Of a stretch of 64,000 nt of DNA, positions 1-64,000 are shown one piece after another; position 1 is the stretch's first letter, and every line of letters starts with the position of its first letter. Under the pieces are notes generated by a model. That model searched no databases. It worked only from the letters and a program-made list of their open reading frames with translations, and was not told the origin of the DNA. The stretch is taken from the NCBI GenBank assembly GCA_964438135.1, contig CAYTJW010000001.1:14791-78790 (forward strand). The letters are read 5' to 3'. The position numbers were made by a program, and so were the translations under genes. The stretch comes from an uncultured Thermoanaerobaculia bacterium. Its GTDB lineage: Bacteria; Acidobacteriota; Thermoanaerobaculia; Thermoanaerobaculales; Sulfomarinibacteraceae.

Positions 1-459
1 CGCCTCCAGCGGGTACACGATGTTCGCCGGCGTCTTCATGTTCGCTTTGTGCATCCCACTGAAAAACGATCTCCATCGCGGGTAGTAGTCCGGGTTGATG
101 ATCTGTTCCTTGGCGATGTGGAGCGTGGTTCTCGGTTCCATGTTCTGATCCACAGTGGATACGCGGATGACCTCTGATCCTTCAGCCTTCATCACCCGTT
201 TCTCGATGCCACTGGTCTTTTTGGTACACGCGCTGACCAGTGGCGCAGACGGATGCTCCAGGCAGAAAGCCTCGGAAGCGTGTCCGTGGTGGTCGTAGAA
301 AACCCCGGCTGAGTGGCCGTCGCATCCTACCACGAGGACTCCTCCGTTCGGGTGCGGCTCGATCAAGAGATTTTCCAGGACGCCGTTACCCTTGCTGCCG
401 ACTTTCACGCAGAACTCAGCCGCCCATCCGATGAACTCTGCCTTGATCGAGAAGTTCAT
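1..459 (-). CDS. N-terminal 153 codons of the 242-aa beta-clamp-like protein; 3' part cut by the window start, full copy at 43340-44068
   Basis: ATG at 459 preceded by GGAGGG. Identical to 43610-44068. Confidence 0.6.
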   Translation of the reverse strand, partial: MNFSIKAEFIGWAAEFCVKVGSKGNGVLENLLIEPHPNGGVLVVGCDGHSAGVFYDHHGHASEAFCLEHPSAPLVSACTKKTSGIEKRVMKAEGSEVIRVSTVDQNMEPRTTLHIAKEQIINPDYYPRWRSFFSGMHKANMKTPANIVYPLEA

Positions 460-698
460 AGTCCCTCCAGTTCCTTGCTCCCGCAGTGCGGGCACTCGTT
501 GATGATCTCCTTGCGTCCACGTCCGCAGCCGTCCGTGCTCGTGAACTCTATCCAGGTGTGAACCTCATCGCGCTCACCTGCCCAGGAGCAGTCCTCGCAC
601 CGGACAGTGGACTCCATCATACATAGACCGTCCAGCGGCGGGCTGCATTCTTTGCAGCGGCCGAGCGAGTCTTCGTAGTGGCAGTGTGCTTCACACAT
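456..698 (-). CDS. Small Cys-rich zinc-ribbon-like protein (80 aa)
   Basis: GGAGGA RBS 6 nt upstream of the ATG. Several paired Cys motifs (CKEC, CEDC, CPHC). Overlaps the upstream stop. Confidence 0.6.
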   Translation of the reverse strand: MCEAHCHYEDSLGRCKECSPPLDGLCMMESTVRCEDCSWAGERDEVHTWIEFTSTDGCGRGRKEIINECPHCGSKELEGL

Positions 699-1074
699 GC
701 CTTGTCCTCCAGCGTTCCTTGGTCCGTTTGCAGCGGCAGATCTGCGAGCCGCTGCCGTATTTCACGCCATGCCACATGAAGCCGTCGGGGCCACGGAACC
801 ACACATCGGTTCTGGTCCTGGCGAAATTGTGTCTCCCGCGCCTGGATGCCGTCACGCGAAACGAGAGAGTGCCGGGCCAGTTGACGACGTGGCCTATGGA
901 AAGGTAGAGCGTGATCTTGCCGGTCTTCATCATGTGGTCCCGATCCTGCCAGCAACAGCACTCGTAGCAAACCTTTCCGTTGGTCTTGAGATTGACTGCG
1001 TAGCCTGTTCCGCCCTGCTTCTGGACAGGCTTTTCCCTGCCGCACTCGCTGCAAATGAACGTAGCGTTTTCCAT
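691..1074 (-). CDS. Cys-rich hypothetical protein (127 aa, starts MENATFICSECG)
   Basis: AAGGA RBS before ATG 1074. CxxC and CYECCC motifs. The longer 211-aa track ORF has a poor-quality N-terminal extension. Confidence 0.6.
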   Translation of the reverse strand: MENATFICSECGREKPVQKQGGTGYAVNLKTNGKVCYECCCWQDRDHMMKTGKITLYLSIGHVVNWPGTLSFRVTASRRGRHNFARTRTDVWFRGPDGFMWHGVKYGSGSQICRCKRTKERWRTRHV

Positions 1075-1184
1075 GGCTAGTCCTTCGGTTCGTGGTTGAG
1101 GGCGGCCCTGGCTATGTCGTAGTGCTCGAACAGGTTGCCGCTGCCTAGAATGCGCGCCATCTCGACTGATGCGGTTGAGTTGCA

Positions 1185-1421
1185 TCACGCACCCCCTTCG
1201 GGACCATGAACGGCAACAAGAAAGACGCCCAGGGACAAGCAAGACCCAACACCGCAAGACGCGGTTAGAAGAGAAACCCACCCGAGAGCCCATGGGACAA
1301 CCCACATTACGGTCAGAGCCAGGCACAATGCGACTGCAAGGTCGTTATCCCTTCCCACCCCAGGGCGCGAAAGCAGAAATCCCAAAGCGAAGCCGCAAAG
1401 AATGAAGTGGCCTGGGTTCAC
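1185..1421 (-). CDS. Small hydrophobic membrane protein (78 aa, GTG start)
   Basis: GTGA overlap with the upstream stop. 2-3 hydrophobic helices. Ends in the conserved PEGGA junction. Confidence 0.5.
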   Translation of the reverse strand: MNPGHFILCGFALGFLLSRPGVGRDNDLAVALCLALTVMWVVPWALGWVSLLTASCGVGSCLSLGVFLVAVHGPEGGA

Positions 1422-1819
1422 TCCGCACCCCCTTCGGGCTTGGCGAGGGCGGCGCGGGGCTCCTCTTTATTTCTGCTCCACCTTGCTTCGGCGGCGTTGC
1501 GCGCGATTTTGCTCCGTTTGGCTGCGGAAAGGGCCGCAGCACGCGCAGGACCACCTTTCAGCCCTCCTTTTCTGCCAAGTGCTACTGCTTCTGGGCACTT
1601 CTCACGCTCTTTGTTTGGGAGAGGTGCTGCTGTTGCTTGACGCTTTTTCATCTCTTTCTTCGGGCGTGGTCGAGCGCGCGCGTAATCACGGCTACACATC
1701 CCCATGGCCGCGATACGCATGTAACGACCGCACTTCACACATATCCCGAACCCCTTCTTACGATAATGCACAGGTATCCCGTCATCTACTGCAAGGCCGA
1801 TGGCTTTCTGATCGTGCAT
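1418..1819 (-). CDS. Basic protein with a CxxC pair and a KGG...ARW C-terminal motif (133 aa)
   Basis: ATG 1819 in a TGATG overlap behind the GAAGGGGG RBS. CVKCG motif. Lys/Arg-rich. Ends AALAKPEGGAE. Confidence 0.6.
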   Translation of the reverse strand: MHDQKAIGLAVDDGIPVHYRKKGFGICVKCGRYMRIAAMGMCSRDYARARPRPKKEMKKRQATAAPLPNKEREKCPEAVALGRKGGLKGGPARAAALSAAKRSKIARNAAEARWSRNKEEPRAALAKPEGGAE

Positions 1820-2049
1820 CACGCACCCCCTTCGGGCTTGGCGAGGGCGGCGCGGGCGTTGGCGTTCGCGCTGTTGAGGCGGCTCAAGTCCACATCTCTA
1901 CCCCACGCATTCTTGACCGGGTTGCTACAGCACTGTGCAAAGAGATCATCGAAGGCGTCTTGGCAAGAGACCAGCGCCTCCCGCATCCGCTTGTTCTCGG
2001 CCCGGAGAGTGTCGCGCTCCTGCTCCAGAAGGCCAAATTCGCAACCCAC
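1819..2049 (-). CDS. Coiled-coil hypothetical protein (76 aa from GTG 2049; true start unresolved)
   Basis: High GC3 frame with a heptad-like sequence. Ends AALAKPEGGA. A strong RBS+ATG at 2105 lies in another frame. Confidence 0.5.
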   Translation of the reverse strand: MGCEFGLLEQERDTLRAENKRMREALVSCQDAFDDLFAQCCSNPVKNAWGRDVDLSRLNSANANARAALAKPEGGA

Positions 2050-2122
2050 GCCTCGGCGGCCTCGATGCGCCAGTCCTCAACCCCCTTTTGAATTACGGTT
2101 TCCATTCCTTCCCCTCCCATAC

Positions 2123-2338
2123 TTACAATTCAATCCCGCCGTATTCGATATTGATAAGGCAGTCAGTGCAAATGTCCCCTTCTCGCATTTCACCGTGTAC
2201 GGCATACGTCCACTCATGCCGCTCCCCGCCTAACTTTGAACCGCAGCGGTCACACGGACGCCAAGAGAAGCCCAGGCTATCCCCGGTGCATTCAAAGGTG
2301 ATCTTCTCAAGGGCGGCAACAACTTTTGTTCTGCTCAT
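2123..2338 (-). CDS. Small zinc-ribbon-like protein (71 aa)
   Basis: GAGGAGG RBS. CDRCG and CTDC motifs. Confidence 0.6.
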   Translation of the reverse strand: MSRTKVVAALEKITFECTGDSLGFSWRPCDRCGSKLGGERHEWTYAVHGEMREGDICTDCLINIEYGGIEL

Positions 2339-2340
2339 GG

Positions 2341-2538
2341 CTAGACCTCCTCGCCGTGGTAAATCTCGGCCATGGTCAGCCGGTCCAGGAAGTCGAGTTC
2401 CTCACGGTCGCAGAAGTGCATGAGGTCGGCCAAGAGGTCGGTGACGAACTCCTCGGTGCCGTCCCCGGTGTCTCGGTAGGCGGCGTCATACACGGCGTCG
2501 ATGCGCGCAGCGCGGTCTTCGTTGGTCGGCTCAGCCAT
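2341..2538 (-). CDS. Small highly acidic protein (65 aa)
   Basis: AAGGAG RBS. 19 of 65 residues are Asp or Glu, with only 5 Arg and no Lys. Confidence 0.6.
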   Translation of the reverse strand: MAEPTNEDRAARIDAVYDAAYRDTGDGTEEFVTDLLADLMHFCDREELDFLDRLTMAEIYHGEEV

Positions 2539-2794
2539 GGTGGCGCTCCTTATCGTTCATCGGCCAACCCATCTCCGCGCAGGTGTCGGTCACGAGCTTG
2601 ACGATCTTCTTCCCGAGCTTGCTGTCGAGCTTGATCCGCCTCGTGCTGTACTGCCCCGAGTGGTAGTCGATGAACTCAGCGCGTCCGTCGAGGCGCTTTT
2701 TGTAGTAGTACCGCTGCTTCCCTTCGATCGTCGCCGTCAGTAGCGCGGCCTGTTCTTTGGCGCTCCAGACCAGTTCGAGAAACGTGAGCTTCAT
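2531..2794 (-). CDS. Hypothetical protein (87 aa, starts MKLTFLELV)
   Basis: ATGA overlap with the upstream gene at 2794. The longer track ORF has an Arg/His-rich junk extension. Confidence 0.55.
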   Translation of the reverse strand: MKLTFLELVWSAKEQAALLTATIEGKQRYYYKKRLDGRAEFIDYHSGQYSTRRIKLDSKLGKKIVKLVTDTCAEMGWPMNDKERHHG

Positions 2795-3408
2795 CACAGC
2801 ATCTCCTTGCACTTGTACACCGTCCGCTTTTCGGTGACGGTTTCTTCCACGACCTCGCAGTTCCGGCCGCCGGCAGCGGTGATGGTGATGATCACGTCGC
2901 CGAAGGTGCCGGTGTAGTACACGCCGTCGTCTTGGGTCCTGGGGTTCCATCCGATCCCGAGTTCCTCGTGGAAGGCGGTGAGGACGTGTTCCACCATGGC
3001 GATGCTCTCGTCGGCCAGGATCTCGCGGACGCGCTGCTTGGCCGGGGCCATGTACTCGCTGATGTACTGCTCCCTGTAGGAGTCATAGAGATTGCTGCCT
3101 TCATCTTCGTACAGCTTGAGCCCTTGCGCCTTGAGCTGCTCAAGGGCATACTCCGACGCGCCCGCGTTGACCTCGCGCTCGGCCGCGTACATTTCTCTGC
3201 TGTATTCCGGCCAGTGTCCCACCGTGATGAAGATGGCACCCTTGCCGCCGCTCTTGTCCACGGATAGCGATCCGTGACAGCTTTCCTTGATGTGCTTCTC
3301 CAGGTACGGATGCGCACGGAGAACACGCTCAAGGACTCCGTTCGCGGCCATGATCGCGGACAGATCCTTGCGCATCTGGTCGATCTTCGACGCGGTACTC
3401 TTGTGCAT
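2794..3408 (-). CDS. Hypothetical protein (204 aa)
   Basis: GGAGGAG RBS 5 nt before ATG 3408. Balanced composition. Confidence 0.65.
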   Translation of the reverse strand: MHKSTASKIDQMRKDLSAIMAANGVLERVLRAHPYLEKHIKESCHGSLSVDKSGGKGAIFITVGHWPEYSREMYAAEREVNAGASEYALEQLKAQGLKLYEDEGSNLYDSYREQYISEYMAPAKQRVREILADESIAMVEHVLTAFHEELGIGWNPRTQDDGVYYTGTFGDVIITITAAGGRNCEVVEETVTEKRTVYKCKEML

Positions 3409-3568
3409 GATACTCCTCCATTGGTTTTGCCCGTTTTGAAAAGTGGCCGTTGCATCTTCTGTGCGCTGGGTTGCTGCGGCGTTGGCTGTGGATCTCGGCG
3501 GGTCTGGCTGTACTGCTGTGAGGGGCTACAGTCAGCGGTATGATCCAGGGCTTAAAAAAACTGAGGAA

Positions 3569-3643
3569 TGGTGGAAGCGTCGGGAGTCGAACCCGAGTCG
3601 AGAGATTTTAAGTTCCCCGCTCTGCCGTCTGAGCTACGCTTCC
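3569..3643 (-). tRNA. 75-nt tRNA with encoded CCA; canonical fold gives anticodon UAA (nominally Leu) but with a class I short variable loop
   Basis: Hand-folded cloverleaf. Acceptor GGAAGCG/CGCUUCC, D arm GCUC/GAGC, T arm UCGGG-UUCGACU-CCCGA, anticodon loop CUUAAAA. Confidence 0.8.
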
Positions 3644-3697
3644 ACTTTCCCTCCTGAGGGCGTGAGGATCGTCGTCCCCACGCCCTCGTTGCCGGCC

Positions 3698-4132
3698 CTA
3701 CCAGGGCACGTCGTCGCTGCGGGCCGCGTCGTCCATCTCGGGAGCGCGAGGGTCGATCGGCGGCACGTCGTCGCTCGGCTGCTGCTGCGCGGCCTCGGCC
3801 TTCGGCTTCGGGTGGTAGCGTTCCAGGAGGTTGACGCTGTTGGCCCAGATCTTGGTCCAGAGCGTCTTCTGCTCCTTGTCCTGGGACTGCTTGATCATCC
3901 CGGTCACGGCGACCTTGTCGCCCTTCTTGAGCGCCATGGCCCGGACGCGCTCGGCCGTGCTGTTCCAGGTCTGGGTCTCCAGGAAGATGGTCTGCTCCGT
4001 CCAGGTGCCGTCGGGGCCCTTGTAGTCGTCGTCGATGGCGAGGCTGAACCGGGTCATGCGGCCGTCCATGTGAGTGACCGGGTCGCAAGCGAGGCGACCC
4101 TCGGCGATGAGGCGGGTGCTGTTCTGAGGCAT
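3698..4132 (-). CDS. ssb: Single-stranded DNA-binding protein (144 aa)
   Basis: GGAG RBS before ATG 4132. OB-fold-like N-terminal part, Pro/Gln/Ala linker, acidic tail ending DDVPW like bacterial SSB tips. Confidence 0.8.
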   Translation of the reverse strand: MPQNSTRLIAEGRLACDPVTHMDGRMTRFSLAIDDDYKGPDGTWTEQTIFLETQTWNSTAERVRAMALKKGDKVAVTGMIKQSQDKEQKTLWTKIWANSVNLLERYHPKPKAEAAQQQPSDDVPPIDPRAPEMDDAARSDDVPW

Positions 4133-4200
4133 GGTGAACTCCTTTTGTTTTTGCCTCCAGGCGCATTTCCGATGCTGCTCCAGAGGACATTTGCGAGGGC

Positions 4201-4236
4201 GGGTCGCAGCGCCGAAAGCATTCAGCGTTGCGACCC
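4201..4236 (-). other. 12-bp intergenic stem-loop between a 71-aa gene and ssb (no U-tract)
   Basis: GGGTCGCAGCGC ... GCGTTGCGACCC inverted repeat with a 12-nt loop. Confidence 0.4.
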
Positions 4237-4277
4237 ACGGTGCCATGAACGATTCAAGCACTGCCCCTCCTTTGGTT

Positions 4278-4493
4278 TCACGGAGAGACAGAACCCGGAG
4301 CGGAGCGAAGGGTCTTGATGCGCGCTTTGATGACAAGATCCGCGAGGATCATCACGCGCTGCGGCGTGGCGTGTATTTTGCGCATTTCGGTTATTCTCTT
4401 GCTGTTTTTTACGTTGTGGTAGAATTTGTTGCCGTCCGAGCCGATGTTGATGTTGGTGTGGTGCGGGTCTGTGGCCCATACGATCTCGTTCAT
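4278..4493 (-). CDS. Hypothetical protein (71 aa, starts MNEIVWATD)
   Basis: ATG 4493 lies 2 nt after the upstream TAG. Locally lower GC. Confidence 0.5.
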   Translation of the reverse strand: MNEIVWATDPHHTNINIGSDGNKFYHNVKNSKRITEMRKIHATPQRVMILADLVIKARIKTLRSAPGSVSP

Positions 4494-4495
4494 GG

Positions 4496-4999
4496 CTAGT
4501 AGTCCCTCGCTGCTTTCTGGAGTTTGATGAAGTCCTTCTCTCCAAGGCCGTTGCGTAGCTTGAGCCCGATGCTCAGGCACTCTTTGTATGTGGCCTCAGC
4601 CTTTCTGCTGTCTTCGTCGCATCCGGTGTACATGGCCCAATCCTCGAACGAGTTGTAGTCGAGCGCGTCCGCGTCGCTGACGATCGAGTAAACGAACTGG
4701 ATTATGTCCGGTCGCAGCTTCCTTCCAAACACGTCGCACCCGTTGGTCAACGCCATATTTATCGCATCCTGGTACGCGATGGAGCGAGGCGAGAAAGGGT
4801 GCTTCATCTTTTCCATGAGCAGACAGGCTATTCCACTTTTGAACTCCTGTTCCAGTATCAACCTGTCTTCCTTGTAGAGCCAGACCTTCCATCGCGCATG
4901 TTTCCACTCTTTGAACTCTTTCGAGTCCATGTCCGGCTTGAGATACACGAACTCGATGCGCAGCCCCATGTCCTTGATCATTTCGGGCAGTGTCATCAT
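4496..4999 (-). CDS. Hypothetical protein (167 aa)
   Basis: ATGA overlap with the upstream stop, with GAGGAGGA just upstream. Confidence 0.6.
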   Translation of the reverse strand: MMTLPEMIKDMGLRIEFVYLKPDMDSKEFKEWKHARWKVWLYKEDRLILEQEFKSGIACLLMEKMKHPFSPRSIAYQDAINMALTNGCDVFGRKLRPDIIQFVYSIVSDADALDYNSFEDWAMYTGCDEDSRKAEATYKECLSIGLKLRNGLGEKDFIKLQKAARDY

Positions 5000-5742
5000 G
5001 ACCATTCCTCCTCGTGTACGTTCAACCCCATCGCCCACTCGTCGCTCGGCTGGCACAACTCCAGTATGAGCGTGTCGATGATCCCCATCCGTATTGCGAG
5101 GCGATGTCGCTCGTTGGCGTTTCGCTCTCTCTTGTACTCGTTTTCTGCCTCCTGGTAGAGCGTGTAGAGGTCCACCACGTCCATGCGTTGTGCATACTCC
5201 CGCCAAAGGTGCATCGCCTCGGCGTATTCCGCCTTTGCGTAGAGCCGAGCTCTGGCGGCGATGCGTTCCGGGTCCTCGATCCAGCGTCCGTTGACCTTCT
5301 TGAATCCCTGCACTGCATCCTTCTTGAGCGCCAGATCATCCAGCGGCTTCCAGTTCTCATCGAAGCAGTCCAGGGCCTTGGCCGTGTTTCTTCCGGCTCT
5401 TTCCCATCGCGTCCATTCCCAATACTGCCTTGGCTGCATGTCCTGCTGCGCCTCGTCGTCGCCGTAGAAATAACTCCACCAGGACGTGGTTTCCATCGGC
5501 TCCTTGGGCGTGGACGGCTTCCACTTCTGGCTGTGGTAGATTTCCCACCAGACCTGCTCCTCGCCCGCTCCGTAGTATTTCCCACCGGCCCTCTTGAGCA
5601 TCGTGCGCGTGATCGGCGGCAATCCCCTGGCAAGGCCCATGGGCCGCTTGTGAAGCTCAATGCGCTTGCGCGCCTTGTTCCAGAAGGGCATCACGCCGAA
5701 CTTGAAGAACTCGCGATACTGCTTGTCTATGTGGTCTTGCAT
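4996..5742 (-). CDS. Trp-rich hypothetical protein (248 aa, starts MQDHIDKQY)
   Basis: AAGGAG RBS 7 nt before ATG 5742. Confidence 0.65.
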   Translation of the reverse strand: MQDHIDKQYREFFKFGVMPFWNKARKRIELHKRPMGLARGLPPITRTMLKRAGGKYYGAGEEQVWWEIYHSQKWKPSTPKEPMETTSWWSYFYGDDEAQQDMQPRQYWEWTRWERAGRNTAKALDCFDENWKPLDDLALKKDAVQGFKKVNGRWIEDPERIAARARLYAKAEYAEAMHLWREYAQRMDVVDLYTLYQEAENEYKRERNANERHRLAIRMGIIDTLILELCQPSDEWAMGLNVHEEEWS

Positions 5743-5867
5743 GGTTCTGCTCCTTGGGATATGAGGTTCGTCATGCCAAAAAGAACGCCTGAACAACACA
5801 GTGCCGAGGATTCGCTCCTAACACTGCCTGAACTCCTCGCCGCCTACTCCGCATCCTTCCCTAGATT

Positions 5868-5903
5868 TCTCGCGAGACTCGCGCATGGCGCTTCTGTCGC
5901 GAC
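5868..5903. promoter_or_regulatory. Palindromes TCTCGCGAGA and GTCGCGAC (three TCGCG cores) in a divergent intergenic region; candidate operators
   Basis: Perfect 10-bp and 8-bp palindromes within 36 bp, between a - gene (start 5742) and a + gene (start 6043). Confidence 0.35.
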
Positions 5904-6042
5904 TTGCTGCGAAGGACGCGGATGCCCCTCCTACCTCGGTGTCTCACGCCTCCTGATGGAACAAGGTGGCGACTCAATTCCAGAGATCGTCGCCTTTCGC
6001 TCCAACTTCTTCGTAGCGCAAGAGGCCGCATCGAGGCTTCAC

Positions 6043-6318
6043 ATGGACCAGCTTATTGAGCTTGCGGACAAGGCTGATGACAAGAACAAGCAAAGCAAGG
6101 TCGCTTTGCAGATGAAGGCGTTGCTTGAACATGCGGAACGCATTTCTCCGCACTCTTTTGCGAAGGCTCGTCGCCAGTTCGATAGCGTGGATACGCCCGA
6201 GGCCCTGGCGAACAAGCTTGAGAATGCGTTCTTGATCATCGCGCAGCGCAATGCTGCCCGCAAGGCTGAGGGACTTCCCTCAAAGCCCGCTGCGATCGCA
6301 ACCAAACACAAGCCCTGA
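6043..6318 (+). CDS. Lone plus-strand helical protein (91 aa) inside the early region; regulator or T7 gp18-like small-terminase candidate
   Basis: GAGG 6 nt before the ATG. Sensible helical sequence. The antisense ORF here looks like shadow sequence. Confidence 0.5.
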   Translation: MDQLIELADKADDKNKQSKVALQMKALLEHAERISPHSFAKARRQFDSVDTPEALANKLENAFLIIAQRNAARKAEGLPSKPAAIATKHKP

Positions 6319-6598
6319 CGATCATATCGCCGTGACATGGCTTCGGCTTGCACCAGCAAAGCAGATAGACAACGCCGTGTTCGTCTTCGAGCGCGTTGAT
6401 TCTGCGTAAGGCCCGTATAATGTCCTGGTTCCCGTTTTTCATCTCCTTCCATAGCCACTGCCTGTAGAGTTCTATCACCTTCGACCTGTCGCTCTCCTTC
6501 TTCATCTTGAACGGATTGCCAAGGATGCTCGGTCGTGCGATGTTGACTGTCTTCAACTCCGTACTCCATACCTGTCTGTGTGTCGCTACGATGATCAT
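6236..6598 (-). CDS. DUF4326-family protein (120 aa)
   Basis: AAGGAGG RBS. GNPF, LLCWC and CHGD motifs typical of DUF4326. Its 3' end overlaps the convergent + gene by 83 nt. Confidence 0.7.
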   Translation of the reverse strand: MIIVATHRQVWSTELKTVNIARPSILGNPFKMKKESDRSKVIELYRQWLWKEMKNGNQDIIRALRRINALEDEHGVVYLLCWCKPKPCHGDMIVRACVWLRSQRALREVPQPCGQHCAAR

Positions 6599-6702
6599 CT
6601 CGACCTCCTTCTGTTCCTTCTCGGACGCCTCATGCACTGGCACACACACTCAACCACCAAGCACAACGCAATCATCGCCAACCAGATCGCCGCAGCCTCC
6701 AT
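6595..6702 (-). CDS. 35-aa single-TM peptide with an Arg-rich tail; first gene of the leftward operon
   Basis: AAGGAGG 5 nt before ATG 6702. ATGA coupling to the DUF4326 gene. High GC3. Confidence 0.5.
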   Translation of the reverse strand: MEAAAIWLAMIALCLVVECVCQCMRRPRRNRRRSR

Positions 6703-6730
6703 CTTCGCCTCCTTGGCTGTTGTTGCAAGC

Positions 6731-6757
6731 TGAAACAAATTGAAACATGTTGAAACA
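6731..6757. repeat. Three TGAAACA direct repeats with exact 10-bp phasing
   Basis: TGAAACAAAT TGAAACATGT TGAAACA, between the putative leftward promoter and the first early RBS. Confidence 0.8.
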
Positions 6758-6768
6758 GAGAGCATGGC

Positions 6769-6796
6769 ATTTAAGAACCCGGAGTTCCGGTTTCCA
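6769..6796 (-). promoter_or_regulatory. Candidate leftward (early) sigma70-like promoter, TGGAAA-16-TTAAAT
   Basis: Hexamers read on the minus strand. The spacer contains the palindromic arms CCGGA/TCCGG. Confidence 0.3.
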
Positions 6797-7182
6797 CTGG
6801 AATAGGAACTGCGGGTTCCGATTCGGCATCCCGCGCCAACGCCCGCAGCCCCTCGCATCCGCGCCTTATGGCCCTGGACTCCAGTGTCCATGGACCTGCG
6901 CGGCTGATTCAGAGATGAATCAACCTTGGAACACAATGAAACATCGACACCCAGAAGCGCATGGCCTTTGATCGCCGCTCCCTCATCATCGACACCGTGT
7001 CACAGGGTCGCCGGGAGCCCTCGCCTTTCGTCCCGCTGAGGCCGGGGCATGTCCCCCAAGCCCAGGCACCAATAGCTAGACCGGTGCACACAGCCCCCCG
7101 GCACCAAACACCCGGGCCACTGCCCACAAAATTTTTTGCGCATTGTTTTTTTTTTGCGGCAGAACGCCCACGAAAAAAGTTG

Positions 7183-7211
7183 TTGACGTGCGGCGGGTGC
7201 CTTGGTAGATG
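7183..7211 (+). promoter_or_regulatory. Candidate rightward (late) sigma70-like promoter, TTGACG-17-TAGATG, with an upstream A/T tract
   Basis: Hexamer match and 17-nt spacer. T10 and A6 tracts at 7130-7180 resemble an UP element. Confidence 0.4.
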
Positions 7212-7253
7212 GGTCTTGTCGCTTGGGGCCGTGTCCCCGGGGGACAGGCGGGC

Positions 7254-7305
7254 CGCGATACGAAGCGGGAGCAATGCTCCTGAAACGTATCGCGGTTTCG
7301 TTTAT
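7254..7305 (+). terminator. Terminator-like hairpin in the late-operon leader
   Basis: CGCGATACG ... CGTATCGCG, a 9-bp perfect stem with inner GGAGCA/TGCTCC pairing, followed by GTTTCGTTTAT. Confidence 0.4.
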
Positions 7306-7383
7306 GGTGCCAGCCGATTTCGTTGTCGATCTCCCCCTTATATAGGCTAAAAAAAAATCGCAAGAAGCAATGACTCAAAAGTA

Positions 7384-7465
7384 AAAGTATTTTGTATTAA
7401 CAGTGGTGGGAATCGTTGTGTCACTAGGACTACCGTATGATACATGGAAAGTATTTTTGTATAAC
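7384..7465. repeat. Two ~18-bp direct repeats (AAAGTATTTTGTATTAAC and AAAGTATTTTTGTATAAC) in an AT-rich island upstream of terL
   Basis: Read directly. 64-bp spacing. Visibly the most AT-rich stretch of the unit. Confidence 0.75.
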
Positions 7466-7539
7466 GTCGCGGTTCAGATGTCTCGGGTTCGCCAGAGACA
7501 AGCAGCGGTGATTTTTAGCGCCATATAAGGGGGAGCCGT

Positions 7540-9135
7540 GTGAACCCCCTTCGGGTCCCTGAGGTTGCGCCCCGGCGTAGTTTGGTGGTAGGGGATTGGT
7601 CCATGGAGCAACACACGATCAAGTGGGGCCCGGCCCCTGGCGAGGAGCCTTACTACGCCCTGATCGAGGGGATGTCGGCCTACGTCAACGATCCTGTCGG
7701 CTATGCCCTGGACGTGTTGGACATGAAGCCGACGGGCCAGCAGAGCGACGCCTTGATGGCGATGGCGAACGATCCGAGGAACAAGGGTGTGGCCTGTTCG
7801 GGCCACGGCGTAGGCAAGACGAGGACGGAGGCTGTAGCGGCTCACTGGTTCATGGACACGCGTTGGAAGGCGAACGTGCTGGTCACGGCCCCGGTGAAGA
7901 CGCAGTTGTCGGACCTGTTCTGGAAGGAGCTTGTGTTCCTTTTGCTGCGCAAGCCCAAGGAGATCAGGGATCTTTTCGACAGGACGCAGGACAGCTACTT
8001 CCACCGGGCGTTTCGCGAGGAGTGGGCGCTCAGGGCACGCACGGCGCGTAAGGACAAGCCCGAGGCGTTGCAGGGCCGGCACAACCCGCACCTGTTGGTT
8101 CTCTGCGACGAGGGTTGCGGCATCGAGGACGTGCTGTACGAGGTCCTTGAGGGCGCGATGACACAGGGCGACAACAAGCTCTGGATCTTCACGAACCCGA
8201 CCAAGCCTGGAGGGTATGTCCACAAGGCGACAAAGGACAAGGACCACTTCATTGCGTTCACCTTCTCAAGTCTCGATTCCCCGCTGTACAACAAGAAACA
8301 GGCCGAGAGCATCGCGGCGCGGTACGGCCGCGAGTCGGACATCTACAAGGTTCGCGTGTTGGGCGAGTTCCCGAGCGGCGATCCGAACCAGATGTTCCCG
8401 CTGGCGCTGATCGAGTCGTGTTTCCTGGTTGAGATCAAGGAGGAGTTCCAGCGCCCCGTCGTGTGGGCCGTTGACGTTGCGCGTGAGGGCGACGACGAGA
8501 CAGTGCTGGCGAAGCGCCACGGGATGAAGGTCTTGCCGTTGACTGGCTGGTTCAACACGACGCTTGACCAGACCAGGAAGCGGATCATGCGCGAGTATGA
8601 CAACTGCAAGCCATCCGAGCGCCCTGAGCGGATCATCATCGACGCGACGCCGATGGGCGCCGGCCTGTGCGACGAGCTTGAGGCCCTCGGCTACCCAGTC
8701 GTGAGGTTCAATCCCGGATGGTCGGCCAGCGATCCGACGCGATGGGCAGACGCGAAGGCTGAATTGTTCGACGACGTGAAGCTGATGATGCAGCGCGGTC
8801 GCATCCAGTTGCCGAAACTCGACGTGCATGGCGAGATTGACAACGACTTGCACGGACAGTTCACAACGATCATGTTCGAGGTCGATCCGCACAACGGAGT
8901 GCTGCGCATCACGCCGAAGAAGTCGACGAAGAACCCGGTGCGGAAGTCGCCAGACAGGCCAGAAGCCGTGCTGTACCTCTTTTGGGACATGGAGTGCCGG
9001 ATGGCGAACTACGACGACGACGAGCAGCGCGATTTCCTCGGAAACCCCATCATGCCGCGTCGAAGCGCCTACGCCTATGACGAGTTCAAGGACGCGGAAA
9101 GGAAGCTCGGGTATGATCCGAGAGTCATCCTCTGA
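7540..9135 (+). CDS. terL: Terminase large subunit (531 aa, GTG start)
   Basis: Walker A-like SGHGVGKT. Asp-containing ATPase and nuclease motifs. The TAAGGGGGAGCC RBS context is identical to that of the gene at 11910. Confidence 0.9.
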   Translation: MNPLRVPEVAPRRSLVVGDWSMEQHTIKWGPAPGEEPYYALIEGMSAYVNDPVGYALDVLDMKPTGQQSDALMAMANDPRNKGVACSGHGVGKTRTEAVAAHWFMDTRWKANVLVTAPVKTQLSDLFWKELVFLLLRKPKEIRDLFDRTQDSYFHRAFREEWALRARTARKDKPEALQGRHNPHLLVLCDEGCGIEDVLYEVLEGAMTQGDNKLWIFTNPTKPGGYVHKATKDKDHFIAFTFSSLDSPLYNKKQAESIAARYGRESDIYKVRVLGEFPSGDPNQMFPLALIESCFLVEIKEEFQRPVVWAVDVAREGDDETVLAKRHGMKVLPLTGWFNTTLDQTRKRIMREYDNCKPSERPERIIIDATPMGAGLCDELEALGYPVVRFNPGWSASDPTRWADAKAELFDDVKLMMQRGRIQLPKLDVHGEIDNDLHGQFTTIMFEVDPHNGVLRITPKKSTKNPVRKSPDRPEAVLYLFWDMECRMANYDDDEQRDFLGNPIMPRRSAYAYDEFKDAERKLGYDPRVIL

Positions 9136-9472
9136 CGACGTGGTTCTGAACGGCGTAGCGATGGACTTCGCCTTCGAGTGCGTGTCTTCGGGCAAGGTCA
9201 TCGCAGAACTTTACTGTAAGGTGGAGTCCGGCGTACTGTGTCTGCACATGCAGCCCATTGAGCACCTCACTGGTGCGATGATACGCGAGATGCAGCAGGA
9301 CTTCATCGCGCTCGTGAAGACATTTATCACTGAGGCTGGCATCAAGCGCGTCATGTTGACGCGGAGCGACGACGGCGGGGCTGTATATGACAGGTTCATT
9401 GCTTACTTCGGGTTTCGCCCTATGGCGCAGATGTTCATCAGCGTTGAAGATGCAGCGAAGCTCACCGAGTAA
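9113..9472 (+). CDS. Small GNAT-fold-like protein (about 119 aa; start uncertain)
   Basis: The C-terminal half (GIKRVML...YDRFIAYFGFRP) resembles the GNAT core. Overlaps the terL 3' end. Confidence 0.5.
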   Translation: MIRESSSDDVVLNGVAMDFAFECVSSGKVIAELYCKVESGVLCLHMQPIEHLTGAMIREMQQDFIALVKTFITEAGIKRVMLTRSDDGGAVYDRFIAYFGFRPMAQMFISVEDAAKLTE

Positions 9473-9476
9473 CGCA

Positions 9477-9968
9477 ATGGTCCGGCTTCCGGTCAGCATT
9501 ATAGACTTCAAGCCGTTCCATACGAAACTGTTTGACCCTGAGCAGGAGGCTTTTTCGTCATTCACGGGGTTCGGTGCAGACCCTGAACAGTTCATCATCG
9601 CAGCCAGCCAGTCTTCGTGCAGGGTTTGCTCGTTCATAGACGCGGAAGGCATGGTTCTCGGCATAGCAGGCGCGTTCCCGCAGTTCTTCGGCATAGGAGG
9701 CGGGAGCGCGAGGCTGTTCCTGGTCCCATCCAGGCATGTGAAGGAGCAGTGCCCGCTGGCCTTCGCCAGGGCTGCGCGGAAGATGGCTGAGTCGCTGGTG
9801 CGGCAGTGGGGCTTGCACCGCCTTGAAGCAGTCGCGCTCGACGGCTTTACAACTGGAGCCCGGTTCCTTGCATTCCTCGGCTTCCGTGCCGTAGGTGTGC
9901 TGGAGAAGTACGACCTGGACGGACGCGACTTTGTCCTGTACGAAAAAATCTACAGCGAGGAGGAGTGA
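9477..9968 (+). CDS. GNAT-family (RimJ/RimL-like) acetyltransferase-fold protein (163 aa)
   Basis: LHRLEAVALDGFTTGARFLAFLGFRAVGVLEKY...DGRDFVLY pattern. The canonical acetyl-CoA loop is not obvious. Confidence 0.6.
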   Translation: MVRLPVSIIDFKPFHTKLFDPEQEAFSSFTGFGADPEQFIIAASQSSCRVCSFIDAEGMVLGIAGAFPQFFGIGGGSARLFLVPSRHVKEQCPLAFARAARKMAESLVRQWGLHRLEAVALDGFTTGARFLAFLGFRAVGVLEKYDLDGRDFVLYEKIYSEEE

Positions 9969-9969
9969 T

Positions 9970-10221
9970 ATGGGCGGCGGCGGTGGTGGTGGCAAGGGTG
10001 GAGGGGTGAGCGCACCGGCCACGGTGCAGTACCCGACGGCGAAGCCGGCGAAAGAGCCGGTTGACCCGGACGCGAAGAAGGCTTCGAGTTCAGAGGTTGA
10101 CGCGACCTCGCAGAAACAGGCGGCTCTCGCTGCGAAAAAGAGCGTCTATGCCACTGCCAACGACGCGCTCGGCTCCCCGGCGGCTTCCGGGTCCGTGTAC
10201 AGCCGCACCCTCGGCGGCTAG
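9970..10221 (+). CDS. Gly/Ala/Lys-rich low-complexity virion protein (83 aa), T7 gp7.3-like by position
   Basis: Lies immediately upstream of the portal. Starts MGGGGGGGKGGG. Confidence 0.5.
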   Translation: MGGGGGGGKGGGVSAPATVQYPTAKPAKEPVDPDAKKASSSEVDATSQKQAALAAKKSVYATANDALGSPAASGSVYSRTLGG

Positions 10222-10229
10222 GAGGCCAG

Positions 10230-11900
10230 ATGGATCGCCAGCAGGTTGCGCGTTACGTCAAGATGTACGAGGCGCTCAGCGCGGATCGCGGGAACTACGA
10301 GTCGCACTGGAAAGAGATCGCCGAGAACATCTACCCGTACAAGGTGGCTATGTTCTCCGGCGACAAGACGCGCCCTGACTTCCGCAAGATCTACGACGGG
10401 ACGCCTATGTGGAGCCTTGGGATGCTCACGGCGTTCCTGCACACCATGCTCACGAACCCTGCGCAGATCTGGTGCGAGGTTGTCCCCGAGGATGACCGGC
10501 TCGAAAAGCGGTGGGACGTGCGCAAGTGGATGCAGGAAGTCAACGCCAGCATGTTCCGCACGATGGTCAAGTCCAACCTGCACTGCCAGCTTCACGAGGG
10601 CTACGCCGACCTGTGCGCGTTCGGGAACATGCCCATGTGGACTGAGCCGAGCCCGACGAGCGTGGTGCGCTACAAGGCGATCCCGCTGAACGAGATCCTG
10701 TGGGACGTGAACGACGAGGACATCCCGGACACGGCCGTCCGCGTCCTCTACCCGACGGCCCGCTGGCTGGCGACCGAGTTCGGTGTTGAGAACCTCTCTC
10801 CCGCCATGAAGAAGTCCTGCGAGAAGGAGGACACGCTCTACCGTGACCGCTACCGCGTGATCCAGGTGGTCCGGCCTCGTGAGGAGTTCCACCCGATTCC
10901 GCGCTGGCACAAGCTGAACCGGCCCTATGAGAGCGTCTGGATCGGCGTCGATGATTACCACTGCCTGTCCATCGGAGGCTACTACGAGAACCCGCTGTGC
11001 GTCGGACGCTTCACGGTGGAAACCGGGGAGCGCATCGGCCACGGCCCGGGCTCCCTCGCCCTGCCTGATGCGCGGCAGCTTCACATGCTCCAGAAGCACA
11101 CGCTTCGCGCTGCTCAGAAGATGACTGACCCGGCGCTGATGATGCCTGACCGTGCGTTTGTCGGCCCGATCGACCTGTCGAGCGGTGCGCTCAACTACTA
11201 CCGCAAGAGCGGAGCCGCCGCGCTCAAGGGCGGCTCGGCCCTGGTCCAGGCGTTCCCGCAGGGTCAGCACATGGCCGACGTGCGGGCCGAGAAGCAGGAC
11301 ATGCGCGAGTCCGTGCAGCGCGACTTCTACGTTGATCAGTTGCGCATCCGCGAGGGCGACCGCATGACGAAGGAGGAGGTCATCCGCCGGGCCGAGGAGA
11401 ACAACCGGATCTTCTCGCCGATCCAGGGCCGCAGCATGGTCGAGGTCAACGAGCCGCTTGGAAGGCGGACGTTCGACATCATGCGCCGTGCCGGCAAGAT
11501 CCCGCCGCCGCCCCAGGCCGTCCTCAAGGGCGGGCTTCGGATCAGGATCTCCAACCCGCTCCAGAAGCAGCAGTCAATCGCCGACATCCAGGGGCTCGTG
11601 TCGGCCATGGACATGGTCACTCCCATGGCGAACGCGAAGCCGGCGATCCTGGACGCCGTTGACGAGTCGAAATTCTTGCAGTTCGTCTTCAAGAGCTTCG
11701 GCGCTCCGCTCGAAGTCCTGCACGACCCGGCCGAGTTCATGGCCGCTCTCAAGCAGAAGCAGGACGCCGAGCAGCAGCAGCAGATGATGCTGGCCGGGAG
11801 CCAGGGAGCGGCCAACATGGCGGGGGCTGTGAAGGACATCGCCGCAGCGCAGGAATCTTCGGGTGGGGGGCTTGCGCGAATGTCCCCGTTCCTGCAATAA
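10230..11900 (+). CDS. Portal (head-to-tail connector) protein, T7 gp8-type (556 aa)
   Basis: GGAGG RBS. N-terminal RGNYESHWKEIAENIYPYK motif typical of the podovirus connector family. Size and position fit. Confidence 0.85.
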   Translation: MDRQQVARYVKMYEALSADRGNYESHWKEIAENIYPYKVAMFSGDKTRPDFRKIYDGTPMWSLGMLTAFLHTMLTNPAQIWCEVVPEDDRLEKRWDVRKWMQEVNASMFRTMVKSNLHCQLHEGYADLCAFGNMPMWTEPSPTSVVRYKAIPLNEILWDVNDEDIPDTAVRVLYPTARWLATEFGVENLSPAMKKSCEKEDTLYRDRYRVIQVVRPREEFHPIPRWHKLNRPYESVWIGVDDYHCLSIGGYYENPLCVGRFTVETGERIGHGPGSLALPDARQLHMLQKHTLRAAQKMTDPALMMPDRAFVGPIDLSSGALNYYRKSGAAALKGGSALVQAFPQGQHMADVRAEKQDMRESVQRDFYVDQLRIREGDRMTKEEVIRRAEENNRIFSPIQGRSMVEVNEPLGRRTFDIMRRAGKIPPPPQAVLKGGLRIRISNPLQKQQSIADIQGLVSAMDMVTPMANAKPAILDAVDESKFLQFVFKSFGAPLEVLHDPAEFMAALKQKQDAEQQQQMMLAGSQGAANMAGAVKDIAAAQESSGGGLARMSPFLQ

Positions 11901-11909
11901 GGGGGAGCC

Positions 11910-12239
11910 ATGATCAAGATCGACGACATCAATCCCCTCGGCTTCCAGGCCAGCGTCGAACAACTGCGTTCTTCGCTGGCTTTCGAGATGTTCTTCGTCT
12001 GGCTGGCGGACCAGTGCTTCATGGACAAGAGCGCGATCGTGCCCGGAGATCCGCTCCAGACTTACGCGAACGAGCACTTGCGCGATATGATCCTGGAAAT
12101 CAAGAATCTCGTTTACGGTGACGAGTTCAAGCCCACACCACAACCCACGGAGGTCAACGACAATGGCAGATCTGACGACGCCGAGCGGAACCCCGCCCGC
12201 TGGTACGCCTTCGGGCGCTTCTTCGGAAAGCGGCGGTAG
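11910..12239 (+). CDS. Hypothetical head-assembly-region protein (109 aa)
   Basis: TAAGGGGGAGCC RBS. The 3' 77 nt overlap the scaffold ORF in another frame that also has high GC3. Confidence 0.55.
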   Translation: MIKIDDINPLGFQASVEQLRSSLAFEMFFVWLADQCFMDKSAIVPGDPLQTYANEHLRDMILEIKNLVYGDEFKPTPQPTEVNDNGRSDDAERNPARWYAFGRFFGKRR

Positions 12240-13194
12240 CGCATTTTCCAAGGCAGCGGCTGTGACGCCGCCCGCCGGCGCTCCGGCAACGCCGCCCGCC
12301 GGCGCTCCGGCAACGCCGCCCGCTGGCGCTCCGGCCGGTGATGTTGCGACGCCTCCGGCCGGCGCTCCCGGTGCCAAGACCCTGTCCGGCGAGGAGTTCG
12401 TCAACATGTTCGGCGAACTCGGCAAGAGCAAGGCGTTCCACGGCATCGACTCTCCCGAGGCCCTCGGCAAGAAGCTGATCAGCCTGGAGGCCATGGTCGA
12501 GGGCAAGGGGATGGTCAAGATCCCCGGGGCCGACGCCACGCCCGAGGAGATCGCCGCCTTCCGCGCTCAGATCGGTGTGCCGGAGAAGCCCGAGGGCTAC
12601 GAGTTCAAGGACCCCGGCTACGCCGCCGAGTCCGGCCTGACCTTCAACCCCGAACTGGCGACCTGGGCGCAGGGCGTGTTCCACGAAGCCGGCGTCACCA
12701 AGGAAGGCGCGCAGAAGATCATGAAGGCGTGGGACGAGATGCAGTCCCGTGGCGTCGCCATGCAGCGCCAGGCGCTCAACGAAACCACCGAACTCGTCAG
12801 CCGCGAACTCCAGGAGAAGTACGGTCAGCGCGCTCCCGAGGTCTTCCGCAACATGTCGCTGGCAGTCCGCGCCATCGCCGGGGACAGCGCCGATGAGATC
12901 GAGAAGTTCCTCGAAGACCCGGCCTACGGCAGCAACCGCGTCGTGATGGGGTTCCTGACCAAGCTCGGCGAGTTCTATGCTTCCGCCGTCGGCGAGGAGA
13001 AGCTCAAGGAGCTGCGCGGCGGCGACAAGAAGGGGAACATGACCGTCGCCGAGGCCGAAGCGAAGATCGCCGCAGTCATGCAGAACAAGAACCACGCCTA
13101 CTGGAACAAGAGCGATCCGGCGCACAAGGCTGCCCTGGAGGAGATCGACAAGTTGTACCTGCTTGTAACTCCGAACCGCATGGGAAACAACTGA
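12163..13194 (+). CDS. Scaffolding protein (343 aa) with an N-terminal (T)PPAGAPA repeat
   Basis: Sits between portal and capsid. GGAGG RBS. Helical, charged body. Confidence 0.65.
   Translation: MADLTTPSGTPPAGTPSGASSESGGSAFSKAAAVTPPAGAPATPPAGAPATPPAGAPAGDVATPPAGAPGAKTLSGEEFVNMFGELGKSKAFHGIDSPEALGKKLISLEAMVEGKGMVKIPGADATPEEIAAFRAQIGVPEKPEGYEFKDPGYAAESGLTFNPELATWAQGVFHEAGVTKEGAQKIMKAWDEMQSRGVAMQRQALNETTELVSRELQEKYGQRAPEVFRNMSLAVRAIAGDSADEIEKFLEDPAYGSNRVVMGFLTKLGEFYASAVGEEKLKELRGGDKKGNMTVAEAEAKIAAVMQNKNHAYWNKSDPAHKAALEEIDKLYLLVTPNRMGNN
12265..12372 (+). repeat. In-frame 24-bp tandem repeat (3 near-perfect units plus 1 degenerate) encoding TPPAGAPA
   Basis: acgccgcccgccggcgctccggca repeated at 12265, 12289 and 12313, with a degenerate copy at 12349. 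Confidence 0.85.
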
Positions 13195-13406
13195 TGGCAA
13201 CGAACATAACAACTGATGCGTCGAACCTGGACAACGTCGTTCTCGTTCGCCTACTGTGCCTCAACATGGTGATGCAGAACGGTGCCGAAGTAGACCGTTG
13301 CGCGCCGTGCGAGAAGGCAGACAAGTTGGCGAAGTTCGTGCTGTTCGGGCGCGACGAAGCGGCAAGGGAAGAACCTGCGCCCTCGATCGTCAAACCCAAA
13401 AAATGA
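13194..13406 (+). CDS. Hypothetical small protein (70 aa)
   Basis: TGATG coupling to the scaffold stop. Reasonable codon bias. Confidence 0.45.
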   Translation: MATNITTDASNLDNVVLVRLLCLNMVMQNGAEVDRCAPCEKADKLAKFVLFGRDEAAREEPAPSIVKPKK

Positions 13407-13423
13407 GAAGGAGGACGTAGGCA

Positions 13424-14296
13424 ATGGCGGAAATCATCACCATCGACAACCACAAGGTGCTCCAGTTCGCGGACAATGTCCGCGCCATGGCGCAGCAGAA
13501 GGTGAGCAAGCTGTACGGGTACCTGGACCACTCGTACACGCTGCGCGGCGAGGCCGGCTCCATCGACACCATCGGCAAGGTCGAGCCGGTGCAGCGCGAG
13601 GGGCGCTACGCCGACACCCGGCTCCAGAACGTGGACTACTACGTCCGCTGGTACGTCGCCCAGGCTTACGATTGGGCGACGCTGATCGACTCCCAGGACA
13701 AGCTCCAGATGCTCTACGACCCGGCCGGCAAGATCGTCCAGGAGGCCAGCAAGGGCTTCGCCCGCCTCATGGACCGCGTCGCCATCGCCGCCGCCTTCGC
13801 CAACGTGACCGTCGGCAAGGAACGCAGCAACACCGTGACCTGGGCCAGTCAGACCGACCAGATCATCGTCCACGGCAGCACGGGCCTCACGGTCGCCAAG
13901 CTCCGCGCTCTGCGCAAGCTCCTGGGTCTGAACGAGGAGGAGGACGGTGCCTGGGTCTTCGTCGGCACTCCGACGCAGCGGGACAACCTGCTCGGGACCA
14001 CCGAGGTCACGTCGAGCGACTACAACTCCGTGAAGGCCCTGGTCCACGGCGAGGTCAACTCCTTCCTGGGCTTCGACTTCGTCTGGACCAACCTCCTGCC
14101 GAAGTCCAGCACGACCCGTTCGTGCCTCGCCTTCAAGAAGGGCTCCGGCATCGCCCTGATCGAGCCGGAGAAGTTCCAGAGCCGCGCCGATCCTCGGCCC
14201 GACAAGAACTACATCACCCAGGTCTGGACCTCCTGCACCGTCGGCGCTGTGCGCACCGCCGAAACGGAAGTGGCCGAGATCCAGTGCACGGAATAA
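13424..14296 (+). CDS. Major capsid protein (290 aa)
   Basis: Very strong GAAGGAGGA RBS. Follows the scaffold gene. Size and composition are typical of an HK97-fold capsid protein. Confidence 0.8.
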   Translation: MAEIITIDNHKVLQFADNVRAMAQQKVSKLYGYLDHSYTLRGEAGSIDTIGKVEPVQREGRYADTRLQNVDYYVRWYVAQAYDWATLIDSQDKLQMLYDPAGKIVQEASKGFARLMDRVAIAAAFANVTVGKERSNTVTWASQTDQIIVHGSTGLTVAKLRALRKLLGLNEEEDGAWVFVGTPTQRDNLLGTTEVTSSDYNSVKALVHGEVNSFLGFDFVWTNLLPKSSTTRSCLAFKKGSGIALIEPEKFQSRADPRPDKNYITQVWTSCTVGAVRTAETEVAEIQCTE

Positions 14297-14313
14297 CAAG
14301 GAGGTAGGGCACA

Positions 14314-14739
14314 ATGGCGAACTTCTACTCCAACGAGATGACCGCGCTGACCACCAAGCCGTCGGTTCCCATGGAGGGGCCGACCCGGGGCGGGAAGAAG
14401 CGCATCCGCGTCAGCAAATACGAGGCCGCTGCCATGGCTTCCGGCAGTCTCCTGTACATGGACAAGCTGCCCAAGGGTGCCCGGCTGCTCTCCGGCAAGC
14501 TCGTCACCGACGCGCTCGGCTCGGGCGTGACCCTGGCCCTGGGCGACGGGACCACGGCCGACCGCTTCCTCGCGGCCACGACCTGCAACACGGCCAACCT
14601 CAACACCCCTCTGACGCCGAAGATCGCCGAGGTCGAGAGCGGGCTGGCCAACGAGACCGACATGATCCTGACCTCCGGCGGTGCCGCCGCCACGGGCACG
14701 ATCATCCTGGTCCTGGAGTACATCGAAGCCCAGGACTAG
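14314..14739 (+). CDS. Capsid decoration or minor head protein-like (141 aa)
   Basis: AAGGAGG RBS. Directly after the capsid gene and before a hairpin. Gly/Ala/Thr-rich, beta-like. Confidence 0.5.
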   Translation: MANFYSNEMTALTTKPSVPMEGPTRGGKKRIRVSKYEAAAMASGSLLYMDKLPKGARLLSGKLVTDALGSGVTLALGDGTTADRFLAATTCNTANLNTPLTPKIAEVESGLANETDMILTSGGAAATGTIILVLEYIEAQD

Positions 14740-14762
14740 CGCATTCGCGTTGATTGAGCTAC

Positions 14763-14797
14763 AGAGGGGGCGAGGGCGTTTTTGCCCCGCCCCCTCT
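14763..14797 (+). terminator. GC-rich 15-bp hairpin after the head genes (no clear U-tract)
   Basis: AGAGGGGGCGAGGGC-GTTTTT-GCCCCGCCCCCTCT with one mismatch. Confidence 0.45.
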
Positions 14798-14811
14798 TAC
14801 TTGGAGGCCAC

Positions 14812-15444
14812 ATGTCCGAAGAATACGCCATCGCCACAGACATCGACGTTGCGAACCTCGCCCTGATGATGGTGGGGGCCGACACGCTGATGGTCCTCAA
14901 CGACGCGAACAAGCGCAGCATCGCGTTGCGCCGGCTTCTGCCGATCTCGAAGCGGGAGATCCTTGAAGCCTTCCCGTGGTCCCCGTGTCTGCGCCGCGTG
15001 CAGATCTCCCCTTCCGCGACCCCTGTGCCGTTCGGCTGGGCCTACTCGTTCGCCATGCCTCCGCAGTGTGTGAAGCCATGGTTCGTCAACGGCGTGAGGC
15101 TCCCGAACAAGGATTATGCATACGAGGGCCGCAAGATCCTCGCCAATACCAACGCCATCAATCTGATCTACGTCGCTGAAATCCCGTACAGCGAAATGCC
15201 GCAGAGCCTTATCTCGGCCATCGCTGCGCGCCTCGCGATGAATGCGGCGATTACGATCGGCATTGGCGATAAGAAGCTACCGGCTGTCGAGGCGCTTTCC
15301 GTGTCCAAGCTCGAAGAAGCCTGCGATGCGGACAGGATCGGCGGCGAACTCGAGCGAGCGGCCGGCATAGACGACTACGCCTTTGCGCGGCTCGGGTGGT
15401 CTGAGCCGCTGATCTACCCGACGCAGTGGGCGGACGAGAGTTAG
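14812..15444 (+). CDS. Tail tubular protein A / adaptor-like, T7 gp11 position (210 aa)
   Basis: GGAGG RBS. N-terminal ...VANLALMMVGA...REILEAFPWS pattern seen in gp11-like proteins. Synteny. Confidence 0.55.
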   Translation: MSEEYAIATDIDVANLALMMVGADTLMVLNDANKRSIALRRLLPISKREILEAFPWSPCLRRVQISPSATPVPFGWAYSFAMPPQCVKPWFVNGVRLPNKDYAYEGRKILANTNAINLIYVAEIPYSEMPQSLISAIAARLAMNAAITIGIGDKKLPAVEALSVSKLEEACDADRIGGELERAAGIDDYAFARLGWSEPLIYPTQWADES

Positions 15445-15446
15445 CC

Positions 15447-18218
15447 ATGCCGTACAGAACTCCGTGGACGAACTTCACCGCTGGCGAGTTCACTCCGCTT
15501 CTCAACGGTCGCATGGACCTTGAGAAGTATTTCAACTCTGCGCGCCAGATCAAGAACTTCACAGTCAAGCCGTATGGCGGCGTGTCGAAAGACCCCGGCA
15601 CACGGTTCATCTATGAACTCCGCGACGAAACCCGCGTTCCAAGACTTGTGCGGTTCATGGTTTCCAGCCAGAGTCGGTACATCCTGTGCTTTGAGGGCGG
15701 GAGAATGGACGGCGCAACGGAGGTCGGAGGGTATCTCAGGTTTTTCGCAGACGACGGCATCATCACTTCGGCCGGCGTCCCATACGAAATCGAAACCGAC
15801 TACACCGAGGCTGACATCGCGTCCATTCGCGTCCGGCAGTACCGCGACGTGATGTTCGTTTACCACGTCGGGCACTACCCGAAGCGCATCGTGCGGAACG
15901 GCCACGCGGATTGGGAGATCAACTCCGTCCTGTTCGCGTTCGGCCCGCATGGTGAACCGAACCAGTTCGAGGACTCCTACATCGTGTTCTCTGGCCGTAG
16001 CGGTCAGGTCACGCTTTCGGCCCGCGACGACATCTTCGCAGCGGAGCAGATCGGAAGAAAGATGCGCATCCTGGACGGCGAAGTCGAGATCACAGCCGTT
16101 TCAGACGCCAAGACCGCAACGGCGATTGTCCGCGAGGAGATCAGCGACGGGCAATTCGAGAAGGCTTACGGCAAAGACTTCTTCTCCGAAGCGTCCATGA
16201 GCGCGACCTTCGCGAATGGGACTGACATTTTCACGGCAACGGCGCACGGTCTTGCCAACGGAGACAAGGTCAAGCTCATAGCCGTCGCCGCGCCTACCGG
16301 TTTTACGAGCGGGAACTACTACTATGTCGTCAACGTGACTACAGACACGTTCCAGCTTTCCGCTACATCCGGCGGGGCTCCGGTTACGGCGACGACTGAC
16401 GGCTCAGGGATTGAGATCTTCCCGCAGTGGCGTGTAAACTCCGGCACGCCATCGACGAACACGAGCGACTCCGTCGTTGGAACGGCAGCGTTCTCGGTGA
16501 GCAAAAAGTTCGACTTGAGGTACGAAGAAAAGTATCTCTGCGTCATGGACATCTCCGGCGACGTGAGTGCGTCCAACAAGGTCAACGTCAAGATCGTGAC
16601 CCAGGACTACAACACCGCGACCGGAGCGGTAATGACCGAGGCAGACTACACCGAAACGGTGACGAACATCGACTACATCGAGATCGGGGACGGCGTGATC
16701 GCGTTCAACCTGGACATGGGCGAGTATGTCCACGGCCAGATGGACTACGACGCAGACACGAACAGCTACCCCTCTGACCCTGACACGGTCGAGGCCACCA
16801 TCACCATCTCGTACAGCGGAGCCGCCGGCAAGACGCTTACGCTGTCGAGGATGGACTTCCGGCGTGTGAAGCCTGATCACCCCGTCGCCTCCTACGATTG
16901 GGCGTGGCGGGCTTTCGACGATCCTGCGAACGGCTATCCGAGGGCGGGTCATATCTTCGAGAAGCGCCACATCCTGTTCGGGAACTCGGAACACCCGAAC
17001 GGTATGTGGTTCAGCAACACGGACGACTTCTACAAGTTCGACGCATCGAACCCCGAAGACGATTCGAGCGCGATGTTCTTGCAGCTTGTCGGCGGATCGG
17101 AAGTCGAGGGGACCATGTGGGGCGCTTCGCGCAAGGATCTGTGGATAGGCACTGATTCTTCCGTATGGAGAATCATGTCCACTGAAACCGGCGGTTCGCT
17201 TGCCCCCACCAAGATCCGTGCGTTCCCCGAAGCGGCCTTCGGGTCCTCTGTCCTGGACGCGATCTATGTTGACACGGTGGTCCTCTACGCCGAGCGGTCG
17301 ATGAAGAACATCCGTGGCATGTCCTACGACCTGGAGAACGATTCGTACAGGTCGGACCAGTTGACTATCTACGCTGAGCATCTGTTCCGCGAAGAAGGCA
17401 TCGTGGTGATGTGCTGGCAGCAGCAGCCGTTCGGCCAGCTTTTTGTTCTGCGGTCTGACGGGACCGTGTGTGCGATGACGTATCTGAAAAACGAGAAGGT
17501 CGCAGCTTGGCATCGGCACGACTTCGGCGGGGCCATCACTGAGTCGATCGAGACACTCCCCGACGACGACGGGTTTGATCAGCTTTGGCTTTGCACGAAC
17601 AGAACCATCAACGGTGCGACCAGACGATTCGTCGAGATGCAGGAACGCGAGTACCGCGACGTGTCCGATTGGAGATACCTCGCTTGCGCGCTCAACTACA
17701 GCGGGACTCCGATCAGCACGATCACCGGCCTTGACCACTTGATCGGCGAGAAAATCGACATCTACGCCGACGGTGTTTGGATCAACAGCCAGACCGTGTC
17801 TGCGTCCGGGACTGCCCCGCTCGTCGATGCGTCCGGCTCCATCACTGCCAGCAAAATCATCGCCGGGTTGAAGGTCACGTCGGAACTCCAGACGCAGAAC
17901 ATCGAGCAGAAGCTCCCGTATGGCACGGTGCAGGGCATGAATCTCAGGATCACGAACGTCTTCGCAAGGCTGTACAATACCGGCGGCAACATGTGGTGCG
18001 TGACTTCGGATAGCTACAGCGACCCGTCGAAGTGGGAGCCGCTCGATTTCAGAAAGGGGCCGGACCCGATGGATGGTCCGCTTCCTCCGTACAGCGGTGA
18101 CTTCGAGGTCTATGTCCAATCGACGTACTCGCCAGAGTCGTCGCTCTACATGATCCACAGCGGCCCGACTGCCTGTAACGTCCTCGGGTTCGTCTATGAA
18201 TGGGAGGAGGGAAGCTGA
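15447..18218 (+). CDS. Tail tubular protein B / nozzle-like, T7 gp12 position (923 aa)
   Basis: N-terminal NFTAGEFTPLLNGRMDLEKY...GGVSKDPGTRF pattern. Size and synteny. Confidence 0.6.
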   Translation: MPYRTPWTNFTAGEFTPLLNGRMDLEKYFNSARQIKNFTVKPYGGVSKDPGTRFIYELRDETRVPRLVRFMVSSQSRYILCFEGGRMDGATEVGGYLRFFADDGIITSAGVPYEIETDYTEADIASIRVRQYRDVMFVYHVGHYPKRIVRNGHADWEINSVLFAFGPHGEPNQFEDSYIVFSGRSGQVTLSARDDIFAAEQIGRKMRILDGEVEITAVSDAKTATAIVREEISDGQFEKAYGKDFFSEASMSATFANGTDIFTATAHGLANGDKVKLIAVAAPTGFTSGNYYYVVNVTTDTFQLSATSGGAPVTATTDGSGIEIFPQWRVNSGTPSTNTSDSVVGTAAFSVSKKFDLRYEEKYLCVMDISGDVSASNKVNVKIVTQDYNTATGAVMTEADYTETVTNIDYIEIGDGVIAFNLDMGEYVHGQMDYDADTNSYPSDPDTVEATITISYSGAAGKTLTLSRMDFRRVKPDHPVASYDWAWRAFDDPANGYPRAGHIFEKRHILFGNSEHPNGMWFSNTDDFYKFDASNPEDDSSAMFLQLVGGSEVEGTMWGASRKDLWIGTDSSVWRIMSTETGGSLAPTKIRAFPEAAFGSSVLDAIYVDTVVLYAERSMKNIRGMSYDLENDSYRSDQLTIYAEHLFREEGIVVMCWQQQPFGQLFVLRSDGTVCAMTYLKNEKVAAWHRHDFGGAITESIETLPDDDGFDQLWLCTNRTINGATRRFVEMQEREYRDVSDWRYLACALNYSGTPISTITGLDHLIGEKIDIYADGVWINSQTVSASGTAPLVDASGSITASKIIAGLKVTSELQTQNIEQKLPYGTVQGMNLRITNVFARLYNTGGNMWCVTSDSYSDPSKWEPLDFRKGPDPMDGPLPPYSGDFEVYVQSTYSPESSLYMIHSGPTACNVLGFVYEWEEGS

Positions 18219-18826
18219 TGGGTGAAGGAACAGCGTTGCTGATTGCCGGTGGCGTTTCCGCCCTGGCTTCCATCGGCTCTGGCTATATGGCAAGCGCGGC
18301 TACGGCAGCGCAGGGCCGCAACTTGGCGAACCTGCAACGCGCTCAGGCGCAGCAGCAAGCGGCCATTCTCCGGTCGAATGCCGACAAGTCAATGCTCGAC
18401 AAGAGGGCGATGGAGGTCAAGGCTTCGATCGAGAAGCGGGAACTCCAGCGCAGGAACAAGATCGCGCAGGGTGAGCGTCTTGTGGCCGCAGCCGGCTCGG
18501 GATTCGAGATCAACGGGACCACCATCCAGGATGTCCTGGATCTCGAAAAGAGTCACGACGCGCTCGGCGAAGCGACGCTCGGGTGGGAGTGGAAGAACCG
18601 GATCTCGCGCAAGCTCGACGAAGCGAACGTCGCATTGTCCGACGCCAAGGTCACGGAGCAACTCGGAACCGCGACGGCCAACGCGACGCAGTCTTCGGCC
18701 TACGCCCAGGCTTCGGCGCAGTCCTGGGGCGGCATCTTCGGCGGGCTCTCCGACGCCGCAGGAGCCGGCGCGAAGGCTTACGCGAATTGGGACGCTGACG
18801 ACAAGAAGTTTTGGGGGCAACCATGA
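18218..18826 (+). CDS. Internal virion protein (202 aa) with an N-terminal hydrophobic segment
   Basis: TGATG coupling. Gly/Ala-rich TM-like start. Gln/Ala-rich coiled coil. Confidence 0.5.
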   Translation: MGEGTALLIAGGVSALASIGSGYMASAATAAQGRNLANLQRAQAQQQAAILRSNADKSMLDKRAMEVKASIEKRELQRRNKIAQGERLVAAAGSGFEINGTTIQDVLDLEKSHDALGEATLGWEWKNRISRKLDEANVALSDAKVTEQLGTATANATQSSAYAQASAQSWGGIFGGLSDAAGAGAKAYANWDADDKKFWGQP

Positions 18827-20079
18827 GCAAGAAGGGCGCGATCGATCTCTCTCAGGGCGCAAAGATGCTTGAGGGAGGGCGCGAGGATTTCAAGGACGCC
18901 AGCGTCATCCCGGCTGCGCAGGGGTTCACGAACCTCTTTCACGCTGTTTCCAACTACGACGCCGGCCGCGAGGCCGAGCGGCTTGGCGCTCGTGTGCGCG
19001 GCTCCATGCGCGAGATCCAGGCGGCAAGCTCCGAGTATTACGACAAGAAGAACGACCTCGAAGACTTTCGGATACGCGCCGGAATAGAGTCCGAGATCTC
19101 GCAGTTCTCATCGGAGATCAGGAATGAGATCAAGGCGTCGCAGGGCACGAATGCGGACGGGCTTCACGAGAAGATCTCAAAGAAGTGGAGCGAGTTCTCG
19201 ACGCGCTTCGACGAGCGCCTGACGCAGTTCAACGATCCGAAGGTCGCAGAAGCGGTGAAGCTCCGCATCGGCGAGTCTCAGATTCGCGACATCTCCGACG
19301 CCCTCGGCCAGCAGAACGAGGAGGGTGTGAAGGTCGCTGAGCAGGACTTCCGCGCCGCCCTGGACCGGGTCAAGCTGGCAGCGAAGAAAAACCCTTCGCT
19401 CGTGTTCGCGGAAGGCGGCGGGTCCGAGTTCATGTCGGCGCAGGAGCTTGGCGGCCTGCTTGTCCGAGCCGGGGCCAGCCCCGCACTGATCGCGGTGTCG
19501 CTCGACAAGGCCCGCCGCGAGGCGGCGTCTTCCGCGTTCGGCACCGAACTCGATCTTGCCCAGGCCGAAGGCTACAAGACCGGCTCCATGGACGCTGCGA
19601 ACTCCGTTGTCGAGCGGTATCGCGGGATGGTTGACGATGACGTGCTTGCAGCCGCGAAGAAGCAGAACGAGTACGCGAACAACGCGCTCAAGAAACAGCG
19701 CGACTTCGACAACCGGCTTGAAGGGAGCGACATGATCGCAGCCGGCGGTGCGACGTTTTCGCAGAACATATCCGAGATCAAACAGTTCCTCGGTGGCAAT
19801 CCGTATGAGGTCCAAAAAGGCTTGCGCGACCAAGCGCAGTTCAAGGCTTTGCAGGATCGCGTGTCAGCAGCCCGTGACGCTGCGCGGATGCGCTCGGAAG
19901 GATACAAAAAGAAGGGCATGGTCGATGCCGCTGATGCCTCGCTGAAAAAAGACGAGGAGGAGATTTCCTTCGTGAGCGCCCTCATGCTGCGCCTCGCTGC
20001 GCAGGGAATGTCCAAGCCTTCGCTGTCGCAGGATAAGAGCATTCTCGGTCCTGACTTTCTGATGGAGGAAGGCAAGTGA
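18823..20079 (+). CDS. Internal virion / ejection protein (418 aa)
   Basis: ATGA coupling. Helical, charged. Position between nozzle and fibre. Confidence 0.5.
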   Translation: MSKKGAIDLSQGAKMLEGGREDFKDASVIPAAQGFTNLFHAVSNYDAGREAERLGARVRGSMREIQAASSEYYDKKNDLEDFRIRAGIESEISQFSSEIRNEIKASQGTNADGLHEKISKKWSEFSTRFDERLTQFNDPKVAEAVKLRIGESQIRDISDALGQQNEEGVKVAEQDFRAALDRVKLAAKKNPSLVFAEGGGSEFMSAQELGGLLVRAGASPALIAVSLDKARREAASSAFGTELDLAQAEGYKTGSMDAANSVVERYRGMVDDDVLAAAKKQNEYANNALKKQRDFDNRLEGSDMIAAGGATFSQNISEIKQFLGGNPYEVQKGLRDQAQFKALQDRVSAARDAARMRSEGYKKKGMVDAADASLKKDEEEISFVSALMLRLAAQGMSKPSLSQDKSILGPDFLMEEGK

Positions 20080-21617
20080 ACGAAACAACGGATGCCATAG
20101 TCCAGATGCGCGTCGATGCCGTCATGCGGTCCATGGCGGCTCAGCGCGTCAAGGCGTTCCAGGATGACCCCGCCGGAGTCTTCGGTGACGAGGCCAGGGA
20201 GTCCGTCATCAACGACTTGTCCGGCGGCGACCCGGCTTCCGCCGATAAGATTCGTGTCGAGGTCCTCGGCGGAATGCACGGAGACATCGTCGCCCGCCGC
20301 AACATGGACTTGCAGCGCGAGTACGCCTCTGACCCGACGTACATGCCGAGGCTGTTCTCCAGATCGGAGCGGGCCAACATCGGCATGGCGCTCCAGGGCG
20401 GCGAAGACAAGATGCCGCTCGATCCGCGACGCGCCGCCGAGAACCTGAACACAGTCTTGCAGCGGTTCGGCGGCGACGGCGAACTGCGCAAACAGGCGCT
20501 CAGGGAACTCAAAGTACCGCCGGTCTTCGCCGGTCTTTCCGGCGCGCTCAACGGTGGGTACAACGACTTCCTTGGCACGTTCCTCGCGCTGAGGTCCGGC
20601 AACGACGGGACGCGCATTATCCAGGAGCGGTTCCACCTTGAGAAGAAAGACGACGCTGAGATCATGATCAGCGACAAGGCGCGTCAGCTTGAGAAGCATC
20701 CCGTCATCGGGAAGATGCTCGAACTGTCGGGCCAGGGCGACATCCACGCTGCCGGAGTGGCGAGGGACCTCGCGGCCTCGCTCCTGCTTCTGCCGAAGGA
20801 TCGCCGTGATGAAATCCTCGAAGCCGTCAGCGGACAGTACACGGCGTATCAGGACTCGCCGCAACTCTGGTCCGGGTCGAAGATCGACGTGGTCTTGAAG
20901 GCCGGGAGCCAGACGACCGAGGGGATGCTTGACGCTTTGCGTCCGTGGCAGAATTGGAGAAAGTTCGTCGCCAATGTTTCCGGCTTCCCGGTGAACGAGG
21001 AAGCCTATGGAGCGTTCGTGGCCGGCGTGAAGGCGTCGAAGCACGGTGTCTCCGCAGAGGATGCCGGCTGGCTCAAGACGATCGGCGTGAGCCAGATCGA
21101 AAAGGGGCCTGACGGCACGTTCGTGATGACGATGAACGGTGTGCGCCAGCCGCCCCTCTCGGACAAGGCTTTGCAAACGCTCTTGCAGGAGCGGGCCGGT
21201 ATCGAGATCGGGCGGAACGTGGCGAACACGCGGCTCGTGAGCGACGGAGAGATGTTCGCCCTGCAACGCCTGGACGGTGATCGCAGCTACATCGCAACCT
21301 TCTCGGATGGCGATCTGGCGAAGCACCTTGTCGAGCCCAAGACGCACGAGAAGACGGTCCCAAGCGCGGTCGCTTCCATGGCGCAGGAGTTCGCCGGGTA
21401 CATGAAGGGGCAGTTCGCGGATGTCCATCTGAACGAGGATTTCTTCGCCTCGCTCCCCGACAAGATCGAGCGCGAGATGCCGTGGCTTGCCTCGGCATAC
21501 GGCCAGTTGCGCGACTCGGCCGAGTATCTCCAGGAGTTGCAGCGTTGGTACTATGAGTTCGCAGCCGAGCGTCCCCTCGACATGCTGACCCGTGCGTTCA
21601 CGGTCAAGCCGGAGTAG
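20076..21617 (+). CDS. Internal virion / ejection protein (513 aa, GTG start)
   Basis: GTGA coupling. Position. Confidence 0.5.
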   Translation: MNETTDAIVQMRVDAVMRSMAAQRVKAFQDDPAGVFGDEARESVINDLSGGDPASADKIRVEVLGGMHGDIVARRNMDLQREYASDPTYMPRLFSRSERANIGMALQGGEDKMPLDPRRAAENLNTVLQRFGGDGELRKQALRELKVPPVFAGLSGALNGGYNDFLGTFLALRSGNDGTRIIQERFHLEKKDDAEIMISDKARQLEKHPVIGKMLELSGQGDIHAAGVARDLAASLLLLPKDRRDEILEAVSGQYTAYQDSPQLWSGSKIDVVLKAGSQTTEGMLDALRPWQNWRKFVANVSGFPVNEEAYGAFVAGVKASKHGVSAEDAGWLKTIGVSQIEKGPDGTFVMTMNGVRQPPLSDKALQTLLQERAGIEIGRNVANTRLVSDGEMFALQRLDGDRSYIATFSDGDLAKHLVEPKTHEKTVPSAVASMAQEFAGYMKGQFADVHLNEDFFASLPDKIEREMPWLASAYGQLRDSAEYLQELQRWYYEFAAERPLDMLTRAFTVKPE

Positions 21618-21619
21618 CC

Positions 21620-24600
21620 ATGCAGCCGTTGTTCAACGCATCAACGCCGGAAGAAAGCCTCGCCCACTTCTACAACAACGGTGGCGTCGGGGCACTCGAC
21701 TATTTCAAGCGCAACTTCTCCGCTGGCCTTGACTACGGGACTCCGCACGTCATCGAACGCGGGTTCCGCGAGGCGACCATCAAGGCCCATCTCGGGGCCG
21801 AGGCGGCATACGCTCCGCTTTCCGAGGCCGAGTGGAAACAGGGGCCGTACTTCCGGCAGGGCATGGTCTGGTCCCCTGACTTGAACAGGGCCTCGGCCCA
21901 GGTCAACGCGGAGATGCACGATGCGCGCAGGGTGCGCGACATCATGCTCGGTCAGTACACCGGACCGGGCCAGATCGCCCTGGCCATGTCGGGTCAGTTT
22001 GTCGCCGGGGCCATGGACCCCCTTAACTTCGTGCCCATCGTCGGAGAGATGGGGGCCTGGGTGCGCGGGGCCAAGACGGGGCTCGGCATGGCTGCGCGGG
22101 CCGGAGCCTTCGGCGCTGCCGAAAACGTCGCCCAGGCCGCGGTCATTGCCCCCGTGCTGAGCGACGTGATGCGCCGTGAGGGTGACGAGTACGGCATGGC
22201 CGAGGCAATGCAGGACTTCGCCGCCGCCGCCGCCCTCGGTGGCACGATCGGCGGCGTCCGTGGCGCGTTCCACTACCACCACGGGGTCAGGGCCGAGCAA
22301 GCGGCCAAGGCGACGCAGTCGCTCCTGGACGCCATGGCCCAACTCCACGAAAAGGACGTGTTCGACGTGGATCTTGGCGGCAATGCCGCCATGGCCCAGG
22401 CCGCAGACCTCTCCACCCGTGTCGGCCAGGAGATGTCCGCCGGAGTCGAGCGCGAGATGGTCGATGTGGCCGGCGGATCTCCCGAGGCGCAGGAGGCCGT
22501 CAGACGCATTCTAAGGGAGCCCGGCGACCCGAGTGTCGGGATCATCCCCGAAACGACGCGACAGACGGCACAGGGCCTCTTTGGCAGGGTCAAGAGCCTG
22601 TTTGGCGCTGGCGAGAAACAGGGGGACCGGATCACCCATGCCGACGCCATCGTGCGGAAAAACGTCGAGGAAGCCATGGGGCGCGTGGAAAAGCGGGCCG
22701 CTGACGTCGCCCTGTCCGACGTGTCCGGGCGCATCGACAAGGCCGAGGAAGGTCTGACCGGGCTGGCCCAGGCTGTTGCCCGCAAGGCGCAGGAGAGCCT
22801 GGACCGCCACGACGCCGTCATGTCCAGGCTGGCCGAGATCGAGGCCATGGTCAGCAAGGGGGACCGTCCCGCGAAGCAGGACTTCCGCGAGATCATGAGC
22901 GCCCTCAAGGATCTCCAGGGCCGGGTTGAAGAACTCGCCTCCGAAGCCCGGAGGGCCGGCCGCGCCGAGCCCATCATCCCCGAGGCCAAGGCCCCCGAGA
23001 TCCAGTCCGCCAGCGTGGCGCACCCCGTCGCGAAACAGGTCGTGGACGCCGTTGTCCCGGAAGAACTGCGGGAAGCGGCTCATGCGATCGTTGACGAAAA
23101 CCTCGGCCCCAAGGTCGTCGCCGCCGAGCCGACGGTCGATCCCACCATGAAGGCCGAGGCCGTCAAGCTGATGCAGTCCGAGCTTCTCGCGACGGAGAAA
23201 GCCGCGAAGGCGATGGGCAAGAGCGCAGTGGACACGATCGGCATCATCAAGCAGATCGCCATGGCCGTGCGCGACTCCGACACCCCGAAGGCGGCCGAGG
23301 CTTATTCTCTGGCGCAGGACGTTCTCGACCGGCTCCCCGAGGATGTCCGGCTCGTCAAGACGAAGGACGGGACCTGGGCGCTTGCCAGTGTGAAGGTCAA
23401 CAAGCAGGGCAACATGGTCTTCGACGTGCCGGGACGCAAGCCCGGGTCCTACGATGCCGTGACCGCGATGAACCCTGACCGCACCCGTGCGAGGCTTGCT
23501 GCCGATCTGCACCGTGGCGGGCTCACGAGAAACGGACTCGCCGCCATGCTCAAGTCTGCCATCTTCAACCGCGATGCCGCCTACTACGTCAAGGACTTCC
23601 AGGCGAAGGTCGGCAAGTACCAGGGGTACGTCCTGGCTGAACGCGAAGGCTCCGTGATGCTTGTTCACCGCGACCTTGTCGATGCGGCGAATGAGCGCGG
23701 ACTTGGCATTCTTCACACCTACGAGATGACCAAGGACGTGATCCGCGACCTCTATGGCCGTGGCCTTTTGCCGTCCGATCCGCTCAAGTTGTGGGACACA
23801 TGGAAGGATGTCAACGGCGAACTCGTGACCGGAGCGTGGCGCTCTGCCTGGGAGAAGTTCGCGTCGGACTTCTCATCCGCAAGCCGCAATGAGCTTCTCG
23901 GCGTCGTGCGGAAATTCGCCGGGAAGGATGCGGCCGATGCCGTTGACGCCGTCATCTCCGAGGCCAAAAAGTACGAGGCCGACGCGGACATCTCGCTTTC
24001 AGAAGACCGCATCGCCGGTGCCTACGCCGCCGTTCGCAAGGCCCACTCGAAGGTCATCTCCGACGTTGTCGCTGCGCACTCCGACGCCTGGGTCCCCGCC
24101 GAAGCGGCAAGGGCCTTCCTGGCTCACACGGAAATCGAGGAGCTTGGGTTCGCCGGCCGCCTCACCAAGACCGAACTCGAAAGCATGAAGGCGCTGGAAG
24201 CCGAGATGCAAGCTAACCCTGAGCTTGCGAAAAAAGTCTTCGCGATCAGGGATGCCGCGCTCAAGGAATACGAGGCCGCGTATGAGCATGTCCTCGCCAG
24301 TGATTCGGCCCGCGAGTTCAACGGGTCGCGTGACGTGATAGTCAACGCCGCGAGGACCGCGATGGAGCGCGACGTGATCCGTGCGCTCAACGCCGTGGCT
24401 GAGCGGAAACGGATCGAGATCATGGCTGGCCCCACGTCCGAAGGCGTTGCGATCTACAATGAGCGCGACCTCGACACGCTCTCATACCTCGGGCGCAGGG
24501 CCTTTGAGGAGAAGCGGATCGACGAGGGCAACATCAAGCGCGCCGACCGGCTCAAGAAGGAAGGGGACAGGGATCTTCTCGAACTCGCAGCCGGCAGGGC

Positions 24601-25258
24601 CAGCGAAGCGAGAAGGGACGATCTCGGGATGCTGGCCGCGTTCGACGAACAGAACACGTTTCGCGACTACGAGTTCATCGAAGGCGGCGGCGAAAGCCAC
24701 TTCTGGATCGACAAGGGCTACAAGCAGAACCACCTGTCCATGTTCGACGCCGAAACTCTTTCCAGGATCGCCGAGCATTGGGAGCGCGAGGAACTCCGCA
24801 TTCAGGAAAAACTCTCCGCTGCGACGGACAACGTCGAGAAGGGCCGTCTGGCTGCGATGCTGATCAAGGCGAGATCCGGGGTTGACGCTGTGTCCAGGGA
24901 AATGGCGCAGCGCGGGAAAACCTCTGCGCCTCGCGTCGGGATCGAGACTGTCAAGACGGAAAGCGGGCTGATGGTGAACAGGCTTGCGAATCGCGCCGAG
25001 GACTTCAACGCGGCCAAGTCCAAGGCGGAAGCTGCGGTGAAGAAAGCCGGCGCTCCTCACGCCGCTGAGCGGGCCGAGGTCGAGCGCGTCAAGGCGGTGC
25101 AGGAGTACCTGGACTACATGGAGCAGGGCATTGACCCGCTCTACGGGAAAGAGGATACTCCACCCATGGACTTCATGGCGCTGTCGCGGGCCAGGGCGTT
25201 CTTCGATGTTGCGCGGCAGGGTGGTGAGAACATTTCCAAAATCGGGGAGATCTGCTGA
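21620..25258 (+). CDS. Large internal virion / DNA-ejection protein, T7 gp16-sized (1212 aa)
   Basis: GGAG RBS. Long helical protein. No catalytic motif recognised. Confidence 0.55.
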   Translation: MQPLFNASTPEESLAHFYNNGGVGALDYFKRNFSAGLDYGTPHVIERGFREATIKAHLGAEAAYAPLSEAEWKQGPYFRQGMVWSPDLNRASAQVNAEMHDARRVRDIMLGQYTGPGQIALAMSGQFVAGAMDPLNFVPIVGEMGAWVRGAKTGLGMAARAGAFGAAENVAQAAVIAPVLSDVMRREGDEYGMAEAMQDFAAAAALGGTIGGVRGAFHYHHGVRAEQAAKATQSLLDAMAQLHEKDVFDVDLGGNAAMAQAADLSTRVGQEMSAGVEREMVDVAGGSPEAQEAVRRILREPGDPSVGIIPETTRQTAQGLFGRVKSLFGAGEKQGDRITHADAIVRKNVEEAMGRVEKRAADVALSDVSGRIDKAEEGLTGLAQAVARKAQESLDRHDAVMSRLAEIEAMVSKGDRPAKQDFREIMSALKDLQGRVEELASEARRAGRAEPIIPEAKAPEIQSASVAHPVAKQVVDAVVPEELREAAHAIVDENLGPKVVAAEPTVDPTMKAEAVKLMQSELLATEKAAKAMGKSAVDTIGIIKQIAMAVRDSDTPKAAEAYSLAQDVLDRLPEDVRLVKTKDGTWALASVKVNKQGNMVFDVPGRKPGSYDAVTAMNPDRTRARLAADLHRGGLTRNGLAAMLKSAIFNRDAAYYVKDFQAKVGKYQGYVLAEREGSVMLVHRDLVDAANERGLGILHTYEMTKDVIRDLYGRGLLPSDPLKLWDTWKDVNGELVTGAWRSAWEKFASDFSSASRNELLGVVRKFAGKDAADAVDAVISEAKKYEADADISLSEDRIAGAYAAVRKAHSKVISDVVAAHSDAWVPAEAARAFLAHTEIEELGFAGRLTKTELESMKALEAEMQANPELAKKVFAIRDAALKEYEAAYEHVLASDSAREFNGSRDVIVNAARTAMERDVIRALNAVAERKRIEIMAGPTSEGVAIYNERDLDTLSYLGRRAFEEKRIDEGNIKRADRLKKEGDRDLLELAAGRASEARRDDLGMLAAFDEQNTFRDYEFIEGGGESHFWIDKGYKQNHLSMFDAETLSRIAEHWEREELRIQEKLSAATDNVEKGRLAAMLIKARSGVDAVSREMAQRGKTSAPRVGIETVKTESGLMVNRLANRAEDFNAAKSKAEAAVKKAGAPHAAERAEVERVKAVQEYLDYMEQGIDPLYGKEDTPPMDFMALSRARAFFDVARQGGENISKIGEIC

Positions 25259-28017
25259 TGCCCTGCATCGAAAGGCTTTCGGAAGCCCTTGGTATCAGTC
25301 CGCGAGAGGCCGCGCTTCTCGTGGACTATGTCAATGACCATGCCGCCGAAACGGCGAAGGACCTTGGCATAGAACTCGGCAGCGCGACAACGAACGAAGT
25401 TCTGACCCTCCTGTCCAAGACGAACCGGGATGCGCTCTACGCTGCGATCGGGGACAGGTTCAAGAATAACCGGCTCGACGCCGTGTACAAGCAGGTCAAG
25501 ACTTTCGAGTTCTCGAAGGACACTGAGGCCAGGGTCATCGGCACGGTCATCTCGCAAGTCCAGAGTGGCCGCAAGCCGAACCTGATCGCCGCGCTCAACA
25601 ATGAACTCCTGCGCGTCGCTGCCTCCAGACAGGCCGGGTTCACGAACGCGCTGATGGCTCCGCTCACGAAGTTCATGAACGACCACCCCGAAGTCCGTGC
25701 GATCATGAACTCGATTCTCCCGGAAGGGAAGGCGAAGTGGTCGGAGTTCAACCGCGAAGTGGTCAAGGCGCTGTATCGCGACGACCTCGATTCTCTCGAC
25801 CCGAAGCAGTCCGCCGTCATCCACTGCGCTCAGACGTTGCGCAACATCATGGATGCGTCCAGAATCGTGATGAACGATCAGGGCCTCTCCATCCGCTACC
25901 TCAAAGGGCACGTCCCTTCCGCGACGGATCTCGACAGGATGATCGCCTCGAACAAGGACGCCTGGATCGAATCGCTCATGCGCAACCTGGATTGGGACAA
26001 GGCGTTCCCAAATGCCGATGTCCCCGGGCTGCGCGGCCCTGGCGCGACGGACGCTGCCCGCATGAAGTTCCTCGAAGGGTACTGGCGGGCCATGACCGAG
26101 CGCGGTGTGCAAAAGCACATCGACAAGATCGACGGGCTCACCGAGGGCTTCGCCGTGACCGACAAGCTGGCGCAGCACTTCGAACTCTCGAAAGACCTGT
26201 TCTTTCGCGACGGCGACGCATGGGCCGACTACCACTCGAAGTTCGGGCGCAACGCGGACATCATGTCTCAGATGCTCTACACGGTGATGAACCGCTCCCG
26301 CATGGCTGCGCTGTTTTCCGTCCTCGGCCCGCTGCCTGAGCGCGGGCTCATGTTCATCAAGTCGCGGCTCATGCGCAAGCTGGAAACCGGCGAACTCAAC
26401 CTCGGCATCCGCGAGGCCGCCGATGCGATGGCAAAGCTCTCAGCGCTCGACGTGAACAACGGGAGGCGGCTGATCGGGACCACCATCAAGCAAGCCCTGA
26501 ACCCGGAGGACGGCGGCATCAGCATGGCCCTGGCCGAGGCCAGCGGCGAGACTTTCCACCCGGTCAACCAGACCATCGCGTCGCGCATGGCTATGCTGCG
26601 CGCAGTAAAGTCCATGGCCTCTCTCGGCCGCGCCGTCCTGTCTTCCGTGGCCGACCCCGGCAACGTGCTTTTGAGCATGATGTTCAAGGGGCAGTCCTGG
26701 ACAGGGGCCATGCGCGAGATGTTCCACCAGTTCACGCTCCATGGCGAGGTTCGCAACGGCTTCATGCGCGAGGCGCTGTCCAGGGTCGGCGTCAAGTCCG
26801 GCCCGATGGGCAACGTGTCCGACATGTACCCCTACTTCGTCACCGCCTTCGAGAGTCTCACCGGAGAAATGCACGCTCGGTTCTCTGCCGATGAACCCGG
26901 GAAGACGGCCAAGGCCCTTGCCATGTTCTTTCGTGTGAACTCCCTCGCCTCCTGGACCGACATGATGCGCGGCATGTGCTCTCGCATGAACCAGAACTGG
27001 CTCGGAGATCACGTTCATCTCGGGTTCGACGATCTTCCGGCACGGATGCAGTATTCGCTCCAGATGCACAACATCGGAGCGGCCAAGTGGGAGATGATCA
27101 GGCGCTCGGCGTTCGAGGCTCCCGACCGCAGGAACTACGTCACGCCGGAACTGCTGCGCAACGTGCCGCCTTCGGAGATGCGCAGGATCATCGACGGGCT
27201 CCGCGAGATCCCCGAAGACGCGCCTGAGTTTCTCCGCAACCAGGGCCGGGAGATGAAGGCCCGCTGGAGCGGCGACATAGAGGCGTTCCGCCGCGACGTG
27301 GAGCGCGACCTTCACGCCTTCCTGGCCGACGAGGTCAGAACCGGCGTGATCGAGCAGGACTCCAGGACCCGATACCTGCTGCTCCGTGGCACGAGGCCCG
27401 GGACGCTCCCGGGCGAACTGTTCCGGTTCCTGTCCATGTTCCGCAGCTTCCCCGTGGGCGTGGCCGACAGGCTCGTGATCCCCGGCCTGATGGGCGGACC
27501 CGACAACGGCGCGTTCCGCATGGACATGGCGAAGTGGTGCGCCACCTGCATGGTCCTGGGCTACGCAAGCCAGTGGCTCACGGACGTTTCACAGGGGTAC
27601 TACCCACGCGACGTGACCGGGAAGCATGCCTGGGGCAGCGCGGTCGGCGCGTTCCGCAAGGCCGGGTTCCTGGGCGTCTATGGCGACGTGCTGACGGGGC
27701 TCATGGACACGCCCAACAACCGGCCCTGGATCTTGTCGGCCATCTCCACCGCAGGAGGGCCGGCGGTCAGCACGGGCGTTGACGCCCTGTCCGTCCTCTA
27801 CGCCGGGCTCACAGGCGACGAGGATTGGGCGCGCAAGGCGTTCAGGCTCGCGTGGCAGAACACGCCCGGACAAAACATCTGGTACACTCAGCTTGCCTTC
27901 CAGAAGGCGATTATCGATAACGTCGAGGAATACTTGCAGCCCGGAGTCGTGGCGCGTCGTGAGCGGTTCAACGCGAAGAATGTCGGGCGCAGCCCGATAG
28001 TCCACTCGGAGGAATAG
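25258..28017 (+). CDS. Large virion protein of unknown role (919 aa)
   Basis: TGATG coupling to the 1212-aa gene. C-terminal Gly-rich hydrophobic stretches. Confidence 0.5.
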   Translation: MPCIERLSEALGISPREAALLVDYVNDHAAETAKDLGIELGSATTNEVLTLLSKTNRDALYAAIGDRFKNNRLDAVYKQVKTFEFSKDTEARVIGTVISQVQSGRKPNLIAALNNELLRVAASRQAGFTNALMAPLTKFMNDHPEVRAIMNSILPEGKAKWSEFNREVVKALYRDDLDSLDPKQSAVIHCAQTLRNIMDASRIVMNDQGLSIRYLKGHVPSATDLDRMIASNKDAWIESLMRNLDWDKAFPNADVPGLRGPGATDAARMKFLEGYWRAMTERGVQKHIDKIDGLTEGFAVTDKLAQHFELSKDLFFRDGDAWADYHSKFGRNADIMSQMLYTVMNRSRMAALFSVLGPLPERGLMFIKSRLMRKLETGELNLGIREAADAMAKLSALDVNNGRRLIGTTIKQALNPEDGGISMALAEASGETFHPVNQTIASRMAMLRAVKSMASLGRAVLSSVADPGNVLLSMMFKGQSWTGAMREMFHQFTLHGEVRNGFMREALSRVGVKSGPMGNVSDMYPYFVTAFESLTGEMHARFSADEPGKTAKALAMFFRVNSLASWTDMMRGMCSRMNQNWLGDHVHLGFDDLPARMQYSLQMHNIGAAKWEMIRRSAFEAPDRRNYVTPELLRNVPPSEMRRIIDGLREIPEDAPEFLRNQGREMKARWSGDIEAFRRDVERDLHAFLADEVRTGVIEQDSRTRYLLLRGTRPGTLPGELFRFLSMFRSFPVGVADRLVIPGLMGGPDNGAFRMDMAKWCATCMVLGYASQWLTDVSQGYYPRDVTGKHAWGSAVGAFRKAGFLGVYGDVLTGLMDTPNNRPWILSAISTAGGPAVSTGVDALSVLYAGLTGDEDWARKAFRLAWQNTPGQNIWYTQLAFQKAIIDNVEEYLQPGVVARRERFNAKNVGRSPIVHSEE

Positions 28018-30420
28018 ATGACGCTTTCCAGCACTCTCCCCCTGGCGTTGGCGCTCGGGAACGGGATCGCGACGGAGTTCGCCGTCGGGTTCAAGATCTT
28101 CTCCGAGGACGCCCTGGTCGTCTACTCCATCGACAACGACCCGAGCAGCGAAACGTACAGGGAGCAAACGCTTCTTGTCCGTGGAACGGACTACAATGTC
28201 AGCGGCGTCGGTGTGGCTTCTGGCTGCACCGTCACGTTCGTTTCCGCCCCGTCCGCCCTCACTGCCCTTATGTTTACGAGCGAGACTTCGCTGAGCCAGG
28301 AAACCGCGTACACCGGAACGGCGTTCCCCTCCGCTGCGCACGAGCGGGCGCTCGACATGTTGACTCGCATGATGCAGGAGCTTTCGCTGCGCAACAACAA
28401 CTCGATCCGCTTCCCTCTCCAGGACGGCGACGATTTTGATGTTGAGCTTCCGCCGAAGGCGATCCGCGCAAGCAAGATGTTCGGGTTCGACGAGAACGGC
28501 GACATCCTCATGATCGACAACCTGTCGCCCGAAACCGTCGCGACTCTCGGGCAGAGGATCGACGATCTCGAAGTCATCGAACCGCAGCTTGAGGCTGATG
28601 CCGCCGCCGCCGCTGCCGCTGCTGCCGCAGCCGAATCCGCCCAGGTCGCAGCCGAAGCCGCTCAGGCCGCCGTCGAGGCCGCGCTTCCTGGCGTCGAGGC
28701 CGAACTTTCCTCCCTGCGGGCCGACATCGCCGCCGAGGCGTTCGCCAGGGCCGAAGGCGATGCCGCCGCCTCCCGTCAGTATCTCGGAAACGGCTGGATC
28801 GACACCCTTGCTGATGCTGACGACGTGACGCTGACCAACGCTGCCATCGACAGCGGAGGGATTTCCAACGCCGGAGCGGACAACGCGGTCACGGCCCTGG
28901 ACCTGACAACGGCGCAGTTCCTCGACGAGAAGGGAAGCATCACCACCTTCACCTGCGACACGGCCAACACCTCGGGCCACTTCAACACGGCCGCTACTGC
29001 TCGTGTCAAGGCTGGGTGCCGCATGGTCATCAATGGGGTGAGCTATCCCATCCTGTCCATCACGGGTGACGGCACTGCCGCCAACTCCGTGGTCTTTGCC
29101 GGAACCCTGACCACCGGAGCCAAGACGCTCACCGCGATACACGGCTGCAAGCTCAATGGCGCGGCCCTGGCCCTTAGCGACGGCATCGGCGCAGCGACCT
29201 ATTCCCATGCTCTGTCCTCGGGCGACCGCACGGCCCACATCACGGTCACGGCCTCGGCCGGGCTCGTCGAGGCAGGTACTGCCAACAACGTGGTGGACGG
29301 CTCCACGGTCTACAGCGAGGACAACTACATCTACTTTCCGGTGAGCCTCGCCGTGGCTGGGCATTACTTGTCCTTCCAGTTCGACGAGGCCGTTTGTATC
29401 AAGGAAGTCACGGTAGCAAACTACAACAGCGCCACCTGCGGCACATGGAAGTGGCAGGTCCACAACGGGTCCGCCTGGGTGGACGTGAGCGCCGCCGCCG
29501 ACCTTGGCGGGACCACGTCGCGGGTCTACTCCCTGTCCGGGAACACACTCTACGCCACCCAGTACAGGCTGCTCGGCGTGTCCGGCAACAACGCCTCCAG
29601 CGGCCGCAACTCCAACCTGGAGATGACCTTCTCCATCGCGCCAAAGGCTTACCCGACCGGCGTCGTCTACCCCCTGTCCCTGGCCGTGGACTGCACGGAC
29701 TGGACCGCGCTCAAGGCCCTGGCCCGCACCGAAACCCTGAACAGCCAGTTCATTTGGTACGCTCTGTCCTTTGACGGCGGGACCACCTATAGCGCGTTCG
29801 CGTCCTCGGCTTGGCTGCCCATTGTGCGGAACAACGCGGGGACGTGGCAGTATTGGACCGGCTCGGCCTGGAGTAACGCCGGGGGTTACAACACCGCGTT
29901 GTGGGCCATGGTCGTGGCCGCTGGAAACGTCCCTGGAAACCGCATGACCGGGGCGACCCTGGCCGGGCTGTCCCAGGCCCAGATCGAGGGCAGCGGAGGG
30001 TTCACTGGCGGACAGACCACCATACCCGTGCTGGCGACCATGTACTCTACCAGCACTACGGCCACGCCAGTTCTGTCGGCCATGTCCATGACCTCGGACA
30101 TCCAGCCGCACGACATGGTGGCCGAGTTCGATGCGTTCGAGGCCACGGACCCGGACATGGGGCTCTGCGTGTTCGTTCTCGACGCCATCGACGACGTGAC
30201 CCTGGACACCGATCTCAAGGCGTGGATGAAGCGCGGGACCGGAGAGTACCAGCAGATAGACCTGGAGGTTCTCCAGCCCTTCGATGCAGACAGCGTCCTC
30301 GTCATCGGTGAGGCCGACATGATCGCCGGGACCGGAACCTCGACGCAATTCAAGCTCACGAGCCACAACCACAAGGAAATGCGGATCAAGGATGCGGCCA
30401 ACCGCTTCCGTTCCGCGTAG
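28018..30420 (+). CDS. Tail fibre / receptor-binding protein (800 aa)
   Basis: N-terminal fibre-adaptor pattern (GNGIATEFAVGFKIF...LVRGTDYNV...AHERALDMLTRMMQEL), Ala-rich coiled coil, Gly/Thr/Ser/Trp-rich C-terminal part. Confidence 0.75.
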   Translation: MTLSSTLPLALALGNGIATEFAVGFKIFSEDALVVYSIDNDPSSETYREQTLLVRGTDYNVSGVGVASGCTVTFVSAPSALTALMFTSETSLSQETAYTGTAFPSAAHERALDMLTRMMQELSLRNNNSIRFPLQDGDDFDVELPPKAIRASKMFGFDENGDILMIDNLSPETVATLGQRIDDLEVIEPQLEADAAAAAAAAAAAESAQVAAEAAQAAVEAALPGVEAELSSLRADIAAEAFARAEGDAAASRQYLGNGWIDTLADADDVTLTNAAIDSGGISNAGADNAVTALDLTTAQFLDEKGSITTFTCDTANTSGHFNTAATARVKAGCRMVINGVSYPILSITGDGTAANSVVFAGTLTTGAKTLTAIHGCKLNGAALALSDGIGAATYSHALSSGDRTAHITVTASAGLVEAGTANNVVDGSTVYSEDNYIYFPVSLAVAGHYLSFQFDEAVCIKEVTVANYNSATCGTWKWQVHNGSAWVDVSAAADLGGTTSRVYSLSGNTLYATQYRLLGVSGNNASSGRNSNLEMTFSIAPKAYPTGVVYPLSLAVDCTDWTALKALARTETLNSQFIWYALSFDGGTTYSAFASSAWLPIVRNNAGTWQYWTGSAWSNAGGYNTALWAMVVAAGNVPGNRMTGATLAGLSQAQIEGSGGFTGGQTTIPVLATMYSTSTTATPVLSAMSMTSDIQPHDMVAEFDAFEATDPDMGLCVFVLDAIDDVTLDTDLKAWMKRGTGEYQQIDLEVLQPFDADSVLVIGEADMIAGTGTSTQFKLTSHNHKEMRIKDAANRFRSA

Positions 30421-30432
30421 GAGGATGGCCCT

Positions 30433-30501
30433 ATGTCTCGCATCATCATCAGGCCGGTTCCGGCCCCCGGTGACAAGGAAGTCAAGGGGAGCGGGAAGTG
30501 A
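30433..30501 (+). CDS. 22-aa leader ORF (MSRIIIRPVPAPGDKEVKGSGK) coupled to the endolysin start
   Basis: AGGAGGA 7 nt before the ATG. Its TGA overlaps the endolysin GTG (GTGA). Confidence 0.35.
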   Translation: MSRIIIRPVPAPGDKEVKGSGK

Positions 30502-30953
30502 ACCTCTCCACGCACTTCACACTGGCCGAGTTCCTGCGGTCGCGTACCGCTGCCCGCATGGGTCGCGTGATCGAGGCTCCCGAGAACATCGTGGAGAACC
30601 TCCGGCTACTCTGCGCGAACGTCCTCCAGCCGCTGCGCGATTATCTTGGGGTCAGCATCGTGATCTGGAGCGGCTACCGTCCGAAGTGGCTCAACGATCT
30701 GACACCCGGATCGTCCAAAACCTCGGACCATATGATCGGCTGCGCCGCCGACATCCACTGCGAGACCGTGAAGCCCTACGCCGTGGCGCAGGCTGCGATC
30801 AACCTGCGGCTCCCGTTCAAGCAGTGCATCCTGGAGTTCGGTGAGTGGACGCACCTGTCCTACGACCCCACGGTCCAGATTCCCAAGCGCGAGGTTCTGA
30901 CGGCGAAGGTGGTCAACGGCAAGACACAGTACATCAATGGCCTGGAGGTCTAG
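30498..30953 (+). CDS. Endolysin, peptidase M15 (zinc D-Ala-D-Ala carboxypeptidase-like) family (151 aa)
   Basis: SGYR, SDHMIGCAAD and a later His. Matches the M15 metal-ligand pattern. Confidence 0.8.
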   Translation: MNLSTHFTLAEFLRSRTAARMGRVIEAPENIVENLRLLCANVLQPLRDYLGVSIVIWSGYRPKWLNDLTPGSSKTSDHMIGCAADIHCETVKPYAVAQAAINLRLPFKQCILEFGEWTHLSYDPTVQIPKREVLTAKVVNGKTQYINGLEV

Positions 30954-30954
30954 C

Positions 30955-31107
30955 ATGGACACGAAGATCAAAGACGAGTTCGGCAACGCGGTCGAATCCG
31001 CGAACAAGGTTGGCACCGCGTTCTGGCGCACCTACCGCTGGTACGTCGTGGCCACGGCCATCATCTGCCTGGGCCTCGTGTGCCTGGGTATCTACATCGG
31101 GAGCTAG
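30955..31107 (+). CDS. 50-aa tail-anchored membrane protein (lysis accessory candidate)
   Basis: GGAGG RBS. High GC3. C-terminal TM helix. Not in the ORF track (under 60 aa). Confidence 0.5.
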   Translation: MDTKIKDEFGNAVESANKVGTAFWRTYRWYVVATAIICLGLVCLGIYIGS

Positions 31108-31109
31108 TC

Positions 31110-31643
31110 ATGGCGTTCGATTGGAGAGCCATCGTCAAAACAGTCGCCCCGGCGCTCGGCACCATGTTCGGTGGTCCGCTCGGCGGGATCGCCGCGACGG
31201 CCATTACTTCCGCGCTCGGGATCGAGGCCGACAGCACGGAAGACCAAATCGCTGCGGCCGTCCGCACCGCCACGCCGGAACAGCTTCTTGCGCTCAAGGC
31301 CGCTGAGAATCAGTTCAAGCTCGACATGGAGCGCCTCGGCCTGGACTACGAGAAGATCGCGGCCGATGACAGGGACAGCGCCAGGGAGCGTGAAGTGACA
31401 CTGTCCCAGGCAGGGGACCGCGTAGGGGCCTGGGCCACGCACGTCGTTTCCACTATCGTCACCGTCGGGTTCTTCGCCACCCTCTACATTGTACTCGGTG
31501 GCAAAGTCTCCACGGACAATCAGGCGGCCCTGCTGCTGCTCGGCACAATGAGCGCGGGGTTCGGCGCGGTGGTCCAGTATTACCTGGGGTCGAGCGCAGG
31601 GTCCAAGGAAAAGAACTCCATCCTCGCGGGGCTCAAGAAGTGA
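31110..31643 (+). CDS. Putative holin, multi-TM (GTA/3TM-holin-like) (177 aa)
   Basis: Gly-rich N-terminal segment, DRDSARERE motif, then two hydrophobic helices. Lysis-cassette position. Confidence 0.5.
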   Translation: MAFDWRAIVKTVAPALGTMFGGPLGGIAATAITSALGIEADSTEDQIAAAVRTATPEQLLALKAAENQFKLDMERLGLDYEKIAADDRDSAREREVTLSQAGDRVGAWATHVVSTIVTVGFFATLYIVLGGKVSTDNQAALLLLGTMSAGFGAVVQYYLGSSAGSKEKNSILAGLKK

Positions 31644-32002
31644 ACGCCGAAGAACTTGAGGTTCTCCGCATTCTGGTATCTGAGTCGGTTGCCGAGGCTC
31701 TCCGCAGCGCGGACAAAAACCATTGCAACCTGACTCCCGACCAGAAGCTCGAGCTCAGCCACTTGATGGGACTGCTGCGCGACATCGGTGACGGTGACAT
31801 CGCCGCAGGTATCGAAGTCCTGCGTTCGATGGTCAAGCTCGCACCAGCAGAGGAGCGCCAGGAAAATCACAAGTTTGTTTCCGCGTGGCGGCAGGGCACA
31901 CACTGTGTGAAGACAAGCGCGATCAAGGCTGTGGTCGCCGTCGTTATACCCGGGATTCTCTTTCTGATCTGGATGGCCGTGACAGGCCGCGCCCCCAAGT
32001 AG
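31640..32002 (+). CDS. 120-aa protein with a C-terminal TM anchor (GTG start); last late gene
   Basis: GTGA coupling to the holin stop. Hydrophobic C-terminus AVVAVVIPGILFLIWMAV. Confidence 0.5.
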   Translation: MNAEELEVLRILVSESVAEALRSADKNHCNLTPDQKLELSHLMGLLRDIGDGDIAAGIEVLRSMVKLAPAEERQENHKFVSAWRQGTHCVKTSAIKAVVAVVIPGILFLIWMAVTGRAPK

Positions 32003-32013
32003 CTCCCCCTGGC

Positions 32014-32060
32014 AAAAAAATAGGGTGCCCGCGCAAGCTCCAAGCTCACGCGGGCACCCT
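32014..32060 (-). terminator. Intrinsic terminator for the leftward operon at the convergence point (hairpin may also stop rightward transcripts)
   Basis: 12-bp perfect stem AGGGTGCCCGCG/CGCGGGCACCCT followed on the minus strand by T7. Confidence 0.75.
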
Positions 32061-32124
32061 TCGCCCAAGGAGGTCCACTACCGGCCCCAGGCTACCATGC
32101 CTTGCCGGTCAGTGAAGCCCTCGT

Positions 32125-32595
32125 TCAGTTGTTTCTCTTGGCCTTCTTGCGCTTCTGGGCCTTGGCCTTGGCCTTGGCCTTGGCCTTAGCCGGGGCCTTC
32201 CGGCGCTTCGGGGCCTTCACGTCAGGGATCAGAATGTTCATAAGAGGGTCGCAGGACATGGGTTCGTCGATCTGGTTGTCCACGCCGTCCTCCAGGCGCT
32301 CGATCAGAAGCGCCTCCAGGAGGACCATGTAGTTGATGTGGTCCCCGAGCTTCTCGTCGATCATCTCCCGCGTGAGCGGGATGCGGCCCTTGACCATGTC
32401 CTCGATGCAGACGCGATGCTTGAGGTCCATGCCCATGAGGGCTTCTTCCGGGGTGACGCCGGCCATGCGGGCAGCGACCTTGAAGTTGTGGAGCCGGTCC
32501 TCGCCCGTGGCGTACTCCTTGGCCTTGGCCCCGAGGATCTGAACGATCCGATCGCGCCGACGGTACATGAGCAGTTCAAAGCGTTCGGTCTTCAT
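32125..32595 (-). CDS. All-alpha MazG/DUF1599-like nucleotide pyrophosphohydrolase-like protein with a Lys/Ala-rich tail (156 aa)
   Basis: AAGGAG RBS. KAKEYATGEDRLHNF ... LKHRVCIEDM ... GDHINYMVLLEALL pattern. C-terminal AKAKAKAKAK. Confidence 0.45.
   Translation of the reverse strand: MKTERFELLMYRRRDRIVQILGAKAKEYATGEDRLHNFKVAARMAGVTPEEALMGMDLKHRVCIEDMVKGRIPLTREMIDEKLGDHINYMVLLEALLIERLEDGVDNQIDEPMSCDPLMNILIPDVKAPKRRKAPAKAKAKAKAKAQKRKKAKRNN
32158..32187. repeat. (GGCCTT)x5 hexanucleotide tandem repeat encoding (AK)n
   Basis: Read directly. Confidence 0.9.
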
Positions 32596-32598
32596 GGA

Positions 32599-33444
32599 TC
32601 ACTCCTTGTTGGTTTCGCAGACATGGGCACAAGCGGCCTTGACCGTTTTGAGGCTCACGCCGCACTTGGTGCAGACGATGTTGAAGTTGTCGCCCAGGCC
32701 CGACTCGTCCACATCGCCGAGGCATTCCCGGCAGTAGAGTTCGTCGGTGTCCAGTTCGTCGGTGACGCGGAACTGGCCGGGTTCGGCTTCACAGGCGCAG
32801 CAGGGTTCGGCGGGCGGCTCGGGCTTGGGTTCGGACTCCGGCTCCGGCTCCTTCGGATCAGACTCCGGCTTCGAGACCGGCAGCGGGATCTGTTCTCCCG
32901 GGTAGGGGTCGCGCTCGACCAGGACGCGACCGTTGCTCGGGTCCACGGTGAAGAACTTGCGGAGCAGATGGTCGTAGTGGAACGCGGCGGTCAGGTAGAG
33001 AGACTTCGTGCCGGTGCGGGCTTCCTCGCTGCGTTCCTTGATCTGCTTCTTGAGCGTCTTGATCTCGGCCTTCACATTGGCCGAGTATTCCTTGAGGTCT
33101 TCCTCCTTCCGCTCCAGTTCCTTGAGCAAGAACGCCGTGGAGCGACCGGCCTCGGTGCGTTCCTGCTCCGTCAGGGTGATGGAGAAGTTGTCGGAGATGC
33201 TCCGCAGGTTCGTGACGTGCGGCTGCTGCCGCCACTTGTCGTAGCCGTCGGTGTGGATGTCGGCCGCGATGTAGGCGTCGAGAACCGTTTCGCCCTCCTG
33301 GAGAACGACGGCATCGCCTTCCTCGGTGACGGGCTCCTCGGTGACGGGCTTGTCGCAGTCCTCGCAGAGAATGTTCCCGTCGAATTCCCTCCACTTTCTT
33401 GTGCGCTTCCCGCAGTTCCCACAGGTCTTCTTTCCCTTGGACAT
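32599..33444 (-). CDS. Zinc-ribbon / coiled-coil protein (281 aa)
   Basis: AGGAGGA RBS. N-terminal CGNCG...CEDC. Central heptad region. PE-rich linker. C-terminal Cys clusters. Confidence 0.65.
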   Translation of the reverse strand: MSKGKKTCGNCGKRTRKWREFDGNILCEDCDKPVTEEPVTEEGDAVVLQEGETVLDAYIAADIHTDGYDKWRQQPHVTNLRSISDNFSITLTEQERTEAGRSTAFLLKELERKEEDLKEYSANVKAEIKTLKKQIKERSEEARTGTKSLYLTAAFHYDHLLRKFFTVDPSNGRVLVERDPYPGEQIPLPVSKPESDPKEPEPESEPKPEPPAEPCCACEAEPGQFRVTDELDTDELYCRECLGDVDESGLGDNFNIVCTKCGVSLKTVKAACAHVCETNKE

Positions 33445-33461
33445 GGAATCCTCCTGTCTGG

Positions 33462-33866
33462 TTAAAGAGTGAAATGTCCCATATATTGCCCGCCGGATCT
33501 CACGATCTGGAGAGCTTCTTCAACGCTTGTGTACACGCCGACGATCGCGCCACAAGCGTAGGCTACCTTGAGAAAGTCGTGCTGAGCCCTCGTGACCTTG
33601 TATTTCTTTGGGTCAACCTTGCCCTCCAGATAAAAGGCCCTGCCGTTGCAGACCCCGTAGACATCGGCGTGTCCGTGAGGAGTCATCACAGACGCATGAT
33701 GCTTGTGCGCAAGGATGCCGTCTTCCGAGTTGAGCGCACGGACGACCTTGCTGTTAAGCACACCCTCTCCCGTCGTTCCCCTTACGCGGTTCTGCCTGTT
33801 CGCAGCGGCATTGGCCTTGTCCTTTTCGAGCAGGATCTTTTCCAGGTGTGCTGCTGTTTGTGTCAT
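33462..33866 (-). CDS. VRR-NUC domain nuclease (134 aa)
   Basis: HGHADVYG ... YLEGK ... RAQHDFL ... GVYTSVEEAL matches the VRR-NUC D...ExK...Q pattern. Confidence 0.65.
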   Translation of the reverse strand: MTQTAAHLEKILLEKDKANAAANRQNRVRGTTGEGVLNSKVVRALNSEDGILAHKHHASVMTPHGHADVYGVCNGRAFYLEGKVDPKKYKVTRAQHDFLKVAYACGAIVGVYTSVEEALQIVRSGGQYMGHFTL

Positions 33867-33875
33867 GGCTTCCAC

Positions 33876-34526
33876 CTACATGGGCCAGACGGAGAACTGG
33901 CTCCGCTTGTCAAGAGGCTCAGGGATCTCGCTGAACCAGAAGATGCGCTGCTTCGCGTAGCACACGCCGCGCCGATTCGACCGCCGGGTCTTGATCGCGC
34001 CCTTCCATTCGTAGTAGGAGTGCCTGTGGTTATCCATGGCGATCACCTTGCCGTAGCGCAGGAACTCGATCGCGTAGGACATTGCCGCCAGAAGCGGGTC
34101 GTCGCTGTGAACAGGCGGGGAAACGATGCGGGCTCCGATGTTCGCATCGAAGCTCTTGAGGTTGTCCCCGTTGGCGAGGATCGAACAGTCCGCCGGCAGC
34201 ATCCCGTGCTTCTCGATGATCGACGAAAACGGAGCAACGTCCACGCCCTGAATCCAGATGTGCGTGAACTTCTCCTGCTGGAGATACCAGCTTTCGAGCA
34301 TGGCGAGTCCGGCGCTGTTGATTCCCATGGTGTATGGGACAAGGCCACGGCTCAAGGCTGACCGCCTGATCAGGTCGGTCGCAACGGCCCATCCCGCGTG
34401 TGAGTCGTTGACGATGATGCAGACCCGATTGTCACCCTGCCCATCTGTCGTTGGAAAAGTCATCCTGGATCTGCGCGTCAGTGGTTTGCTCAGCGCGTAT
34501 GCGCGCTGCTTCTTTGTCTCGTCCAT
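33876..34526 (-). CDS. Hypothetical protein (216 aa)
   Basis: AGGAGGAA RBS. DSH, GD and DNH motifs are loosely metallophosphoesterase-like, but the spacing is atypical. Confidence 0.6.
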   Translation of the reverse strand: MDETKKQRAYALSKPLTRRSRMTFPTTDGQGDNRVCIIVNDSHAGWAVATDLIRRSALSRGLVPYTMGINSAGLAMLESWYLQQEKFTHIWIQGVDVAPFSSIIEKHGMLPADCSILANGDNLKSFDANIGARIVSPPVHSDDPLLAAMSYAIEFLRYGKVIAMDNHRHSYYEWKGAIKTRRSNRRGVCYAKQRIFWFSEIPEPLDKRSQFSVWPM

Positions 34527-34839
34527 GTCTTTTCCTCCTGTATGTGAGAGAGTGGTTGATCTTGCGCATCAGGTTGTACTGGAAAACAAGGAACCGGACT
34601 TCTCGATACCACGTTTCGTCGAACCTTGTTTCGCTTTTCCCGAAAGCCTTTGAGACAATATCCCTGGCTCGCACGAGTGATGTCTTCCCACCGCTCGTTA
34701 CCCGGTAGTAGTACCGCCCCCCTATGTCGAGCGGCATCCTCATTTTTCCTGGGAATACGCCGTGACCACGAACAAGCGCACGGACAAATCCAAGCCGGTT
34801 CACTTCCTCGCAGTCCGAGATCTTGACGAATCCGATCAT
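34432..34839 (-). CDS. NUMOD4/AP2-like DNA-binding protein without a recognisable nuclease domain (135 aa)
   Basis: ATGA overlap with the helicase stop. GGRYYYRVTSGGKTSLVRARDIVSKAFG pattern. 95-nt overlap with the next gene. Confidence 0.45.
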   Translation of the reverse strand: MIGFVKISDCEEVNRLGFVRALVRGHGVFPGKMRMPLDIGGRYYYRVTSGGKTSLVRARDIVSKAFGKSETRFDETWYREVRFLVFQYNLMRKINHSLTYRRKRHGRDKEAARIRAEQTTDAQIQDDFSNDRWAG

Positions 34840-36554
34840 GTCCACACCACCGCGTTGTGCCCGCCAGGGCTACACAGAATCAGCGTGTCCTTCGACCGTG
34901 TCATGCCGACATAGAACTGCCGGATGATGTCGTCGCGTTCCTCGCCATCACACATGTAGCCGTTCATCGACACCGGGGACAGGTCGGGGAACAGGACAAC
35001 CACGTCGGCCTCTCCACCCTTTACGCTATGGATCGTTCCGATGATGACCTTCGGCTTTTCGGCCAGCGCGGCAACGCCACGCTTGCGCAGAACATTGAGC
35101 GGGAACTTGAATGCGTCGGCCCTGCTCTTGAGCAGGTATGTCTCGAAGGCGTCAGCCTTCCCGTCGGCCACGTCGAACCGGAGCCAATCCCTTGCGACCG
35201 AGTTCATGTAGTCGCGCATGAACGGCGGCACTCTGTTCTGGTAGTATGGGTGCCGGACCTGCCCTTGCTCGTTCGTCAGTTCAGGGTCGCAGAGAAGCGC
35301 AAGCTGCTTCTTGAGATGCTTCTTCGATCTCCGCTCCTCGATCTTGGCGACGGCCAGGACTTCCATCCAGGATTTGAACTCGTCGATGCTCCAGAGCGGG
35401 TAGCCCGCTTCGTCGAAGTACACGGGGCCAGAGTTGTTTTGTGCCAGCTTGGCCCACTTCCGAATGTCAGGCTCCTTGTCCCCGAGCATGAAGTAGTCCA
35501 TCAGTCTTCCGAGCGCGGTCTTACGGCCCTCCGTGCTACGGCGCATCGGATTCCAATCCCCTCTTTTCACACGGTAGGGGTTGTGCCATGGGATGCCCCG
35601 CTCATAGAGCGTAGCCTTGATGGGGTCGAGCATGTAGGAGCAGGAGGTCAGGAGCATGACTGTCTTGCCCTTCTCCGTGTACTGCTCACAGATGTCCGCG
35701 ATCATGTCGCCCTGGCGGTAGTTTGCGCTGTGGTACTCGACATAGCCGCCTTCGCTGCACGGCTCTATAATCTTCGGCTCCCGGTCCTCTATCTGCTCGA
35801 TCCACTGCGTAGCCTTGCGCACGATCGCGGACGGCAGACGCCAGCTATACTGGAGGAAATCTTTGTGGTCTGCCGGGCCATGCAGAAATGTTTTGTTGTC
35901 GCCGCCCTTGAACCCGTAGATAGCCTGATCATCATCGCCGACCAGAATGACCTGCTCCATGCTCTCGGCCCACCGCATGACCAGGGCCATCTCCAGGCGT
36001 GTGAAGTCCTGGGCCTCGTCGATGAACGCGATCCGAGGACTCCCCGGGGCAACAGGGTACAGTTCCAGCGCGTCTTCGATCAGCGAGGTAAAGTCGATCA
36101 GGTCGTTCCTTTTGCACCACTCGCGCCACGCTCCGGCGAAACCTATGACCTCTTGCCCCCAATGGTTCTCTGGCACCATTCGTGCGCGGAGAACCTGGAA
36201 CTCGTGCATGAGCGCGTTGCCGCCGCCGCCCATGACCACGCCGGAGTTCGGGTCATCCGGGTCCACGCCGTTGTCGAACGTGATCGCGTAGTCCGGGTAC
36301 TGTTCGTTGAAGTCCTTGATCTTGGACTCGGCTATCTTGGGCTGGCCCTGCGATCTCCAACACAGGGCATGGAGCGTTCCAACATTGCAGTCAGGGACCG
36401 GAAGATCTCTGGACACAAGCTCCCTGGCTGCGCCACGGGTGAAGCTGGCGACCATGATCTCCGATGGATCGTACCTCTCCGTGGCCTTGCGGATCTCGCC
36501 AACAAGGTGCGTTGTTTTTCCTGTGCCCGGCGGGCCGAAGATCTTGCGGATCAC
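34836..36554 (-). CDS. SF1 (UvrD/PcrA-like) DNA helicase (572 aa, GTG start)
   Basis: Walker A GPPGTGKTT, Walker B FIDEAQDF, GDDDQAIYGFKGG, TIHSVKGGEADVV. Confidence 0.85.
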   Translation of the reverse strand: MIRKIFGPPGTGKTTHLVGEIRKATERYDPSEIMVASFTRGAARELVSRDLPVPDCNVGTLHALCWRSQGQPKIAESKIKDFNEQYPDYAITFDNGVDPDDPNSGVVMGGGGNALMHEFQVLRARMVPENHWGQEVIGFAGAWREWCKRNDLIDFTSLIEDALELYPVAPGSPRIAFIDEAQDFTRLEMALVMRWAESMEQVILVGDDDQAIYGFKGGDNKTFLHGPADHKDFLQYSWRLPSAIVRKATQWIEQIEDREPKIIEPCSEGGYVEYHSANYRQGDMIADICEQYTEKGKTVMLLTSCSYMLDPIKATLYERGIPWHNPYRVKRGDWNPMRRSTEGRKTALGRLMDYFMLGDKEPDIRKWAKLAQNNSGPVYFDEAGYPLWSIDEFKSWMEVLAVAKIEERRSKKHLKKQLALLCDPELTNEQGQVRHPYYQNRVPPFMRDYMNSVARDWLRFDVADGKADAFETYLLKSRADAFKFPLNVLRKRGVAALAEKPKVIIGTIHSVKGGEADVVVLFPDLSPVSMNGYMCDGEERDDIIRQFYVGMTRSKDTLILCSPGGHNAVVWT

Positions 36555-36724
36555 TTGTGCAGCCCCACGATGAACCCGATGGTAAGCAGCGCAAGGACTT
36601 CGACTGCCAGCAGCACAGGGGTCGGGATGTTCAGGTGAACACGTTCACCCACAGAGGCCCCTGCCGTCATAATCAGCGCCACAACCACGGCGTAGATCAT
36701 GGCCTTGATCAGTGTGTGTACCAT
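36551..36724 (-). CDS. 57-aa two-TM membrane protein
   Basis: GGGAGGAG RBS. Two hydrophobic helices. GTGA coupling to the helicase. Confidence 0.5.
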   Translation of the reverse strand: MVHTLIKAMIYAVVVALIMTAGASVGERVHLNIPTPVLLAVEVLALLTIGFIVGLHK

Positions 36725-36725
36725 C

Positions 36726-38405
36726 CTACTCCTCCCTTTTCGGTAGGAACCCGTTGAAGTCTTCCGGCAAGCTCCAGACATAGATGGTCGTCTTGATGCC
36801 GTTGATCGTGGCCGGGACCCTGTTCGCTTCGGCTCCCATCTGCGTCAGTTGCCGCCCGATTTCCTTGAGCCCCTTGTTCGTGAACAGCTTGGTGCGCATC
36901 CATGTTTGCAGGTGCAGCGCATAGATGTTGATGCGCCCCTTGTTCTCGAACGGTGTGCGCCTCTTGACCGCTACTTCCTTGTCCGTGATCTTCGTGTCCT
37001 GGAGGTAGTCGAACACCAGCATCTTCATCTCGCCGGCCTCGCTTCCCATGTCCCCTACGTCCACTTCCTCGCAGCAGTTGAGAAGCGTCTGAACCAGCAA
37101 GCGCCACTCGTCGGACTTGTAGTTCCTGATCGCCACACCACATGCGGCGGCCATGACGTAGCGGAACTGCGTCTGGCTCACGAGCTTGTCCACGCCCTTG
37201 AGCGTGATGACGCCGCGTTCAGTGGATAGGCTGTACTCGGGCGGGTCGCTGTTGAACTTCTTGATCCCGGTGACTTTCACACCGAATGTGTCCGACACGA
37301 TGTTGAGGCTTCTTTCCCTGCGTTGCTCGGGAGTCTCGTCGGGCCTCTCAGCGTGTTCAGACGCTAGGGTTTCCGAAAGCTGCGAGATCGCCCGGTCATG
37401 CTTGCTTGCCTCGATCGCCCTCGCGACTGTGCTGGAATAGTAGTCTGGACGGTGCAGCTTGAGGTCGTACTCGTACTTCCTCCGATGGCAGATCAGGAGG
37501 TTGCAGATGTCCTGCGGGGACCATCCGGCATGAGCGGCGAACAGCGCCAGGGACAGGTCCCACCCGGACGCGCTCGTGTCCTTGAGCCCACGGCGCTTGT
37601 GTGCCCATGTCGCAGCGAACTTCTCGTTGTTCTCGCTCAACGCCTCGAACTTATCCACGGGGTAAGACGCATCGGAGCGCAGCACGAGTCCGTCGATCCT
37701 CGCTTCTCTGATCCCGATCTTCTTCTCGGTCGTCGGGATCTCCGGGAGGAACTGCATGAAGTCGTCGGGGTTGTACCGCGCTTCGCTTTCCGAAATGATG
37801 CTGACCGGCTTGGGGTTCTTCGGGTCCTTGAGGTTCATGGTTCCAGGCACTCGCAGTACGCGGGCGAGGTCGAACGTGGAGTCGAGAGTCCACTCCTTTG
37901 CCGTGGCCTTGCTGCGCAGGAGGTAGCTCCATCGCTCCGAAAGATCTTCTGCCTGAATCCTCTCGTCCTCGTCGTCGAAAACCCACGGTTCCTTGAACAC
38001 CCAATAGACGTGCAGCCCATTCCCGCTGTGAACCACGATGCTCGGCTCAAGCGGCATCTCTTTCACAAGGGCGAGGGCGTCATCGAATGTCGGCGGAACC
38101 TTCTTCTTGTGTCCTTCCGTTCCGAAGTCAACGTCAGCCCACAGGCATCCGATGCACTTCGCCTCGGTGGCAGAAATCCTGCGCTTGGACGGCAGACCAT
38201 CAGGCCCCAAGGCGAGGCCGAAGTACACGTTCTGTCCCTGCTTCACGAGTGTGTTGATCTTGCCCTGCGGCGGGATCGCGTTGAACCATCTCGACTTCTT
38301 ATCCAGGCACCAGATGCACAGACTGGTGCCCTCCGGGATGTCTCCGAAGATCGTTCGCAGAAACTCCTCGGATGTGCGTTCCATGTTCACTACGCTGACC
38401 GCCAT
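36726..38405 (-). CDS. Bifunctional DNA primase-polymerase (PrimPol) with a C-terminal extension (559 aa)
   Basis: LWADVDF (DxD) and HSGNGLHVYWVF (sGxGxH) motifs. AAGGGGAG RBS. Confidence 0.8.
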   Translation of the reverse strand: MAVSVVNMERTSEEFLRTIFGDIPEGTSLCIWCLDKKSRWFNAIPPQGKINTLVKQGQNVYFGLALGPDGLPSKRRISATEAKCIGCLWADVDFGTEGHKKKVPPTFDDALALVKEMPLEPSIVVHSGNGLHVYWVFKEPWVFDDEDERIQAEDLSERWSYLLRSKATAKEWTLDSTFDLARVLRVPGTMNLKDPKNPKPVSIISESEARYNPDDFMQFLPEIPTTEKKIGIREARIDGLVLRSDASYPVDKFEALSENNEKFAATWAHKRRGLKDTSASGWDLSLALFAAHAGWSPQDICNLLICHRRKYEYDLKLHRPDYYSSTVARAIEASKHDRAISQLSETLASEHAERPDETPEQRRERSLNIVSDTFGVKVTGIKKFNSDPPEYSLSTERGVITLKGVDKLVSQTQFRYVMAAACGVAIRNYKSDEWRLLVQTLLNCCEEVDVGDMGSEAGEMKMLVFDYLQDTKITDKEVAVKRRTPFENKGRINIYALHLQTWMRTKLFTNKGLKEIGRQLTQMGAEANRVPATINGIKTTIYVWSLPEDFNGFLPKREE

Positions 38406-38410
38406 GTCGC

Positions 38411-38452
38411 GCTCCCCTTGGTGCGCCGGGGAGCATCGCTACTCCCCGGCGC
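38411..38452 (-). promoter_or_regulatory. Alternative RNA hairpins overlapping the PrimPol Shine-Dalgarno sequence
   Basis: An 11-bp stem GCGCCGGGGAG/CTCCCCGGCGC competes with a 7-bp GCTCCCC/GGGGAGC pairing that would occlude the SD. Confidence 0.35.
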
Positions 38453-38465
38453 TTCGCATGTGCTG

Positions 38466-39200
38466 TTACTTCTGGTCGTACTCGACCCGGACGCTCTTGA
38501 GGTAGGGGACGATCTTGTCGCGGAAGCCGCTCATGGCCGCGACCTCGACGTTGGACAGGACGCGAACGAGAGAGAACGTGGCCTTGTTGTAGTCCACGTT
38601 GCCCTTGCTCTTGTCCTGCTCCAGGCCGATGCGCACGATCACGCCGTAGTACGGCAGGGCCTTGTTGGTCAGGGCGGTCATGAAGTTGCGGTAGTTGATC
38701 AGGCTGGTGGGCGGCAGATCCAGGTAGCAGGGGATGATGGCCCCCTCGCGCATGAGGAAGATGCGACGCATGAGCTTGCAAGCCTGACGCCGCCCGTCGC
38801 TGGCGCTGCCGAACTTGGCCTTCGGGCACACGTCGCAGTCGCCGCCGATCTCCGTATCTTCGCCGACGTACTCGGCGTTGATCACGCCGTTGACGGCGTC
38901 GGGAGAGGAGCAGTCGGGAGCGGTGACGCCGCCGTCCTCCATGGACTTCTCCCACCACGCCCGGTGCTGATGCTGGTAGATGATGATCGCTTCGATGCTG
39001 GTGAGATGCTTCGGCCCTTCGAGTTCGCTGATCTCGAACGCCTTGCTCTTGCCGGACGGCATGACGATGCGGAGAAGCTGGTTCGCGGTGATCTGCTCAC
39101 CGCCCAGGTTCTCCTGCATGATCGCCATGGTGGCTTCACGGTTGGTGCCCAAGACGGGCAGGAACTCCTGGGGCTTGGGGGTGCTTTCTTCGCCGACCAT
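38466..39200 (-). CDS. Hypothetical protein with a Cys cluster (244 aa)
   Basis: AGGAGG RBS. PDCSSPD...CDVCP...ACK cluster. Confidence 0.65.
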   Translation of the reverse strand: MVGEESTPKPQEFLPVLGTNREATMAIMQENLGGEQITANQLLRIVMPSGKSKAFEISELEGPKHLTSIEAIIIYQHQHRAWWEKSMEDGGVTAPDCSSPDAVNGVINAEYVGEDTEIGGDCDVCPKAKFGSASDGRRQACKLMRRIFLMREGAIIPCYLDLPPTSLINYRNFMTALTNKALPYYGVIVRIGLEQDKSKGNVDYNKATFSLVRVLSNVEVAAMSGFRDKIVPYLKSVRVEYDQK

Positions 39201-39209
39201 GTGAACCTC

Positions 39210-39443
39210 CTAATGCAGCTTGGTGTTTCCCGGCGCAGCCACAACGGTTTCGCCGGAGACTTCATCCAGGACCATATGAAGCAGATTCGTGAACTCTTGG
39301 ACAGTTGCGTTGGTCTTGCTCTTGATGAACGACTTGCCGTTCTTGTCCATGACGCCGATGACGACCGCGACGCGCTTGTACCTCCCTACCAGTTCTTGCG
39401 CTGCATCGTCCAGAGTCTCCTCGACATCATCGTACTTGCCCAT
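39210..39443 (-). CDS. Hypothetical protein (77 aa)
   Basis: TGATG coupling to the upstream gene. Confidence 0.55.
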   Translation of the reverse strand: MGKYDDVEETLDDAAQELVGRYKRVAVVIGVMDKNGKSFIKSKTNATVQEFTNLLHMVLDEVSGETVVAAPGNTKLH

Positions 39444-39880
39444 CACAGCCCCCGCGCACCGAGCCGGGTGTGTTCCGAGATCTCGGTGAAGGCCATGACC
39501 TCGGGGCCGAGGGCGGCGATGGCTTCCTCGACGGTGAGTTCTTCGGGCTTGCTGCCGGACTCCATGAGCATGTTCTTGATGAAGGTCCGCATGGACTGGT
39601 AGTTCACGGAAACGAGGGTGCCGTGGCCGGACTCCTCCAGGTACTTGACGGCGTTCTCCATCATGCCTTCCTTGACCCTGCCATCGACGGACCTGGACAG
39701 ATAGACCTGGGCTCCGTCGGCAGTCTTCATCTGCTGCATCCCTTCATCCACCATGGCGTTGAGCAGAAGCTCCTCTTTCTTCTTGAGGTCGGCTTCCGCT
39801 TCGGCGAGGATCTTCTTCTTCGCGTTGATCTCTCGCTTGGTGGCGACATAGTCATCGAAGTAACGCTTGAGTTCGGACAT
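39443..39880 (-). CDS. Gp157-like coiled-coil protein (145 aa)
   Basis: AGGAGGAG RBS. The N-terminal coiled coil followed by an alpha/beta part resembles Sipho_Gp157. Confidence 0.45.
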   Translation of the reverse strand: MSELKRYFDDYVATKREINAKKKILAEAEADLKKKEELLLNAMVDEGMQQMKTADGAQVYLSRSVDGRVKEGMMENAVKYLEESGHGTLVSVNYQSMRTFIKNMLMESGSKPEELTVEEAIAALGPEVMAFTEISEHTRLGARGL

Positions 39881-39903
39881 GGCTCCTCCTGGTTGTTTTT
39901 CAG

Positions 39904-40233
39904 TTAAGCATCAAGGCGCGGGCGCAGCGCCAACCACTTGACGACTTGTTCTTCCGTGATTCCGGTGCGAGGTCTGCACCATTCCTCCCATGTCGTGTAC
40001 AGGAAAGGATGTCCCGGCCTGGGCCGGACCTTGATCTTGACGCCGTCCTTGATCCTGTTGATCTTGATGCCGAGCTTTTCCCACTTCTGGTAGGTCGATG
40101 CGTTGACGCACAGTATGTGTGCTGCGGCTTGCAGGGATATCCCGAGGGAGTTTCTCCACTTCCACAACGGCCCCGCCTCTTTCCATGCGTTCATGCACCG
40201 ATTGAACTTCTGGACGCGCTCACTCGCTTCCAT
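39904..40233 (-). CDS. Helix-turn-helix (XRE-like) DNA-binding protein (109 aa)
   Basis: WRNSLGISLQAAAHILCVNASTYQKWE HTH pattern. Start overlaps the SNF2 3' end. Confidence 0.6.
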   Translation of the reverse strand: MEASERVQKFNRCMNAWKEAGPLWKWRNSLGISLQAAAHILCVNASTYQKWEKLGIKINRIKDGVKIKVRPRPGHPFLYTTWEEWCRPRTGITEEQVVKWLALRPRLDA

Positions 40234-41626
40234 ACTTCCCTTCCTGAATGCTGGTGATGATGCCCTCGACAATGCGTTCGTTGCGCTCGAACCGTTTGTA
40301 GCACTCCTCGTCAACCGTGCCCTCGGCAACGAAGTGGTAGTACGTCACGGGGCGCTTCTGCCCCGGGCGTCTGATTCTGAACCTGCTTTGCTTGTAGTCT
40401 CCGAGGCTGACGCCGGCAGAGTAGTAGATCGCGTACCGCGCTTTCGTGAGGTCGATCCCTTCCTTGCCGCTTTGGATGTTGCAGATCAGGGTGTTCGCCT
40501 CGCCGCTTTCAAAGAGCGGAAGCTCGTCAGCGTGTGCGCCGTCGAGCGTGGCGCATCTGCGCTCGCCGGCCAGTGCCGTTCTGATGTCGTCAGCGTCCAT
40601 CCTGAACCGTGTGAAGATCACGACCGATTCGCTGTCCGGGATGTCGCTCATGAAGTCGCAGAGCGCCTTGATCTTTTCCGAGCCGATCCTCGCCTCGACC
40701 CCCTCACCCATCTTCCCAATGCCCGAGGCGATCTGGCTCAGCCGCAAGACCTTGACCATGGCGTTTGCCGCAGTGATCGTGCCGTTGCGTACGTCGGCAA
40801 CGAACTCATCCTCCATCTGCTTGTAAATCTTGCGCGTCGCGCTTTCGAGAGGAACTCTGATGACCGTGTCGCTGTACTCCGGGAGATCCAGCACGTCATC
40901 GCTGCGCACGACGTACAGGTAGGGCGAGAGTTTCTCCTGGAGTTCGTCGAGATTCCTGTACCCGATGATCATGTTCTGAACCACGGGGTTCAGGACGGCA
41001 TAGCGTTCGCGGTAGGCGGTGAACGACATGCCGAACACGTTCGGGGCCACGAACCGCATCTGCCCGAAGGGGTCCATGGGGGAGTGCGGCATGAAGGTTC
41101 CTGTCAGCCCCAGGCGAAGCCCCTGCCCGCCGCGTCCATAGACCCGGTTGTGCGCCAGCTTGAACAGGGACTTGGACTGCGTCGAGTTGTGGGCCTTCAC
41201 ACGATGGGACTCGTCGGCCACGATTGCCCCCCACTCGACGCCGCAGAGGAGCCGGAACATGGCCTCCCTCCAGTACGCCTCGTAGTTGATCGCGACCAGA
41301 TAGGGCTGCCCCTTACGCTCACAGGATGCCATCTCTTTCGCCAGGATTTGGGCCTTGGACGCAACGGAGCGGCTCCCCTGGGCTGTGAGTACCCGGAGGT
41401 CCCCGTTCGTGTGCGTACGGGCCTGATACTCCCAAACGCCCATCACGATCTTGGGGCAGAGGACCAGGGTACGCATGGAGCCCACCCGGTCTATGGCCGC
41501 AAAGGTCGTCGCGGTCTTGCCCGTGCCCATCTCCATCGCCAGGATGGCCTTGCCCTGATCGACATAGGGCATGGCTTCTTCCTGGTGCTTCCAAAGCCTT
41601 GAGCGAAGTATTCCCAACGGTTTCAT
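40220..41626 (-). CDS. SNF2-family (DEAD/DEAH-like) helicase (468 aa from ATG 41626)
   Basis: Motif I MGTGKT, motif II ADESHR, C-terminal helicase domain. Confidence 0.85.
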   Translation of the reverse strand: MKPLGILRSRLWKHQEEAMPYVDQGKAILAMEMGTGKTATTFAAIDRVGSMRTLVLCPKIVMGVWEYQARTHTNGDLRVLTAQGSRSVASKAQILAKEMASCERKGQPYLVAINYEAYWREAMFRLLCGVEWGAIVADESHRVKAHNSTQSKSLFKLAHNRVYGRGGQGLRLGLTGTFMPHSPMDPFGQMRFVAPNVFGMSFTAYRERYAVLNPVVQNMIIGYRNLDELQEKLSPYLYVVRSDDVLDLPEYSDTVIRVPLESATRKIYKQMEDEFVADVRNGTITAANAMVKVLRLSQIASGIGKMGEGVEARIGSEKIKALCDFMSDIPDSESVVIFTRFRMDADDIRTALAGERRCATLDGAHADELPLFESGEANTLICNIQSGKEGIDLTKARYAIYYSAGVSLGDYKQSRFRIRRPGQKRPVTYYHFVAEGTVDEECYKRFERNERIVEGIITSIQEGKYGSE

Positions 41627-41665
41627 GGCAACACCTTTACCCCATATTTTCATTGATGGTCAAGC

Positions 41666-41704
41666 AAAAAAAAGGGGGCCTGGACAGTGCGAATCCAGGC
41701 CCCC
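41666..41704 (-). terminator. Canonical intrinsic terminator inside the early region
   Basis: 11-bp perfect stem GGGGGCCTGGA/TCCAGGCCCCC followed on the minus strand by T8. Confidence 0.8.
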
Positions 41705-41731
41705 TTGCAGGGGTGAGCCGGCGGTGCCGGC

Positions 41732-41956
41732 CTACTTGGTGGCGTTGGCGATGAGGTTCTCGATCTTGGCCAGGTAGTCCACCTTGTCGAAGGCCGGGTG
41801 GTCGGGCCACTGGCCGACGGCGTCCTTGTAGCTGACCAGGGCCTTCTTCACGATCTCCTTGTCGCTGGCGGTCATGCGGTACGGCTTGGGGGCGTTGGGG
41901 TCACGGGGCTTCTTCGGGGCCTTCGTGGTCTTCTGGTCCTTCTTGTCCTCAGCCAT
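41732..41956 (-). CDS. 74-aa protein with a Lys/Pro-rich N-terminus
   Basis: AAGGAGG RBS. Flanked by a candidate promoter and a strong terminator. Confidence 0.65.
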   Translation of the reverse strand: MAEDKKDQKTTKAPKKPRDPNAPKPYRMTASDKEIVKKALVSYKDAVGQWPDHPAFDKVDYLAKIENLIANATK

Positions 41957-41996
41957 GGGAAACCTCCTTGATGCGGTTGTGGGTTGATGAATCTTC

Positions 41997-42025
41997 ACTA
42001 TGTCAGACGTTTCCGACTTTGTAAA
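41997..42025 (-). promoter_or_regulatory. Candidate sigma70-like promoter, TTTACA-17-CATAGT
   Basis: Hexamers read on the minus strand in the 77-bp gap upstream of the 74-aa gene. Confidence 0.35.
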
Positions 42026-42033
42026 CCTCCTCG

Positions 42034-43080
42034 CTACACCGCCTCGGCGACGATCCTTCCGCCAACGGAGAGAAGCTCCATGGAGCGGTCGTAGTCCTCG
42101 ATCTGGCCTGCGTACTGCGTCACCGCGTTCGCCAGGGACCAGACGTTGGAGCCGTCGCGTTCCATGTTCATCTCCATGATGGTCTGGATCTTCTCGGCCT
42201 CGAACTTGATCACGTTGAACTTCTGCTCCAGGATCTTCGGGGCGTCGTCCACTTCCACCTTCTGCTCGGCGGCGCTGCGCATGGCGGACACCATGTTGTT
42301 GAAGCCGTCGGGCTCGATGCAAGCCCGCACCATGTCGCGGACCTTCATGAAGAACGCCCTGTCGTCGGCCTTGATGGTTTCCTGGGAGAAGATCTCCATG
42401 GACTCGTCGTCCAGGGTGCGACCGACGTGGAACTTGCGCTTGCCCATGCTCGTCATGATCATGCCGTTGGTGCAGACGAGGCGGGTGAAGAACGGGTAGA
42501 CGCCCAGGCTCGACGCGCCGACCTCGGAGTTCTTGATCACGAAGCCGGCGTGGATCTCGTCGCCCGGCCTGACCTCGGCACGGAGGCTCGGGACGCCAAT
42601 GGCGAGGTAGAGGCTCTGCTCCGTGACGTTGGCGCTGGCGACCTCGTAGGGCACGTTGAGTTCGTTGTTCGCCAGGATCGGCAGGATGCCGTGGGCCAGG
42701 AGGGCGTCGTTGTCCAGGCGGCGGTAGCGGTCAGAGAGCATGGCCCGCATCGTGCCGCCCATGATGCGGATCATCCGGCGCTCGTTCTCGGTCATCAGGA
42801 TCGAGTTCACGCACATCTTGTACACGTCGGGGTACTTGCTGCGGATGCGGTCGTAGAACTTCTTGGGAATGAGCGTCTTCGCCGCAAGCTGCCCGTGCGC
42901 GTACTCGTTGATCTGGAAGGCCCGCTCCTCCATGCCGTCGATGATCAGGAGCGGCTTGGTCTTGTCCGTCCCGTCGATGAGTCGCATCTTGCGGGTGTCG
43001 GTCACGATGTCGAGCTTCTGCTGCGACTGCTCCTGGACCTGCCTCGCCAGTTCGGTGATGGAAATGCCCTTGCGCATCAT
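42034..43080 (-). CDS. DUF932 (phage/plasmid-like) protein (348 aa)
   Basis: MLSDRYRRLDN ... GFVIKNSEVGASSLGVYPFFTRLVCTNGMI matches the DUF932 signature. Confidence 0.75.
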   Translation of the reverse strand: MMRKGISITELARQVQEQSQQKLDIVTDTRKMRLIDGTDKTKPLLIIDGMEERAFQINEYAHGQLAAKTLIPKKFYDRIRSKYPDVYKMCVNSILMTENERRMIRIMGGTMRAMLSDRYRRLDNDALLAHGILPILANNELNVPYEVASANVTEQSLYLAIGVPSLRAEVRPGDEIHAGFVIKNSEVGASSLGVYPFFTRLVCTNGMIMTSMGKRKFHVGRTLDDESMEIFSQETIKADDRAFFMKVRDMVRACIEPDGFNNMVSAMRSAAEQKVEVDDAPKILEQKFNVIKFEAEKIQTIMEMNMERDGSNVWSLANAVTQYAGQIEDYDRSMELLSVGGRIVAEAV

Positions 43081-43337
43081 TGCTGAAACTCCTTCATGTT
43101 GATTGCGTCTTCCGTCAGGCTGCGCTCCCGCCCGAAGAACACTTCGTCAGGCAGTAGAAGCTCGACCCGGGAGACACGGTGTTCAAGGCGTTCAATGCGA
43201 TTGAGAAGAAGCCGATGCGCCTTCGAATCCATGGCTTGCGCTTCGGCTTCGATGGCAGCGTACCGTTCGCTGGTCAATGCGTAGTCCATAAGCATGAGCG
43301 CCATGATGCATCCGAGAATGACTGCGATGGTGCGCAT
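43077..43337 (-). CDS. 86-aa N-terminal-TM coiled-coil protein
   Basis: AAGGAG RBS. Hydrophobic N-terminus. Confidence 0.55.
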   Translation of the reverse strand: MRTIAVILGCIMALMLMDYALTSERYAAIEAEAQAMDSKAHRLLLNRIERLEHRVSRVELLLPDEVFFGRERSLTEDAINMKEFQQ

Positions 43338-43339
43338 GG

Positions 43340-44068
43340 CTACTCCTTGGCGCTTGCCATTTCGATGATCATTTCTCCGAACATCGAGTCATCGAGTGCG
43401 AACTCTCCCTTCTCGTTGTCGTTGATGCCGAGTCCCTCGAACCACCGTTGCGAGAAGACGGGACTGGATTCGGTGTAAATGATCGGCATCGTCACGCCGG
43501 CAAACCACGACTTCCCGCTGAGCATGATGTAGATCGGCCGCTCGTAGCCGGACGGGAAGAACTGGATTCCATCGCGATCGGTGTCGCCTTTGAAGCAGAA
43601 CTTCTTCATCGCCTCCAGCGGGTACACGATGTTCGCCGGCGTCTTCATGTTCGCTTTGTGCATCCCACTGAAAAACGATCTCCATCGCGGGTAGTAGTCC
43701 GGGTTGATGATCTGTTCCTTGGCGATGTGGAGCGTGGTTCTCGGTTCCATGTTCTGATCCACAGTGGATACGCGGATGACCTCTGATCCTTCAGCCTTCA
43801 TCACCCGTTTCTCGATGCCACTGGTCTTTTTGGTACACGCGCTGACCAGTGGCGCAGACGGATGCTCCAGGCAGAAAGCCTCGGAAGCGTGTCCGTGGTG
43901 GTCGTAGAAAACCCCGGCTGAGTGGCCGTCGCATCCTACCACGAGGACTCCTCCGTTCGGGTGCGGCTCGATCAAGAGATTTTCCAGGACGCCGTTACCC
44001 TTGCTGCCGACTTTCACGCAGAACTCAGCCGCCCATCCGATGAACTCTGCCTTGATCGAGAAGTTCAT
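43340..44068 (-). CDS. Beta-clamp (DnaN)-like protein, putative (242 aa); spans the unit junction
   Basis: GGAGGG RBS. The N-terminus MNFSIKAEF...VLENLLIE...GVLVVGCDGHSAGV resembles the first clamp domain. Confidence 0.4.
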   Translation of the reverse strand: MNFSIKAEFIGWAAEFCVKVGSKGNGVLENLLIEPHPNGGVLVVGCDGHSAGVFYDHHGHASEAFCLEHPSAPLVSACTKKTSGIEKRVMKAEGSEVIRVSTVDQNMEPRTTLHIAKEQIINPDYYPRWRSFFSGMHKANMKTPANIVYPLEAMKKFCFKGDTDRDGIQFFPSGYERPIYIMLSGKSWFAGVTMPIIYTESSPVFSQRWFEGLGINDNEKGEFALDDSMFGEMIIEMASAKE

Positions 44069-44307
44069 AGTCCCTCCAGTTCCTTGCTCCCGCAGTGCGG
44101 GCACTCGTTGATGATCTCCTTGCGTCCACGTCCGCAGCCGTCCGTGCTCGTGAACTCTATCCAGGTGTGAACCTCATCGCGCTCACCTGCCCAGGAGCAG
44201 TCCTCGCACCGGACAGTGGACTCCATCATACATAGACCGTCCAGCGGCGGGCTGCATTCTTTGCAGCGGCCGAGCGAGTCTTCGTAGTGGCAGTGTGCTT
44301 CACACAT
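44065..44307 (-). CDS. Small Cys-rich zinc-ribbon-like protein (80 aa)
   Basis: Exact duplicate of 456-698 (+43609). Confidence 0.6.
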   Translation of the reverse strand: MCEAHCHYEDSLGRCKECSPPLDGLCMMESTVRCEDCSWAGERDEVHTWIEFTSTDGCGRGRKEIINECPHCGSKELEGL

Positions 44308-44683
44308 GCCTTGTCCTCCAGCGTTCCTTGGTCCGTTTGCAGCGGCAGATCTGCGAGCCGCTGCCGTATTTCACGCCATGCCACATGAAGCCGTCGGGGC
44401 CACGGAACCACACATCGGTTCTGGTCCTGGCGAAATTGTGTCTCCCGCGCCTGGATGCCGTCACGCGAAACGAGAGAGTGCCGGGCCAGTTGACGACGTG
44501 GCCTATGGAAAGGTAGAGCGTGATCTTGCCGGTCTTCATCATGTGGTCCCGATCCTGCCAGCAACAGCACTCGTAGCAAACCTTTCCGTTGGTCTTGAGA
44601 TTGACTGCGTAGCCTGTTCCGCCCTGCTTCTGGACAGGCTTTTCCCTGCCGCACTCGCTGCAAATGAACGTAGCGTTTTCCAT
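44300..44683 (-). CDS. Cys-rich hypothetical protein (127 aa)
   Basis: Exact duplicate of 691-1074. Confidence 0.6.
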   Translation of the reverse strand: MENATFICSECGREKPVQKQGGTGYAVNLKTNGKVCYECCCWQDRDHMMKTGKITLYLSIGHVVNWPGTLSFRVTASRRGRHNFARTRTDVWFRGPDGFMWHGVKYGSGSQICRCKRTKERWRTRHV

Positions 44684-44793
44684 GGCTAGTCCTTCGGTTC
44701 GTGGTTGAGGGCGGCCCTGGCTATGTCGTAGTGCTCGAACAGGTTGCCGCTGCCTAGAATGCGCGCCATCTCGACTGATGCGGTTGAGTTGCA

Positions 44794-45030
44794 TCACGCA
44801 CCCCCTTCGGGACCATGAACGGCAACAAGAAAGACGCCCAGGGACAAGCAAGACCCAACACCGCAAGACGCGGTTAGAAGAGAAACCCACCCGAGAGCCC
44901 ATGGGACAACCCACATTACGGTCAGAGCCAGGCACAATGCGACTGCAAGGTCGTTATCCCTTCCCACCCCAGGGCGCGAAAGCAGAAATCCCAAAGCGAA
45001 GCCGCAAAGAATGAAGTGGCCTGGGTTCAC
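44794..45030 (-). CDS. Small membrane protein (78 aa)
   Basis: Exact duplicate of 1185-1421. Confidence 0.5.
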   Translation of the reverse strand: MNPGHFILCGFALGFLLSRPGVGRDNDLAVALCLALTVMWVVPWALGWVSLLTASCGVGSCLSLGVFLVAVHGPEGGA

Positions 45031-45428
45031 TCCGCACCCCCTTCGGGCTTGGCGAGGGCGGCGCGGGGCTCCTCTTTATTTCTGCTCCACCTTGCTTCGG
45101 CGGCGTTGCGCGCGATTTTGCTCCGTTTGGCTGCGGAAAGGGCCGCAGCACGCGCAGGACCACCTTTCAGCCCTCCTTTTCTGCCAAGTGCTACTGCTTC
45201 TGGGCACTTCTCACGCTCTTTGTTTGGGAGAGGTGCTGCTGTTGCTTGACGCTTTTTCATCTCTTTCTTCGGGCGTGGTCGAGCGCGCGCGTAATCACGG
45301 CTACACATCCCCATGGCCGCGATACGCATGTAACGACCGCACTTCACACATATCCCGAACCCCTTCTTACGATAATGCACAGGTATCCCGTCATCTACTG
45401 CAAGGCCGATGGCTTTCTGATCGTGCAT
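45027..45428 (-). CDS. Basic CxxC / KGG-ARW protein (133 aa)
   Basis: Exact duplicate of 1418-1819. Confidence 0.6.
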   Translation of the reverse strand: MHDQKAIGLAVDDGIPVHYRKKGFGICVKCGRYMRIAAMGMCSRDYARARPRPKKEMKKRQATAAPLPNKEREKCPEAVALGRKGGLKGGPARAAALSAAKRSKIARNAAEARWSRNKEEPRAALAKPEGGAE

Positions 45429-45658
45429 CACGCACCCCCTTCGGGCTTGGCGAGGGCGGCGCGGGCGTTGGCGTTCGCGCTGTTGAGGCGGCTCAAGTCC
45501 ACATCTCTACCCCACGCATTCTTGACCGGGTTGCTACAGCACTGTGCAAAGAGATCATCGAAGGCGTCTTGGCAAGAGACCAGCGCCTCCCGCATCCGCT
45601 TGTTCTCGGCCCGGAGAGTGTCGCGCTCCTGCTCCAGAAGGCCAAATTCGCAACCCAC
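45428..45658 (-). CDS. Coiled-coil hypothetical protein (76 aa)
   Basis: Exact duplicate of 1819-2049. Confidence 0.5.
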   Translation of the reverse strand: MGCEFGLLEQERDTLRAENKRMREALVSCQDAFDDLFAQCCSNPVKNAWGRDVDLSRLNSANANARAALAKPEGGA

Positions 45659-45731
45659 GCCTCGGCGGCCTCGATGCGCCAGTCCTCAACCCCCTTTTGA
45701 ATTACGGTTTCCATTCCTTCCCCTCCCATAC

Positions 45732-45947
45732 TTACAATTCAATCCCGCCGTATTCGATATTGATAAGGCAGTCAGTGCAAATGTCCCCTTCTCGCATTTC
45801 ACCGTGTACGGCATACGTCCACTCATGCCGCTCCCCGCCTAACTTTGAACCGCAGCGGTCACACGGACGCCAAGAGAAGCCCAGGCTATCCCCGGTGCAT
45901 TCAAAGGTGATCTTCTCAAGGGCGGCAACAACTTTTGTTCTGCTCAT
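45732..45947 (-). CDS. Small zinc-ribbon-like protein (71 aa)
   Basis: Exact duplicate of 2123-2338. Confidence 0.6.
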   Translation of the reverse strand: MSRTKVVAALEKITFECTGDSLGFSWRPCDRCGSKLGGERHEWTYAVHGEMREGDICTDCLINIEYGGIEL

Positions 45948-45949
45948 GG

Positions 45950-46147
45950 CTAGACCTCCTCGCCGTGGTAAATCTCGGCCATGGTCAGCCGGTCCAGGAA
46001 GTCGAGTTCCTCACGGTCGCAGAAGTGCATGAGGTCGGCCAAGAGGTCGGTGACGAACTCCTCGGTGCCGTCCCCGGTGTCTCGGTAGGCGGCGTCATAC
46101 ACGGCGTCGATGCGCGCAGCGCGGTCTTCGTTGGTCGGCTCAGCCAT
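45950..46147 (-). CDS. Small acidic protein (65 aa)
   Basis: Exact duplicate of 2341-2538. Confidence 0.6.
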   Translation of the reverse strand: MAEPTNEDRAARIDAVYDAAYRDTGDGTEEFVTDLLADLMHFCDREELDFLDRLTMAEIYHGEEV

Positions 46148-46403
46148 GGTGGCGCTCCTTATCGTTCATCGGCCAACCCATCTCCGCGCAGGTGTCGGTC
46201 ACGAGCTTGACGATCTTCTTCCCGAGCTTGCTGTCGAGCTTGATCCGCCTCGTGCTGTACTGCCCCGAGTGGTAGTCGATGAACTCAGCGCGTCCGTCGA
46301 GGCGCTTTTTGTAGTAGTACCGCTGCTTCCCTTCGATCGTCGCCGTCAGTAGCGCGGCCTGTTCTTTGGCGCTCCAGACCAGTTCGAGAAACGTGAGCTT
46401 CAT
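46140..46403 (-). CDS. Hypothetical protein (87 aa)
   Basis: Exact duplicate of 2531-2794. Confidence 0.55.
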   Translation of the reverse strand: MKLTFLELVWSAKEQAALLTATIEGKQRYYYKKRLDGRAEFIDYHSGQYSTRRIKLDSKLGKKIVKLVTDTCAEMGWPMNDKERHHG

Positions 46404-47017
46404 CACAGCATCTCCTTGCACTTGTACACCGTCCGCTTTTCGGTGACGGTTTCTTCCACGACCTCGCAGTTCCGGCCGCCGGCAGCGGTGATGGTGATGA
46501 TCACGTCGCCGAAGGTGCCGGTGTAGTACACGCCGTCGTCTTGGGTCCTGGGGTTCCATCCGATCCCGAGTTCCTCGTGGAAGGCGGTGAGGACGTGTTC
46601 CACCATGGCGATGCTCTCGTCGGCCAGGATCTCGCGGACGCGCTGCTTGGCCGGGGCCATGTACTCGCTGATGTACTGCTCCCTGTAGGAGTCATAGAGA
46701 TTGCTGCCTTCATCTTCGTACAGCTTGAGCCCTTGCGCCTTGAGCTGCTCAAGGGCATACTCCGACGCGCCCGCGTTGACCTCGCGCTCGGCCGCGTACA
46801 TTTCTCTGCTGTATTCCGGCCAGTGTCCCACCGTGATGAAGATGGCACCCTTGCCGCCGCTCTTGTCCACGGATAGCGATCCGTGACAGCTTTCCTTGAT
46901 GTGCTTCTCCAGGTACGGATGCGCACGGAGAACACGCTCAAGGACTCCGTTCGCGGCCATGATCGCGGACAGATCCTTGCGCATCTGGTCGATCTTCGAC
47001 GCGGTACTCTTGTGCAT
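46403..47017 (-). CDS. Hypothetical protein (204 aa)
   Basis: Exact duplicate of 2794-3408. Confidence 0.65.
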   Translation of the reverse strand: MHKSTASKIDQMRKDLSAIMAANGVLERVLRAHPYLEKHIKESCHGSLSVDKSGGKGAIFITVGHWPEYSREMYAAEREVNAGASEYALEQLKAQGLKLYEDEGSNLYDSYREQYISEYMAPAKQRVREILADESIAMVEHVLTAFHEELGIGWNPRTQDDGVYYTGTFGDVIITITAAGGRNCEVVEETVTEKRTVYKCKEML

Positions 47018-47177
47018 GATACTCCTCCATTGGTTTTGCCCGTTTTGAAAAGTGGCCGTTGCATCTTCTGTGCGCTGGGTTGCTGCGGCGTTGGCTGTGG
47101 ATCTCGGCGGGTCTGGCTGTACTGCTGTGAGGGGCTACAGTCAGCGGTATGATCCAGGGCTTAAAAAAACTGAGGAA

Positions 47178-47252
47178 TGGTGGAAGCGTCGGGAGTCGAA
47201 CCCGAGTCGAGAGATTTTAAGTTCCCCGCTCTGCCGTCTGAGCTACGCTTCC
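47178..47252 (-). tRNA. Atypical tRNA (anticodon UAA in the canonical fold)
   Basis: Exact duplicate of 3569-3643. Confidence 0.8.
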
Positions 47253-47306
47253 ACTTTCCCTCCTGAGGGCGTGAGGATCGTCGTCCCCACGCCCTCGTTG
47301 CCGGCC

Positions 47307-47741
47307 CTACCAGGGCACGTCGTCGCTGCGGGCCGCGTCGTCCATCTCGGGAGCGCGAGGGTCGATCGGCGGCACGTCGTCGCTCGGCTGCTGCTGCGCG
47401 GCCTCGGCCTTCGGCTTCGGGTGGTAGCGTTCCAGGAGGTTGACGCTGTTGGCCCAGATCTTGGTCCAGAGCGTCTTCTGCTCCTTGTCCTGGGACTGCT
47501 TGATCATCCCGGTCACGGCGACCTTGTCGCCCTTCTTGAGCGCCATGGCCCGGACGCGCTCGGCCGTGCTGTTCCAGGTCTGGGTCTCCAGGAAGATGGT
47601 CTGCTCCGTCCAGGTGCCGTCGGGGCCCTTGTAGTCGTCGTCGATGGCGAGGCTGAACCGGGTCATGCGGCCGTCCATGTGAGTGACCGGGTCGCAAGCG
47701 AGGCGACCCTCGGCGATGAGGCGGGTGCTGTTCTGAGGCAT
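47307..47741 (-). CDS. ssb: Single-stranded DNA-binding protein
   Basis: Exact duplicate of 3698-4132. Confidence 0.8.
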   Translation of the reverse strand: MPQNSTRLIAEGRLACDPVTHMDGRMTRFSLAIDDDYKGPDGTWTEQTIFLETQTWNSTAERVRAMALKKGDKVAVTGMIKQSQDKEQKTLWTKIWANSVNLLERYHPKPKAEAAQQQPSDDVPPIDPRAPEMDDAARSDDVPW

Positions 47742-47886
47742 GGTGAACTCCTTTTGTTTTTGCCTCCAGGCGCATTTCCGATGCTGCTCCAGAGGACATT
47801 TGCGAGGGCGGGTCGCAGCGCCGAAAGCATTCAGCGTTGCGACCCACGGTGCCATGAACGATTCAAGCACTGCCCCTCCTTTGGTT

Positions 47887-48102
47887 TCACGGAGAGACAG
47901 AACCCGGAGCGGAGCGAAGGGTCTTGATGCGCGCTTTGATGACAAGATCCGCGAGGATCATCACGCGCTGCGGCGTGGCGTGTATTTTGCGCATTTCGGT
48001 TATTCTCTTGCTGTTTTTTACGTTGTGGTAGAATTTGTTGCCGTCCGAGCCGATGTTGATGTTGGTGTGGTGCGGGTCTGTGGCCCATACGATCTCGTTC
48101 AT
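47887..48102 (-). CDS. Hypothetical protein (71 aa)
   Basis: Exact duplicate of 4278-4493. Confidence 0.5.
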   Translation of the reverse strand: MNEIVWATDPHHTNINIGSDGNKFYHNVKNSKRITEMRKIHATPQRVMILADLVIKARIKTLRSAPGSVSP

Positions 48103-48104
48103 GG

Positions 48105-48608
48105 CTAGTAGTCCCTCGCTGCTTTCTGGAGTTTGATGAAGTCCTTCTCTCCAAGGCCGTTGCGTAGCTTGAGCCCGATGCTCAGGCACTCTTTGTATGT
48201 GGCCTCAGCCTTTCTGCTGTCTTCGTCGCATCCGGTGTACATGGCCCAATCCTCGAACGAGTTGTAGTCGAGCGCGTCCGCGTCGCTGACGATCGAGTAA
48301 ACGAACTGGATTATGTCCGGTCGCAGCTTCCTTCCAAACACGTCGCACCCGTTGGTCAACGCCATATTTATCGCATCCTGGTACGCGATGGAGCGAGGCG
48401 AGAAAGGGTGCTTCATCTTTTCCATGAGCAGACAGGCTATTCCACTTTTGAACTCCTGTTCCAGTATCAACCTGTCTTCCTTGTAGAGCCAGACCTTCCA
48501 TCGCGCATGTTTCCACTCTTTGAACTCTTTCGAGTCCATGTCCGGCTTGAGATACACGAACTCGATGCGCAGCCCCATGTCCTTGATCATTTCGGGCAGT
48601 GTCATCAT
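48105..48608 (-). CDS. Hypothetical protein (167 aa)
   Basis: Exact duplicate of 4496-4999. Confidence 0.6.
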   Translation of the reverse strand: MMTLPEMIKDMGLRIEFVYLKPDMDSKEFKEWKHARWKVWLYKEDRLILEQEFKSGIACLLMEKMKHPFSPRSIAYQDAINMALTNGCDVFGRKLRPDIIQFVYSIVSDADALDYNSFEDWAMYTGCDEDSRKAEATYKECLSIGLKLRNGLGEKDFIKLQKAARDY

Positions 48609-49351
48609 GACCATTCCTCCTCGTGTACGTTCAACCCCATCGCCCACTCGTCGCTCGGCTGGCACAACTCCAGTATGAGCGTGTCGATGATCCCCATCCG
48701 TATTGCGAGGCGATGTCGCTCGTTGGCGTTTCGCTCTCTCTTGTACTCGTTTTCTGCCTCCTGGTAGAGCGTGTAGAGGTCCACCACGTCCATGCGTTGT
48801 GCATACTCCCGCCAAAGGTGCATCGCCTCGGCGTATTCCGCCTTTGCGTAGAGCCGAGCTCTGGCGGCGATGCGTTCCGGGTCCTCGATCCAGCGTCCGT
48901 TGACCTTCTTGAATCCCTGCACTGCATCCTTCTTGAGCGCCAGATCATCCAGCGGCTTCCAGTTCTCATCGAAGCAGTCCAGGGCCTTGGCCGTGTTTCT
49001 TCCGGCTCTTTCCCATCGCGTCCATTCCCAATACTGCCTTGGCTGCATGTCCTGCTGCGCCTCGTCGTCGCCGTAGAAATAACTCCACCAGGACGTGGTT
49101 TCCATCGGCTCCTTGGGCGTGGACGGCTTCCACTTCTGGCTGTGGTAGATTTCCCACCAGACCTGCTCCTCGCCCGCTCCGTAGTATTTCCCACCGGCCC
49201 TCTTGAGCATCGTGCGCGTGATCGGCGGCAATCCCCTGGCAAGGCCCATGGGCCGCTTGTGAAGCTCAATGCGCTTGCGCGCCTTGTTCCAGAAGGGCAT
49301 CACGCCGAACTTGAAGAACTCGCGATACTGCTTGTCTATGTGGTCTTGCAT
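48605..49351 (-). CDS. Trp-rich hypothetical protein (248 aa)
   Basis: Exact duplicate of 4996-5742. Confidence 0.65.
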   Translation of the reverse strand: MQDHIDKQYREFFKFGVMPFWNKARKRIELHKRPMGLARGLPPITRTMLKRAGGKYYGAGEEQVWWEIYHSQKWKPSTPKEPMETTSWWSYFYGDDEAQQDMQPRQYWEWTRWERAGRNTAKALDCFDENWKPLDDLALKKDAVQGFKKVNGRWIEDPERIAARARLYAKAEYAEAMHLWREYAQRMDVVDLYTLYQEAENEYKRERNANERHRLAIRMGIIDTLILELCQPSDEWAMGLNVHEEEWS

Positions 49352-49651
49352 GGTTCTGCTCCTTGGGATATGAGGTTCGTCATGCCAAAAAGAACGCCTG
49401 AACAACACAGTGCCGAGGATTCGCTCCTAACACTGCCTGAACTCCTCGCCGCCTACTCCGCATCCTTCCCTAGATTTCTCGCGAGACTCGCGCATGGCGC
49501 TTCTGTCGCGACTTGCTGCGAAGGACGCGGATGCCCCTCCTACCTCGGTGTCTCACGCCTCCTGATGGAACAAGGTGGCGACTCAATTCCAGAGATCGTC
49601 GCCTTTCGCTCCAACTTCTTCGTAGCGCAAGAGGCCGCATCGAGGCTTCAC

Positions 49652-49927
49652 ATGGACCAGCTTATTGAGCTTGCGGACAAGGCTGATGACAAGAACAAGC
49701 AAAGCAAGGTCGCTTTGCAGATGAAGGCGTTGCTTGAACATGCGGAACGCATTTCTCCGCACTCTTTTGCGAAGGCTCGTCGCCAGTTCGATAGCGTGGA
49801 TACGCCCGAGGCCCTGGCGAACAAGCTTGAGAATGCGTTCTTGATCATCGCGCAGCGCAATGCTGCCCGCAAGGCTGAGGGACTTCCCTCAAAGCCCGCT
49901 GCGATCGCAACCAAACACAAGCCCTGA
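49652..49927 (+). CDS. Lone plus-strand helical protein (91 aa)
   Basis: Exact duplicate of 6043-6318. Confidence 0.5.
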   Translation: MDQLIELADKADDKNKQSKVALQMKALLEHAERISPHSFAKARRQFDSVDTPEALANKLENAFLIIAQRNAARKAEGLPSKPAAIATKHKP

Positions 49928-50207
49928 CGATCATATCGCCGTGACATGGCTTCGGCTTGCACCAGCAAAGCAGATAGACAACGCCGTGTTCGTCTTCGAG
50001 CGCGTTGATTCTGCGTAAGGCCCGTATAATGTCCTGGTTCCCGTTTTTCATCTCCTTCCATAGCCACTGCCTGTAGAGTTCTATCACCTTCGACCTGTCG
50101 CTCTCCTTCTTCATCTTGAACGGATTGCCAAGGATGCTCGGTCGTGCGATGTTGACTGTCTTCAACTCCGTACTCCATACCTGTCTGTGTGTCGCTACGA
50201 TGATCAT
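49845..50207 (-). CDS. DUF4326-family protein
   Basis: Exact duplicate of 6236-6598. Confidence 0.7.
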   Translation of the reverse strand: MIIVATHRQVWSTELKTVNIARPSILGNPFKMKKESDRSKVIELYRQWLWKEMKNGNQDIIRALRRINALEDEHGVVYLLCWCKPKPCHGDMIVRACVWLRSQRALREVPQPCGQHCAAR

Positions 50208-50311
50208 CTCGACCTCCTTCTGTTCCTTCTCGGACGCCTCATGCACTGGCACACACACTCAACCACCAAGCACAACGCAATCATCGCCAACCAGATCGCC
50301 GCAGCCTCCAT
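50204..50311 (-). CDS. 35-aa single-TM peptide
   Basis: Exact duplicate of 6595-6702. Confidence 0.5.
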   Translation of the reverse strand: MEAAAIWLAMIALCLVVECVCQCMRRPRRNRRRSR

Positions 50312-50339
50312 CTTCGCCTCCTTGGCTGTTGTTGCAAGC

Positions 50340-50366
50340 TGAAACAAATTGAAACATGTTGAAACA
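50340..50366. repeat. Three phased TGAAACA repeats
   Basis: Exact duplicate of 6731-6757. Confidence 0.8.
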
Positions 50367-50791
50367 GAGAGCATGGCATTTAAGAACCCGGAGTTCCGGT
50401 TTCCACTGGAATAGGAACTGCGGGTTCCGATTCGGCATCCCGCGCCAACGCCCGCAGCCCCTCGCATCCGCGCCTTATGGCCCTGGACTCCAGTGTCCAT
50501 GGACCTGCGCGGCTGATTCAGAGATGAATCAACCTTGGAACACAATGAAACATCGACACCCAGAAGCGCATGGCCTTTGATCGCCGCTCCCTCATCATCG
50601 ACACCGTGTCACAGGGTCGCCGGGAGCCCTCGCCTTTCGTCCCGCTGAGGCCGGGGCATGTCCCCCAAGCCCAGGCACCAATAGCTAGACCGGTGCACAC
50701 AGCCCCCCGGCACCAAACACCCGGGCCACTGCCCACAAAATTTTTTGCGCATTGTTTTTTTTTTGCGGCAGAACGCCCACGAAAAAAGTTG

Positions 50792-50820
50792 TTGACGTGC
50801 GGCGGGTGCCTTGGTAGATG
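50792..50820 (+). promoter_or_regulatory. Candidate late promoter TTGACG-17-TAGATG
   Basis: Exact duplicate of 7183-7211. Confidence 0.4.
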
Positions 50821-50862
50821 GGTCTTGTCGCTTGGGGCCGTGTCCCCGGGGGACAGGCGGGC

Positions 50863-50914
50863 CGCGATACGAAGCGGGAGCAATGCTCCTGAAACGTATC
50901 GCGGTTTCGTTTAT
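50863..50914 (+). terminator. Terminator-like leader hairpin
   Basis: Exact duplicate of 7254-7305. Confidence 0.4.
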
Positions 50915-50992
50915 GGTGCCAGCCGATTTCGTTGTCGATCTCCCCCTTATATAGGCTAAAAAAAAATCGCAAGAAGCAATGACTCAAAAGTA

Positions 50993-51074
50993 AAAGTATT
51001 TTGTATTAACAGTGGTGGGAATCGTTGTGTCACTAGGACTACCGTATGATACATGGAAAGTATTTTTGTATAAC
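50993..51074. repeat. AT-rich ~18-bp direct repeat pair
   Basis: Exact duplicate of 7384-7465. Confidence 0.75.
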
Positions 51075-51148
51075 GTCGCGGTTCAGATGTCTCGGGTTCG
51101 CCAGAGACAAGCAGCGGTGATTTTTAGCGCCATATAAGGGGGAGCCGT

Positions 51149-52744
51149 GTGAACCCCCTTCGGGTCCCTGAGGTTGCGCCCCGGCGTAGTTTGGTGGTAG
51201 GGGATTGGTCCATGGAGCAACACACGATCAAGTGGGGCCCGGCCCCTGGCGAGGAGCCTTACTACGCCCTGATCGAGGGGATGTCGGCCTACGTCAACGA
51301 TCCTGTCGGCTATGCCCTGGACGTGTTGGACATGAAGCCGACGGGCCAGCAGAGCGACGCCTTGATGGCGATGGCGAACGATCCGAGGAACAAGGGTGTG
51401 GCCTGTTCGGGCCACGGCGTAGGCAAGACGAGGACGGAGGCTGTAGCGGCTCACTGGTTCATGGACACGCGTTGGAAGGCGAACGTGCTGGTCACGGCCC
51501 CGGTGAAGACGCAGTTGTCGGACCTGTTCTGGAAGGAGCTTGTGTTCCTTTTGCTGCGCAAGCCCAAGGAGATCAGGGATCTTTTCGACAGGACGCAGGA
51601 CAGCTACTTCCACCGGGCGTTTCGCGAGGAGTGGGCGCTCAGGGCACGCACGGCGCGTAAGGACAAGCCCGAGGCGTTGCAGGGCCGGCACAACCCGCAC
51701 CTGTTGGTTCTCTGCGACGAGGGTTGCGGCATCGAGGACGTGCTGTACGAGGTCCTTGAGGGCGCGATGACACAGGGCGACAACAAGCTCTGGATCTTCA
51801 CGAACCCGACCAAGCCTGGAGGGTATGTCCACAAGGCGACAAAGGACAAGGACCACTTCATTGCGTTCACCTTCTCAAGTCTCGATTCCCCGCTGTACAA
51901 CAAGAAACAGGCCGAGAGCATCGCGGCGCGGTACGGCCGCGAGTCGGACATCTACAAGGTTCGCGTGTTGGGCGAGTTCCCGAGCGGCGATCCGAACCAG
52001 ATGTTCCCGCTGGCGCTGATCGAGTCGTGTTTCCTGGTTGAGATCAAGGAGGAGTTCCAGCGCCCCGTCGTGTGGGCCGTTGACGTTGCGCGTGAGGGCG
52101 ACGACGAGACAGTGCTGGCGAAGCGCCACGGGATGAAGGTCTTGCCGTTGACTGGCTGGTTCAACACGACGCTTGACCAGACCAGGAAGCGGATCATGCG
52201 CGAGTATGACAACTGCAAGCCATCCGAGCGCCCTGAGCGGATCATCATCGACGCGACGCCGATGGGCGCCGGCCTGTGCGACGAGCTTGAGGCCCTCGGC
52301 TACCCAGTCGTGAGGTTCAATCCCGGATGGTCGGCCAGCGATCCGACGCGATGGGCAGACGCGAAGGCTGAATTGTTCGACGACGTGAAGCTGATGATGC
52401 AGCGCGGTCGCATCCAGTTGCCGAAACTCGACGTGCATGGCGAGATTGACAACGACTTGCACGGACAGTTCACAACGATCATGTTCGAGGTCGATCCGCA
52501 CAACGGAGTGCTGCGCATCACGCCGAAGAAGTCGACGAAGAACCCGGTGCGGAAGTCGCCAGACAGGCCAGAAGCCGTGCTGTACCTCTTTTGGGACATG
52601 GAGTGCCGGATGGCGAACTACGACGACGACGAGCAGCGCGATTTCCTCGGAAACCCCATCATGCCGCGTCGAAGCGCCTACGCCTATGACGAGTTCAAGG
52701 ACGCGGAAAGGAAGCTCGGGTATGATCCGAGAGTCATCCTCTGA
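51149..52744 (+). CDS. terL: Terminase large subunit
   Basis: Exact duplicate of 7540-9135. Confidence 0.9.
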   Translation: MNPLRVPEVAPRRSLVVGDWSMEQHTIKWGPAPGEEPYYALIEGMSAYVNDPVGYALDVLDMKPTGQQSDALMAMANDPRNKGVACSGHGVGKTRTEAVAAHWFMDTRWKANVLVTAPVKTQLSDLFWKELVFLLLRKPKEIRDLFDRTQDSYFHRAFREEWALRARTARKDKPEALQGRHNPHLLVLCDEGCGIEDVLYEVLEGAMTQGDNKLWIFTNPTKPGGYVHKATKDKDHFIAFTFSSLDSPLYNKKQAESIAARYGRESDIYKVRVLGEFPSGDPNQMFPLALIESCFLVEIKEEFQRPVVWAVDVAREGDDETVLAKRHGMKVLPLTGWFNTTLDQTRKRIMREYDNCKPSERPERIIIDATPMGAGLCDELEALGYPVVRFNPGWSASDPTRWADAKAELFDDVKLMMQRGRIQLPKLDVHGEIDNDLHGQFTTIMFEVDPHNGVLRITPKKSTKNPVRKSPDRPEAVLYLFWDMECRMANYDDDEQRDFLGNPIMPRRSAYAYDEFKDAERKLGYDPRVIL

Positions 52745-53081
52745 CGACGTGGTTCTGAACGGCGTAGCGATGGACTTCGCCTTCGAGTGCGTGTCTTCGG
52801 GCAAGGTCATCGCAGAACTTTACTGTAAGGTGGAGTCCGGCGTACTGTGTCTGCACATGCAGCCCATTGAGCACCTCACTGGTGCGATGATACGCGAGAT
52901 GCAGCAGGACTTCATCGCGCTCGTGAAGACATTTATCACTGAGGCTGGCATCAAGCGCGTCATGTTGACGCGGAGCGACGACGGCGGGGCTGTATATGAC
53001 AGGTTCATTGCTTACTTCGGGTTTCGCCCTATGGCGCAGATGTTCATCAGCGTTGAAGATGCAGCGAAGCTCACCGAGTAA
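52722..53081 (+). CDS. Small GNAT-fold-like protein
   Basis: Exact duplicate of 9113-9472. Confidence 0.5.
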   Translation: MIRESSSDDVVLNGVAMDFAFECVSSGKVIAELYCKVESGVLCLHMQPIEHLTGAMIREMQQDFIALVKTFITEAGIKRVMLTRSDDGGAVYDRFIAYFGFRPMAQMFISVEDAAKLTE

Positions 53082-53085
53082 CGCA

Positions 53086-53577
53086 ATGGTCCGGCTTCCG
53101 GTCAGCATTATAGACTTCAAGCCGTTCCATACGAAACTGTTTGACCCTGAGCAGGAGGCTTTTTCGTCATTCACGGGGTTCGGTGCAGACCCTGAACAGT
53201 TCATCATCGCAGCCAGCCAGTCTTCGTGCAGGGTTTGCTCGTTCATAGACGCGGAAGGCATGGTTCTCGGCATAGCAGGCGCGTTCCCGCAGTTCTTCGG
53301 CATAGGAGGCGGGAGCGCGAGGCTGTTCCTGGTCCCATCCAGGCATGTGAAGGAGCAGTGCCCGCTGGCCTTCGCCAGGGCTGCGCGGAAGATGGCTGAG
53401 TCGCTGGTGCGGCAGTGGGGCTTGCACCGCCTTGAAGCAGTCGCGCTCGACGGCTTTACAACTGGAGCCCGGTTCCTTGCATTCCTCGGCTTCCGTGCCG
53501 TAGGTGTGCTGGAGAAGTACGACCTGGACGGACGCGACTTTGTCCTGTACGAAAAAATCTACAGCGAGGAGGAGTGA
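53086..53577 (+). CDS. GNAT-family acetyltransferase-fold protein
   Basis: Exact duplicate of 9477-9968. Confidence 0.6.
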   Translation: MVRLPVSIIDFKPFHTKLFDPEQEAFSSFTGFGADPEQFIIAASQSSCRVCSFIDAEGMVLGIAGAFPQFFGIGGGSARLFLVPSRHVKEQCPLAFARAARKMAESLVRQWGLHRLEAVALDGFTTGARFLAFLGFRAVGVLEKYDLDGRDFVLYEKIYSEEE

Positions 53578-53578
53578 T

Positions 53579-53830
53579 ATGGGCGGCGGCGGTGGTGGTG
53601 GCAAGGGTGGAGGGGTGAGCGCACCGGCCACGGTGCAGTACCCGACGGCGAAGCCGGCGAAAGAGCCGGTTGACCCGGACGCGAAGAAGGCTTCGAGTTC
53701 AGAGGTTGACGCGACCTCGCAGAAACAGGCGGCTCTCGCTGCGAAAAAGAGCGTCTATGCCACTGCCAACGACGCGCTCGGCTCCCCGGCGGCTTCCGGG
53801 TCCGTGTACAGCCGCACCCTCGGCGGCTAG
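53579..53830 (+). CDS. Gly/Ala/Lys-rich gp7.3-like protein
   Basis: Exact duplicate of 9970-10221. Confidence 0.5.
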   Translation: MGGGGGGGKGGGVSAPATVQYPTAKPAKEPVDPDAKKASSSEVDATSQKQAALAAKKSVYATANDALGSPAASGSVYSRTLGG

Positions 53831-53838
53831 GAGGCCAG

Positions 53839-55509
53839 ATGGATCGCCAGCAGGTTGCGCGTTACGTCAAGATGTACGAGGCGCTCAGCGCGGATCGCGG
53901 GAACTACGAGTCGCACTGGAAAGAGATCGCCGAGAACATCTACCCGTACAAGGTGGCTATGTTCTCCGGCGACAAGACGCGCCCTGACTTCCGCAAGATC
54001 TACGACGGGACGCCTATGTGGAGCCTTGGGATGCTCACGGCGTTCCTGCACACCATGCTCACGAACCCTGCGCAGATCTGGTGCGAGGTTGTCCCCGAGG
54101 ATGACCGGCTCGAAAAGCGGTGGGACGTGCGCAAGTGGATGCAGGAAGTCAACGCCAGCATGTTCCGCACGATGGTCAAGTCCAACCTGCACTGCCAGCT
54201 TCACGAGGGCTACGCCGACCTGTGCGCGTTCGGGAACATGCCCATGTGGACTGAGCCGAGCCCGACGAGCGTGGTGCGCTACAAGGCGATCCCGCTGAAC
54301 GAGATCCTGTGGGACGTGAACGACGAGGACATCCCGGACACGGCCGTCCGCGTCCTCTACCCGACGGCCCGCTGGCTGGCGACCGAGTTCGGTGTTGAGA
54401 ACCTCTCTCCCGCCATGAAGAAGTCCTGCGAGAAGGAGGACACGCTCTACCGTGACCGCTACCGCGTGATCCAGGTGGTCCGGCCTCGTGAGGAGTTCCA
54501 CCCGATTCCGCGCTGGCACAAGCTGAACCGGCCCTATGAGAGCGTCTGGATCGGCGTCGATGATTACCACTGCCTGTCCATCGGAGGCTACTACGAGAAC
54601 CCGCTGTGCGTCGGACGCTTCACGGTGGAAACCGGGGAGCGCATCGGCCACGGCCCGGGCTCCCTCGCCCTGCCTGATGCGCGGCAGCTTCACATGCTCC
54701 AGAAGCACACGCTTCGCGCTGCTCAGAAGATGACTGACCCGGCGCTGATGATGCCTGACCGTGCGTTTGTCGGCCCGATCGACCTGTCGAGCGGTGCGCT
54801 CAACTACTACCGCAAGAGCGGAGCCGCCGCGCTCAAGGGCGGCTCGGCCCTGGTCCAGGCGTTCCCGCAGGGTCAGCACATGGCCGACGTGCGGGCCGAG
54901 AAGCAGGACATGCGCGAGTCCGTGCAGCGCGACTTCTACGTTGATCAGTTGCGCATCCGCGAGGGCGACCGCATGACGAAGGAGGAGGTCATCCGCCGGG
55001 CCGAGGAGAACAACCGGATCTTCTCGCCGATCCAGGGCCGCAGCATGGTCGAGGTCAACGAGCCGCTTGGAAGGCGGACGTTCGACATCATGCGCCGTGC
55101 CGGCAAGATCCCGCCGCCGCCCCAGGCCGTCCTCAAGGGCGGGCTTCGGATCAGGATCTCCAACCCGCTCCAGAAGCAGCAGTCAATCGCCGACATCCAG
55201 GGGCTCGTGTCGGCCATGGACATGGTCACTCCCATGGCGAACGCGAAGCCGGCGATCCTGGACGCCGTTGACGAGTCGAAATTCTTGCAGTTCGTCTTCA
55301 AGAGCTTCGGCGCTCCGCTCGAAGTCCTGCACGACCCGGCCGAGTTCATGGCCGCTCTCAAGCAGAAGCAGGACGCCGAGCAGCAGCAGCAGATGATGCT
55401 GGCCGGGAGCCAGGGAGCGGCCAACATGGCGGGGGCTGTGAAGGACATCGCCGCAGCGCAGGAATCTTCGGGTGGGGGGCTTGCGCGAATGTCCCCGTTC
55501 CTGCAATAA
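53839..55509 (+). CDS. Portal protein
   Basis: Exact duplicate of 10230-11900. Confidence 0.85.
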   Translation: MDRQQVARYVKMYEALSADRGNYESHWKEIAENIYPYKVAMFSGDKTRPDFRKIYDGTPMWSLGMLTAFLHTMLTNPAQIWCEVVPEDDRLEKRWDVRKWMQEVNASMFRTMVKSNLHCQLHEGYADLCAFGNMPMWTEPSPTSVVRYKAIPLNEILWDVNDEDIPDTAVRVLYPTARWLATEFGVENLSPAMKKSCEKEDTLYRDRYRVIQVVRPREEFHPIPRWHKLNRPYESVWIGVDDYHCLSIGGYYENPLCVGRFTVETGERIGHGPGSLALPDARQLHMLQKHTLRAAQKMTDPALMMPDRAFVGPIDLSSGALNYYRKSGAAALKGGSALVQAFPQGQHMADVRAEKQDMRESVQRDFYVDQLRIREGDRMTKEEVIRRAEENNRIFSPIQGRSMVEVNEPLGRRTFDIMRRAGKIPPPPQAVLKGGLRIRISNPLQKQQSIADIQGLVSAMDMVTPMANAKPAILDAVDESKFLQFVFKSFGAPLEVLHDPAEFMAALKQKQDAEQQQQMMLAGSQGAANMAGAVKDIAAAQESSGGGLARMSPFLQ

Positions 55510-55518
55510 GGGGGAGCC

Positions 55519-55848
55519 ATGATCAAGATCGACGACATCAATCCCCTCGGCTTCCAGGCCAGCGTCGAACAACTGCGTTCTTCGCTGGCTTTCGAGATGT
55601 TCTTCGTCTGGCTGGCGGACCAGTGCTTCATGGACAAGAGCGCGATCGTGCCCGGAGATCCGCTCCAGACTTACGCGAACGAGCACTTGCGCGATATGAT
55701 CCTGGAAATCAAGAATCTCGTTTACGGTGACGAGTTCAAGCCCACACCACAACCCACGGAGGTCAACGACAATGGCAGATCTGACGACGCCGAGCGGAAC
55801 CCCGCCCGCTGGTACGCCTTCGGGCGCTTCTTCGGAAAGCGGCGGTAG
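55519..55848 (+). CDS. Hypothetical head-region protein (109 aa)
   Basis: Exact duplicate of 11910-12239. Confidence 0.55.
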   Translation: MIKIDDINPLGFQASVEQLRSSLAFEMFFVWLADQCFMDKSAIVPGDPLQTYANEHLRDMILEIKNLVYGDEFKPTPQPTEVNDNGRSDDAERNPARWYAFGRFFGKRR

Positions 55849-56803
55849 CGCATTTTCCAAGGCAGCGGCTGTGACGCCGCCCGCCGGCGCTCCGGCAACG
55901 CCGCCCGCCGGCGCTCCGGCAACGCCGCCCGCTGGCGCTCCGGCCGGTGATGTTGCGACGCCTCCGGCCGGCGCTCCCGGTGCCAAGACCCTGTCCGGCG
56001 AGGAGTTCGTCAACATGTTCGGCGAACTCGGCAAGAGCAAGGCGTTCCACGGCATCGACTCTCCCGAGGCCCTCGGCAAGAAGCTGATCAGCCTGGAGGC
56101 CATGGTCGAGGGCAAGGGGATGGTCAAGATCCCCGGGGCCGACGCCACGCCCGAGGAGATCGCCGCCTTCCGCGCTCAGATCGGTGTGCCGGAGAAGCCC
56201 GAGGGCTACGAGTTCAAGGACCCCGGCTACGCCGCCGAGTCCGGCCTGACCTTCAACCCCGAACTGGCGACCTGGGCGCAGGGCGTGTTCCACGAAGCCG
56301 GCGTCACCAAGGAAGGCGCGCAGAAGATCATGAAGGCGTGGGACGAGATGCAGTCCCGTGGCGTCGCCATGCAGCGCCAGGCGCTCAACGAAACCACCGA
56401 ACTCGTCAGCCGCGAACTCCAGGAGAAGTACGGTCAGCGCGCTCCCGAGGTCTTCCGCAACATGTCGCTGGCAGTCCGCGCCATCGCCGGGGACAGCGCC
56501 GATGAGATCGAGAAGTTCCTCGAAGACCCGGCCTACGGCAGCAACCGCGTCGTGATGGGGTTCCTGACCAAGCTCGGCGAGTTCTATGCTTCCGCCGTCG
56601 GCGAGGAGAAGCTCAAGGAGCTGCGCGGCGGCGACAAGAAGGGGAACATGACCGTCGCCGAGGCCGAAGCGAAGATCGCCGCAGTCATGCAGAACAAGAA
56701 CCACGCCTACTGGAACAAGAGCGATCCGGCGCACAAGGCTGCCCTGGAGGAGATCGACAAGTTGTACCTGCTTGTAACTCCGAACCGCATGGGAAACAAC
56801 TGA
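55772..56803 (+). CDS. Scaffolding protein
   Basis: Exact duplicate of 12163-13194. Confidence 0.65.
   Translation: MADLTTPSGTPPAGTPSGASSESGGSAFSKAAAVTPPAGAPATPPAGAPATPPAGAPAGDVATPPAGAPGAKTLSGEEFVNMFGELGKSKAFHGIDSPEALGKKLISLEAMVEGKGMVKIPGADATPEEIAAFRAQIGVPEKPEGYEFKDPGYAAESGLTFNPELATWAQGVFHEAGVTKEGAQKIMKAWDEMQSRGVAMQRQALNETTELVSRELQEKYGQRAPEVFRNMSLAVRAIAGDSADEIEKFLEDPAYGSNRVVMGFLTKLGEFYASAVGEEKLKELRGGDKKGNMTVAEAEAKIAAVMQNKNHAYWNKSDPAHKAALEEIDKLYLLVTPNRMGNN
55874..55981 (+). repeat. 24-bp in-frame tandem repeat (TPPAGAPA)
   Basis: Exact duplicate of 12265-12372. Confidence 0.85.
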
Positions 56804-57015
56804 TGGCAACGAACATAACAACTGATGCGTCGAACCTGGACAACGTCGTTCTCGTTCGCCTACTGTGCCTCAACATGGTGATGCAGAACGGTGCCGAAGT
56901 AGACCGTTGCGCGCCGTGCGAGAAGGCAGACAAGTTGGCGAAGTTCGTGCTGTTCGGGCGCGACGAAGCGGCAAGGGAAGAACCTGCGCCCTCGATCGTC
57001 AAACCCAAAAAATGA
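56803..57015 (+). CDS. Hypothetical small protein (70 aa)
   Basis: Exact duplicate of 13194-13406. Confidence 0.45.
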   Translation: MATNITTDASNLDNVVLVRLLCLNMVMQNGAEVDRCAPCEKADKLAKFVLFGRDEAAREEPAPSIVKPKK

Positions 57016-57032
57016 GAAGGAGGACGTAGGCA

Positions 57033-57905
57033 ATGGCGGAAATCATCACCATCGACAACCACAAGGTGCTCCAGTTCGCGGACAATGTCCGCGCCATGGC
57101 GCAGCAGAAGGTGAGCAAGCTGTACGGGTACCTGGACCACTCGTACACGCTGCGCGGCGAGGCCGGCTCCATCGACACCATCGGCAAGGTCGAGCCGGTG
57201 CAGCGCGAGGGGCGCTACGCCGACACCCGGCTCCAGAACGTGGACTACTACGTCCGCTGGTACGTCGCCCAGGCTTACGATTGGGCGACGCTGATCGACT
57301 CCCAGGACAAGCTCCAGATGCTCTACGACCCGGCCGGCAAGATCGTCCAGGAGGCCAGCAAGGGCTTCGCCCGCCTCATGGACCGCGTCGCCATCGCCGC
57401 CGCCTTCGCCAACGTGACCGTCGGCAAGGAACGCAGCAACACCGTGACCTGGGCCAGTCAGACCGACCAGATCATCGTCCACGGCAGCACGGGCCTCACG
57501 GTCGCCAAGCTCCGCGCTCTGCGCAAGCTCCTGGGTCTGAACGAGGAGGAGGACGGTGCCTGGGTCTTCGTCGGCACTCCGACGCAGCGGGACAACCTGC
57601 TCGGGACCACCGAGGTCACGTCGAGCGACTACAACTCCGTGAAGGCCCTGGTCCACGGCGAGGTCAACTCCTTCCTGGGCTTCGACTTCGTCTGGACCAA
57701 CCTCCTGCCGAAGTCCAGCACGACCCGTTCGTGCCTCGCCTTCAAGAAGGGCTCCGGCATCGCCCTGATCGAGCCGGAGAAGTTCCAGAGCCGCGCCGAT
57801 CCTCGGCCCGACAAGAACTACATCACCCAGGTCTGGACCTCCTGCACCGTCGGCGCTGTGCGCACCGCCGAAACGGAAGTGGCCGAGATCCAGTGCACGG
57901 AATAA
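57033..57905 (+). CDS. Major capsid protein
   Basis: Exact duplicate of 13424-14296. Confidence 0.8.
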   Translation: MAEIITIDNHKVLQFADNVRAMAQQKVSKLYGYLDHSYTLRGEAGSIDTIGKVEPVQREGRYADTRLQNVDYYVRWYVAQAYDWATLIDSQDKLQMLYDPAGKIVQEASKGFARLMDRVAIAAAFANVTVGKERSNTVTWASQTDQIIVHGSTGLTVAKLRALRKLLGLNEEEDGAWVFVGTPTQRDNLLGTTEVTSSDYNSVKALVHGEVNSFLGFDFVWTNLLPKSSTTRSCLAFKKGSGIALIEPEKFQSRADPRPDKNYITQVWTSCTVGAVRTAETEVAEIQCTE

Positions 57906-57922
57906 CAAGGAGGTAGGGCACA

Positions 57923-58348
57923 ATGGCGAACTTCTACTCCAACGAGATGACCGCGCTGACCACCAAGCCGTCGGTTCCCATGGAGGGGCCGACCCGGGGC
58001 GGGAAGAAGCGCATCCGCGTCAGCAAATACGAGGCCGCTGCCATGGCTTCCGGCAGTCTCCTGTACATGGACAAGCTGCCCAAGGGTGCCCGGCTGCTCT
58101 CCGGCAAGCTCGTCACCGACGCGCTCGGCTCGGGCGTGACCCTGGCCCTGGGCGACGGGACCACGGCCGACCGCTTCCTCGCGGCCACGACCTGCAACAC
58201 GGCCAACCTCAACACCCCTCTGACGCCGAAGATCGCCGAGGTCGAGAGCGGGCTGGCCAACGAGACCGACATGATCCTGACCTCCGGCGGTGCCGCCGCC
58301 ACGGGCACGATCATCCTGGTCCTGGAGTACATCGAAGCCCAGGACTAG
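57923..58348 (+). CDS. Decoration / minor head protein-like
   Basis: Exact duplicate of 14314-14739. Confidence 0.5.
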   Translation: MANFYSNEMTALTTKPSVPMEGPTRGGKKRIRVSKYEAAAMASGSLLYMDKLPKGARLLSGKLVTDALGSGVTLALGDGTTADRFLAATTCNTANLNTPLTPKIAEVESGLANETDMILTSGGAAATGTIILVLEYIEAQD

Positions 58349-58371
58349 CGCATTCGCGTTGATTGAGCTAC

Positions 58372-58406
58372 AGAGGGGGCGAGGGCGTTTTTGCCCCGCC
58401 CCCTCT
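58372..58406 (+). terminator. GC-rich hairpin after the head genes
   Basis: Exact duplicate of 14763-14797. Confidence 0.45.
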
Positions 58407-58420
58407 TACTTGGAGGCCAC

Positions 58421-59053
58421 ATGTCCGAAGAATACGCCATCGCCACAGACATCGACGTTGCGAACCTCGCCCTGATGATGGTGGGGGCCGACACGCTGAT
58501 GGTCCTCAACGACGCGAACAAGCGCAGCATCGCGTTGCGCCGGCTTCTGCCGATCTCGAAGCGGGAGATCCTTGAAGCCTTCCCGTGGTCCCCGTGTCTG
58601 CGCCGCGTGCAGATCTCCCCTTCCGCGACCCCTGTGCCGTTCGGCTGGGCCTACTCGTTCGCCATGCCTCCGCAGTGTGTGAAGCCATGGTTCGTCAACG
58701 GCGTGAGGCTCCCGAACAAGGATTATGCATACGAGGGCCGCAAGATCCTCGCCAATACCAACGCCATCAATCTGATCTACGTCGCTGAAATCCCGTACAG
58801 CGAAATGCCGCAGAGCCTTATCTCGGCCATCGCTGCGCGCCTCGCGATGAATGCGGCGATTACGATCGGCATTGGCGATAAGAAGCTACCGGCTGTCGAG
58901 GCGCTTTCCGTGTCCAAGCTCGAAGAAGCCTGCGATGCGGACAGGATCGGCGGCGAACTCGAGCGAGCGGCCGGCATAGACGACTACGCCTTTGCGCGGC
59001 TCGGGTGGTCTGAGCCGCTGATCTACCCGACGCAGTGGGCGGACGAGAGTTAG
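58421..59053 (+). CDS. Tail tubular protein A / adaptor-like
   Basis: Exact duplicate of 14812-15444. Confidence 0.55.
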   Translation: MSEEYAIATDIDVANLALMMVGADTLMVLNDANKRSIALRRLLPISKREILEAFPWSPCLRRVQISPSATPVPFGWAYSFAMPPQCVKPWFVNGVRLPNKDYAYEGRKILANTNAINLIYVAEIPYSEMPQSLISAIAARLAMNAAITIGIGDKKLPAVEALSVSKLEEACDADRIGGELERAAGIDDYAFARLGWSEPLIYPTQWADES

Positions 59054-59055
59054 CC

Positions 59056-61827
59056 ATGCCGTACAGAACTCCGTGGACGAACTTCACCGCTGGCGAGTTC
59101 ACTCCGCTTCTCAACGGTCGCATGGACCTTGAGAAGTATTTCAACTCTGCGCGCCAGATCAAGAACTTCACAGTCAAGCCGTATGGCGGCGTGTCGAAAG
59201 ACCCCGGCACACGGTTCATCTATGAACTCCGCGACGAAACCCGCGTTCCAAGACTTGTGCGGTTCATGGTTTCCAGCCAGAGTCGGTACATCCTGTGCTT
59301 TGAGGGCGGGAGAATGGACGGCGCAACGGAGGTCGGAGGGTATCTCAGGTTTTTCGCAGACGACGGCATCATCACTTCGGCCGGCGTCCCATACGAAATC
59401 GAAACCGACTACACCGAGGCTGACATCGCGTCCATTCGCGTCCGGCAGTACCGCGACGTGATGTTCGTTTACCACGTCGGGCACTACCCGAAGCGCATCG
59501 TGCGGAACGGCCACGCGGATTGGGAGATCAACTCCGTCCTGTTCGCGTTCGGCCCGCATGGTGAACCGAACCAGTTCGAGGACTCCTACATCGTGTTCTC
59601 TGGCCGTAGCGGTCAGGTCACGCTTTCGGCCCGCGACGACATCTTCGCAGCGGAGCAGATCGGAAGAAAGATGCGCATCCTGGACGGCGAAGTCGAGATC
59701 ACAGCCGTTTCAGACGCCAAGACCGCAACGGCGATTGTCCGCGAGGAGATCAGCGACGGGCAATTCGAGAAGGCTTACGGCAAAGACTTCTTCTCCGAAG
59801 CGTCCATGAGCGCGACCTTCGCGAATGGGACTGACATTTTCACGGCAACGGCGCACGGTCTTGCCAACGGAGACAAGGTCAAGCTCATAGCCGTCGCCGC
59901 GCCTACCGGTTTTACGAGCGGGAACTACTACTATGTCGTCAACGTGACTACAGACACGTTCCAGCTTTCCGCTACATCCGGCGGGGCTCCGGTTACGGCG
60001 ACGACTGACGGCTCAGGGATTGAGATCTTCCCGCAGTGGCGTGTAAACTCCGGCACGCCATCGACGAACACGAGCGACTCCGTCGTTGGAACGGCAGCGT
60101 TCTCGGTGAGCAAAAAGTTCGACTTGAGGTACGAAGAAAAGTATCTCTGCGTCATGGACATCTCCGGCGACGTGAGTGCGTCCAACAAGGTCAACGTCAA
60201 GATCGTGACCCAGGACTACAACACCGCGACCGGAGCGGTAATGACCGAGGCAGACTACACCGAAACGGTGACGAACATCGACTACATCGAGATCGGGGAC
60301 GGCGTGATCGCGTTCAACCTGGACATGGGCGAGTATGTCCACGGCCAGATGGACTACGACGCAGACACGAACAGCTACCCCTCTGACCCTGACACGGTCG
60401 AGGCCACCATCACCATCTCGTACAGCGGAGCCGCCGGCAAGACGCTTACGCTGTCGAGGATGGACTTCCGGCGTGTGAAGCCTGATCACCCCGTCGCCTC
60501 CTACGATTGGGCGTGGCGGGCTTTCGACGATCCTGCGAACGGCTATCCGAGGGCGGGTCATATCTTCGAGAAGCGCCACATCCTGTTCGGGAACTCGGAA
60601 CACCCGAACGGTATGTGGTTCAGCAACACGGACGACTTCTACAAGTTCGACGCATCGAACCCCGAAGACGATTCGAGCGCGATGTTCTTGCAGCTTGTCG
60701 GCGGATCGGAAGTCGAGGGGACCATGTGGGGCGCTTCGCGCAAGGATCTGTGGATAGGCACTGATTCTTCCGTATGGAGAATCATGTCCACTGAAACCGG
60801 CGGTTCGCTTGCCCCCACCAAGATCCGTGCGTTCCCCGAAGCGGCCTTCGGGTCCTCTGTCCTGGACGCGATCTATGTTGACACGGTGGTCCTCTACGCC
60901 GAGCGGTCGATGAAGAACATCCGTGGCATGTCCTACGACCTGGAGAACGATTCGTACAGGTCGGACCAGTTGACTATCTACGCTGAGCATCTGTTCCGCG
61001 AAGAAGGCATCGTGGTGATGTGCTGGCAGCAGCAGCCGTTCGGCCAGCTTTTTGTTCTGCGGTCTGACGGGACCGTGTGTGCGATGACGTATCTGAAAAA
61101 CGAGAAGGTCGCAGCTTGGCATCGGCACGACTTCGGCGGGGCCATCACTGAGTCGATCGAGACACTCCCCGACGACGACGGGTTTGATCAGCTTTGGCTT
61201 TGCACGAACAGAACCATCAACGGTGCGACCAGACGATTCGTCGAGATGCAGGAACGCGAGTACCGCGACGTGTCCGATTGGAGATACCTCGCTTGCGCGC
61301 TCAACTACAGCGGGACTCCGATCAGCACGATCACCGGCCTTGACCACTTGATCGGCGAGAAAATCGACATCTACGCCGACGGTGTTTGGATCAACAGCCA
61401 GACCGTGTCTGCGTCCGGGACTGCCCCGCTCGTCGATGCGTCCGGCTCCATCACTGCCAGCAAAATCATCGCCGGGTTGAAGGTCACGTCGGAACTCCAG
61501 ACGCAGAACATCGAGCAGAAGCTCCCGTATGGCACGGTGCAGGGCATGAATCTCAGGATCACGAACGTCTTCGCAAGGCTGTACAATACCGGCGGCAACA
61601 TGTGGTGCGTGACTTCGGATAGCTACAGCGACCCGTCGAAGTGGGAGCCGCTCGATTTCAGAAAGGGGCCGGACCCGATGGATGGTCCGCTTCCTCCGTA
61701 CAGCGGTGACTTCGAGGTCTATGTCCAATCGACGTACTCGCCAGAGTCGTCGCTCTACATGATCCACAGCGGCCCGACTGCCTGTAACGTCCTCGGGTTC
61801 GTCTATGAATGGGAGGAGGGAAGCTGA
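59056..61827 (+). CDS. Tail tubular protein B / nozzle-like
   Basis: Exact duplicate of 15447-18218. Confidence 0.6.
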   Translation: MPYRTPWTNFTAGEFTPLLNGRMDLEKYFNSARQIKNFTVKPYGGVSKDPGTRFIYELRDETRVPRLVRFMVSSQSRYILCFEGGRMDGATEVGGYLRFFADDGIITSAGVPYEIETDYTEADIASIRVRQYRDVMFVYHVGHYPKRIVRNGHADWEINSVLFAFGPHGEPNQFEDSYIVFSGRSGQVTLSARDDIFAAEQIGRKMRILDGEVEITAVSDAKTATAIVREEISDGQFEKAYGKDFFSEASMSATFANGTDIFTATAHGLANGDKVKLIAVAAPTGFTSGNYYYVVNVTTDTFQLSATSGGAPVTATTDGSGIEIFPQWRVNSGTPSTNTSDSVVGTAAFSVSKKFDLRYEEKYLCVMDISGDVSASNKVNVKIVTQDYNTATGAVMTEADYTETVTNIDYIEIGDGVIAFNLDMGEYVHGQMDYDADTNSYPSDPDTVEATITISYSGAAGKTLTLSRMDFRRVKPDHPVASYDWAWRAFDDPANGYPRAGHIFEKRHILFGNSEHPNGMWFSNTDDFYKFDASNPEDDSSAMFLQLVGGSEVEGTMWGASRKDLWIGTDSSVWRIMSTETGGSLAPTKIRAFPEAAFGSSVLDAIYVDTVVLYAERSMKNIRGMSYDLENDSYRSDQLTIYAEHLFREEGIVVMCWQQQPFGQLFVLRSDGTVCAMTYLKNEKVAAWHRHDFGGAITESIETLPDDDGFDQLWLCTNRTINGATRRFVEMQEREYRDVSDWRYLACALNYSGTPISTITGLDHLIGEKIDIYADGVWINSQTVSASGTAPLVDASGSITASKIIAGLKVTSELQTQNIEQKLPYGTVQGMNLRITNVFARLYNTGGNMWCVTSDSYSDPSKWEPLDFRKGPDPMDGPLPPYSGDFEVYVQSTYSPESSLYMIHSGPTACNVLGFVYEWEEGS

Positions 61828-62435
61828 TGGGTGAAGGAACAGCGTTGCTGATTGCCGGTGGCGTTTCCGCCCTGGCTTCCATCGGCTCTGGCTATATGGC
61901 AAGCGCGGCTACGGCAGCGCAGGGCCGCAACTTGGCGAACCTGCAACGCGCTCAGGCGCAGCAGCAAGCGGCCATTCTCCGGTCGAATGCCGACAAGTCA
62001 ATGCTCGACAAGAGGGCGATGGAGGTCAAGGCTTCGATCGAGAAGCGGGAACTCCAGCGCAGGAACAAGATCGCGCAGGGTGAGCGTCTTGTGGCCGCAG
62101 CCGGCTCGGGATTCGAGATCAACGGGACCACCATCCAGGATGTCCTGGATCTCGAAAAGAGTCACGACGCGCTCGGCGAAGCGACGCTCGGGTGGGAGTG
62201 GAAGAACCGGATCTCGCGCAAGCTCGACGAAGCGAACGTCGCATTGTCCGACGCCAAGGTCACGGAGCAACTCGGAACCGCGACGGCCAACGCGACGCAG
62301 TCTTCGGCCTACGCCCAGGCTTCGGCGCAGTCCTGGGGCGGCATCTTCGGCGGGCTCTCCGACGCCGCAGGAGCCGGCGCGAAGGCTTACGCGAATTGGG
62401 ACGCTGACGACAAGAAGTTTTGGGGGCAACCATGA
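61827..62435 (+). CDS. Internal virion protein (202 aa)
   Basis: Exact duplicate of 18218-18826. Confidence 0.5.
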   Translation: MGEGTALLIAGGVSALASIGSGYMASAATAAQGRNLANLQRAQAQQQAAILRSNADKSMLDKRAMEVKASIEKRELQRRNKIAQGERLVAAAGSGFEINGTTIQDVLDLEKSHDALGEATLGWEWKNRISRKLDEANVALSDAKVTEQLGTATANATQSSAYAQASAQSWGGIFGGLSDAAGAGAKAYANWDADDKKFWGQP

Positions 62436-63688
62436 GCAAGAAGGGCGCGATCGATCTCTCTCAGGGCGCAAAGATGCTTGAGGGAGGGCGCGAGGATTTC
62501 AAGGACGCCAGCGTCATCCCGGCTGCGCAGGGGTTCACGAACCTCTTTCACGCTGTTTCCAACTACGACGCCGGCCGCGAGGCCGAGCGGCTTGGCGCTC
62601 GTGTGCGCGGCTCCATGCGCGAGATCCAGGCGGCAAGCTCCGAGTATTACGACAAGAAGAACGACCTCGAAGACTTTCGGATACGCGCCGGAATAGAGTC
62701 CGAGATCTCGCAGTTCTCATCGGAGATCAGGAATGAGATCAAGGCGTCGCAGGGCACGAATGCGGACGGGCTTCACGAGAAGATCTCAAAGAAGTGGAGC
62801 GAGTTCTCGACGCGCTTCGACGAGCGCCTGACGCAGTTCAACGATCCGAAGGTCGCAGAAGCGGTGAAGCTCCGCATCGGCGAGTCTCAGATTCGCGACA
62901 TCTCCGACGCCCTCGGCCAGCAGAACGAGGAGGGTGTGAAGGTCGCTGAGCAGGACTTCCGCGCCGCCCTGGACCGGGTCAAGCTGGCAGCGAAGAAAAA
63001 CCCTTCGCTCGTGTTCGCGGAAGGCGGCGGGTCCGAGTTCATGTCGGCGCAGGAGCTTGGCGGCCTGCTTGTCCGAGCCGGGGCCAGCCCCGCACTGATC
63101 GCGGTGTCGCTCGACAAGGCCCGCCGCGAGGCGGCGTCTTCCGCGTTCGGCACCGAACTCGATCTTGCCCAGGCCGAAGGCTACAAGACCGGCTCCATGG
63201 ACGCTGCGAACTCCGTTGTCGAGCGGTATCGCGGGATGGTTGACGATGACGTGCTTGCAGCCGCGAAGAAGCAGAACGAGTACGCGAACAACGCGCTCAA
63301 GAAACAGCGCGACTTCGACAACCGGCTTGAAGGGAGCGACATGATCGCAGCCGGCGGTGCGACGTTTTCGCAGAACATATCCGAGATCAAACAGTTCCTC
63401 GGTGGCAATCCGTATGAGGTCCAAAAAGGCTTGCGCGACCAAGCGCAGTTCAAGGCTTTGCAGGATCGCGTGTCAGCAGCCCGTGACGCTGCGCGGATGC
63501 GCTCGGAAGGATACAAAAAGAAGGGCATGGTCGATGCCGCTGATGCCTCGCTGAAAAAAGACGAGGAGGAGATTTCCTTCGTGAGCGCCCTCATGCTGCG
63601 CCTCGCTGCGCAGGGAATGTCCAAGCCTTCGCTGTCGCAGGATAAGAGCATTCTCGGTCCTGACTTTCTGATGGAGGAAGGCAAGTGA
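62432..63688 (+). CDS. Internal virion / ejection protein (418 aa)
   Basis: Exact duplicate of 18823-20079. Confidence 0.5.
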   Translation: MSKKGAIDLSQGAKMLEGGREDFKDASVIPAAQGFTNLFHAVSNYDAGREAERLGARVRGSMREIQAASSEYYDKKNDLEDFRIRAGIESEISQFSSEIRNEIKASQGTNADGLHEKISKKWSEFSTRFDERLTQFNDPKVAEAVKLRIGESQIRDISDALGQQNEEGVKVAEQDFRAALDRVKLAAKKNPSLVFAEGGGSEFMSAQELGGLLVRAGASPALIAVSLDKARREAASSAFGTELDLAQAEGYKTGSMDAANSVVERYRGMVDDDVLAAAKKQNEYANNALKKQRDFDNRLEGSDMIAAGGATFSQNISEIKQFLGGNPYEVQKGLRDQAQFKALQDRVSAARDAARMRSEGYKKKGMVDAADASLKKDEEEISFVSALMLRLAAQGMSKPSLSQDKSILGPDFLMEEGK

Positions 63689-64000
63689 ACGAAACAACGG
63701 ATGCCATAGTCCAGATGCGCGTCGATGCCGTCATGCGGTCCATGGCGGCTCAGCGCGTCAAGGCGTTCCAGGATGACCCCGCCGGAGTCTTCGGTGACGA
63801 GGCCAGGGAGTCCGTCATCAACGACTTGTCCGGCGGCGACCCGGCTTCCGCCGATAAGATTCGTGTCGAGGTCCTCGGCGGAATGCACGGAGACATCGTC
63901 GCCCGCCGCAACATGGACTTGCAGCGCGAGTACGCCTCTGACCCGACGTACATGCCGAGGCTGTTCTCCAGATCGGAGCGGGCCAACATCGGCATGGCGC
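63685..64000 (+). CDS. Internal virion / ejection protein, 5' part only (truncated by the window end)
   Basis: Duplicate of the start of 20076-21617. Confidence 0.5.
   Translation, partial: MNETTDAIVQMRVDAVMRSMAAQRVKAFQDDPAGVFGDEARESVINDLSGGDPASADKIRVEVLGGMHGDIVARRNMDLQREYASDPTYMPRLFSRSERANIGMA

Follow-up and report, generated by a model that had tools for sequence, protein, structure and literature searches.

We analysed a stretch of 64,000 nucleotides (hereafter the window) and find that it consists of 1.47 turns of one 43,609-bp unit, which probably represents one complete, self-closing podophage genome written out past its own length, with headful packaging as the most likely basis of its circular map. 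In a position-by-position comparison, positions 1-20391 are identical to positions 43610-64000 at 20,391 of 20,391 sites (0 mismatches), as a preliminary description of this DNA had claimed. The single head-to-tail period that it proposed is also recovered: when offsets from 43,000 to 44,199 are scanned, 43,609 is the only one at which identity exceeds 40%, and there it reaches 100%. Chance cannot be the source of an identity extending over 20,391 bp. Identical copies, a single period and an extra length that is set from outside are the signs of an unrolled circular or complete contig, and all three are found here. The window divides into two parts:

1-43609, unstranded: first full turn, the complete phage genome, ~60% GC, recognised by its period, identity and full gene set.
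43610-64000, unstranded: partial second turn, an exact copy of 1-20391, stopped by the end of the window.

Being perfect, the period contains no junction of its own; 43609|43610 marks only the phase in which the first base of the window recurs, and its position is therefore uninformative about the start of either the record or the molecule. The bases quoted earlier for this point, CGCCTCCAGC, do stand at both 1 and 43610. The other end, 64000, is the edge of the window rather than a biological boundary, and corresponds to unit position 20391, within ORF 20076-21617. On the minus strand, the last bases of the unit (...CAT) read as an ATG in frame; a unit rotated to a gene start was nevertheless rejected as a reading, since this codon is Met154 in a 242-aa gene that has several ATGs further upstream, and thus a coincidence. 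This gene extends across the phase point:

43340-44068, minus strand: 242-aa gene of unknown function, ATG at 44068, spanning 43609|43610.

The preliminary description had rightly placed 43609|43610 inside this ORF and had concluded from it that no physical end lies there. The conclusion stands, since independent contigs cover the point, whereas the reasoning does not, because it took a phase for a junction. Its warning about annotation, gene counts and apparent paralogs was also justified, as the genes of 43610-64000 are duplicates rather than paralogs. Gene counts, paralogs, repeats and composition statistics should be taken from 1-43609 alone, which is the only range to annotate, with genes read through the wrap point; the remainder is merely a verbatim re-reading of 1-20391.

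That the circle is real follows from the adjacency across 43609|43610 in contigs from two sequencing runs and in a related strain. Contig SRR12133403_34556 (15,379 bp) is 100% identical to window positions 33340-45062, and contig SRR12133404_109239 is 100% identical to 41782-45062, both crossing 43609|43610; the gene at 43340-44068 is also called on the Logan contigs from SRR12133403 and SRR12133404. A related strain from another metagenome, represented by JGI contig Ga0496407_001640, is colinear over 41487-44721 at 88-97% identity. At the corresponding position (2039-2764), L019 carries a 241-aa gene, and the DNA there aligns at ~88%. Additional contigs from SRR12133403 match 1827-2902, 2877-12294, 12294-17203 and 24359-29096, and together the independent contigs that we retrieved cover the unit except for 1454-1826, 17204-24358 and 29097-29683.

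The places where these contigs stop could be mistaken for termini. Only two repeats of at least 31 nt exist within the unit (at 1424-1458/1822-1856 and 12265-12323):

1424-1458, unstranded, second copy 1822-1856: 35-nt exact internal repeat; the k=31 contigs end at 1453 and begin at 1827.
12265-12323, plus strand: 24-nt tandem repeats in ORF 12118-13194; an independent contig breaks at 12294.

Each of the contig ends 1453, 1827 and 12294 is found exactly 30 nt (k-1) inside one of these two repeats and results from internal repeats of at least 31 nt meeting k=31. They are assembly breaks and not genome ends, and we rejected them as physical termini on that ground. The 35-nt repeat encodes a common C-terminal peptide (...AALAKPEGGA) together with the ribosome-binding site of the next gene, and the product of ORF 12118-13194 matches phrog_3742, of unknown function, and less strongly the protease family phrog_458. 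The other contig ends, at 2877, 17203, 24359, 29096 and 29684, fall inside coding sequence in strain-variable regions (99-99.97% identity).

The genes of the unit are organised in two divergent arms, one on the plus strand from ~7540 to 32068 and one on the minus strand between 32125 and ~5742, by way of position 1. The virion genes and the replication genes are the following:

10230-11900, plus strand: portal (head-tail connector) of the T7 gp8 type; phrog_332 (E 6e-110), PF12236.
13424-14296, plus strand: major capsid protein; phrog_3437, PF19821 Phage_capsid_2.
14812-30420, plus strand: podovirus tail and ejection module; phrog_394, phrog_376, phrog_684, phrog_1640.
14812-15444, plus strand: tail tubular A-like.
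15426-18218, plus strand: tail tubular B-like.
18811-28017, plus strand: large internal virion proteins.
28018-30420, plus strand: tail fibre.
32125-43337, and onward through position 1 to ~5742, minus strand: replication arm.
33462-33866, minus strand: endonuclease/resolvase-like.
34836-36554, minus strand: UvrD helicase.
36726-38405, minus strand: primase-polymerase-like.
40220-41572, minus strand: SNF2 helicase.
42034-43080, minus strand: DUF932.
3698-4132, minus strand: SSB, in the extension of the replication arm past position 1.

Three proteins of the tail and ejection module (422, 513 and 1212 aa) have no family match. Because the unit holds a full gene set, with packaging, head, tail and replication all present, the 43.6-kb unit is a complete genome, that of an uncultured podophage (a tailed phage whose tail module is short and of the T7 type).

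The unit has two terminase genes, set ~1.2 kb apart; between them lie a DUF4326 gene on the opposite strand and a control region that is non-coding:

5773-6318, plus strand: small terminase subunit, 181 aa, Sf6-like; PF20901, phrog_1482.
7603-9135, plus strand: large terminase subunit, 510 aa; phrog_2, with the ORF open from a GTG at 7540.

The small subunit is of the Sf6/P22 kind, matching PF20901 Sf6_terminase with an E-value of 2.5e-8 [34.3 bits, against a Pfam cut-off of 27] and also phrog_1482 (terminase small subunit), and the same family is called at the equivalent position in the relatives L023 and L029. When the large terminase was compared with solved structures as a single sequence, there was no match, and the profile search alone succeeded: with a profile of its homologues, Sf6 gp2 (4idh) is the sole full-length match (E 1e-11). 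A tblastn search with the large terminase finds P1 PacB at 27.8% identity (E 1e-23). Its nearest isolates are Clostridium difficile phage phiCD505 (33%) and Sinorhizobium phage phiM5 (29%), each aligned over ~86% of the length, and neither T7-like nor lambda-like phages occur among the 90 matches listed (the 30 best and 60 spread over the ranking). By similarity searches rather than a formal phylogeny, the large terminase groups with headful types and not with cos or direct-terminal-repeat types. From this pair, through matches of 25-33% identity or at profile level, we infer headful (pac) packaging.

Under headful packaging, virion DNA is circularly permuted, has redundant ends and comes out of assembly as a circle. 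From a terminase pair of the headful type, permuted virion DNA and an assembly that closes on itself are accordingly to be expected of this phage. The Sf6-like small subunit and the Sf6/P1-like large subunit would process replicative concatemers into pieces slightly longer than one genome, and the resulting virion DNAs would be circularly permuted and terminally redundant, such that they would assemble to a circle without fixed ends. As far as the sequence can tell, headful (pac) packaging is most likely the biological reason for the circular map. In line with this, a PhageTerm study found the ends of phiCD505 to be redundant and detected no fixed termini (PMC5557969). As for the layout, a genome shorter than the 64,000-base window would be written out linearly past one turn, and the 20,391-bp repeat would then reflect the layout rather than the DNA molecule itself. 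This layout may go back to whoever cut the window, or to the way in which the contig itself is represented, and who unrolled the circle we infer rather than observe. The preliminary description had offered a circular or permuted genome, a concatemer or an unrolled contig; the data agree with that range, and the closing adjacency together with the headful-type terminases narrows it.

The extra length might instead have been assembled. Multi-copy viral contigs and untrimmed circular contigs are a known artefact of assembly and representation, and like the window they run past one genome length with identical copies. Under this explanation, the contig genuinely exceeds one genome, either as an untrimmed long-read overlap of a circular or concatemeric template or as a concatemer made by the assembler, and the fact that headful phages make concatemers, with terminases of that type present here, gives it some plausibility. 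Nevertheless, we regard it as unlikely. Identity is perfect over all 20,391 bases, as the copying of one sequence would give, whereas the ends of untrimmed long-read contigs usually differ slightly where they overlap; the copy number is fixed exactly by the edge of the 64,000-base window, the extra length filling the window to the base, which points to the layout and not to the assembler; and in de Bruijn assemblies from the same samples, contigs break at 31-mers and none is multi-copy. Concatemers made by an assembler are a kind that completeness checks on viral contigs pick out by their high k-mer frequency. If a long contig were nonetheless the true source, this would be ordinary biology and would add nothing new. 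That the 64 kb faithfully records physical head-to-tail DNA, as a long-read concatemer or as a multimeric circular episome of an integrase-less podophage, seems to us quite improbable.

A real head-to-tail tandem duplication within a larger replicon, such as tandem prophages or a multimeric plasmid-like episome, is very improbable. Nothing direct speaks for it; distant relatives of the portal do lie on circular records of ~39-41 kb in plasmid collections. Against it, family scans of predicted genes of at least ~100 aa found no integrase, partition or plasmid replication genes, host flank is absent throughout the 64 kb, and searches returned neither a near match in plasmid collections nor a close relative among 185,579 species genomes. 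The marks of a temperate prophage or phage-plasmid are thus missing, and a prophage or plasmid was rejected on the same observations (integrase and partition genes, near plasmid matches, close relatives in species genomes). A linear genome of ~64 kb with a direct terminal repeat of ~20 kb would produce a formally identical pattern, with the same sequence at both ends, and is effectively refuted. Such a repeat would include the genes for both terminase subunits, portal, capsid and tail tube, and its length would be dictated by the size of the window; independent contigs read on without interruption at 43609|43610 as well as at the start of the window copy, and the terminases are not of the direct-terminal-repeat type. 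We also rejected a T7-like genome with direct terminal repeats, on the gene arms, the absent RNA polymerase and the terminase type, and share the earlier view that this is no T7-like short terminal repeat, given the terminase type and the circular map.

The reading of the unit as one self-closing podophage genome places it among several known systems without making it a close relative of any. By portal, the nearest isolates are HTVC010P-group Pelagibacter podophages, Vibrio phage VP5 and the Liberibacter SC1-type phages, the closest being the pelagiphages (~30-31% identity). All of them resemble the unit in the PF12236 portal, the podovirus tail and a genome of 34-43 kb, but portal identity to these groups is merely 26-31%, and the unit is ~60% GC. 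With T7-like phages (Autographiviridae) the unit has in common the T7-type portal, the tail tubular A/B-like proteins and the large internal virion proteins; unlike them, it has divergent arms rather than genes on one strand, its terminases are of another type, and scanning all ORFs >400 aa against PHROG and Pfam gave no RNA polymerase family. Sf6, P22 and P1, which are headful and circularly permuted, share with it the kind of terminase and a circular map without a fixed end. However, the homology is at profile level or at 25-28% identity, the head-tail and tail genes of the unit are T7-like and not P22-like, and its terminase genes are set apart by the ~1.2 kb described above; in contrast to the temperate P22 and Sf6, it has no integrase in the family scans, and a pac site was not identified. 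For phiCD505 and phiM5, morphotypes and hosts differ, and the likeness is demonstrated for the terminase alone. With a virion module of the T7 type and headful terminases of the Sf6/P1 type, the unit adds a member to a kind already known, and no new mechanism.

At the nucleotide level there is no match among 50,697 phage records. The 60-mer spanning 43609|43610 has no match in IMG/VR or among the JGI contigs. A 50-mer of the portal gene is likewise missing from the GTDB genomes and the JGI contigs, and the sole IMG/VR record to contain it is a 12.3-kb contig from a strain with 96% identity; the 1212-aa protein has no entry in the gene-position index. The metagenome assembly of a close relative is placed by a data paper in an anaerobic-digester dataset. 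The unit represents an uncultured podophage lineage of digester-type metagenomes, without a close cultured relative.

Two further elements of the unit do not encode proteins:

6650-7602, unstranded: gene-poor control region between the terminase genes, at the head of the structural arm.
3569-3643, minus strand: tRNA-Leu, anticodon TAA; called by ARAGORN and by Rfam RF00005 (57.4 bits).

The control region contains promoter-like, hairpin and divergent repeat elements, among them a predicted promoter, hairpin and U-tract of a putative small RNA around 7180-7310. In L023, L028 and L029, the large terminase gene is likewise preceded by a gap free of genes, 0.74-1.03 kb long. For the non-coding region 6250-7650, an Rfam search gave no match even at E-values up to 1 and a sigma-70 consensus scan gave no promoter; an element of the form TTGAC(G/C)-N17-TAGA(T/C) in this region is conserved with L028.

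Window positions 1-20391 and 43610-64000 match at 20,391 of 20,391 positions in direct comparison, and when offsets of 43,000-44,199 were scanned, 43,609 was the sole offset with more than 40% self-identity, at 100%. The head-to-tail arrangement given in the preliminary description is therefore borne out with 0 mismatches, and the bases it quoted for positions 1 and 43610 are right, as is its gene at 43340-44068, a minus-strand ORF of 242 aa that runs across 43609|43610. Its argument that a junction inside a gene is no physical end is invalid taken alone, because the junction is only the phase of the window; given a perfect period without an intrinsic junction, 43609|43610 is merely where the window's first base recurs. 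That no end lies there is nevertheless backed by independent contigs. At base 64000, within ORF 20076-21617, the second copy breaks off; this is the window edge and no biological boundary. The unit's final in-frame ATG (43607-43609, minus strand; Met154 of the 242-aa gene) was considered as a trace of rotation to a gene start and rejected: several ATGs precede Met154 in the gene, so that the unit's ending on an ATG is taken as coincidence.

The circle is real. The retrieved part of Logan contig SRR12133403_34556 (15,379 bp) reproduces window 33340-45062 at 100% identity and so crosses 43609|43610; the second run (SRR12133404) supplies a contig spanning 41782-45062, and a 27.2-kb JGI contig from a related strain is colinear with 41487-44721, with the same genes on either side. 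Further SRR12133403 contigs match 1827-2902, 2877-12294, 12294-17203 and 24359-29096. Only two exact internal repeats of at least 31 nt exist in the unit (1424-1458/1822-1856 and 12265-12299/12289-12323). The contig ends at 1453, 1827 and 12294, examined as candidate termini, each lie k-1 nucleotides (exactly 30) inside one of these repeats and are thus de Bruijn graph breaks, not genome ends; the k=31 break at 12294 is caused by 24-nt tandem repeats in ORF 12118-13194.

Judged by its gene set, the 43,609-bp unit is a whole phage genome, with a GC content of about 60% and two divergent gene arms.

Features of the 43,609-bp unit
32125 through the window-phase point (43609|43610) to ~5742, minus: minus-strand arm, with genes for a resolvase-like endonuclease, UvrD helicase, primase-polymerase-like protein, SNF2 helicase, DUF932 and SSB, a tRNA-Leu (anticodon TAA) and many small ORFs
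5773-6318, plus: small terminase
~7540-32068, plus: plus-strand arm, a podovirus virion module
7603-9135, plus: large terminase, ATG at 7603
10230-11900, plus: portal, T7-type (phrog_332, PF12236)
12118-13194, plus: ORF with family matches to phrog_3742 (unknown function) and, more weakly, phrog_458 (protease)
13424-14296, plus: major capsid protein
14812-18218, plus: tail tubular A-like and B-like proteins
18811-28017, plus: four large internal or virion proteins
28018-30420, plus: tail fibre

Three consecutive virion-module proteins of 422, 513 and 1212 aa (18811-25258, plus) have no PHROG/Pfam match and by position resemble T7 gp14-gp16-type ejection proteins. A 153-billion-position gene index does not contain the 1212-aa sequence in exact form, and the Logan contigs diverge by about 1% in the region neighbouring its gene. 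Near its N-terminus the product of ORF 12118-13194 has a (P)AGAPATP-like repeat, encoded by four tandem 24-nt units (12247-12368, plus), and a (GGCCTT)n run (32150-32197, minus) codes for the Lys/Ala-rich (KAKAKA...) C-terminal tail of a 156-aa gene (32125-32595; phrog_6802, unknown function) that sits where the two arms converge. The tRNA-Leu (3569-3643, minus) adjoins the SSB gene in the replication arm and may compensate for UUA being a rare codon in a host with roughly 60% GC.

The 1.47 copies are most simply, and quite probably, an effect of the window's layout, in which a closed or complete sequence of 43.6 kb was written on past its first full turn: the copies differ at no position, the surplus length exactly fills 64,000 bases, and short-read graphs from the same samples (SRR12133403/4), which collapse at 31-mers, never gave multi-copy contigs. 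It is unlikely that a multi-copy contig was truly assembled, through long reads or an assembler artefact. A tandem prophage or multimeric episome would also yield head-to-tail copies, and a 20-kb direct terminal repeat would yield identical ends, but the former is very improbable and the latter even more so: family scans covering predicted genes from about 100 aa upwards detected none for lysogeny or plasmid upkeep (integrase, partition or plasmid replication), the DNA has no host flank, the supposed "repeat" holds the terminases, portal and capsid, and contigs read through its supposed ends. The 20,391-bp repeat is no genomic feature. The preliminary description had correctly listed a circular or circularly permuted genome, a concatemer and an unrolled contig as options and correctly dismissed a T7-like short terminal repeat, and its caution over duplicated annotation proved useful.

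Sf6, P22 and P1 are textbook headful (pac) packagers: they take a little over one genome length at a time from a concatemer, so that their DNA is circularly permuted and terminally redundant and forms a circle on assembly. The small terminase of the unit matches Pfam Sf6_terminase (PF20901) over the curated cut-off. As a single sequence the large terminase matched no solved structure; its 38-homologue profile matched Sf6 gp2 over the full length (E 1e-11) and the terminase nuclease domain 8dkr (E 1.6e-14), with weak or single-domain matches to other solved terminases. In tblastn, the large terminase matched P1 PacB (E 1e-23), epsilon15/phiV10-like phages and C. difficile phiCD505/phiCD27 (33% identity), and 0 of the 90 matches listed were to T7-like or lambda-like phages. 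Since terminases of this Sf6/P1-like kind are headful in Sf6, P22 and P1, we infer from remote homology that the unit is probably packaged by headful, which would explain its circular map. Those traits of a headful packager that are open to a sequence test are present in the unit. For phiCD505, the PhageTerm study (PMC5557969) described redundant ends and detected no fixed termini.

The genome is that of a podophage pairing a T7-type virion module with putative headful terminases of Sf6/P1 type. It is without a close isolate and belongs to known kinds. Unlike the Autographiviridae, from which it is excluded, it has two gene arms and no phage RNA polymerase (PHROG/Pfam scans of ORFs above 400 aa), and it also lacks an integrase. 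No nucleotide match was found among 50,697 phage records or among plasmids, portal identity to isolates is at most about 31% (pelagiphage HTVC010P group, VP5, Liberibacter phages), and 185,579 species genomes gave distant relatives only. Close relatives are confined to metagenomes, with 99-100% identity to the unit in Logan contigs of SRR12133403 and SRR12133404, and about 88-97% in IMG/VR and JGI 3300038674, JGI 3300045924, GCA_030153565.1 and SRR24332395. The prefix of accession GCA_030153565.1 occurs in a paper on metagenomes of pulp-mill anaerobic digesters (PMC11556013).

The small and large terminase genes, normally adjacent, lie about 1.2 kb apart in the unit; between them are a DUF4326 gene on the opposite strand and a gene-poor region.

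Features between the terminase genes (conservation refers to alignment with L028, the relative with 73% large-terminase identity)
6236-6601, minus: DUF4326 gene (Pfam E 4e-21)
6650-7602, also 50259-51211: gene-poor region of about 1 kb, directly upstream of the large terminase
L028 440-1040; L023 5726-6712; L029 8972-10001: counterpart gene-poor regions on contigs carrying relatives
Gene-poor region: conserved block GCATGTCCCCCAAGCC
Gene-poor region: aligned promoter-like element TTGTTGAC-N17-GGTAGA, A/T tracts upstream
Gene-poor region: two aligned AAAGTATTTTTGTAT boxes
7214-7308, plus: 13-bp stem CCGCGATACG...CGTATCGCGG enclosing a smaller hairpin, then GTTTCGTTTAT
7331-7345, minus, and 7521-7535, plus: divergent pair of conserved CTATATAAGGGGGAG boxes
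Before the large terminase ATG at 7603: conserved leader with a CCC-UUCG-GGG hairpin (DNA CCC-TTCG-GGG)

The DUF4326 ORF converges on the small terminase gene and shares about 80 nt with its 3' end; the DUF4326 gene was not called by the Logan gene caller in the Logan contig L001. A gene-free gap of 0.74-1.03 kb upstream of the large terminase recurs in relatives with 40-73% large-terminase identity; the gap separates the small from the large terminase gene in the window, L023 and L029. Blocks conserved above neutral sequence emerge from the alignment with the 73% relative; the CTATATAAGGGGGAG boxes occur only twice per genome, and a 1-nt indel marks the leader as non-coding. The 13-bp hairpin, which stands downstream of the TTGTTGAC promoter-like element, is kept together with GTTTCGTTTAT in L028, in L022 (a further relative) and in L019 (JGI contig Ga0496407_001640 of the related strain), with one G-C to C-G compensatory change, three sequences being too few for covariation. 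No Rfam match was found for the non-coding region 6250-7650 at E up to 1. We regard 7214-7308 as a candidate small RNA or attenuator, and the gene-poor region could comprise a small RNA with a divergent early/late control region or switch, an origin, or a pac region.

A three-fold repeat (1181-1202, 1417-1458 and 1815-1856, minus) marks the 3' ends of small genes that follow one another on the minus strand. Each copy encodes the C-terminal peptide ...AALAKPEGGA, whose codons are overlapped by the ribosome-binding site GAAGGGGGTG and the next gene's start codon, and the repeat has the look of a translational-coupling cassette used more than once. The related strain L019 gives no alignment over the surrounding 1.1-2.1 kb, which is therefore a variable accessory-gene region.
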